DNA of 48,982 bases from Macrostomum lignano (lineage: Eukaryota), in assembly GCA_002269645.1 (NCBI GenBank), contig NIVC01003834.1, positions 1 through 48,982 of the forward strand, in the 5' to 3' direction. Shown here piece by piece: positions 1 through 48,982 of the stretch. Position 1 is the first letter of the stretch; every line of letters begins with the position of its first letter. The notes under the pieces were generated by a model. The model was given only the letters and a program-made list of their open reading frames with translations, had not been told where the DNA came from and did no database searches. Made by a program: the position numbers and the translations under genes.

Positions 1-42
1 GATTAGGCTGCTCAGAGCACAAAACGAAACTATTATTCTTAC

Positions 43-1285
43 CTATTTAAGTGCTCCTTCTCCAAGTGCTCCTTCATGTTGTCTACCTGATCCCTGAGCA
101 TGTTTTTCCAGGTCGGATTTCAGCGAGGCAACATTCTCAACCCCTTTCTGGCTGCTCACCGTCGCGCGACTAGAAGCAGCGGCGCTTCGAACACCTGCGA
201 CGGCGAGGCGCGTGACGATTAATGAAGGCGAAATACCTACGAGCGCACATTAAATGGACAGATCTGTCAGACTCACCGCTCCACGAACTGCGTCAATCAT
301 TCGCATAATTTCTAGCTGGGGATTCTCTGTGCGCTCCGCATCCACTACCAGCACGAAACCGGCTGTGTTGGACATGAACAGCGAGCTGTACACCTGAGCA
401 AGGGGTTTGGCGAAAAGTAATTGGGGACTAAGTACGATTCTAAACATTTGAAAATCGTCCTCATCTGCGATGCCTATGGTCAAGCACAGGCTAAACTATT
501 TAAACAAATTCATAGATTTGACAAGGTTTTGAATTAGGCAAGACCTAATGATCTCTTTAAGGCACTGTGCCCTGCGTGCTATACGCTTTAATATTTTATT
601 GCAAATATATATTAATAACTTTCGATCATTGCACTTATTTAGAGAGGCTTGAAGCCTACGTAGTAAGAGCGTCGGACTCAAGACTGAAAGGTCGGGGGTT
701 GGATTCTCGACCCACTCGGAACAATTTGTGTCCTTGAGCAGGACACTTAACTCTGCATTGCTTCAGTTCACCCAGCTGTAAAATGGGTGCCAGCATTAGC
801 TGGGGTAACTGAGGGGGTGTGTATGGCGACCCCCCCCCAGTCCGTGCTTGCTCGTGGGATCGACACACGCAAGGCTATCAAAACACGCTTGAATTCACTT
901 CACCCAGTTTAACACTCCTTTCACTTGACCAGTGCACTTACTAGGTCTGCGCGCATCTCGAACACAGTCAGGTCCAGGTCCATCGCCAACAGTGGCTGAG
1001 AGCGCTCGAAAAGTCGGTGGGGGCTGCACAGACGACGTTACCGCCGATTTTGACGACGACGGCCTCGACTTGGAGCTGGAAGATGGCTGAGCTCCGCCCA
1101 CCGCGCCTGGTAGAGCTAGGGCGCCAATGCTGACGGTTACGGCCGGGTCGCAGATGATGGCCAGCTTCACTGGTAGGCGAGCGATGGTGGACACCGGTCC
1201 TGGCGTGTGGGGGGACAGCAAGTGGGTTCTTGGCAAAAAAGTAGTCAAATTTCGCCTTGATTTTCGGCAGTTCCCAAAGCCCGCA
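43..1285 (-). CDS. 3' exons of a spliced gene encoding a small-GTPase-like (Ras/Arf/Roc-type) fold with degenerate G-motifs; gene continues off the left edge
   Basis: Five GT-AG exons with mutually consistent phases: 1285-1042, 995-942, 393-277, 194-160, 93-43. Spliced translation: ..PVKLAIICDPAVTVSIGALAL..|PLLAMDLDLTVFEMRADL|VYSSLFMSNTAGFVLVVDAERTENPQLEIMRMIDAVRGA|VFEAPLLLVARR|DQVDNMKEHLEKEHLNR. The beta-strand pattern (KLAII, LTVFE, GFVLVVD, PLLLVA) follows the small-GTPase order. The frame of the 1285-1042 exon is less certain. Confidence 0.55.
644..870 (+). mobile_element. tRNA-derived SINE with CORE(MIR)-like central domain, 3' truncated, intronic
   Basis: Pol III A/B-box-like head (..TAGTAAGAGCG..GGGTTGGATTCTCGACCC) followed by GTGTCCTTGAGCAGGACACTTAACTCTGCATTGCTTCAGTTCACCCAGCTGTAAAATGGG, which resembles the MIR/CORE consensus. 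Near-identical copy at 9969-10278. Confidence 0.8.
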
Positions 1286-1807
1286 CTGCGAACTAACAAA
1301 GTAAACTGACATCATCATGTTCGTTTACAAACAACATAACATTTTCCTGTCTGATCAATGCTCTCCATAGATAGTCCCAACTCTATAAGTAATCTGATAT
1401 GATGCACGTTACCAAGGGCAGCTATATTTGATCCGATGCCCAGTTACAACAGGCACAGCAGCAAAAATTCTAAGAGAAGTTTTCCCTATGCATATATTCT
1501 AGTTTATAGTCGATTTTTTCCATGCAGAGCCCGTTATAAAAGCTACCTGTCAGTCCATAGCCCAAACGTTTAACACAACAGCTGGGAAACAATCATTCGG
1601 GACTGGAGTCCTGCTTGAGCCCACCCTAAATGACCTGTTGTCCTCGGGCACAAATTTGATTTCTCCTCACTTTGTCTAGCTATTACAGTGTAAGTCTACC
1701 GAAACCGACCTCCCAATTGGAACTTATAGCTCGACTTGCGAGTGTAGCAGCGTCCTACATGCACTTTTGCTGCTCATGTTAAGTAGCTCTTAAGCAATGG
1801 CACTCAC

Positions 1808-2192
1808 CGTCGATAAACTGACACGCCGGATCGCTCAGAACTTGAAAACCGAGCTGCCTGGAGCCGCAGTGTGTCAGTCCGGTGCCCAGCATGCTGACAG
1901 ACTTCAGGTCTCGACAGTGCTTTCCCAGGTAATGCAGACTTCTTTCAGTGAGCAGCCGGCAGCCGTCAAGGTTAAGCTGCTGAAGGCGGGGGAACGCGCG
2001 GGCCAGGTGAGCCATGCCGTCATCCCGAAGGTGCCGGCAACCAGCGCAGGAGACTCGAGCAACTCGGACTCTGGCCTCGTCTGGCACGGATGTTTCCAGC
2101 AGGTGAAACACCTCATCAGTTAGCTGTTCTATGCCGTCAAAATCAAGGTGAAACTCTACGCCTTTCTCGCCGAACCAAGTTGGTAGTTTTGC
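1808..2192 (-). CDS. Exon encoding cysteine-containing leucine-rich repeats (FBXL/AMN1-type LRR_CC)
   Basis: Translation ..VSCAGCRHLRDDGMAHLARAFPRLQQLNLDGCRLLTERSLHYLGKHCRDLKSVSMLGT.. fits the LxxLxLxxCxxLTDxxL pattern. Acceptor ttacgcag| at 2192 and donor |gtgagt at 1807; 385 nt, phase 0 to 1. Confidence 0.8.
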
Positions 2193-2274
2193 CTGCGTAA
2201 GGCGGTTTTATGGATCGTTAATGTAGCATGTCCACGGCACATTTATTATACCCGTTAGACTTTTTATGACGTCA

Positions 2275-2530
2275 TTATTGTAACAGTTGGACTGTCTATG
2301 ACCTCGATATATTGTACCAGTTGGACTGTCTATGGCATCGATATTGTTACCAGTTGGACTGTCCATGAAATTGATATTGTACCAGTTGGACTGTCAACGA
2401 CATTGATATTGTACAAGTTAGAATGCCTATGACATTGATATTGTACTAGTTTGACTATCTGTGACATTGATATTGTAAGTTGGACGGTCTGTGGCATCGA
2501 TATTGTACCAGGTAGACTGTCTATGGCTGG
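2275..2530. repeat. Minisatellite, ~31-bp unit (~8 degenerate copies), containing the GTCTATG(G/A) motif
   Basis: Repeating TTGATATTGTACCAGTTGGACTGTCTATG(G/A)CA. Confidence 0.9.
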
Positions 2531-2989
2531 TTTGATGTACCATGCAGGTTTATGGTACCAATCCTGTTTATTGCCAGCAAACTTTTAAGAATCCACGCCA
2601 AGGATCTTTGCTATTGTGAAAACTGTATCGTTAATTTTACCATCTGATCTTATATTCAATATATCTTTATTTAACCTTCATATCGTTTGTAATGCTACAG
2701 TGATAAGTGCAATACTACTTCTAGTAGTACAATTTGATTCATAGAAGCAAATTCTGCAATCAAGCCAGTCAGGCGAGTCTACCGTAATCACATCTGCGGA
2801 TTGACTGCGTGCGCATGCTTTTATAAATCACGCGTGAAGGTATAATGCCAAAATATTATTAGAGGAAGCCTTGTCAATATGCAATACATGTGTAAATAAG
2901 TATTCTAAATATAGTACTCGCTGCGCTAAAACAAGGCTTTGACCGCATCCATTCAAACATAAAGAGCCAATCAAATCGTACAAACTCAC

Positions 2990-3063
2990 CAACAGCTTTC
3001 TAAGCGGGATCTGCTCCTGCACCTCCAGCTCATTGTAGAAATGTTCAAAGTTTATTAGCTTCA
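2990..3063 (-). CDS. Probable upstream exon of the LRR gene
   Basis: ctgcag| acceptor and |gtgagt donor; 74 nt encoding (V)KLINFEHFYNELEVQEQIPLRKLL. Ends in phase 0, matching the phase-0 start of the 2192 exon (AKLPTWF..). Confidence 0.5.
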
Positions 3064-4703
3064 CTGCAGACATTACAATTGCATTGTTGCAACTTTTTTT
3101 CAAATAAAATTTGCTTGATCAGAAATTTAACCACACAAGTGAGTGAGAATATTTGGCTTTAAACCTCATAATTTTTTTCACTCGTTTAGAAGGACAAAAA
3201 ACGGTTCAAGATGAACTATTTCGGCTGAGTTCTCACAAAAAGACTATTTTTAGCTTAGCTTGTAATTTGGTATAATAAAAAAAATATATATACGAGCGTA
3301 TTTACCTACTTTAAGCTAGTAGCATATTATTATTGCTACACATTTTACTCATTTTGTACATGAGTATTGAAATTTGTTTTATAAAGTTATACCAAATTAC
3401 AAAATTTTGAATAATTTGGTTAAATTTTTAGACAATAAAAATAGAAATTAGTGTGCATTAGTAGTATTTATTCATGCAGTGCTTTATTTGACAATCTTAT
3501 AAAGCATCGGCTTATCTGTTTTTATTGAATACATTGCAGTTAAATTTTAATCCAATTCGTACCTACAACCAAAAGCTACAAGCAATTTTTAGTTAAAATG
3601 ATTCAATAGTAAGTTGCAAAAATTCGTTTTTTTGTCGCTGTCACTAACCAGTCAAAACTGTTTGATGATAAAAAAACAATAAGAAATATTAAAATTTAAA
3701 ACTTGCTTATACTATAGCATCTAATTTAATTACTCTCGTAGTCTCGTTGTATGCATTCTGTTCTTTGAAATGTTAATAAGTATATACTATATAAGCTGCA
3801 GCTAAATAGCTAATGAGCACAGAAACCATAGGAAAAGATACAAGTTTTGAAGCGCAATAAATTATGAGCCACAACCTTCAGTGTTAAAAAACCGAGGGGA
3901 TAGTTTCAATATCCAAGTAAAAGTTCGACAGCCAGATAATCCACTTATTTGTCTGATAATATCGAATACAAATGCGGAGTATCTCTAAAAAACAGTAACA
4001 TGAAAAAGCAAACGAAATTTAATATAGATTTTTCTTGAAGCTGAAATGGTGGGAGGACGCCGTGAGAAAAACTGCCATGCAATTGATAAAGATTAAAAAC
4101 CATTGTGGATTTTAGGAAATAAGGGTGCATTTTTTTATTTTAAATTTTTTCTTGTAAATAGAAATTTCTTTGCTTCACTTGAATGGAGCTAGTAAAAATT
4201 GTTTTAATATACTACAGTCCATCCAATCCGTCTAATTGCATATTAATGAAACGAAAGAAATGTGGAAATTTTCAATACGTATTTTATCATGTTAGTTAAG
4301 TTATTTCGAAAATTTAAAGTTCTAAAAATTAAAATTTATAGTTTTTCAACAATTACTTCGAGCTACATTGCGTCTTCTTCTCAATTCAGAATAACGTTAA
4401 GTTGAATACATGCATTTTACATGACGTAAAATAGAATATACTTTCTTTGACTCGGGGTCCTGTAACAAACTCATCTAAACTGATATACTGTCAAAAGTTC
4501 AAACCTAGAACATACATGTATATGCTGCATTTTGCATGATATACTGCAGTGCATCTATACTTTTAGCCACGTACGTATGTGATGCATACTATCAGAACTC
4601 TCCGATTCTATTTTGATCGGTATCAACTTTCAGTTTATAGCTTATTACTACATGTACATGAAATTGCTTGCGAACCAAAAAATGGCGGATTTTTATTGTG
4701 CAA

Positions 4704-4872
4704 TACCAGGGGCCGTCGCCATGGATTTTATGGTGGGGGGACAAAGCCAAGAGTTCAACATGTACATGGTGGGGTCACAAGGTGGGGGTGGGGGGCAAAG
4801 CATTGGCATGCCCCCCAGAGGTTTTACTGGGAGGGGGACATGCCCCCCCTGTCCCCCCTGGTGTAATACTGG
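4704..4872. repeat. GC-rich short dispersed repeat / MITE-like insert in AT-rich DNA
   Basis: CCAGGGGCCGTCGCC...GGGGGACATGCCCCCCCTGTCCCCCCTGG, with G/C-run hairpins typical of small non-autonomous DNA elements. A similar-style element lies at ~20400-20510. Confidence 0.35.
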
Positions 4873-5599
4873 AGTAGAATGTATAATAGATGTGTACAGA
4901 TATCTTGAAACTTTGATTGTATCCCAAAAAAGGAATTAAGACTTCCTGTGAAGCGCATATGGGTTTGAAAAAATCTGTGGGCATATTTTTATACATGTAA
5001 CCTATGAAAATCGAAAAATGAACATGTAGCATTTAACAAAGCATCTGATTAGTATACTTTTATTTGGCCTCATTAGACCTTACATGCATTACGATATCGA
5101 AAAAATTGTATATTGAATACATGTAAAATCAAGAGTTTATATGTACCCCCCCAGCTTACACGTACTTTATCGATTCGGTGTTGCTTTCGCTTTTTTAATC
5201 ATTTTTTGTTGCAGTGAGCAGTGAGTATGTACGTGCATATAGAGATCATGGTACATTGTATGAAAAACAAAGAAGAGTCATAATTATTAATCAATGATCG
5301 AGTTTACCTTAAAATTGAAATATTTTTAAGTTGAATTCATGCAAATATACAAAATATGAGCCAAGCGATTCAAAGCAAAACTGGTCAGATACTGTACAAT
5401 AATGCACGTCACAAGGTTTTCATTTGCATGCGTACAAGCTAGGCGCTTTTCTCTACCAACATGCTTCTGCAGCTTACATATCATTTCAGTTGGCACAGAT
5501 AAAAGGGCTGCCTGGGTTAGAAAAGTAAGTCTCGATCGCGTGGCCTGAACAAGAGCAGCAGTCGCACAGTAACCAGCCTGTTTTCTAAAAAAGCTAGCC

Positions 5600-6088
5600 A
5601 TGGCCCTGCCGCTGTGGCTTCACGCCTGCACTCTGTGGTACCTAGTCAGCAATGCCATCATCGCCTACAAGAGCTGGCCTGCTCTGCCTGGTTTCTTCGC
5701 TGCCTGCTACATTGCCGGTCTGTTTGGCGGTCTCGGCGATCACGTGGAGCCCTACGTGCCCGCTGAGTACCACGCCTACACCACGCAGATCATGGAGAAC
5801 TACATCGGCAGATTCCCGCTGGCTTTGTCAGCTGTGGCCATTCTGCTGCGATTCTGCACTCTAGACAGCGTGTCCTTGGGTAGCAAGCTGCGCTCCCTGG
5901 CGATGCTGGTTGCGCCCCTCGTCGTGCTGATTTCGCACAAGCCGACCGACTACAACACCGACTGGATGTGGCACCTTGTGCACTCGACTGTAGTTCACGG
6001 CCTCTTGCTGGCTGCAAATCTGCGCATTCTCGGCGCCATGGCTCGGCACAGTTCGAAAAGGGTTGATGCTGCAGCTAAGGAGGAGTGA
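5600..6088 (+). CDS. Intronless ~162-aa multi-pass (about 4-5 TM) membrane protein of unknown function
   Basis: ATG-to-TGA ORF, GC-rich against AT-rich flanks, with several long hydrophobic segments and a His cluster (WMWHLVHSTVVH). Confidence 0.7.
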   Translation: MALPLWLHACTLWYLVSNAIIAYKSWPALPGFFAACYIAGLFGGLGDHVEPYVPAEYHAYTTQIMENYIGRFPLALSAVAILLRFCTLDSVSLGSKLRSLAMLVAPLVVLISHKPTDYNTDWMWHLVHSTVVHGLLLAANLRILGAMARHSSKRVDAAAKEE

Positions 6089-6666
6089 AATAATTGGGCT
6101 TTGTGAACACGCGACTCTCGTATGCTTGAACGAAAAGTGGGCAAGATTCTGCGAGAAGCAAATTTATGTAACTGCTACTGAATCGTCGCATGCATACTGA
6201 AAGTGTACTAATGGTTTTGCAGATTGCTTGATGATCGAAAATAATATTTTGTAGTTTTAAAATATACAGGGTATTCTAGCATTTGTTAAATAATTTTTGA
6301 CCGTAGAAGTTCAACAACTGACAGTGAATTGGCGCCCTTTAGCCTCTAATTGTTAATTACGAGCGTATAGTACTCGTATAAAAGTTTCGTGCCGTGTAGT
6401 TTACAAAATTCTTCGATCTGTTTCACTTAGCAAACAGCCTATTTAATGATAACATGAGAGAGGGCTTTAAATCAATAACGAAATAGGTCACGTGATGACA
6501 ATTACTACGTACATAAAAGCTAAGGGAACTGCCAGACAGGGCAAAGAGAACGGTAGAGAATAGTGTGCATGTTGCCGGTGCACGTATCGGTTAGTTAGTC
6601 ACTGGCAGTGCCATGAGCTCAGCACTCCGGCACCACACAAAGACTGTCTAATTTTGGCGACAGGTG

Positions 6667-9269
6667 TCACCCATCACCAAGGTGGTCTTCCAGCACGGAA
6701 GCGATCCTATCGTAGAAGACCACTCGGCCCGGAAAGGCTTCGCTGAGGTTGAAGCGGCGCATTCGTTCAGAAGCCGCGAACTCGTAGCCCAAGTGTAGAA
6801 ATCTGTGCACTCCCAGACTGGCTTCACGGCCGGCCTCCGGGCTGATGTTAACTTCGTCCAGTTGCCAACGCTTCGCAGCCAACTGTCGGCAGCCCAGCCG
6901 TCGCCAGTGGTCAATCTCGACCTCCTCCGGCGTGCCGGTCACTGTTTCTTCTGCCTCGCGGCTCACTGTCCTTAGCGATGATAGTTTTGTCACTGCATTT
7001 GAAACTAAAATGACCTTAAATATTACATGCACAGCGGGCCGCACAGAAAGCTTCAAAACTAGTCTGATCTTAGACCTGCTTACACTCGTGGTTGCAGAGC
7101 CCCTTCCAATTTCGATTCGGATTCATCCAGGCCGAGAACAGGACGTATGACAGCAGCAGCACGGGTGGCTTTCTACCAGCCAGGGAGTACTCGGTGTACT
7201 TCCTGGTGAGTAGCTGCGGCCCGGTGCTGTGCACTATGGAGGCTTCGCCGCTCCGCTCGGGAAGCGCGCGGACCATCAGCCGGAAAAACGGGTGTCGCGG
7301 CGGAGCTGCCATGACGGAATTCATGACCAGGAAGGCGCGGCCCCACACAATCCGAGTCTGCTCCGGCCGCTCCTGGTCGAGAAGGGCCGCGGACATCTGC
7401 CAGGCCTTGTCTAGGAGAGGTGTCAGCGGTTGCAGGCACTGAACATCCATGTCCAGGTAGACACCTGTGCAGTATAGGGTTGACTACTTTCTTCATTGAA
7501 TCCGATATGGTCTTCTAAAGTCAATCATGTCTAGCTAATATAAAAAGAGGATTAAAATAAGGAGCCGTAGAGAGCGTTCAGATTTACAATAAAATCCCCG
7601 AGGTCCACTGATTTTCGGCGTTTCCAGATACAATTTCAATCAGCGTAGCCAATTTCACACCCTTTCTGCACTGCACTTAATGGTGTACTTAATAGCATAC
7701 CCCCGAAGAGATACAGCGCTGCATATCGGACCGCATCGGAGCGCTGCAGGTCGCTGCCGTAGCCCCTGTACACTGGCAGCAAGTTCGGGAAATTGTCTGC
7801 CAGCAGGCGCTCTGCGTCCGAGTTGCGCCAGAGCACGTAGGTGAAGTCCGGGTTAGCCGACAGACAGCTGTTGATGAAGGGCCGGTAGTTCTCATAGACC
7901 AGCTCGCTGGTGAACACCTGGTGCAATAGGCGACGGAACGGAGCTGCACCGCCCGGTTGAGACTGGCGTTGCTGAAGCTGCCAGTGAAGAAGGCTGACAA
8001 TCAGCGGGCAGGCGATCTGAAAGCTCAGGTTCAGCAATCGGCTAAGATGGTCAATAATGAAGAGTGTTTTTTAAGAGTGCGCTGTGCTCAGGAATTAGCT
8101 TGTGACATCTCTGTAACTGTTACAGCATTTATTATTTTTTTTAAAGGCTGGGGAGTTGATGTCCCGCGATTTGCTGGAGTAAAAGTTCTGTCCTCAACTA
8201 TATGAAACTGTAAGGCTCTACAGAGGGTCATCGGGCAACTTTTTTCCTTTTTATGGTTCCAGACGTCTGCTTTAACTGTCCTGAAGTTGTTCTGAACTAA
8301 TGTTGCCAAACTAAGATCTATGGCATTCTGGTGGATCGGGAAAGGCGATATAATCCACTAAGCGTCTCTCGACTAGGGGGGGGGGGGGTGGCGTGTGACT
8401 GTTGTTGAATGCTTGCTGTTCGATTCACTTCTATTCCCTCACGGCACAGAATGTATACATTCTTGAAGATGACAAAGTCAGGGCAGCTGAACAGCCTGTG
8501 TTCAAACTGCATTCAATTTCGGCAAACTGGCTTTCATTTTCGGCATCAGCTATGGCCGCACATCCAAACCGCATTTGAATTCGAACAAACCGAAAACCAA
8601 TTTCGGTAAACTGCATTCAATTTCGGCAACTTGAGTTTCTATTTAGACAAATTGATATTCAAATTCGGCAAACTGCATTCAATTTCGGCATCGTATTTTC
8701 AATTTCGGCAGCCAGCGCCTCGTGCCACAGACTGTCTATGGAAATAGACGCATCTAAACCCAAAACTGATATTCAATTTCTATATTCAATATTCAATAGA
8801 CAGTCTGTGGCACGAGGCGCTGCCGCCGAAATTGAATGTAGAGATGACGCACTCCGCGCACGAGTGTCTATGGTCGTTGCTGCACGCTTCTATGGTAAAA
8901 ACAAAAGCGCAATTGTTTGACAATGCAGTTTGCCGAAATTGGTTCTCGGTTTGTCGAATTCGAATGCAGTTTGGATGTGCGGCCATAGTTGATGCCGAAA
9001 ATGAAAGCCAGTTTGCTGAAATTGAACGCAGTTTTATCGAAATAGAACGCAAAAAGGTGTAAATGCACTGCCGATACAAAAAAACGAAAGTCCTTCCAGT
9101 GAATTTCTAAGAAAACCATGACTACACGGGTCAACTGTCACCTGCGTTGAGTTGTGCCAGTGCCCGAAGCCCTTCTGTCAACTATTTAACAATAAACACT
9201 CACCAGAATCGTTGCAAGAGTTAAACGTTTAGATGGATACTGCAGGGCTCTGTAGAAGCCTGCAGCCAT
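6667..9269 (-). CDS. GT32-family DxD glycosyltransferase (SUR1/CSH1/OCH1-like), paralogue 1, apparently intact, 362 aa type II membrane protein
   Basis: Exons 9269-9204, 8016-7701, 7464-7084 and 6992-6667 (1089 nt), all GT-AG and phase-consistent. N-terminal signal anchor (..SKRLTLATILIACPLIVSLLHW). Motifs LLHQ, SCLSANPDFTYVLW, RSDAVRY, GGVYLDMD (DxD split across an intron), STGP and C-terminal VHRFLHLGY. Confidence 0.88.
8503..9035. mobile_element. Foldback/palindromic non-autonomous element in intron 1 of GT32 paralogue 1
   Basis: Long inverted arms. CATTCAATTTCGGCAAACTGGCTTTCATTTTCGGCATCAGCTATGGCCGCACATCCAAAC.. (~8511-8617) is the reverse complement of ~8921-9028. Inner arms CGCCTCGTGCCACAGACTGTCTAT / ATAGACAGTCTGTGGCACGAGGCG; centre ~8770. 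Confidence 0.85.
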
Positions 9270-9968
9270 TGTTGGAATGTATGTTGCAAATGAGCAGACG
9301 GTTGTGAGTTTAGATTTGATGTATTTATGACTTTCCAGATTGCTCCTCGGTTGTTAAAATTGATTAGACTCCGCAAAAAAACTAGTCCGACTAGAAGTAA
9401 AATCAATTTTAATCAAATTAAACAAAGCATTTAAAAAAATCGATCAGTTAATTTCTTAATTATTGTAAGCTCTCAGGCCGAAATTGACAAAAAGGTTTTA
9501 CACGGTAAAAATTTACAAAAATCTTTTTAACAAACGTATATAGTGATTTTGTGTAGGATTGAGTTCTATTTTTGTATTAATTGCATGAAACGCTAAGCAA
9601 AATACACTCGAGTCATGCTCTGTAGTCAGGGCGCGAGGCACCCAGCTTGCAGTGACCTTGCGAAGGCAAAGATGCTGTGACAGAGTGACAGAGCTGTGAT
9701 GAACACGAGAAATCGCCCTGATTAGCTGAGTTTTTTGCCGTTTTAATTTGAAATGGTCGAGTGAATGACTATTGATTCTTCATTGCAATGCGCTAAAAAG
9801 TCACGGATAAACCTATAGAATACTCGTATGATAAAAAGTCATTTGACAGAAATTTTCTTGTATTTTATTGTTGAAAAAAAACGAATTAACTTGCCGAAAA
9901 CTTAGCGCGCCTCTTGTGAAAATGAAATAGTTGCTAGCGCTATTCAACGTTGCAGGCTTTGTGTAAAA

Positions 9969-10278
9969 GGGGTTGTAGCCTACTGGTTAAAGCGTCGAAC
10001 TCACGACTAAAAGGTCAGAGGTTCGATTCTCGACCCACTCGGAACAATTTGTGTCCTTGAGCAAGACACTTAACTCTGCATTGCTTCAGTTCACTCAGCT
10101 GTAAAATGGGTCAGCAAATGCATTAGCTGGGGTTATTGAGGCTGTCTGTGGCGTCACCCCCACAGTCCTTGGACTGAACAGCCGTACGCAGCCTTCAGAT
10201 GCGCTGCGCAATAGCTGCGGCTGAGCTGTCGGTTGCACATCACCGCATTAGGGCAGGTGTAATCAATTATTATTATTA
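9969..10278 (+). mobile_element. Full-length tRNA-derived CORE-like SINE with (TTA)n tail
   Basis: Head GGGGTTGTAGCCTACTGGTTAAAGCG..GGTTCGATTC, CORE-like GTGTCCTTGAGCAAGACACTTAAC..CTGTAAAATGGG, and 3' TTATTATTATTA. Same family as 644-870. Confidence 0.85.
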
Positions 10279-10939
10279 CTAGGTTTTGTGTATAGGAGCG
10301 ATAATGCAGCGCACCAGTAGACTGAAAAGTCCTGCCCCGACCCTCTCTGGGGCCCTCATTATTTAATAGTGTAAAACTAGACTAGACTACAGACGTTCCC
10401 TATGCCTACAGAACAATGGAAATCAGAGTGACCAAAAATTATAGACGCAGGCAGAAAGGCGACTTAAAGGTTCCTCTCTCAGCCAGTGGCATGGATAATT
10501 ACGAGCGTAGATATTTGAAGCGAATATTTTGAAATTATTTCTAATCAAGATATCCGTGGGCATGAATTTGAGGAGAATAAACATAGATGACAGTTTTATC
10601 CATGCATGTAGCTCGTAATTGCCATTTCTTTATACATAAGGACGTTCAAGGCCTACAAGACGTTTAAGAAATTTCATTTTCGCTCTGAAGGTGCTGAAGG
10701 TGGAAGCTGAGTTACTGAGTTACACTTCAGTTAAGTCAGAAACCTATCTTATCTATTAACGATCTTTAATATATGATCGTATACCCCATCAAAACCAAGC
10801 TGAGAAGGCTGTATCGTCAAAAATTGCAAAAGCAATTATTCTTTTACGCTTGTAAATTTAACTCAGCAACAATAAAACGTGTATACCATAGCGTGCGAAG
10901 CCACGAATGCTAGAACATGACTGTTCTTGGCACTATGTT

Positions 10940-11352
10940 TAGACCATAGACATCGGCCACCTTAAACCATAGACATCGGTCGTCTTAGACCATAGAAATC
11001 GGCCATCTTAGACCATAGACATCAGTCGTCTTAGACCATAGACATCGGCCCTCTTAGACCATAGACATCGGCCCTCTTAGACCATAAAAATTGGCCCTCT
11101 TTGACATTAGATATAGGCCGTCTTAGACCATAGACATCGGCCGTCTTAAACTAAAAACATCGGCCGTCTTGGACCATAGACATCAGTCGTCTTAGACTAT
11201 AGACATCGGCCCACTTAGACCATAGACATCGGTCGTCTTAGACCATAGACATCTGTCGTCTTAGACCATAGACATCGGTCGTCTTAGACCATAGACATCG
11301 GCCGCCTTAGACCATAGACATCGGGCGTCTTAGATCATAGACATCGGCCGTC
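10940..11352. repeat. Minisatellite, 23-bp unit GACCATAGACATCGGCCGTCTTA (~18 copies)
   Basis: Directly visible tandem array; paralogous array at 37610-37835. Confidence 0.95.
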
Positions 11353-11997
11353 ATACAAAAAAGTGACACACGTCTCCCGCTTGGAAAATGCGATGCCTAT
11401 TCATAGTCCTGCTTCTCTTTTTGGGTCCCCCAGTATTTCCTTGACGAGTATACTCATAGGAAAAAGAATATTTGTGTACTTATAAAACTGATCTTTTTTG
11501 TAGTTCGTCCATATATTTTGTTCGTCTAAATATCAAGTAGGTCTTATCGTTGTTATCTCCCGACTGTAGAGTTGCATAAGAGTAACGCGCGTACATGTAC
11601 ATACAGCTTTATCTGGCTTACCCGATAGGCTAATTGTCTTGATTTTATTAGAAATAGCACAGAAGTAAGCTTTGCATTTACAGTGCAAGCTAAATAAATT
11701 TTAGCTTTTAGCTAAAGTATTTCTGCACCTTTAGCACAATTGAATAATAAAACTCAAGTGTTTGGGAGACTACTGAACAGAGCATATAGCGAGATTGCCC
11801 GCTCAAGGGCCGAGGCGGTGTCCATTTTATAGATACCATGATACGTTATCCCTTGCCGCTAAAGGGGGTAGATTTCCTTTTGGTTAGCAACGGCAGGGTC
11901 CAAGAAAACAGATGCAATTAACATTATAAACTAATATAGCGGATTGCTTACGAGGGCGAGATAAATTTATTTGGTACCAGTTATTTTAGCTACATGG

Positions 11998-12338
11998 TGA
12001 TTAGAGGAGGTCAGTATGGAGTTCACTTTCTGCTCTTTTGTGCAACGTCCGCGCATCGATCCAGCACTTTGGTTATCAGTGCCGGGTGAGGCGCTGCTTC
12101 TCTTTCTCCACTCGGCCAAATTCCATGCGCGCCTGCACCGATCGACCTCGACTGTCAGCCGTTGCTTTATCTCACCCGCCAGTCGGGATATCTTGCCGTC
12201 TTTGCTTACCTAGCACCGCACCGACTGACCCTGCCCAGTGCCTCAATTGATGTTGTCATCTCGCTTGGCCTGATATCTGGGATGGAGGTTGCTGTTAGAT
12301 TCTTATCAGACTTAACTCCCCGCTACTGACCTCTAATC
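11998..12338. mobile_element. Possible MITE with imperfect TIRs
   Basis: GATTAGAGGAGGTCAGTATGGAGTT at ~12000 versus AACTCCCCGCTACTGACCTCTAATC at ~12313-12337. The segment is absent from the paralogous unit near 38270-38380. Confidence 0.45.
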
Positions 12339-13635
12339 GTTTCATTTATGCGCCGTGTCTTTTCACTTTCACTTATTTTAGCTCGCACTTCTAACCTAAG
12401 CTCACCTCGCTTTTGGCGTTCTTGTACTTTGCTAATAATTTTATGAGCCCTATTCTTGCAAATTTCTAAACCCTATATGCGATTAGCTACAGATTTTGCT
12501 GTAAAAATTAAAGCAAAAACATTGACACAAATCGATTAAAAGGTATTGAAATAATCGTAAGAAAAAATAAACACATTATGCGCTATTTATTCGATTATTA
12601 CACGAGTAAGTACAAACTAAATAGATTAGAGGTATGGAATGTCATTTTTGCTCTTACAGGGCTTTAACAAACGTTGGGGGAACATGTAGCTAAACTAATC
12701 GTGCATAACTCCGTTAATTATTTATGAAAAAAATAAATCACAGGACAGCACTTTGAAACGAGAACAAACTGATTTGCAAAAATATCAATTCTAATGTATC
12801 TAACAGTCTCTGAAACGCCATTTGTACGCTCGTAGTATGTGTAAAACATATCTATATGGGAATTGTGATTAATAGGAAATCTGGATAAGAAATTGCACTC
12901 GTAACTGAAGTTTTCATTTCCGCCAGATGCTTCACCACGAATAAGTTGACGAAGTATGCAAAATGCAGTTGCAACTTCGTTCAGTCAATACATTGACAGA
13001 GCGAGCAAACAGCCTCAGGATAAAAAAATGCGCAAAATTCAGGCAAGGTGCGGTAGTGCTCTCATTCACCGAACGATGCTAAATAAATAATATAATTAAT
13101 TCACAGTAAAATCTATTCCTGCTTGATTTTGCGGGCTAGACTGGAGGAATCTGCGATCTGAATCTGAAGATTCCTCTGGAGGAATCTCCAGAGGAATCTG
13201 GAGGAAAATATGCGCGAGCTAGTCTGAACATTCTTGCACGATGGAAAGAAGATTATGCTTGTAGTCTATGGCTGTTATGCTAAATATAGAAACATGGCGC
13301 ATTACATTCTTGCACGATTGACATTCCTGCATGGAGTGCACATGTAAATTCAAGGTGCTTTTACCATAGACACTTGCATTTCTGCACGCATATGGCGACT
13401 TCCAAAGCATTCTTACACGCTGGATCAAATAAGAATGCTTAAGAAACGGCCCATTCTCTGCCCGATATCGGGTTGGGCCATAGACGAAGACGAAACGATT
13501 GTATTTAAAACGTTAAAAGTGCAACATTAAAAAGAGTACAACAGTAACGATTTAATATAGTCTTGTGGTGCAACCCACGCCGTCTTTACAGTACATAAGG
13601 TAGTCAATGCCCAAGTGGCGTTCAGAGGTACTCAC

Positions 13636-14022
13636 TTATAGGAAAAATAGAACACGGGATCCATTTTTCTCTAGCACTGCAGTCGGCAGAACTCCATTAA
13701 AGTCCCTTTGTCCGCAGTCAACAGCAGATACTTTTAGGTCGCCACGCTCAACGCTAAAACCAGGCGATTGAAGTGGGACGTCGCTCGTGACTCGTTTAAC
13801 GATTGGACCAGGCGGTGAAGAATCCATTGTCAGAGCATTGGACAGTTGACGCTTCTTCCCTGGCGAGATCCGCTTTGTGTACCTCTGAACCGACTCTGGC
13901 CTCTTGTGACCGGTAACACATTGAATGTCGCCAACAGAAATGCCCTTGTTTGCTAGTGTCGTGACAACTGTAGCACGGAGACAATGATTGGTGTAGTTCT
14001 GTGATAGATTCGCTCTTGTAGA
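13636..14022 (-). mobile_element. Crypton-like tyrosine recombinase, C-terminal catalytic fragment (5' truncated)
   Basis: ISTRANLSQNYTNHCLRATVVTTLANKGISVGDIQCVTGHKRPESVQRY contains HxxR, (G)H and Y catalytic residues in the spacing typical of Crypton/DUF3504-type YRs. The ORF-track N-terminus (14023-14121) is just duplicated flank, as it matches 39020-39110. The insert ~13110-14022 is absent from the paralogous unit. Confidence 0.8.
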
Positions 14023-14386
14023 AATCCAAAGCGCATGTAGAGATGCATTGAGCTGATGAATAGTATATGTGTATGCTAAGCCATCCGGTCGAAAATGGAT
14101 CAAGGTGCAATGACAAAACAATAGAAGTGCAAAATCTGTTTACGTTCGACAAGCAGTATTTGACACACATATCGCACAGGAAAAATGTTCTGAACACTGG
14201 CAGTGTTGCTCCTGTTCTGCAGTACATGCACGTACACACTAAATTTATGGATTGCAACACGAGAAACGAGATATTCCAACGCGTTTCATTGAGTTTGCAC
14301 TGTGCACTTCTTCTTTTTGTTATAAAATGGCATCACTAGAAGCTTAGGCACTTGACAGTCACCCAATTATTGTCAAATTTACTTCT

Positions 14387-17112
14387 TCATTTGAAAGTTC
14401 GAACCCGGGGCCAGAAGCGGGCAGTGATGTTAAACGGTTTTTTCCGCTCCTTGGCGAATGAGCCATAGCCAAGATGAAGGAATCTGTGAACGCAGATTGT
14501 GGAATTGTCCGAGTCATCGTAGCGCCAGTTCTTCGACTCAAGCATGATGCAGCCGCGCTCTTTCCAGCTGCGCCGCGAGTCCGGCTTCGATTTGGCTGCA
14601 GCTGGAAGGCAGGGCACAAAATTGAATTATTAATTAGAATTGGATTAGAACTATGCAATGATAACGCCGGAAAGAGCGACTACTGTTTTTGTTAGATCCT
14701 ACTTCACCCTCTCCAGCCCTCTCGCAGATTGCATTGTTGAAGCCACCTTGTATTGGTACAGTGAAATCTGCTCAAATCATGATTGCGTTTCATTGACGCT
14801 ATGGACCAAATTAATGCTGCTGTCCCAGCCTTGCTACCATAGACAAAAGCTCCGTTACTTTGTAAAAATATACCTTTTAACAATTTTTTGGACATAAGTG
14901 AAGTTAATTTTGTCATTAGTCAGCCCAGCTCTAGAAAAGTGAGTTTGATTTAGTCAGCAGTCGGGGCTTACCATAGACTTTAGTTAAGAAATGAAATCGA
15001 TTTAATCAAGTTCCTCTAAATCCGTCTTTCGTAACTTTCATTAAGTCAAAGCGAATTTTATTTAGTCGTTATAGCTTTGAGAAGATACAAGTAGTGAAAC
15101 AAGAACGCAAACGAACACCAGACACAAGACGCTTCATTTTTCAATTAACGATGTCTTCCATGGCAATGCAACGGGGTATGTACCTAAGGCTCTCACGATG
15201 CCAGGTTTCGCAGTGAGGCTGTGTCACAGCTGCCATACTGGCCTCCAGCTCACGCTCTAGAATGCGGGCGCGGTGTTCTTGCAGAGTGACGCGTCCACTT
15301 TGTTCGTATTTAACGATAACATTTCTGGCAGACTGACGGGGGATGTTTAGCTGTCTCGCTAGTTGCTGCCAATCGGCATTGCCAATAAAAGCGTCGATGA
15401 GTCTTCGCCGGTCCTGCTCAGAGATAGTGACTCTGTGAATGCCTGCAGCTGCCGCCATGATGACTAAATAAAATTCACTTTGACTAAAATCAAGTCATGG
15501 AAGGGTTTAAATACGTGGCCCTTGACTAAATCGATTTCATTTCTTTACTATAGTCTATGGTAAACCCCGAGTGCTGACTAAATCAAACTCACTTTTCTAA
15601 GACTGAGCTGGCTAATGACTAAATTGACTTCACTTGTGTCCAAAAAATTGTTAAAAGGTATATTTGGGATTAAATTCAATGCATGTAGCCCAATTGTCAT
15701 TGACTTTTCTTAGCTCAAGTGTCCCTTTTGGGGTATCAATGAATGAAATTTCGTCTCGAATTTTCGTAGTCTATGGTAAAACAAGTTCCAACCAAGTATG
15801 CTTTTTTATTTTAAAAGAAATTATACTTTTATAGGATTATTATGATTTAGTTTTCTTTTACGCTTTCGTACTTTTATAATTTCGTAACAGTAACGCAACA
15901 ATTTTCGGCTTTTTACTTTAGTTCATTCAATCAGACGACGTTTTACTTTTTCAAAGCTATTACCTACCAACTCCAGTTAGATTAAACGTGCAATTCTGGA
16001 AGGTCCCGTTGAAGTTCACGATGATTGCAGCCGGCTCTGATTGCCGTTCTCCATACTTGGTTTCAATAGCCCTTGTCTAGCAAAGGGAGCGTCGCTCGTC
16101 CACGTAGTCCGAAATAGTAAATTAGGTGGAATATTACCTTTTGAGGGCAGGGAAGAATGGCCTGACGCACTGTACGTTCATATCCAGGTAAATTCCTGCA
16201 AATAGTGGAGCAGAGTGGCGAAACGTAACGAGGGGACCACCGACTCCTATTGACAGACTTTGTTGTCACGTTTTAGCTGATTCTAAAATAAGCTTGTGCT
16301 ATGTGTCTGTTTTGCATGCATTTAATTTTACGCTCATATGTACATTTTTGCGTTTATTTTGCCTTTCATGACTCGCTTGACTGGCTGAAAACTTACTTGA
16401 TTATTTTTGTTGTTGTTGTTGTGGCTGTTGTAGAAACTGTTGTCGCTGTTGTTTTTGTTGTTGTTGTTATCCATTTACACATGAAGCATTGTAAGTTGCG
16501 ACTGTCAAAAAGCCACAGGGCCATGATGCTATTTAACAAAAACGTCTGATGTCACTCCTGGCAGCCGCTTGAGATTGCAAGGCGCTTATCAAAACCTACA
16601 GGGATTCGCTAGCGAATAGAGCAAAGTGAATATTGCATTTACCGCCAGAGCTGCTAGTTAAGCAGAGCAGTCCGTGGTTAGTACCGTAGTCGAATAGTCA
16701 GGTAATGAGAGAGTAGTCCGTCGAGCTGAAGTACAGATGCCCCTGCTGATAGAAAAATTGGTTGTCACCCCCATAGTGGGAGCACTTTACTCGTTCAAGT
16801 TGCATGGCTTGAATGTTTCTATTTTTAGCTCGTCTAATTTCCCACTTTCTTGTGTGAAATACTTAAATTTTCTTTCAACAAAATGTGACCGAAGTTGCAT
16901 CTCTTTTTAGCATGATTCAGCTTCTAATGCTTTCCTGAAAAGGAACTCAAAGCTCCGGGTGAACAACAAGTCCTCAAAGCCGCTCACCTCCAAAGTGGTG
17001 CAGAACAATGTACCGAATAGAGTCGGCCGCTCCAGCACGTCAGAGTATTTCTTGTACTTGGCGAGAAACTCCGGATAGGCGGAGCTGATCAGCGCCTCCG
17101 CGTCGCTGTCCC
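14387..17112 (-). pseudogene. GT32 paralogue 2, pseudogene
   Basis: Last exon 14601-14387 is intact (..ICVHRFLHLGY..RVRTFK*). The middle exon is only ~16195-16143, with DxD mutated (GIYLDMN). The exon-A remnant 17112-16988 has a 1-bp deletion relative to paralogue 4 (ERPTLF vs ERADSIRY), and its 5' part is replaced by a YR retrotransposon. Confidence 0.85.
14871..15660 (-). mobile_element. Internally deleted Tc1/IS630-like DNA transposon with ~140-bp TIRs and TA target-site duplication
   Basis: TA|TACCTTTTAACAATTTTTTGGAC... ...GTCCAAAAAATTGTTAAAAGGTA|TA. Internal ORF 15141-15458 joins an HTH (ISEQDRRRLIDAF..WQQLARQLNIPRQSARNVIVKY) to a transposase-like C-terminal tail (CETWHRESLRYIPRC); no DDE domain. 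Confidence 0.85.
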
Positions 17113-18773
17113 AGCGGCCCCCCTCGGCGCTGCTTATCCCGGACTTCCTGGATAGCGTCTCGGAGAGTCGGACGCGGAGTTTCTGAGCGCGGGCATTCGC
17201 GATGGCTTTCGCATCACCGACGCGGTTCCGACTAGCGAATCCCAGCTCGAAAATCATGCATCCGCCCGCTGCGAGGCGAATCGGCATGCCGTTTAGCTGC
17301 AGATCAGAGAGGAGGTTGTGGCCGGCCGGAACATCCGCGCAACTGACTTGGGCATCGCCAGGCCGACCATCATCAGCCCACTGGGCGCCGTCCCGAAGGC
17401 AGACGGTGCCATCCGCCTGATTCATGACGCGTCCGCGCCACAGGGCAACAGTCTCAACGATCTGTACAAGCCCCGCCAGAAGCAGAAGTTTGCCTGTGTC
17501 GAGGATCTCACCAGGCAGCTGGCACCAGGCTAGTTCCTCAGCAAGGTCGACCTTCGACATGCCTACCGAAGCGTTCAGGTGCACCCAGACTGCTACCAGG
17601 CAACGGGCCTCCGGTGGACGTTCGAGCTGGACGGTCAGCCAACCTAACTGGTTGACACGCGACTCCCATTCGGTGCGGCGGCATCGGTCAACGTTTTCCA
17701 CCGCCTAACGCAAGCTGTCAAGCGCTACATGTACAGACAATTCTCGCATCTGTCCAAATTCACCGTCATCGCCTATCTCGACGATTTCTGCATAGCTGCC
17801 CGGGACTTACGAGGTCTGCCTGCAGCTGCACATTTTTTTGCTGGCCACCCTGCAGCGCCTCGGCTTTGAGATCAACTGGGCCAAGACGCAGAGCCCAGCC
17901 ACTTCGGTCGCTTTCCTGGGTGTGCAGATCGACACATTGACTGGCCTGCTGTCGCTGCCCACCGAGAAGATGGGCGGCCTTAGAGAACTTCTCCAGGACT
18001 GCGCCAACTCGAAGAGCCTGCAAAAACGTCACCTTCAGCACCTAGTCGGCAAACTGAACTGGTTCTGCAAAGTGGCCAAACCTGCAAAGGCCCTGCTCCG
18101 CGCGCTCCTGGAGATTGCAATCGCTATTCCTGAGCAGCATCAACGAGTACCGATGCGCGGCGAGCTGTTAGCCCAGTTGCAGTTCTGGCAGCATGCGATT
18201 CCAGTGTTCCCGACCGACAAGCTGTGGCGACGTACACGAGTGCTGGCAGCGATTGAGACAGACGCCTACATCAGTGCCGGTAGCATGATCCTGAGCACCT
18301 CTGATGGCCAGCGCGAGTTCCGCCTCGTCGACTTCTGCAGTGACGCCGGTGGCTTCTTCCTGATCGAGCACATCAACGCCAAAGAGACGGTACTGCCGCT
18401 GCTTGCCATCATTCTGTTCCAGGAGCAGCTGGCCGGCGGCAAGTTGGCCTGCTACGTCGACAGCAGCGCGGCGGTCGGCACCATCAACCGTGGTGCCTCC
18501 AGCAACCCGATCATCATGACCCTGCTCAAAACAGCCACTCTGGCAGCGCTGAGGCACGACTTTCAGTTTCGGGCTCACCATATGCCGGGGTCCTGGCAGC
18601 TGCTGAGCGACCCGCTGTCGCGCTGCCTGACGCATCCACGCCACATGCTGCTGTTTCTGCTGCGCTACTTCGACCGGGCCAAGGCACAGCCGGAAGATCT
18701 GCGCAGGGCCTGCCTCAATGAGTCAACGGCGGCCCGGTTGCTTGAACAGGCGTCGCTCGCTCTGAGCCCCGGT
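17113..18773 (+). mobile_element. Defective DIRS-order (Ngaro/PAT-like) YR retrotransposon A: RT and RNase H, start of YR; 5' and 3' truncated
   Basis: ISPLGAVPKADGAIRLIHDASAP, KVDLRHAYRSV, LVDTRLPFGAAASVNVF, AYLDDF, VAFLGVQIDT, RNase H IETDA / INAKE / CYVDS / LSDPLSR. Stop codons at ~17531 and ~17646 and a frameshift near 17810. Confidence 0.9.
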
Positions 18774-21059
18774 CTCTGGTGCGGTTCTCGAGCGGAGCGA
18801 GTTGCGACGACCGAAGCAGATCCCGAGCTAAGGTGTGAGTCTTAGGTCTAGTGCTGTGATCTGGCTTTTTCAGCTTGCTTTTAATTTCTTCTGCGGCTCG
18901 TTGATTTGATTTGGCACGCTTGTCTCCTTCCTCCCTCTTTCTGTTGGTGTTGGGGTTCGCTTCCCCTTTCCGGACCAGGTCTGCCGGTCTTTTGTGCCAC
19001 TTGCTTTTAATCTGCGTTAGTCTTTTGGGGTTTAATAATAAGAAATTATATCAAGCTCATTGCTAAATTTTTCATGTCGGCCTTAAGCTGCATCACAAAT
19101 CAATTGGAGAAGCATGCAAAATTCAACTTTGATCTTTGATTGTCTTTGATTCAGACAAAAGCTAAGGCAATCAATATGACAGCCGCGAGTGAGCGGCGAC
19201 AAACACCACGCCTCAAGCCGTCAGGAATGGCTTTAATTGCCCGTAAGCGGGCCCCTTTTCGGGGTGACGTTTTCGGTTGTTAATGATCGGTCGGGCACCG
19301 TTCCATTTGCGCTCTCTAACTAACTAACTAACTAAATAAGTATTCCGGCGCCTCAGCCATTGATCAGGCTCTTACGCCACTAGTAAAAATTAAGGTTCCA
19401 GATTAGGATTGTACTCAGGTACACAAGGTTTCTAAGCTAGAGTGAGAGTGACTGTGGCCAACAAGCTGAGCAGGCAACACCAGTCGGGCAAAGGGCGGGC
19501 CCTACCCCTGCCTTCGGAGCGTTAAGCCTACTCCAAGCTCAAATCAAAACCTCCCCGGGGCTAGAGGGGGTTGAGTGAACCATTCAGGGAAGCCCGTGCC
19601 ATCTCCTGGGTTAGGAATGCCAAAAAACCGATCAAATGACCGCCCCCACGGCCGTGGCAACCCGAAGGATCCTCCCCACCCACTAAACCCCGGATACTCT
19701 TGCCAGACAGTCTCTTATCTTTGAAGCGGCAGGAGGGCTCTCTCCCCTGCTCTGGCCGCTTTGTACTCTGTGTGTACTCTCTCCCTCCGTCGCGCCCCTC
19801 CCCCTCCGTCTCTCTGCCCCGCGCGCACCCACCTCCCACTCTGGTTTTAAGGACTGCTCGCGTTGTTTTGACTCGCCTTGTCTGTTTGCGCGAGTCAATT
19901 TTTCTTTTTATCTTTTTTTATCCCGATTCCAAGTTGCTCCGCTTGTCTTTGTAAAACCTCCAAAAGTCCGATGGTAAGCACTGCTTACCATGCGCACACC
20001 CTAGTTTCAGTCTAGGCAGAGGTCAGAGGATTCAGATCAAATATAATATATGGTAAAATACACACTCCGTTCCGGTCGGCTCTGTTGATCTTCCCTGTTT
20101 TTTTAGTTTAGATCTATGTTTCTTAATGTTTCTTATACCAACGGTACGAAAAAGTTCAGCTTCCTTGAAATATAACTGCAGTATACCTGTAGTGAAATCA
20201 CAGGTATTTTGCTGAGTGGGAAAGCACTTGAGTACGAATAAATTGAGTAACACCGTAAGTTAATTAAAATTTTCTGAAGAGAAACAATATACGAGTGTAT
20301 GATGCAAACATGAAATCTGGGACTTGAATGTCAGCAGAACAGAGGCGGATGCAGCATTTTTGGATCCATTAAACTTTTTTAATAGTGCAGAATTTTTGTA
20401 GCTAGGGGGCGGCAGCAAAGGGAAAAGACGCTGATGGGAGAGCTGCGCGGCAGGAGTTGTTTGGGGGGCAGTTGTCCCCTTTGCCCCGCCTAAACCCTCA
20501 GCTGGAGCAGAAATGAAAACAAATAACAAATAAACCAAATTAGCTAACAGGACAAAGACGGAAGGCGCGGGGATGGCGAGGACGACGAAGGGCAGGCGAA
20601 GCGAGCCCGCTAGCAGTTACGAGTATATTTCGATAGTATTGAAGCTTAAGAGAAACAAAATTGCTGCGTAAAACAGGAGAACCAAAATCATAGGATAGAA
20701 GAAAAAGCAAGGAAAGACAGAAAAAAAATTGCGAGGGCAAACGCGCTGAACAGAACATCGCGCACGCACATAAAAGGCCAACCGACAAAAGGCCAACCGA
20801 CAAAAGGCCAACCGCCCCAGCACCCCGCGCACCCCCACCCCCCACACGCCGGCACAAAGAACAGCCCGCGCAAGCACGCACAAAGGCGACCGTCCTGTCA
20901 GCTAAACGCGATTACAGCGCCAGTACCCCAGCACTGAAATCGCCAACTTAGCTAACAGGACAAAGACGGAAGGCGCGGGGATGGCGAGGACGACGAAGGG
21001 CAGGCGAAGCGAGCCCAAAACCCCAACCTAGGAGAGTCAGGAGTCAAGGATGGAGCCAG

Positions 21060-22685
21060 GGAGCGAGAGCGTCGCCGCAAGGCAGAGTGGCGCGCGGCGC
21101 TCAGCATCAGGTGGCGGCAGGTATCGCTCCACCGCGCTGCTGGCCCAGTCGCCGACTCTCATGACAGAGTCGATGGGGATGCCGGCGTTGGCCGCAGACG
21201 TCGCGCCCCCTCGACGCCCCCTCGAAAAGCTGGAAGGGTCGGCGAAGCCGGCTCGATGCAGGGCAGCGCGCAGGGCCTTAGCGAAGACCCGCGGCGTGAG
21301 CGGTCTTACTCCTTGTCCTGAGCGGACGCCGAAGAGATGATGCTGGGCGGCTTGTGGTCGGTTGAGCGACAGCTGCTTCTGGAGCGCTGCGACTGGGCAG
21401 AGCGGGTTGCCGATTGGGAGCTGCGGTGCTGGCGCGATCCGAACTGGTTCGTTTTAGATCTCGGGATGACGAGGGTGGCGCCGCCCCTCGATGGTCGGAT
21501 GCAGCTCGCGCAGAGGTCTCGCCGCGGATCGAACCGGCCGGAGACGCACAGGTTGGCCTTCCGCAACATGGCCCACCAGCCGACGATGCAGGCACACCAG
21601 AACGCGCAGTCGTGTGGCTCGCCTGGCTGTAGCACGCTGTACAGTCGATGCAGGTCGGCCGGAAGCAGAGCTTGTTTGGCCTTTGGGGCGGCCCCCAGGA
21701 GTCGGCGAGCTCCGCGCATGGCGAGCTGAACCAATGGTTGCCTGGTTGGGTCGGGCAGACCGTTTGCCTTGTACAACCAGGACACAGCGGCGAGGTGGCA
21801 CGCCAGGCTGCTGACAGAGCGCAGCCGGTTGCTGGCCAGCTCGGCCAGGTAGTTGCACACGTCGGCAGGCCGGGCTGCGAGCGGTCGAATGACATGGGCA
21901 GCGCAGAAGCGGTGCCAGGATGCGCACTGGCTGGCGTAGGCGGAGCGAGTCGAGCTGGCGAAGCCCTGGCCGAGCAGTTGGCGGGCGGGCGCAGTGAGGC
22001 CGGGAACCGGGACCACAGGAGGCGGACCTGAAAAAGGAGGCGGGAGGCAGCGGCAGGCAAGCAAGCTGGTCGGCACATAGCAGGTGCCATAGAAGCGCAG
22101 GAGAAAATTGGCAAGCTGGATGGCGTTGTGGGATCTAGACAGCGGGTCAGCTAGCAGCTGGAAGCGGCCAGGCACGTGATGCGCGCGGACAATTATGTCG
22201 TGCTTGATGCAGGTCAGGGCGACACGCCGTTGCAGATCAGCAATGCCGCGGTGCTTAGCGGAGCCGGAATTGATTATGCCGCAGGCGGCGGTGCTGTCGG
22301 TGTAGACCGCAATCGAGCGGCCCTTAAGGGCTTCCTGGTGCTGCAGGAGCGCAACGAGGGGAGCGGCACACTCTTTGAGGTTGATGTGGAGCTCGTTGAA
22401 AGCGCTGTCGCAGTCGATCTGCCAGTCAATGTAGAGCCAAGTCGAGCCTCTGTCGCCAAAGCGCAGCACAGCGCCTCCGCCCGCTTCACAGGCGTCGGAT
22501 TCGATAGCAGCCGCCGGCGGGCGGGAGGGCCAGGCAGCCTTAGCCGGCAGCATGCTCAGGGCGGTTTTCCACCATCTCAGCTGCAATTGGAGCTCCTCGG
22601 CGACTGGGAGCCGATCAGACGGGTGCGACAAGCTGTTGGCGAACTTGATCAGTGGAACGTCCGGCCGTGCTGCGCCACTGTGCAC
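21060..22685 (-). CDS. RNase H plus tyrosine recombinase region of element B (disrupted)
   Basis: AIESDACEAGGG, HINLKE, IAVYTDS and LLADPLSR run in-frame into GFASSTRSAYASQCASWHRFC, AMLRKANL and SKTNQFG. After a break the C-terminal part reads RRGGATSAANAGIPIDSVMRVGDWASSAVERY (~21230-21120). Confidence 0.85.
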
Positions 22686-22807
22686 ATGTGGCTGAGGTGC
22701 CCCAGCAGCTTCTGCAGCTCGGACTTGCTGATAGTCTTCTTGAAGGTGCTGGCGTTGAGCAGAAGCTGGAGTTTTTCAGCTTTGTCGGGAGGGAAGGACA
22801 GGCTCGC

Positions 22808-23701
22808 CTACACGGTGCCGATATCGATCCCGAGGAACCTCAGCTTGGTCGTTGACGGTACGCTCTTCTTCTCGTTAATGGTGAACCCGAGCCTCGTGAG
22901 CAGGTCACGCAGCTCGTAGTAGGCCAGGTGGCACTCGGCTTTCGTCCTGGCAGCGATGAGAAAGTAATCGATGAAAAAGATGGTGGACAGAAATCCTTTG
23001 CGACACATCATGCGGCGGACAGCTTGCGTGAGGCGATGGAAGACGGATACCGAAGCGCGACTGCCGAACGGGAGGCGAGTGTCCACCAGGAAGGCCGGGC
23101 GGCCGTCGTCGAAGTCCCAGTGAATTCCGGTGGCTTGATAGCACTGCGGAGAGATGGGCACGCTGCGATATGCCGAAGCGATATGATCTTTCGCCATGAA
23201 CCAGCCCGGCTGCAGCATCCGGATGGCCTCGTCCACAGATGTGAAGCGGAGCCGACGTTGCTGCACGTAGTGATCGTTAAGGCTGCAGCCGCGAGGGACG
23301 GAGCAGTCGTGGATCAGCCGGATGTCGGAGCTGTCTTTCGGAATGGCGCCAAGCGGGCAGACCATCGTCGGCTTGTCAGCGACGGGGACGTATCTCCCGC
23401 GTCGAATTTCGTCCTCTAGGACAGCTTGAACTTTGCTGTGATACTGATTGACAGATTGATAATTGCTGCAGAAGCAAGGAGTAAAATCGAAGTCGTCGGC
23501 GATGGAGAAGCCATGCTCGATGCCATGCAGGATAATCTCAGCGTCGTTGTCGCTAGCCAACTCGAGGCGCCAAGCGTCGATGCGGAGGTCACCTCGGGGG
23601 GCGGTGAGGTCGGAGGTCTTGTCCGGAGGCAAGCTAGTGGCTGGCCACGGGTCGAGCTTAACTGGGCTGGCCAGGGCAGGTGGCATAAAATCAGGAGGCA
23701 T
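22808..23701 (-). CDS. Reverse transcriptase of element B (disrupted)
   Basis: VCPLGAIPKDSSDIRLIHDCS, YRSVPI, FLVDTRLPFGSRASVSVFHRLTQAV, LRFLGIDI; clearly homologous to element A. Confidence 0.9.
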   Translation of the reverse strand: MPPDFMPPALASPVKLDPWPATSLPPDKTSDLTAPRGDLRIDAWRLELASDNDAEIILHGIEHGFSIADDFDFTPCFCSNYQSVNQYHSKVQAVLEDEIRRGRYVPVADKPTMVCPLGAIPKDSSDIRLIHDCSVPRGCSLNDHYVQQRRLRFTSVDEAIRMLQPGWFMAKDHIASAYRSVPISPQCYQATGIHWDFDDGRPAFLVDTRLPFGSRASVSVFHRLTQAVRRMMCRKGFLSTIFFIDYFLIAARTKAECHLAYYELRDLLTRLGFTINEKKSVPSTTKLRFLGIDIGTV

Positions 23702-23891
23702 AAAATTGGAGTCGCGCGCCCGGTTGGCGCGCTCACTCAGTTTTTTGGATGGTTCTGCTCAGAATGGCTGCCCTCGCAGATACGACAGGCGTGAAGGAAT
23801 CGGCAGTGGTTTCTAGCGCAACCGCCAGTGCTGTTGAAGGACAGACATAGTTCGCGGCCCGAAGAGGTGCGCGGTCCCATGACGCGGTTCT

Positions 23892-24510
23892 TCACGCCTT
23901 GCTGTTGGCGCTTATTGGTCTGGAGCTGAGCAGGTGCCTAATTGATATCTGAGCGCAATCCTTGCCCCATCGCAGATTGTTGGCTGCGCGATGCTGGCGG
24001 TAGTCGTGGTCGAATCTGACCACCCGGTGCACCGAGCTGCCGCGAGTGAGCATTTCGTCTGCCTGGCCAGATAGGTCGTCGACGAAGTTTTTGACAAGCA
24101 GACATGCCTGCCCTGGCCGCCGCTGCACGGCTGCCCCTGCTGGGTTGAAAATCTCATCAAGGAGGTTTTGCTGCTCACCCGATTCGCTGCAAGAAGTTAC
24201 ACCAGCTCGCTCGCTCAGCTCTCGCTCGCGCGTCTGGAGTTCTAAGAGCTGCAGCCGCTTTTGCGCTCGTCGAATCTCGCCGTCCAGGTCCGCCTCCACA
24301 GAGTCCCGGCCCCGAAGCTCGGCTCGCGCGTCGGATGCTGCAGGAGCTGCCATTCTTGGGCTTGCCACGTAATTTTGAGTCGCCGCTTGCTCGGTGTGCT
24401 GCCGCAGTCTGGCTTGCAGGGTTGATTTGTTACCTGCAGTTGGTAGCCCTAGATCACTCAGCTCACTCCTGAGCTGTCTGGCTGTTAGTTGGTCTATGCG
24501 ATGTATGATT
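23892..24510 (-). CDS. gag-like ORF1 remnant of element B with an N-terminal SAP-like domain
   Basis: IDQLTARQLRSELSDLGLPTAGNKSTLQARLRQH matches the SAP pattern (L..L.V.EL+..L...GL...G.K..L..RL) and is followed by a coiled-coil. Confidence 0.7.
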
Positions 24511-25019
24511 TCTTTAAAAAAATTGCGAGGGCAAACGCGCTGAACAGAACATCGCGCACGCACATAAAAGGCCAACCGACAAAAGGCCAACCGACAAAAG
24601 GCCAACCGCCCCAGCACCCCGCGCACCCCCACCCCCCACACGCCGGCACAAATAACAGCCCGCGCAAGCACGCACAAAGGCGACCGTCCTGTCAGCTAAA
24701 CGCGATTACAGCGCCAGTACCCCAGCACTGAAATCGCCAACCTACTATTCTACATTTACACAGCAATGAATGTGGATAGGGATCGTTTAGGTGCTCAAGA
24801 TTTCCGAATGAAGAAAAAGAAATAAGAATTTATTGATAAACAGAATAAATTAAACGTTATTTAATTACTTCTACTTGTCTCTCAGCTCTCTAAAGATGTT
24901 ATTTCATCCGGAAGTATACAAACGATTAGGTTTTGGCATTCATTCAACAATTTTTATAGCACATTCTTAGCAACTTGAGAAGTTAGCGCCGATCCGATTT
25001 TAATTTAATAATAGTCTCA

Positions 25020-25473
25020 GAATCTCAGTGCTCTGCACGAATTCACGAATGCTGGCTTCCAGAAACTTAACGAACACCTTTCGGCCGCCGCACTTATAGT
25101 ATTTTTTTTATTAGAGGCAGGGGGGTTGTGTGCACCCTGGCGCAATTTAAGCGTCATTGGCACACAACCGGCGAGAGGCATTACTGCCCATTCCGCCGAC
25201 TCCCCTGAGCAGGCATACAAGCGCGCGGATACGTTACGCAGGCACACACTCACACAGGAGTGTACAGCGGCTCTAACTTTATCAATTGTTAGGCATGTAC
25301 ACTTCACTGCGCCTTGGGGGGGGGGGGGGGGTTGGCTCTCAAGGCTGTTAATTGCACAAGCGAGCCAAGCCAAGATTCCAATCCAGCCCCAAATTAATGT
25401 GGCTGCACTTGGAATCGAGCCTGGGTCGCGGCACACCAGAGCAGCTGCGCTACCGCTGGGCTACGGCCCCCCC
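25020..25473 (-). mobile_element. tRNA-derived SINE (second family), 3' boundary uncertain
   Basis: Minus-strand head GGGGCCGTAGCCCAGCGGTAGCGCAGCTGCTCTGG..CCCAGGCTCGATTCCAAGTGCAGCCA has A- and B-box-like motifs but a poorly pairing acceptor stem, and continues into non-tRNA sequence. Confidence 0.6.
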
Positions 25474-25479
25474 TGCACT

Positions 25480-26897
25480 TATAGTATACAATCCAAGCGT
25501 TTCAGACCATCTGCAAGCATAGGTGCAAACCAAGTTTCAGAAACCATTTTCCTGTAGTTTTCCGAGCAGGCTGGTAGGGCTGCACGTGTGACCGTCCATT
25601 CGATCGACGCCGCCCATGCAGCGGTTGTAGGTCAAAGCTGAGCGGCACTTCTGCACTGCAGCCGCTGCTCCACCTCGGGTGATTCGTCAGACTGGAACTT
25701 TTGATGCTGCCTCCTTTTTGTTCAGCAAATACAACGTTTTTAGACCGCTTTCGTTTCTTTCAACAATCTTTGCGGCCAGTACGGCAACCCTTGCGCACGA
25801 AGCTGACATCATTGGGCGGCACATTTAACTGCCTGAGATCAATCGGAACGCACGTCAGCTTGTATGGTGCAAGTCAGATCAGTATCTCGATCCAGAAGGT
25901 ACTTAGCCAATCGATAGGTACCAAACCACTTGTCGACAAAAATGTGGTAGCCTTGGTCCAACAGATCTTGGCAAAGCTCGACAACAATTTTTTCGCTGAA
26001 TGACAGGTCTTCGCTGTGGATCTACATCAAATCCACGATTCTCCTCCGGAGTAGCATGAACTCGAAAGTTGAAAACAAGTAGCCTGTTTCAGACTCGCAA
26101 GCACAGTACAGCTTGATGCCGTACCTGGTGCGCTTAGTTGGAATGTATTGCTTGAAGCCTAGTCGTCCTTTATAAAGAACTAACGACTCGTCAATACTTA
26201 TTTCTTCCTCAGGTCTGTAGGTGTTCATGCAGGTGTCACGCAAAATTTTCAAAAATGAACGAATCTTGTACAACGGATCACGTCCAGATGTGGGATCCTC
26301 ACGGCAGTCACAAAAGCGAAGAAAGCCGAGCAATTGCTTGAAGCGGTCTCTTGAGAGTGCCTCAGGTGCTTGAAAATATGATGTCGAGTGGTAGCTGTCA
26401 GTAATCCAGTAGTCATTCATTTCAGTCTTCTTGTTGCTGCACATGTACATGCCAACCAACTTCTTGACTTCATTTGCGTTGCATTCGTTCCACTGTGACA
26501 AACTCGAAGGCAGGTCATCAGCATCCAATGAATTAATTGCTGCCCAGGCTCTACGGTTAGTCCACTTAGCTAGGTCTTCAAACAACGAATCAGACAGGAA
26601 TAAACCTAGGAAGAATGAAGTTGTGTTCTCAACATCGGCAGGCACTATTTTTCCAGGATTCAGGCCAGGTGTTCCGAAAAACTCGATGTCTGTCACCGAT
26701 GCGTCGTTCCCAACGATAGCAGGCCGCCATGACAACACATCAGCTACGTCCTCATCAGCATTGTCCAGAACATCTGACTCACTAGAAGAATCATCTGATA
26801 AAAGGTACTCCTCGTCGTCCGATGTCATGAGTTCAGGCACTTTGTCCGCTTGGGCCATTTCAAGCTCTTTGAGAACTGGTTTTAGTTTTTGACACAA
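25480..26897 (-). mobile_element. piggyBac-like transposase pseudogene
   Basis: SRDRFKQLLGFLRF, DPLYKIR, ISIDESLVLYKGRLGFKQYIPTKRTRYGIKLY (ORF 26022-26897). Continues in shifted frames as QGYHIFVDKWF (~25950) and YNRCMGGVDRMD (~25600-25635), i.e. all three catalytic-Asp regions, with frameshifts and deletions. Confidence 0.9.
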
Positions 26898-27057
26898 ACC
26901 AGACTGAGACGGATGAAGTATAGCTCGTAGGGAACAAAAACTTAAGGAGTCTAAGAACCACTGTAGTATAAAGCGCGACTGTATAAGCTGTTAAAAAAAG
27001 CTAGACGAGTGAGGAGACAGATCAGCTTCTCTGTTTGAACTGACTGGAGTTACGAAA

Positions 27058-27858
27058 AAGCCATGGAGGAAAGAATAGAATGGAGTGCTAATCTGAGCCA
27101 GTTATTTTTATCTCGCTCGATTTTCGCTTTTAACATCCCTTTCCCCCCGTTCCTTCCTATTGGCTGAAAGCATATTTTGATGCGAGCTCATATTGCTTTT
27201 GTCAGCCTAACTGAGAATAAAGCCACCCAAAATGAGAATCCTGCCTACGCTGACTGCGAAGGGCCTGGCTGCGTGCAGCCTTAGTCTATGGGCCATAGAC
27301 AATAAAGGACAAGCAAAGTGATAAAAAGCCATCCAATGTGAGAATCGATTGGTCTATGTGTCGTATTTTTTTATTTTTATACCTTCTGAGCCATATGACT
27401 AGCCAATAGCTTGAACGGAATAACGGAAACAGGAACACACTTTGCTTGTCCTTTATAGTCTATGGCTCATAGACTAGGCTGGACGCAGCTAAGCCCTTCG
27501 TATTCAGCGTAGGCAGGATTCTCACATTGGATGGCTTTTTATCACTTTGCTTATCCATTATAGTCTATGGCCCATAGACTAAGGCTGCACGCAGCCAGGC
27601 CCTTCGCAGTCAGCGTAGGCAGAATTCTCACTTTGGATGGCTTTATTCTCAGTTAGGCTGACAAAACCTATACTATGCTGGGACAGACCTTTCAGAGGGG
27701 AACGAAAACGAAAACGAGACGAAAAATACTTTGTCTATGGCAGTCACGAGCCAATAGGAAAGAACGGGGGGGGGGGAAGGGATGTTAAAAGTTAAGATCG
27801 AGCGAGATAAAAATAACTGGCTCAGATTAGCACTCCATTCTATTCTTTCCTCCATGGA
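27058..27858. mobile_element. ~800-bp modular foldback element with GTCTATGG-N-CCATAGAC dyads
   Basis: Outer arms CCATGGAGGAAAGAATAGAATGGAGTGCTAATCTGAGCCAGTTATTTTTATCTCGCTCGAT (~27061) and its reverse complement (~27795-27856). Inner arms 27195-27330 versus 27510-27666. Dyads at 27284-27300, 27458-27474 and 27563-27579. Confidence 0.9.
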
Positions 27859-28647
27859 AAAAGCACGCTTCTTATACTATTCGTGTTGCCCATCCCTTTT
27901 GTACAGGGACCAGTGTGCTTTCAGTCTAGAAACAGGCTACTAGATGTACGTTTTGTCTCTTTTTCTACCCTAGTCGGCTGAATCTGTAGATAAGCATTGC
28001 TTACCAAGCCGATCGGAACGGAGAGAAAAAATACCTATGGCTCAGTCAGACGCCAAATGGTCTATGGTAAGCTCTGTTTACTATCAGACTAAAACGGAGA
28101 TGATAAAAATTTAGGCCTAGTCCTGAAGAGTTTTTATGTTTATTGCTGATCGCTTGTTTAACTCGAAATAAATCGTTTTATTGTCCCACGTCTATGGGGC
28201 TTTTTTGTTCGGAATTAATAAAACAATATGTAAAACTCCGACAGGTGGAAAAGTGAAAAACAGGGAATTTTCTCAGGTAGAAACGATGCAGTTACTTTCA
28301 TTCACTAAATAATGTCAAGTAAATAATATAGATGCGTTGAGTTGAAGCGTAGTACATCCATGTGTTAAGCCATTCGGTCAATTCGGGACGGGTGCCATGA
28401 AAAAAACAGTAAAAAGCGAAATATTGATTTAAAAAAGCAAACAGTATTACCGTTTACAAGGAATATTTGACACACTTGTTGCGCGGGAAAAATGTTCTGA
28501 ACACTGGCATTATTGTTAACTAAATTTATGGATTGTAATAATAAGAGCTACGAGTACTCGTTCGACATTCCAAAGCTTTTCTTTGAATTCGCATTGTGCA
28601 CTTTGGCACTTGCATCACCTTGCATCACCTCAGCTTTGGCCCTTAAG

Positions 28648-30492
28648 TCATTTACCTCTTCGTTTGAAAGTTCGAACCCGGGGCCAGAAGCGGGCTGTGA
28701 TGTTAAACGGCTTCTTGCGCACCGCGGCGAATGAGCCGTAGCCAAGATGAAGGAATCTGTGAACGCAGATTGTGGAATTGTCCGAGTCATCGTAGCGCCA
28801 GTTCTTCGACTCAAGCATGATGCAGCCGCGCTCTTTCCAGCTGCGCCGCGAGTCCGGCTTCGATTTAGCTGCAGCTGGAAAACAGGGGCATAAAATTGGA
28901 TTAAACAGGGGATTAGAACTATGCAATCGATTCTAATTTAGTAGTACCAGCTAGTAAATTCTCCCTCCTGCCAAGCACTGTACTGCGTTTTAAGTACTCG
29001 TATCTTGAGAAGAGACCCGCGCAGCCCAGCCCGGGCGACGGCGCTCAGTAGGAAAATGATAATGCGAGAGATAGCGACTACTGCCTGCGTTAGATCCTGC
29101 TTTTCTCTCCCCAGCCGTCCCGCTGCCCATCGATTGTTTTGCAGAGAAGTACTCTACCAGATGAAGCATTATTCGCACTGCTGCTGGGTCCTCATTCCTC
29201 GCTGAATGCCAAATCATAACTGACGAAAAGTCTGTCTGTTAGCGAGCTTTGAAACTTCAGAGCTACACTTGTAAAACTGAGCATAGGCTCGATGGTTAAC
29301 TGTTCTCCTTGCAACATTTTCAAGCCGAAAATCGTCGGTAAAAAAACTGTACTCGTTCCCTCCCCCCCCCCCTAGATCACAATCGAGCACTGCTCGTCGC
29401 TGCTGACACTTGAAGGCTTCAAAATGAAAGCTTCGGCAATGCAAGAAGGAGATATTGAAACAAGTATACCTTTAGAGGCTAATTCGCGACCGATCAATCC
29501 ATCCTCAGTACCGATATTGTTGTTATTGAGCATTGCAGCGATAAGATTCAGTCAGAAGAGAGCCAAAATTCACAAAAAGCCCAAACGCTGGACACTCTAA
29601 ATTAAGTCACAGTGAAAGTAAGTGATCTTAATTTAAACATGTGGTGCTCAATGCTAATTTTCAGTCTAATGCCAACTTTAGAAGGAAAGTACAGCACATG
29701 CTTGTGCGGCATTAAATATCCTATTGCGTGACGCGAACACCAATAAAAAGCGTTATAGAACATGTATATTCTAGCGTTCAGTGAGAATGAAGCTCTCGCC
29801 TCCTTTTCCGCTCCTGCTGCTCCTCTACTCCTACTCCGCCCTCTTCCATCGCTCCTTCGCTCCTTCGCTAGTCCAAACTAGCATGCTCAGACGAATATCC
29901 AGAGTTATCATCAAACCCTACCTAGACTCAAAAGACTGACACGGAAACCTCTTCCTTTGAATCGAGCCCAAGACTCCAGTATCCCGATCCAACGAAGAGA
30001 CCATCTGGAGACATCAAGATTAGTAGCCCCTCTTCATTTCTCTGAATTGCTTAAAACAATTGCGTGTTGATTTTCCATCTCAAACTACAATCATCAGGAA
30101 TTGCAGTTAGAAATAAACATCCGTGTTGAGGGTTAAGATCGAGAGAAACATATCGAAACTTCGGCTTATTTAATTGGATTAGAAGCATAGACAATTGGAA
30201 ACAACGTCACAATATGAGAGACGAAAAAATATTCATAGAAAACTAAAACATTTGAGCAGCAGTCCGAGTTTTGAGAGCTCTGCGAAAATTTTTGTCACCA
30301 GTAATTTCCCCAGCCTAGAACTCGATGCATAATTAATTAAAACAGGTCTCACCTAATGAGTCGCACATGCTGCGCCAGTTCTTGTTGCCATCCATGAGGG
30401 GCGACATCACCTTCGGCTCCAGCATAGTGACCGGCACCGCGGGCTTGGCAGCCGTGTATCGCTTGTACACCTGGGTGAGGATGGTCGGGCCC
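28648..30492 (-). pseudogene. GT32 paralogue 3, 5'-truncated pseudogene
   Basis: Last exon 28874-28648 (..VHRFLHLGY..RVRTFKRRGK*) and the 3' part of the middle exon 30492-30353 (GPTILTQVYKRY..MDGNKNWRSMCDSLG|gt). Homology to paralogue 4 stops abruptly at ~30492; the DxD and N-terminal exons are missing. Confidence 0.85.
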
Positions 30493-31074
30493 GGGACATT
30501 TGTCTCGGGACATTTGTAACATTTGCTGCTCCAGAGCTGCACTGGGGGTAGGCAAGTTTTTAGTCGCGCGTCTACTAAAAGTTGAGAGTAAGTCTCGCGT
30601 CTTCAATAAAAAAGAAGCATTATGCAGGAAAAATCTATTTCATAGATATGCCTTACTGACGACCCAGCTGTCCTTATTGGGCTCACGGAATGTGTGCTCA
30701 AGCAGGGGCCAAGTGCTGACTGAGCTCACTCTAGTGTGGCAGAATAGAAAGAGCTTCGTCCTGACCTGTGGCAAGCCCTATTGCAGCATTCGAATGCGAG
30801 CAGTTCAACACTTGAAAGTAAAGAAGTTCGTAGGTCCTAAAAGATTTCAGAAAGCCGCAGACTTACAGGTTGGAAATGAATTCGAGGTGCCAATCTGAGT
30901 AGAGGTGCTAGGATTTTTCCAAGACCGATTGAAAGACCTGAGAGCTAGAGCGTAGACTTGAGGAATGCTGCTGTGTATGTAGCTCTGTCAACTCCCTTCA
31001 CGACACATTGGACAGAGGAGCCGGCCACGCGCACATCGCCCCTCCACCCGTTCTCCAGAGATGTTCACCTGACC

Positions 31075-31445
31075 GTCAGTCAGTCAGTCAGTCAGTCAGT
31101 CAGTCAGTCAGTCAGTCAGTCAGTCAGTCAGTCAGTCAGTCAGTCAGTCAGTCAGTCAGTCAGTCAGTCAGTCAGTCAGTCAGTCAGTCAGTCAGTCAGT
31201 CAGTCAGTCAGTCAGTCAGTCAGTCAGTCAGTCAGTCAGTCAGTCAGTCAGTCAGTCAGTCAGTCAGTCACCCACTCACTCAAGTCAGTCAGTCAGTCAG
31301 TCAGTCAGTCAGTCAGTCAGTCAGTCAGTCAGTCAGTCAGTCAGTCAGTCAGTCAGTCAGTCAGTCAGTCAGTCAGTCAGTCAGTCAGTCAGTCAGTCAG
31401 TCAGTCAGTCAGTCAGTCAATCAGTCAGTCAGTCAGTTAGTCAAT
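31075..31445. repeat. (CAGT)n microsatellite, ~90 units with one interruption near 31270
   Basis: Directly visible. Confidence 0.98.
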
Positions 31446-31449
31446 CAGT

Positions 31450-34400
31450 CAATCTGCCCAGCTATCTTCAGCAGGTAAAGGCCGGTGGGAGGTCTGCACT
31501 CCTATTTGCCTCGGGCAGACGCAGACCCCCACCCACGCTGTTTCGTAAGTCGACCAAGGTGTTGCTCGTCCCCGCGAGTGTTCGAGGCTGACCCTAGGGC
31601 TGCTGGACAGACTGGGCTCCGACGCTGGCAACTCATCCAGTGGCTTCGGCCGAACTTGGGTATGCTGGTCAGGCTCGCCAGCCCGCAGGCCGTTGTACTG
31701 ATAACGTACCCTCCAATGCATAAAGTGTTGACCGTGCTGATGGGCTGGAAGGCCGGGGAGTAGTCCGGTCACTAGCGGTCCCTTTTTTAACCAGCTGTCT
31801 TGGGGGTGTCGGCCAGTCGGGTACTTAAATCGCGTAACGAGTAGCCCTCCACCGCTTTTCAGCTATGGCCACTAACGCCAGTGACGAAACTGACCCAGTC
31901 GCCACTGGCCCACCGCGATCAGCCGCTCCGGCAGCTAAAACTGGTAGCTCCAACCCGGAACAACCTGGTCCAACCGGACCAGCCAACGCTGCCGCCGATC
32001 GCCCTGGCAGTCAGTCCAACCGGCCGCGCCACAGCCAAAGCTCGGCGCCAGCGCAACATCCGTCGCAACCTCAAACGGCTGCTGCTGCATCCGTGGAGGG
32101 CGGGCAAGCCGCGGTGAGGCCTTCGGAAGCCACCGCGGCGGGGAAGGCCTCTGGGGAGTCTGGTGGCGAGCTGGACCGTCAGGAACCACCGTTTCCTCGG
32201 TCAGCCCTGCCAGCCTACCGCCTTCCAACCAAAAAGCGGCCCCGCGCACGATCTTGGAGACCTACGCCTCTAAGGTCAAGCAGCCGCTTCAACCTGCCGT
32301 AATGTTTCTCGGCGGGGACAGTGACCTTACACTCGAGCAGCTCGGTGTCGCGTGGTGTAAGATCGATGAGGGCCTGCTAAACCTGACCCTGAAGGGGGTT
32401 TTCGTGGACATCGCCAAGTCCACCAAGACAAACGGGTTGTTGGGCCTTGTGCAAACTCTTTGCTCTCGACTTGCACTGACCAACACGGGTGCATCCTCCT
32501 GTGGTGCAAATCCGAGGAGAGCACCCAACTCCTGCAAGAAGAGCTGCCCAAGTTCGACTGGCACAGCAACCTGGGTTGCTTGAGCGGCCGAAGACCATCT
32601 GCCATCGGATTTGGATTACGGCCGCCAGCGCGGATCAAGTCCGGGGAGCAGCTGCGGCAGCTTCTGCTCAAGCAGCACCCGGATCTCGACGCCAGTGGTC
32701 TCATGCACCACAACATGGCCTGCATGTACCACAACCGGGGCCACCGTTATCCTCGGACTGACGAAGGGCATGACCAAGCGGCCATCGTAACGCTCGACCC
32801 TCCACCTTAGTCTCCATCAACTGACCATCCTCCACTATGAGGAGGGCAAGACGGAGGCCAAGAACGACGGGAAGCGCACCGCACCCGAAGCTGGGGCTCA
32901 GGCTCCGCCGACCAAGCGACAGCAGCAACCCAATCCAGAGCCTAACAATGCTATTCGCGCTGCTGAGTCTGCCTCGCGCGGACGTAGACCCGGCCGCAGT
33001 AGTCGGCGGTCCGGGCTAATTCAGCGCGCGCACACTTGATGAAGCTCAGTCTTTAAGACTTCACCTCGAGCAGACTCGTGCTGCTCGTCAAACTGCTAAC
33101 CAAAGCCTGCCGAAGGAACTGGAGGACGGCAGTCATCCAACTGGTGGGATTGCTACCAGGAGGATGCTGCCGGCCGAGTCCAGACTCCTGACGGCGGGGC
33201 GCAAGGTGAGTTCAGCAGCCAGTCGCTAAGTGTTTCACCTGCCGCGGGCGCCGCGTCCACCTCTGCGGCTGGGGAGGCGGCTGAGCCTGAGCCAATGGAC
33301 ATAGCCTCATCGATTAGTGCTGAGTTGTCTAAGGATACGTCTTTTTCTTCCCCTGGACAGTAGATATGACTGTCTCCTAGGGCAGTCACTGCTTGCAGGT
33401 CAACCTGCAGCACAGCATTGCTGCTTCCCTCAATCTTCTGAATCACATTGACCAAAACACCAGGGATCATCCTAATCCAGGAAACCTTGACGCTCAGAGG
33501 TTGCCCCAAATATGTCTTCTCGGCTGCCAGTGTTTAACCGCTGACAGCCGTGAGGGAAACCTGGAACCAAGATCCTGTATCATGTTGTCCCGCTCTTTTA
33601 AGGCATGGTTCAGATCGGACCTGTCCACCAAAGACATCTGTTTCATCCAATCTGAAGACATACTCCCTGGGAGGACTAACCCTCCCTTATCGCCTCGGTT
33701 TACCTACCGGGCGACGGTGAGATGATCCGAGAAGAGCTTGTCACACTGGTTGAGCTTTGCTCCATCAGGAACTGCGAGCTGCTTGTGGCGGGTGACATCA
33801 ACGTCCACCACACCCACTGGGGCAGTTCTGACATCAACCAGAGAGGCGAAGCCTTCCTGGCCTATATTACGAGGTACCACTACAACCCTTGAGTTCTGCA
33901 ACTCGGGTAATACCCCTACATCCTAAAACGGCCGCCGATTAGAGGTGTTGGATGACACCCTTGCCACATCAGGCTTTCCCAGAGCATTAAGAAGTGGCGA
34001 GTGTTTCCTGAAGCGTCCCACTCCGACCACAAGTTCATTTTTTTTTCAAACTGGCTGGCGCCCGAAACGCTAGCCATCTCTACTGGAAACGGAATGCTAG
34101 AAGTACCGACTGGACGACCTTCAGCCTTGTCTTGGAGGAGACCTTTCGTAGCCGTAGCATTCCAGTCTCCATCAGCACGTGCGAGGATCAGATGACTTTG
34201 CGACTCACGGACTCGCTCACTGCTGCCTACGAAGCCTACTAAAGCGCTAAATACATAAAAAGGCAAACAGTCGGCAACATGGTGGAACCCGCAGCTTGGC
34301 GACCTCCGACGCAGAGCCAAAAAGCTTAACCCCAGGGTCCAGAAAACTAAAAACCTACCTTAATTCAATCCATGAGTTCAAAAGGCAGGTCAGAAACGCC

Positions 34401-35700
34401 AAAACAAACAAGTAGCGCGAATACTGTGAGGAACTCGAGGGCTCCCGTCTCACTTCCAGGATCGTTAATGCCCTTACGCTGGACAAAATTTCCAAACACT
34501 TCTCAGTCAAAAGAGCCGACGGCTCACTCACTGAGAATCCTGGAGAAACACTGGAGACGATGCTTACAGCATTTTTCCGGAACTAGCCAGCCAGGCCCGA
34601 TCCCCTGATCACTCAGCTGGCTAATTTAATATCATCACAGAGGAACGCATTACTATTAGGCGGCCTCCTCCTTCTAACCTTTTAAATCCACAGAACCGGA
34701 TGGCATTGAGCCAGCCTTCCTGCGGAACCTTTGCCGGCTCCTGAAAGCCTGCGTGGTAGCTCGTACTCAACAAAAACAACAACAACAGAGTACGCTGTCA
34801 GGTGGAAAAAAGAAGCGTCACAGGGCACGCTTCAGAGCCTGGGCGCGAACAAGGCCGCACCGCCGGCAGAGTCCGGGGCGCCAGCGTCGGCCAGCAGGCA
34901 GTCGACGAAACGCCGAGTTCGAGCCTGGCCGCGCCGGTAGGGTGCCTGCAGCGTTAGACTTTCATCAGACTCGGCGCGGATGATGTGGCCTGCCAGCTGG
35001 TGTGGTACTCAGCTTTGTTCTAAAATCCTTGACTTAGGCTGGGGTGGTTTTTATCCGCAAGCCCGGTCGACCAGGAAGGCAGGTCCACGGAGAGCATGCT
35101 AAATGCTACATGTCTTGCTCGACTTGTTGGAGAAAGTCATTCTGGGCAACGGTTACCCTCTTGCTGTCTTCCTTCACATTGTTAGAGCCTTCGATAATGT
35201 TTTCTTCGAGGCATTCGACAGAGCTCTACGTGCTAGAGGAACCCACTCACACCTTATTCGGGGGATCATGCATATGATCAGCCACCGTACTGCCACTGCG
35301 CCCCTGCTGGGCCACCAACGGACAGTAACCGTCTGTAAAGGCAACCCCCAAGGCGGTGTTCGCTCTCCATTTCCCTGGAACATGGTCATGGATAGAGATA
35401 GAGAGTGGAAATTCCATCCTGCAAGCGAATTCAATGTCTCGGCGTTACGCTGGACCACAGGCTGAGCTGCTCTACCCATGTTCATGCCAAAACCAAAAAA
35501 GCCCTCGCGATTCTTGCACAGCTGAGCAGCTCTCCACCTCGGCGGCTTTGTTGGATCTACACCGCAATGGTCCGGCCGGCTGATACCTACGTCGGCCTAG
35601 TCTGGGCCAGCGTTATCTGCGCTCTCACAATTAACTTCCGAGGCGTCCGACCGACGGAGCAAACTCTGCCCCTTTTGCAACCTCGAGAATGAAGACTTCG
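31450..35700 (+). mobile_element. Degenerate non-LTR retrotransposon (APE plus RT; R1/LOA-like), with ORF1 remnants
   Basis: AP endonuclease motifs LQVNLQHS (~33390), LVAGDINVHHTHWGSSDINQRG (~33780) and SDHK (~34020). RT motifs LAVFLHIVRAFDNV and CKGNPQGGVRSPFPWNMVMD (35103-35400). Many stops and deletions; boundaries approximate; clade call is by eye. Confidence 0.8.
34768..35005 (-). mobile_element. 3'-end fragment of an RTE-like LINE nested in the larger LINE
   Basis: CAACAAAAACAACAACAAC tail followed by sequence homologous to 45760-45990 (CTGTCAGG..AGCGTCACAGGGC..TGGGCGCGAACAA..GCCGGTAGGGTGCCTGCAGCGT). Confidence 0.8.
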
Positions 35701-37609
35701 TTTGATACTGCCCGGCCTTCAATTCAGACCGGCTCAACTACCTCGGGCCCAACCCGAGAACTCAGTCACAAGTTCCCGCCTCGGCCCCGGCCGCCTCCGC
35801 GTCCTGCCCTGCCCGGTTTAGCTGAATCGAAATGCAGAATCGATATGGAAATTAAAAGAGGATCATAACAGTGGAAATTATGCTGAGAAAGTAGCGGATA
35901 AAAAGCAGAAATAATAGTAATCATGTTTTACTGGAAAGCTTTATGCTTAAAACTGCCGACATAAATTTGCAGTAGAAATTCGAAATGCTCTTATAACGGT
36001 TATGGTCTAATTTCGGACTGAAATTTTGATTGTTGTCAGAGCGGAAACAATTTTTTTACTGTGCAACTTGCAAATTTAATGACAGGCACAAAGGCAGGTT
36101 TATGAGTTTCGGTGGGACAAGACATGGCGGTGAATGAAAAAAGTGGAGGCCTTGCTGTGTACACTTTTGGTTCATGCGTCCATTGCATGCTGTTTATTGT
36201 AGATCATTGCAGACTGCCAGAAGTCCGATGGAAACATCCGTTGAAGGTCCCGACGGTCGTTTAGACGGTCGGGGTGGTGCAGGAAGTAGGTTGAATGCAA
36301 GAAGGAGTCGTAGGTTGCTCATTGACAAGATTTCATAATAAATATTTGACCGAAATTTGTTTCGGATCTCAAATTCCGATGATGTCAGAATGTGCTCGTT
36401 GAATGTCCTGACGATGGTCGACGGTGGCCACGGGGCATTGTTGTAGCGCACTAAAAGTGTTCTGGGTTACCTCACCAATGGCTGAAATGAGGTTTGGGAT
36501 CATTTTGTGCACCTTACTGCCTGATGTCAAGACCTAGCCACTGAATTCGACGGTTTGCCTTCAAAAACAGGGGGACCTCCTTGAGAATCGCTGAATATCT
36601 CAACGATCTCGATGTCGGAGAGAGCCGGCGATGGCTTCATCAGATTCCTCGATAAATTTTAGCCCGTACAGTGAATTTTCAGATGAATCCATCGTCGGGT
36701 TCAAGAGTTATGGCGTGGATAACTTTTTGGGTATTTGAAATACCCCCCATCGGCATCCGTGCAGTGGAAAAATAGCTTCGGCATCCGACTGTTAAACCTA
36801 GCCGTAATCCAAACCCTAACCCTAGCATATCGGCCTAGCCGCCTATCAGCATATCGGCCATTCCCCAATGAGTCGTCACTTATGGCGCACTTGAATTGGT
36901 CTTTTGGTAACTCTAAATTGACAATTTACAACTTGTTGCAACTTGAAACTGAGTTAATTGCATTTGAGTTGGTTGTGTTGACTACTTGACTAGGAAAAAC
37001 CTATAGAATAGGATCGATAACTTCTCAATGTAGCACACTAGTAGACTGAGATGTCCTGCTCTGACCCTGTCTCGGGCCCTCATAAATTAATTGTGTAAAA
37101 CTGGACTAGACGCTCTCTACACCCTACAGAACCATAGAACTCAGAATGAGCACGGATTGTAGGGTGGACAATTCGTGTTCACCCTACACTCATAGAGATA
37201 GGGCAGGCAGAAAGGCAGCTGAAAGGTTCCTCTCTCAGCCAATGGTACAAGCGAATGTCGCGAAACTTTTTCTATAAAAAAGATATCCGTGGGCAGGAAG
37301 TGCAACAGATCGAGCTATTTGTAAAGTTTCCTAGCTGAGGTACGGTCCAATCTGTAAAGGAAAAGCACGATACATTATAGGGTTGAATTTAGGAAAGTAA
37401 AAAATGTTAGTTTTATCAAGTCCCGTCTTGTTGTATAGTGCATGTAATTCATTTTTTTACATATCAAACCGTTTAGGGCCTAGCTCGTACAAGGCGTTAA
37501 AGACGCTCGAAATTTCTTTTTTCGCTCTGAAGGCTTCTGAAACGTTGTGAGCTGAGTCACTGAGTTAAGCTTCAAGTTGAATCAGTGTCCGACCCCCGGC
37601 CGTCTTCTA

Positions 37610-37835
37610 CCATAGACATCGGTCGTCTTAGACCATAGACATCGGCCTTCTTAGACCATAGACATCGGCCGTCTTAGACCATAGACATCGGCCGTCTTAG
37701 ACCATAGACATCGTCCGTCTTTGACCATAAACATCGGCCCTCTTAGACTACATACATCGGCGGTCTTAGACCATAGACATCGGCCCTCTTAGACTACATA
37801 CATCGGCCGTCTTAGACCATACATACCGGCCGTCA
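37610..37835. repeat. Minisatellite, 23-bp unit (~9-10 copies), paralogue of 10940-11352
   Basis: (GACCATAGACATCGGCCGTCTTA)n, directly visible, with the same flanks as the first array. Confidence 0.95.
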
Positions 37836-39386
37836 TACGATTTAAGTGACATACGCCTAGAAAGACGCTATAATTCTTTAAGTGAAGGGCGATGTCTGCC
37901 CACAAAATAAGAAGAGGTTGATCTTTAGCATCAAAATGAAATTGCAAGAGTAGCGTCTACGTCTTCGACTACGTCTAGTAGTCCACACGCTCCTGCATCT
38001 TTTTCGAGTCATCCAGTATTTCCTTGACGAGTAATGCCTATTGGCTAGAAGAATATGCGAGTTTTAAAGCAGGTAATTTTTTGTTACGGGTGTACATTAT
38101 AAGTAGGTTTTCTCGTTATCTCGCGGCTATAGAGTTACATGTGAGTAACGCGCGTACATGCAGCTTTATCTGGCTTACCTGATAGGCTAATTTTCTTGAT
38201 TTTATAAGCAGTCGTAGGGAAGTAAGCTTTACATTTATAGTGCAAGCTAAATGAATCTTGCACAAGTCAGTAGCTCTAAGAGCACGGCCTCTCAGCCACG
38301 AAGACTGCCGCTTACTATCAGGACTCAATTTTCAACGCAAATTAAATTTAAGAAGTTAAATCTATCTGAATCTTCGTCGCATTCATTACGATAGGCATTA
38401 GCTGGAAAAATTGAAGCGAAAACATTGACACACCTCAGTCACGAGGTATTGAAATAATAAGAGCTAGTAAGTAGAAACATAATAAAGACTATATATTAGA
38501 TATACAAGTACTAGATAGATTATAGTGATGGAATGTCATTTTCGCTCTTACAATGCTTTAACCTACATGGGAATTTGTAGCTTTTATAGATTAATTAATT
38601 CGGCTACTTATTTGTAACAAAACTAATCACAGCACATTGGAACATGAACTGATTGGCAAAAATGTAATTTCTAATGCATCTGACAGTCTCGGAAACGCAA
38701 TTGCATTATGTGTAAAATATATCCGTACGGTAAATTGTGAGTCATAGGGAATCTTTATAAGAAACTGTGCTCATAACTGAAGTTTTCATGTCCGTCTGAC
38801 GCTTCATCACAAATCTATTGGTGCCGCATGCAAAATATAGCTGCATCTGCGGAGGATGAATATGACAGAATGAGCAAACACGCATCAAGCCATCAGAATT
38901 CGTTTCAATAAAACAGTACGCAAAATTCAGCCAAGACGCGGCAGTGCTCTCATCCACCGAATGATGGTAAGTAACAACGAGCGTAATTATGGCTAGTTTA
39001 CAGTAGAATCTGTCCTCCAAAGCACCTGTAGAGATGCATGAGCTGATGAATAGTGCATGTGCATGCTAAGCCATCGGGTCAATTCGGATCAAGGTGCAAT
39101 GACAAAACAGTACAAGAGCAAGATCTTGTTTAAAATAAGCAAACACTATTGCATTTGACATGGAATACGAGTATTTGACACTTATTGCACAGGAAAATGT
39201 TCTAAAACACTAACACTACTGCTTCTGTCCTGCGGCTAAAGTCCATCAAATTTGTGAATTGCAACACCAACGAGCTACGAGACATTCCAACGCGTTTCTT
39301 TGAATTCGCAGTGTGAACTTTCCTTCTGTTATGAAATGGCATCACTAGAAGCTTAGGCACTTGACAGTCAGCCACCTGTTACCTCT

Positions 39387-42300
39387 TCATTTGAAAGTTC
39401 GAACCCGGGGCCAGAAGCGGGCAGTGACATTAAACGGCTTCTTGCGCGCCCCGGCAGCGAAGCCGTAGCCAAGATGAAGGAATCTGTGAACGCAGATTGT
39501 GGAATTGTCCGAGTCATCGTAGCGCCAGTTCTTCGACTCAAGCATGATGCAGCCGCGCTCTTTCCAGCTGCGCCGCGAGTCTGGCTTCGATTTGGCTGCA
39601 GCTGAAAAGCAGGGGCATAAAATTAAATTATTAATAGATTCTAATCTAGTAGTATAGCTAGTAAACTCTCTTGACGGCCAAGCATTGTACTGCCTTTACA
39701 AGTATCTGGAGGAGAGAACCGTGCAGCCCCAGTCCGGCGATAGTAATGCGGGAGAGAGCGACTACTGCCTGGGATCCTACTGCTTCCTCCCGGTCTCTCA
39801 TTGTTCATAGAATGAAACTACCAGCGCAATCAAGATCCTCACTGCTGTTTGATCCTCAGTCCTCACTGAATGACAAATCAGATCTGACTAAAATCTTCTC
39901 TGACAGCCAGCGTTGAAATTGTAGAGCTTACGCATGTACGCATGTACGCATGCGGCTTGATGGCGTGCCTGTTTCCCCTAGGAACCCTTTTTCACAAAAA
40001 AACATTCGACTACTGTTCTTGCAGAGTTTTCTCAACTATTGATAATAAAAACCCGCGCCTTCACTCCGTGCGCGTGTCAACAATTTCATCAACCCGAAAA
40101 TCGTCAGGGAAAAAGTTCCGCGTGTGTCTGTGTGTGTCATTCGCGCATGTCACTCTAGTTTTAATCCGCTCTTGTTGAATCAGCTGAAGAGACGCCTGCT
40201 TACAGGATCTGGTAACTTTACTGAAGTGTTGTCTGCTTTTAAAAGTAGAAAAATTGCACGCCTTCAGCTATTTGTGCCTATCGATTCAGTCAAGCAAAAG
40301 TTTTGAAAGCAGATTAACTGAAATACTTGTGCACGCATCTCGTCCCCCAGCTAGCCGGTCAAAGACTCGACTTGGAAAAATGTGAATTCATATTTCCACT
40401 CTCTTCCGCAAGACTTTGCTCGCTCTCAGCTATATCGCTAGCTATTCAGGGTTTGCTAAATGTGACTCACACGTAGATAAGACCAACGTTTGCCAATACT
40501 AAGCATTGCAGTAAGAGAAAAATTGTGCAGCAGAGTGTCTCACAACTGCTCGGGTTGTGAGACGTATTTCATATCCACATGCATGGCGGTCGCGCGTCTC
40601 TTTTATGTTTGGAAGCGTGTCCCATGTATGCCGGGCCGTAGTTATTGATTGCGGCGGAATTGCATAAGTACGAGTGCTATGAAAATTGATCTCCTATTTA
40701 ACCCCTAATTACGTCTCTACATTGTATTCTGGTACCCTTCAGCTCCAGTCTGAAGATGAGCTTCATTTCATGCTAGTACACACACATGTAGCTGATAGTG
40801 AAATACTACTACCAAATTTAAGCGCATGTACGAGCTACCTCACCAATTGTTATCTAGGCTAAAATATGCACAGAATCGCTAAGTACGACTTTCTAAGCCG
40901 CTGTACTGCACGAGCAACAGCTACATAGAGCAATACTCGTCGCTGTTATCATAGTAAGGTTTCCAAAGTGAATGCTTCGGCACTGCAAGGTCAAGTTTTA
41001 CAAGCAAGTATACTTTTAGAAGCTAAGTGGTGACTGATCAATCGAGCATTTCCTCTGCGCAAATAACGTCTGTGATTTAGCAACAACAACCACTAAACAA
41101 CCCAGAATGAGGTCGCAGCAGTCCGAGTCGTTGAGCGTTCTGCTTATTTTTGTCACTAGTCATTTTTCCCTGCCTAAACTCTGCACAATTAATTTAAGCT
41201 CCAAAAGGGATCTCACCCAATGAGCCGCACATGCTGCGCCAGTTCTTGTTGCCATCCATGAGGGGCGACATCACATTCGGCTCGAGCAGGGTGACCGGCA
41301 CCGCGGGCTTGACAGCCGTATATTGCTTGTACACCTGGGTGAGGATGGCCGGGCCCGTGGTGGCAAACGCGTTGCCAATCTGAGACTTGTGCAACATTTC
41401 GTTGATCACCTCGCGGAAGAACGGATGACCGGGAGCGGAGCCCATTGCTGAGTTCATCACGCTGAACGGCCAGCCCCAGAAGATGTTCGTCTGCTCGATT
41501 CGCTCCTGGTCCAAAAAGCTGTTAAAATTATCCAGTGCTGGGAAGAATGGCCTGACGCACTGTACGTCCATATCCAGGTAAATTCCTGAAATAACGAAGC
41601 AGGGAGTGTCGGAACATAACGATGCATGCCTGGTAACTGAGGAACGACCGAACCCTTTTGACAAAATAGGCAATTATTTTGTCTATGCAACATTTACACC
41701 TGAAGCATTGTAATTTGTAACTGGCAAAGAGCCGGAAAACAATTCTAGAAACTAGCAAAGACATCTGATATCACTCCTATATGAGATTTAAAGGCGCTTA
41801 TGAAAACCCTACAGGGGTCGTTAGCGAATAGAGCAAAGTGAATAGCGCATTTACCGCCAGCGCTGCTAGTTAAGCAGAGCAGGCCGCGGTTAGTACGTAG
41901 GTAGGCAGTTAATAAGAGAATGATCTATCATGCTGAGGTATTTGACCACCCACCCGGCTGTAATAGGGTAGCATCGCTGAGCTGCAATAGAAAAATTGGT
42001 TGCGAGCACTTTACAAGTGGCAGGGCTTGAGTGTGTCTATTTTTACGGGCTGGCTCGTATGCTTCTATGTGAAATTATAGATTTTCTTTCAATCCAATTT
42101 GACCGATTTTGCATCTATATTAAGCATGATTCAGCTTCAAATGCTTTCCTGAAGCGGCACTCAAAGCTCCGGGTAACTAACAAGTCCTCAAAGCCGCTCA
42201 CCGCCAAAGTGGTGCAGAACAATGTACCGAATAGAGTCGGCCCGCTCCAGCACGTCAGAGTATTTCTTGTACTTGGCGAGAAACTCCGGATAGGCGGAGC

Positions 42301-42715
42301 TGATCAGCGCCTCCGCGTCGCTGTCCCGCCACAGATAATATGTCCAGTCCGGGTTCAGCGCCATGCAGCTGTTAATGTAAGGCAGGTAGTTTTCGTAGAC
42401 CATCTCGGATGCAAACGCCTGGTGCAGAATTCGCGGTATGCGAGCAGACGAATTGAACGCTGGTGCAGCTTTCTTTGTGGGCGCGACTGCAGCTCTTGTG
42501 GTTGTTCGCGTACTCTGAGTTGTAGGTGTAGTTCTGGCAGTTGGCGTCGCTGGCTTTAGCGAAGTTGGAAACGAATTCAAAGCCTGCTGTGCATGAGGCT
42601 TGTTTGGCTCAGGGTTCAGCGGCTTTGGCACAACAGAAGGCCATTGACTCGAAATGACTGACCTGGGAATTTCCTCACCATCAGACCAGTACCAGCCGGC
42701 AGTTTTCCACGTTGC
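39387..42715 (-). CDS. GT32-family DxD glycosyltransferase (SUR1/CSH1/OCH1-like), paralogue 4; open reading frame, N-terminal exon not identified
   Basis: Exons ~42715?-42202, 41585-41217 and 39601-39387, GT-AG with phase-1 junctions. Motifs IPRILHQ, NSCMALNPDWTYYLW, RADSIRY, GG|IYLDMD, TTGPAILT and ICVHRFLHLGY; Thr/Pro-rich stem. Intron positions match paralogue 1. The 5' acceptor at 42715 is tentative. Confidence 0.82.
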
Positions 42716-43189
42716 CTGGGAGATTGCGGAAGTCGAGGTGAGAAATGCGTGCGGACTGATGAGCCGTATGGCTTTGCCAAGGCCAACTCAAAAAAATTTG
42801 TGGCAATGCAAACTTATTGATGACTCATTGCTAGTGGGCCTATCCAGAAACAGAAGGTCTGTTGGCATCATAGCAAATAGAACTTGTAGAAATTTCAAGA
42901 AAAAATTACTTATAGAGTAAAATTGGTGTGCAACTGGCTGTCTCGCTTCTATAAAAAATTAACGCCAGAATTATTTGCTCCGGACGCAGTAGGGACAATT
43001 GCTGCTGGGAAGTTACACGGAAATGAAATCGCCTTCAACACTGCCTAATCTCTCAAAGCAGCCAGTTTCTCCCTACTAGCTAAGTGCTGCTTAGCTATAT
43101 CCGGGGACTTCTCAGTCGACTCATTCGTGCTGCACGCAGCTCAAAGCAACTGTCTTCAACAGGATGTGCAGAATCGCAATACGAGCCAG

Positions 43190-43752
43190 CTAGCAGCAGC
43201 TATCATAGACTAAGGTATTCAGAATTGCACCAGCTAGCAGCGGCTACCATAGACTAAGGTATTCAGAATTGCACCAGCTAGCAGCAGCTACCATAGACTA
43301 AGGTATGCAGAATTGCACCAGCTAGCAGCGGCTACCATAGACTAAGGTATGCAGAATTGCACCAGCTAGCAGCGGCTACCATAGACTAAGGTATGCAGAA
43401 TTGCACCAGCTAGCAGCGGCTACCATAGACTAAGGTATGCAGAATTGCACCAGCTAGCAGCGGCTACCATAGACTAAGGTATGCAGAATTGCACCAGCTA
43501 GCAGCGGCTACCATAGACTAAGGTATGCAGAATTGCACCAGCTAGCAGCGGCTACCATAGACTAAGGTATGCAGAATTGCACCAGCTAGCAGCGGCTACC
43601 ATAGACTAAGGTATGCAGAATTGCACCAGCTAGCAGCGGCTACCATAGACTAAGGTATGCAGAATTGCACCAGCTAGCAGTGGCTACCATAGACTAAGGT
43701 ATGCAGAATTGCACCAGCTAGCAGCGGCTACCATAGACTTAGACCATAGACT
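43190..43752. repeat. Minisatellite, 44-bp unit CCATAGACTAAGGTATGCAGAATTGCACCAGCTAGCAGCGGCTA (~12 near-identical copies)
   Basis: Directly visible; ends in CCATAGACTTAGACCATAGACTATAG. Confidence 0.97.
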
Positions 43753-44786
43753 ATAGCTCTTTCTAGGAAAGCCGTGACTTGGTCCAAAGTCATCCCACTA
43801 GACTTTGGCTAGTTTTTGTGCCCATACCAATTCTAGACTAAAAGCCGGTACACGCTAATAGCTCTGCGGGTCCAAGTTTGCTCAAACCAATTTTAGAAGT
43901 ATATAGAATAAATAAACTTTTTGGCTTCCATCATCTATTCTAAGCAGTTCCAAATCTATTTACCAAAGCTAAAATTTGCACTTTTAATATAGTGGCCAAT
44001 GGGTGCTTGTCGTTGTTCCACAATATGCAGAGAAGCAGATGTTGGAAAGACGGCAAAAATTCTCTGCTTTTCGTCTCCTGTGCCTCGCGAGATCCTCAGA
44101 GGAGTGCGTTTGCCTTGTGCTTGTTCTGACTAACGCGTTTTTTTCGGTTTCTTTGCTTTATCGATCGGCCAGACTCACTGTACCCCAAGTTCTCAACAAA
44201 CCCGACCCAGCTAATGTAAATATCAAAGACCCAGCTAATGTAAATATCAAAGTTATGTGGTTTTAATGTTTTGGTGTGAAACTTATATTGCTACTCAAAA
44301 TCAATGTTTACGAGACACCAAAATCGGAAACGTTGTAAAAAATAATACAGTTGTCACTTACATAGACGACACCGACTACCAGTATTGTTCGGATGAACAA
44401 CTCCTGCCTTCTCATCTAGCTGTTTCTCTCGTCTGGTCTTTAGGCAGGTCTTGGGCTCGATTCCAACTCTCTGCTTTTCCTGTTTCTGTCTGTTGAATTG
44501 TCGCTTTCTCTGTGCCGTGCAGTCTGAGCTGGCTGGTTTGGGGGGGGGGCTTGTTCTCGGCTACGCTCGGACGCCTGAAATACCCGGTAGGTGGCGGTTT
44601 AAAGCATGCCCGCTTCGCCAATCAACTGCAAAGTGAGCCTCACCAAGCCCTCGCTCTGCCAGGCCAATAAAGACAGCGGTTGCTAACCCCACTCCCTTGG
44701 GGCTCTGTCCGCTTATCACCTTAACAAGCTAGATGAGATAGCAAAGCGAATGCGCTCAGCGTTTATGCTCGTAGCAGTTTGCTAAA

Positions 44787-44920
44787 GGTTCCTTCACACT
44801 GCCATCAATTTTGAGCCCCCAAATCACACGACCAATGTACAAAGGAATCAAACTTAATGTACAAGCTAGTTTTGTGATTACAGGAAATTTGGCCTTATGT
44901 GTTGGTGGTGTGAACGAGCC
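44787..44920. mobile_element. Possible small PIF/Harbinger-like MITE
   Basis: Imperfect TIRs GGTTCCTTCACAC...GTGTGAACGAGCC with A/T-rich (TAA/TTA-like) flanks. Confidence 0.35.
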
Positions 44921-45729
44921 TTAAAGGGGGGCACAGCACACATATTGATAATTACACAGGCACGCACTCACACATGGTTTAGTGTACAGAGGCCCTGACT
45001 CTTTCATCGTCAGGCATTGTACATTAAACTTTGTGCCCTTGGTGTTAGTCCCCATTGAGCGTCATTTTCACGATGAGTCAGGGATCAATTTTAGTGCGCG
45101 AACCCTGAGTTAATGCGGCCATCCGACCATAGGTTTTTTCTGGACAAGTAGCACAATATCCAACTCAAGTTCAACATGGCAATCTCAAGTACACCAAATT
45201 CAGTTTATCTGCAAATTTTATGGGACCGATTCGCCTCTTGCGTTCGTTATACCGTGGCAGAAGTGAAATACACAAAATCGAATGAGTCTGCTACTTGAAA
45301 TGACTATGATGCACTTGACTTTGTCTTTTGAAAACTCTGAATTAACAATCTGCAACTTGATTTGGGCTGTTGCCACTTGAACTGAGTTATTTGCACCTTT
45401 GAGGTGCCTGTTTGATACTTGACCGGAAAAAGCCTATACATACGCAGCAACATGCTGAAGTTTCCACCCGGAAACGAGTGGTAAAAAATGGCTTGTGAAT
45501 TGCGTCACTAGGCGCTGAGATCTGGGAAAAGTTGACCACTGGTCTCGGGGGGGGGGGAGCTTTAACATGATGCTGAGTGCATCTTGACGCTAGGTGCTCC
45601 CACTGAACTACTCGAAGGCACTTTCAACGTCGTGTTTAAAAAGTTTTAACAGTCCCTACCATTCCTCTTGTTTAACAAAATTCCCTCAAGAACAACAACA
45701 TGAAATTAAATTGCAATCAGATATACTCC

Positions 45730-46690
45730 ACTAACAACAACAACAACAACAACAACAAAATATGCTGTCAGGATGGCAAAAGTCAGCGTCACAGGGCGCG
45801 CTTCATGGCTTGGGCGCGAACAAAGGCCGCGCCACCGGCAGTGTCCGGGGCGCCGGCGTCAGCCAGCAGACAGTCGACGTAACGCCGAGTTTGCGCTTTA
45901 CCTCGCCGGTAGGGTGCCTGCAGCGTGAGCAGCAGCACCTCCTGCACCGGCTGTGGGTAGTAGGACTCGGCGCGGTGAGATGGCCTGCGAGCTAGAGTCG
46001 CCGACGGCGCAGTAGATCGCTTGGGCGTGGCAGGCCAGCGCGGCGATAGAGTACCGCGTGGTTGACTCGCTCGACGCCGATGTTGAAGGCGGCGCGCAGC
46101 AGGCCAGCGTGCGCCGCATCGACTTGCTGTTCGAGTGAGTCCGTCAGCGTCCAGGTCTCGGCGTTGTAGAGCAGGATGGTCTCGATTACCGCCTGGAACA
46201 GCGCCGCCCTCTGGCGGTCCGGTAGGGCCTCAGACTGTAGGACTGCCCTCACAGAACGAAAGGCAGCCCAGGCAAGCCCGCGGCGGCGTCGCAGGTCCTC
46301 GCGAGCGTCTGGAACCAGACCGCCGAGGTAGACGAACTGCTGACATTGCGGGAGCTCGGTCGCCTGCCCGTTAGCGCCTCGGCAGAATATTGCAGCCTCG
46401 ATGTCGTCCGGCACGCAGAGCACAACGGTCTTCTGCGTGTTGACCACCAGGCCGACGCTCGCCGCAACGGCAACTAGCCTGTCCAGCTGCCGTTGGGCGC
46501 CCTCGACGGTCGAGGACAGCAGGGCGAGGTCGTCGGCGTAGCCAAGCACGCTGAGCCGCTTCTCCGGTTGACGTCGACCCACGCGTCGCCGCAGCAGAAA
46601 GCCGTCGTCGTCGGTAGGAAGAGCAGTCCGCAGCACCCAGTCAAGCACCAGGACGAACAGGAACGGCGCCAGCGTATCTCCCTGAAGCAC
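45730..46690 (-). mobile_element. 5'-truncated RTE-like non-LTR retrotransposon with (TTG)n tail
   Basis: QGDTLAPFLFVLVLD, LGYADDLALLS, GLVVNTQKT, FVYLGG and LLYNAETWTL (ORF 45992-46690); (AAC)n at 45733-45757 on the + strand. Confidence 0.9.
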
Positions 46691-46980
46691 TCCACTAAAC
46701 TCTATCTATGGATACGAAGGAACCATGCACGACAATGCTTTCACTCGTGACATCTTGATCACCAACCGCTTAGTGCCGCTTAATGAACTCACTTGACAGC
46801 TGAATCACCAATGGCGTTGCTTTAACTTTTGTGCACCGTGTCAATTTGAGTTAGAGAGGGGTAGCCGTTACCGAGTATAAAATCATATCCTTGATGTCTA
46901 TTGTCGCTGTTAATAACTAGACTGTTGCTACTTCGGGTGTGTCATAAGTAATGTCACTGCATGCCTGTGTCAAAAGTATG

Positions 46981-47293
46981 GGCATTCCTTCGGTTTACGA
47001 TCATTTTTCCACCCACATTTCATGTATCTCTTCCATTTAAATGATCGTAAACCGAAGTGGATATATAGGATCATCTTTGGATTCTTGGAACTGTGAAATG
47101 GATCACTATAACCCCTTTACCTTCTTTTTTTCATTTGAACATGCAGCTAGTGTTATGATGGATAAATAAAAAGGATTGGAGTGCTTGTCTACTTTTTTTG
47201 CATTTTGATGAAATAAACAACAGTTTTGTATCTTCCCTATCTCTCCAATGGGGATCCTCACTAATTTCAATGATCGTAAACCGAAGGAATGCC
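46981..47293. mobile_element. MITE-like element with ~25-bp TIRs
   Basis: GGCATTCCTTCGGTTTACGATCATT (46982) versus AATGATCGTAAACCGAAGGAATGCC (~47269-47293), with an internal partial TIR copy at ~47040. Confidence 0.7.
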
Positions 47294-47471
47294 GAAGTAT
47301 GTAGGCATATGCACTTGTGGGTAGTTCAGTTGCAAAGTATACTTAGTAAAGCAATACCAGTACATTCGAGACGTGCATAGGATGTTTATGGCCCAGCCTA
47401 CCGCAAGAATTCGTTGAGCAGATTTAGCAAGTGCAACGCGAGAAAAATCGTCTATGCAATGGATAAATAAT

Positions 47472-47561
47472 CAGCGGTCCCAGTGCGTGACAACGATTGT
47501 CTGGCGAGCGCCGGTAGGCGCGAGCCATAGACAAATCGTTGTCACGTGCTGCGACCGCTGA
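47472..47561. repeat. Short imperfect inverted repeat (hairpin) carrying CCATAGAC
   Basis: CAGCGGTCCCAGTGCGTGACAACGATTGTCT ... AGACAAATCGTTGTCACGTGCTGCGACCGCTG. Confidence 0.7.
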
Positions 47562-47739
47562 TTCTTTGCATTGTTTTTCTATTTGACGATCCTACAGACA
47601 ATGCATTGTTTGTAGTAATGGATTGTTCTGCATTAAAAATGTGAATAATGATCGTCAAATTGCTAAACAATGAACACAAATCACAATGAATCTCGACAAG
47701 ACGCCTGCGCCAGGCAGATCCACAAGGTGTTCAGCAGCC

Positions 47740-48339
47740 GGGGCTTGGATGACATTCTAAACTGCCTGGTTGTTGAAGAAAATACCTGGCTTCACCTGGA
47801 GGGCAAGGGCAGCAAGGCAGACAATTGCTGCTGGCTGGGAGCTGGGGACTCCAAGGCGACAGTGACCAGGAAGTCGGGACAAGAATACCATGCTGCTGGT
47901 GGCCTTCACTCCAAACAAACGAGTCTCCATCTGCACAATTCCACTGAACACCAATGTCGAAGGTCAGTATTTTATCGACTTTGTCCGGCACACTGGAGAC
48001 CTCTGGCGCTCTCTCCGGTCAAACCCAATTCACCTGGACGAGGTGCTGTTGCAGATGGACACCACACGGCCGCACACCTGTAAGGCTGTTTCGGATTTTC
48101 TGGCTGCACGGCGAGTGAATCTGCTCTGGCAGAGTCCCTACAGCCCGGACTTCAACTTGTGCGACAGATTTCTGTTCAAATGGCTCAAGACTGACTTTTC
48201 CGAGAGGATTTTTGCAAACCATGAAAAGGTCAAACAGGCCGCGTTGCACTACTGGCTCCGGCAGCTGGAGGAAAACCACCTGCAGGCTGAGGTGGAGAAG
48301 CTGTATGAGCACTGGGGGGTGTTGCATAGAATTGATTAG
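47740..48339 (+). mobile_element. mariner-like DD34D transposase remnant
   Basis: LLQMDTTRPH..WQSPYSPDFNLCDRFLF has exactly 34 residues between the second and third Asp. The first-Asp region is degenerate (CLVVEENTWLH) and lies in another frame. Confidence 0.85.
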
Positions 48340-48982
48340 TCGCAAGTTACAAGCTACAAGCTTGACAAGTGAATAGTGAATGGTGACTTATGTTGCATAG
48401 AGACTTGACTAGTTACAAGTAGGCGACAAGCAAGTGAATAGTGACTAGTCGCGCTACAAGCAGTTTATTGTATAGAATCTAATATTGACTAGTGTCATAG
48501 TAAATTTAAGTGTGACAAGTTGAGTAGTGAACCACGAGCTGTTCAAGCTTGTAATCGGTTGAAAGCATATATCACATGCATTGAGCAAAAATGTTTTACG
48601 ATTCAGATTCAGAAGATTCCGATGCGGAGGATCCAATTAAGCGTCCCCGAACATTCAATCAAAAATTCAAGGAAATTCTTCCAGCAAGCAATTCTTTTGT
48701 CCTTAGTAACAATGGCGCTAAATTCTCCAAACAATACGCTTTTGTGATCTCGAACTAGAGATAAAAACAGTCGCTTGTTTTCGTTCGTTTATGGCATGCT
48801 TATCTAAAGAAATGTATAGTTGGACAACAAAGAAGACCTTAGCGGGGAGATAAAATCATGCAGTCAATTTGTACCTACATGGAATAAGCTCACCATAGAC
48901 TACAGTTGATTGCCCATCAACTTGTAACTTGTCAATTAAATCTACAAGCGTGCGTGAGCAACACAAATCAGGCGCACTTGTA

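Follow-up and report, generated by a model that had tools for sequence, protein, structure and literature searches.

The window analysed here is the whole of a 48,982-nt contig (NIVC01003834.1) of transposon-rich, animal-like DNA, and counts of the word CCATAGAC refer to it unless other contigs are named. The word is carried by a piggyBac-like element, a long-TIR Tc1-like element and a TIR element of 797 bp; it also lies in the flank of a CryptonA-like gene and in a hairpin that precedes a mariner-like ORF (Table 1). None of its 19 dispersed copies falls within ORF-bearing sequence, which makes up ~38% of the window. Within this contig the motif is confined to the non-coding, repeat-rich parts of DNA-transposon-type elements.

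Table 1. Motif copies and associated features of the window (motif, CCATAGAC; strand of single copies in brackets).
Feature	Position	Strand	Remarks
32-bp tandem array	2243..2542	-	8.8 units; in-register 8-mer is GTCTATGG or a variant
Palindromic element with 21-bp sub-repeats	8504..9034		Motif at 8734(-), 8866(-); variant at 8888
23-bp array, copy A	10939..11352	+	18 units, exact motif in 12; adjoins CryptonA-like recombinase gene
Three degenerate ~100-bp units, 3' of recombinase ORF	13215..13510		Motif at 13264(-), 13364(+), 13478(+)
Last exon of CryptonA-like tyrosine recombinase gene	13639..14139	-	Pfam Phage_integrase; 45% identical to P0006
Single motif copy	14837..14844	+	TA on 5' side
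Tc1/IS630-like element	14866..15665		~210-bp inverted arms; helix-turn-helix ORF remnant 15144-15494, minus strand
Single motif copy	15769..15776	-	Context GTCTATGGTAAAAC
piggyBac-like transposase ORF remnants	25479..26990	-	Pfam DDE_Tnp_1_7, E = 2.7e-36
TIR element, 797 bp	27061..27857		Arms at least 88 bp, start CCATGGAGG; flanked by direct repeat AAAAAG
Two motif copies, 5' non-coding region of piggyBac-like element	28060..28197	-	Copies at 28060, 28190
23-bp array, copy C	37597..37834	+	10 units, exact motif in 6; paralog of array at 10939
44-bp array	43186..43752	+	12.6 units, 98% identity, motif once per unit; ends in CCATAGAC-TTAGA-CCATAGAC
Mariner-like upstream hairpin	47465..47567		Upstream of DD34D ORF; motif in one arm, 47525(+)
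Motif copy	48893..48900	+	TA, then Tc1-like end (CAGTTGATTG...), directly after motif

An earlier note on this DNA had claimed that the 8-mer is over-represented, which was confirmed, with an excess of about 20-fold. All 52 exact copies were recovered at their coordinates, including the 19 that the note listed outside arrays, and about 1 would be expected (0.99 +/- 1.0 in dinucleotide shuffles, with a maximum of 3). The excess also withstands a Markov background with arrays masked, a check confined to the window: 19 copies are left with all TRF arrays masked versus 0.83 expected (third-order model, Poisson P about 1e-19), and the word then has the top z-score among 22,603 strand-collapsed 8-mers. 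One-mismatch variants are barely enriched (31 observed versus 23 expected, 1.3-fold), so the enrichment belongs to the exact word. It follows from the same figures that intact copies outnumber decayed ones, which implies ~5% divergence; copies of the host repeats within the window diverge from one another by 5-30%.

What if a single transposon family explained the excess? The 60-nt flanks of the copies have no homology to one another, expected paralog pairs excepted, and they represent ~14 independent dispersed contexts (P < 1e-13). Therefore, one family is no explanation. The note's statement that the motif resides in different mobile families holds in that several element types carry CCATAGAC, and within the window its presence is not tied to one repeat family.

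Perhaps the motif is simply passive. Short, old modules would have hitch-hiked in transposon non-coding DNA, where clustered direct copies provide microhomology favouring slippage or unequal exchange, and the motif would have no function of its own. Many copies do lie within degenerate tandem or inverted repeats, and those at 13364 and 13478 occupy homologous positions in the degenerate ~100-bp units. The motif has been lost or gained between paralogous segments; the copy at 14837 is missing at the paralogous positions of the other two duplicated segments. In addition, a subfamily of copies has 12-13 nt in common (GCTYACCATAGAC), a hint of common descent for some of them. What does not fit is that ~14 contexts lack detectable flank homology, that intact copies greatly exceed one-mismatch copies and that an identical 21-mer recurs in unrelated contexts of other organisms (see below). 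A purely passive motif is considered unlikely.

Tandem arrays that carry the motif

The four arrays that had been described were confirmed by TRF, which delimits a 32-bp array at 2243-2525, two 23-bp arrays at 10939-11352 and 37597-37834 and a 44-bp array at 43186-43739. The sequence TTAGACCATAGAC is indeed present where the 44-bp array ends, and CCATAGACTAAGG is indeed common to this array and the site at 27572. It had also been proposed that these arrays are three unrelated minisatellite families. The units do share little, since an 8- to 9-mer is the sole sequence common to the 23-bp, 32-bp and 44/106-bp units. Nevertheless, the proposal is overstated. The 23-bp arrays are paralogous copies inside one segmental duplication. 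The 44-bp unit and the 106-bp unit at 27.4-27.7 kb have a second block in common (GTAKGCAGAATT), making them related. Finally, the case of the 32-bp array is weak: among its nine units the 8-mer is exact in two, has one mismatch in two and has two or three mismatches in five.

The further suggestion that the motif nucleates tandem amplification finds no sign in its favour, either at the array ends or in the conservation of the units. Both 23-bp arrays end at a conserved boundary without the motif, and only the 44-bp array ends on CCATAGAC. Per-position conservation in the 23-bp units is flat, the motif being no better conserved than the spacer, as would be expected of a passive sequence. No breakpoint of the inverted duplication at 27.2-27.7 kb coincides with the motif. 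The best reading is that the motif-bearing arrays are ordinary internal or subterminal tandem duplications of transposon segments and are not motif-seeded.

Inverted pairs and the ends of elements

CCATAGAC is also often paired in inverted orientation across a 1-nt spacer: three pairs are head-to-head, and two, which are degenerate, are tail-to-tail. The interior of the 797-bp TIR element is made of 106-bp units meeting at GTCTATGG-S-CCATAGAC (27284/27293, 27458/27467 and 27563/27572), together with an inverted duplicate of the units and an additional motif copy at 27733(-). The units abut with 1 bp, and there is no target-site duplication at the junctions. The tail-to-tail pairs, CCACAGAC-T-GTCTATGG (8725-8741) and CAATAGAC-A-GTCTGTGG (8794-8810), lie in the palindromic element. 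In the mariner-like upstream hairpin, the arm opposite the motif reads GTCT--GG, which is the motif without AT. TA stands next to the motif above chance, in 6 of 17 cases on each side (P about 2e-4), for which an element end or footprint is no worse an explanation than a binding site.

Could the motif form the termini or junctions of short non-autonomous units that are moved by a Tc1/mariner/IS630-type cut-and-paste transposase targeting TA? In this hypothetical scenario GTCTATGG-N-CCATAGAC would represent abutted ends, extreme internal-deletion derivatives or excision footprints, and the arrays would be head-to-tail concatemers. Besides the TA on both sides, Tc1/mariner-type elements do occur in the window, the 106-bp units have inverted motif copies at their borders and a 1-bp spacer at their junctions, and the 21-nt palindrome stands alone, TA-flanked, in other eukaryote-like contigs. 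However, the sole element with clear long inverted arms, the Tc1/IS630-like element, has the motif not at the tip but 106 bp inside each arm, at 14971(+) and 15553(-); both arms retain it despite 84-91% arm identity. Terminal inverted repeats are missing from the stretches that separate neighbouring same-strand copies, the inverted duplication of the array accounts for the apparent 28-bp TIR of a 173-bp unit, and the window yielded no autonomous element with the motif at its end. The metagenome loci described next have fixed bases past the TA (CCA...TGG), which is unexpected for a target site. The explanation is judged rather unlikely. Identification as the end of a Tc1/mariner-type element or a MITE finds no support: in the Tc1/IS630-like element the motif is away from the TIR tips, and the motif-bounded units lack inverted termini and target-site duplications.

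Fifteen metagenome contigs, mostly eukaryote-like and unrelated, contain the 21-nt head-to-head palindrome, versus about 0.5-1 expected; in prokaryote genomes there are only two matches in 596 Gb. The metagenome loci have only about 25-40 bp around the palindrome in common, including the fixed bases past the TA, and their flanks are unrelated. In these eukaryote-like contigs the palindrome lies alone, between TAs, within unrelated introns and intergenic DNA. Three loci (L002, L004 and L009) have it within a short intron, away from the intron borders, and in L004 removal of the intron gives back a continuous DNAH1 match. Related contigs from other organisms show no general enrichment of the 8-mer; 30 kb of them yielded one extra copy.

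That the same 21-bp palindrome turns up at unrelated loci of other, uncultured eukaryotes is suggestive of a small propagating module, of a kind usually overlooked by repeat annotation. Perhaps it is a self-standing palindromic micro-module of CCATAG/CTATGG half-sites (GTCTATGG-N-CCATAGAC here) that moves by itself, or is propagated by an enzyme, within animal genomes. A nuclease or recombinase acting in trans would recognise it, and the module would invade introns and other transposons, seed tandem and inverted arrays and be a eukaryotic counterpart of REP/REPIN. Like bacterial REP/BIME (REPIN) sequences, these are short palindromic modules that are paired in inverted orientation or form small clusters, and they are scattered over unrelated non-coding contexts. 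In contrast to REP/BIME, they lie in eukaryotic DNA, and no associated gene of HUH or RAYT type was seen in the window. The resemblance is one of appearance, not of membership, and an independent module of this kind is judged decidedly unlikely.

Possible recombination and splice signals

A tyrosine recombinase is encoded in the window. Its best relative (P0006) matches DUF3504 and Phage_integrase, and it has the string YTNHCLRAT in common with sea-urchin CryptonA. The motif might be the core recombination site of a Crypton- or DIRS-type recombinase, with inverted arms TAGTCTA around a 7-bp overlap TGGSCCA, and site-site recombination would produce the tandem and inverted arrangements. The inverted pair with its short spacer resembles a recombinase site, CryptonA-like genes lie beside the 23-bp arrays and a DIRS-like element is also present in the window. 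An appealing clue is that the pentanucleotide TATGG, the terminal direct repeat in most CryptonS families (Kojima and Jurka 2011, PMC3212892), is contained in the reverse complement GTCTATGG. Crypton insertion and rearrangement at short target motifs have been observed in Chlamydomonas (PMC9977147).

However, the window recombinase groups with CryptonA and has a DUF3504-type relative, and for CryptonA no terminal repeats have been reported. The motif is not demonstrably at an element end, as the TATGG repeat of CryptonS is. The ends of the CryptonA-like gene copies are unreadable because the copies are parts of a segmental duplication, and no Crypton end was placed at the motif in the window. 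Where homology between the duplicated copies ends there is no motif, nor is there one in a related Crypton contig (L018) or at the breakpoints of the inverted duplication. We consider a recombinase core highly doubtful. A CryptonS-type recombination site finds no support as an identification, since the recombinase is CryptonA-like by its DUF3504 relative and the YTNHCLRAT string and not of the CryptonS group.

Alternatively, the motif might be a two-strand splice signal on mobile modules, with CCATAG|AC as acceptor and CTATG|GTAAG as donor on the other strand; the element would be introner-like or exonising. Six copies continue as GTCTATGGTAAR, a good donor match, and their complements, (T)TTACCATAG, are acceptor-like. 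The short introns that hold the palindrome, and the DNAH1 match restored in L004, are in keeping with this. However, the motif is internal in these introns and not at splice sites, no window copy is at a recognisable exon border, and the Tc1-like arrangement (acceptor then donor) would define an exon and not remove the element. A splice signal is very improbable. An introner-type element finds no support either: the palindrome supplies no intron borders in L002, L004 or L009, and no case was found in the window.

A putative recognition half-site

The most reasonable reading is that CCATAGAC is a cis-acting, putative protein-recognition site, because the word is sharp, is present in several element types and forms inverted pairs as protein-binding half-sites do. 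To this extent the earlier note, which had proposed a cis-acting site, appears sound; the role in amplification that it added finds no support. Our tentative explanation, favoured at somewhat less than an even chance, is that the motif is a short half-site, often paired in inverted orientation with a 1-bp spacer, carried by several unrelated elements of DNA-transposon type in their non-coding, repeat-rich and mostly subterminal parts. The candidate binder would be a transposase-type protein or a host factor, and transposons may keep the motif as an aid to their own expression or transposition.

The piggyBac-like element offers one comparison. Its copy at 28060 aligns with the sole motif copy of a piggyBac relative (L019), the motif matching at 8/8 positions and the neighbouring bases being ~66% identical (P about 0.04, from the one pair compared). 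L019 has TTAA+CCCCTACGG, with the motif 62 bp inside, a distance read in L019 only. Judged by this alignment, one motif copy is retained across two diverged piggyBac relatives.

Binding motifs are repeated in the subterminal regions of known DNA transposons, including the AAACGG hexamers of Ac, the 12-bp repeats of En/Spm, the IR/DR sites of Sleeping Beauty and the internal repeats of piggyBac bound by a cysteine-rich domain; IHF sites lie within many bacterial IS ends. CCATAGAC resembles such transposase or host-factor motifs in being a short exact word, non-coding, near ends, inverted or tandem and retained in the piggyBac pair. It differs in that it occurs in at least five unrelated element types and that it stands at no fixed distance from the ends. 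Short boxes common to unrelated satellites and transposons are also known, such as CENP-B-box-like motifs, the Jeffreys minisatellite core and the Su(Hw) site array inside gypsy. Like these, CCATAGAC recurs in otherwise different tandem repeats and mobile elements, but unlike a minisatellite core or satellite box it does not exceed the remainder of the unit in conservation.

Several observations count against a half-site. There is no excess conservation in the 23-bp arrays, and the copy at 14837 is not kept in the paralogous segments. Motif orientation is inconsistent with respect to neighbouring genes, and the related contigs are without general enrichment. One motif in five transposon types would be unusual for a transposase site, and a host-factor site would be expected at ordinary promoters too.

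If CCATAGAC is merely a family-specific transposon feature, it belongs to ordinary repeat biology. If several transposon superfamilies do have it as a genuine binding site, this would be a pointer to one shared factor, from the host or from transposons, on which many elements of this genome depend or by which they are controlled, and the motif would be a handle for finding that factor.

Enrichment and dispersal of the motif

The window has 52 copies of the 8-mer CCATAGAC, counting both strands, whereas dinucleotide-preserving shuffles contain a mean of 0.99 copies and a maximum of 3. The earlier note's coordinates for the motif, including 19 non-array copies, are all correct. The enrichment persists against a Markov background once every array reported by Tandem Repeats Finder has been masked: 19 copies remain where a third-order model expects 0.83 (Poisson P about 1e-19), and the z-score of the motif is the highest among the 22,603 strand-collapsed 8-mers of the masked window. 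One-mismatch variants are only slightly in excess (31 observed, 23 expected), so it is the exact word that is enriched. ORF-bearing sequence, about 38% of the window, holds none of the 19 dispersed copies. String searches of the literature with the 8-mer, 11- to 12-mers and 13-mer palindromes returned primers or no match at all. Compared by eye with the RFX X-box, YY1, SMAD and CArG sites, the motif matches none of them.

Features of the window
Feature	Position	Strand	Details
32-bp array	2243-2525		
Palindromic element	8504-9034 (region 8503-9051)		mostly 21-bp sub-repeats CAATTTCGGCAAACTGCATT, both orientations
Collinear block	10303-17704; 37027-42787; partly at 28327-30639		recombinase gene, 23-bp array, glycosyltransferase gene
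23-bp arrays	10939-11352 (copy A); 37597-37834 (copy C)		
Degenerate repeat of about 100 bp	13.2-13.5 kb		fifth array family
Tyrosine-recombinase gene, last exon	13639-14139	minus	Pfam Phage_integrase match
Tc1/IS630-like element	14866-15665		inverted arms about 210 bp; helix-turn-helix ORF remnant
DIRS/Ngaro-like retroelement	20535-24744 (20.5-24.75 kb)	minus	reverse transcriptase, RNase H-like, integrase-SAM-like matches; SAP-domain ORF; 229-bp direct repeats (20722, 24516), 99% identical, each with perfect 15-bp triplet AAAAGGCCAACCGAC
piggyBac-like transposase remnants	25479-26990	minus	
797-bp TIR element	27061-27857		arm start CCATGGAGG, flanking AAAAAG
106-bp array	27438-27644		fourth array family; junctions GTCTATGG-S-CCATAGAC
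(GTCA)94 microsatellite	31075-31451		96% purity; adjoins GC-rich block
GC-rich block	31.8-36 kb		contains LINE-type reverse-transcriptase fragments
LINE-type reverse-transcriptase fragments	35103-35462; 45995-46705		
44-bp array	43186-43739		
Perfect 24-bp tandem duplication	44204-44252		GACCCAGCTAATGTAAATATCAAA x2, without motif
Mariner-like DDE_3 ORF	47.7-48.3 kb		DD34D spacing

The window is transposon-rich eukaryotic DNA, and its CryptonA-, DIRS-, piggyBac-, mariner- and LINE-type genes and its GT-AG introns make an animal origin probable. Rfam and tRNA searches of it gave no matches and protein searches almost none. Are the dispersed copies independent of one another? When 60 nt either side of every copy were compared, with shuffled controls, shared flanks were confined to expected paralogs, namely the arms of the Tc1-like element and the arms and units at 27.2-27.7 kb. 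The copies at 13364 and 13478 lie in homologous units of the degenerate repeat. About 14 independent contexts remain (P < 1e-13), and within the window the enrichment therefore does not stem from one repeat family. The piggyBac-like 5' non-coding region has two copies (28060, 28190), and the TIR element inserted in it has six. The Tc1-like element has one per arm, 106 bp from its ends, and one lies immediately 5' of a Tc1-like end (TA|CAGTTG). Three lie 3' of the recombinase gene, one is part of the hairpin that precedes the mariner-like ORF, the palindromic element has two exact copies along with tail-to-tail pairs in degenerate form, and those at 14837 and 15769 are isolated. This distribution bears out the earlier note's view that the motif is found in different mobile families (piggyBac-like, TIR element, Tc1-like, recombinase-gene flank, mariner-like hairpin). 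Comparison of the long-TIR element with the mariner-like copy, as possible members of one family, showed no similarity.

Two further observations concern placement. A two-copy repeat with long G runs (646-846 and 9970-10171, 85% identical) has different one-mismatch variants at the homologous position, CCATACAC at 819 and CCACAGAC at 10144, which are compatible with a decayed ancestral copy. Both the palindromic element and the 44-bp array lie upstream of glycosyltransferase genes, the former by about 0.4-0.9 kb and the latter, relative to the paralog at 42787, by a comparable distance.

Flanks of the site and the recombinase gene

The flanks of the motif hold little information except R at -1 and W-A at +1 and +2. 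Of 17 independent contexts, 6 have TA immediately 5' of the motif and 6 have it immediately 3' (TA frequency 0.054, P about 2e-4 per side). Six of the copies are extended as GTCTATGGTAAR. The 8-mers CTATGGTA and TATGGTAA are enriched about 12- to 14-fold in their own right, and there are three head-to-head GTCTATGG-S-CCATAGAC pairs, one with a mismatch. Separately, the palindrome TACATGTA occurs 12 times across the window (e.g., 13344, 14222) where 1.3 are expected; it resembles the footprint of Tc1 excision, TA-CA/TG-TA. ATCGAT, part of the 32-bp array unit, is about 2-fold enriched.

TA on either side of the motif and palindromes that stand alone favour a reading in which the motif is an element end or junction and a TA-targeting transposon would have left the palindromes as footprints or abutted ends. 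This is the main rival explanation, but an unlikely one: the motif is internal in the only element whose arms are clear, motif-bounded intervals lack inverted termini, and the bases beyond the TA are fixed in metagenome loci. Adjacent same-strand pairs were also considered as target-site duplications around MITEs, and rejected on the same lack of inverted termini.

Could the motif instead be a tyrosine-recombinase site? The main basis for this is the coincidence of TATGG with CryptonS termini, together with the layout of the site. However, the recombinase of the window is CryptonA-like, because its last exon matches Phage_integrase, is 45% identical to a metagenome protein (P0006) that also matches DUF3504, and has the string YTNHCLRAT in common with sea-urchin CryptonA proteins (PMC3212892, Additional file 4). 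The CryptonA group has no known terminal repeats, and no element end can be placed at the motif. In addition, the apparent copies of the recombinase gene belong to a tandem segmental duplication, in which recombinase gene, 23-bp array and glycosyltransferase gene recur collinearly at nearly constant offsets. Both points weaken the CryptonS lead, and a recombinase site is highly doubtful. The duplication also makes the two 23-bp arrays paralogs and the extents of homology uninformative on transposon ends. The host genes include four DXD glycosyltransferase paralogs (Gly_transf_sug, GT32-type) with GT-AG introns of about 150-600 nt; a further stretch tied to the duplication and these paralogs is 7073-8070.

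Tandem arrays

The earlier note held that array units carry the motif or a one-mismatch form. This is so for every 44-bp unit and, as exact copies, for 12/18 and 6/10 units of the 23-bp arrays, but for only 4/9 of the 32-bp units (two exact, two with one mismatch). Overall, the motif is in the unit of 4 of the 8 array families whose period is 12 bp or more; 21-bp, 15-bp and 24-bp arrays have units without it. The 44-bp and 106-bp units have two ordered blocks in common, CCATAGACTAAGG and GTAKGCAGAATT, and the former is probably a deletion derivative of the latter. The remaining unit pairs have only the 8- to 9-mer in common.

There is no sign that the motif nucleates arrays, as had been proposed. 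In the 23-bp arrays (28 units), per-position conservation is flat (motif 79-100%, elsewhere 68-100%), both arrays stop at one conserved non-motif border, CGGCCGTC|ATAC, and the breakpoints of the inverted duplication within the TIR element are not at the motif. The 44-bp array alone has the motif at its end, with TTAGACCATAGAC after it. That the motif is passive appears quite unlikely.

The site outside the window and its possible role

The 23-bp unit had no match in a metagenome scan. The 21-nt palindrome TAGTCTATGGNCCATAGACTA is present in 15 metagenome contigs from six JGI datasets (including one duplicate pair of the same sequence), with two matches in prokaryote genomes (596 Gb) and none in viral contigs. 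Chance expectation from base composition is roughly 0.5-1 per collection, which is approximate for metagenomes as the set size is not stated. One contig (L006) is clearly bacterial and one with a sulfatase (L010) is ambiguous; the others have low coding density or split genes. In L004 the palindrome is inside an intron of about 110 nt, removal of which gives an unbroken 279-residue match to axonemal dynein heavy chain 1. A sequencing-adapter artefact was rejected, since the exons either side continue one DNAH1 gene. The loci have only 25-40 bp around the site in common, with unrelated flanks, and the palindrome sits within a series of alternating hexamers, (CCATAG W CTATGG N)n, with up to 4.5 units in L009. 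Such 14-bp-period arrays occur in eukaryote-like contigs (L009:329-395, L001:1503-1537, L011:1541-1575), several inside short introns. A splice signal is a most improbable reading of the motif. The palindrome contigs have no general 8-mer excess (one extra copy in 30 kb), and Rfam gave only sub-threshold hairpin matches on the metagenome loci.

The 21-mer with central A is also found in bacterial intergenic hairpins of L006 (Bacteroidetes-like, 1625-1645), L016 (a Bacteroidia MAG, 96-116) and L017 (a Planctomycetales MAG, 7642-7662). The last two have 27 identical bases in common, above chance for two matches. An unrelated palindromic repeat of bacteria may account for these hairpins.

L019, from another metagenome, is a piggyBac relative with coding-region nucleotide identity of about 61%. 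Its end is TTAA+CCCCTACGG, and 62 bp further in it has its only copy of the motif, which aligns with 28060 in the window with 8/8 bases kept, the surrounding stretch being about 66% identical (P about 0.04).

The reading that best fits these sequences, which we favour tentatively, is of a protein-recognition half-site. Transposons would carry this short predicted site in their non-coding parts, and the tandem arrays would arise as ordinary duplications of such motif-bearing parts.
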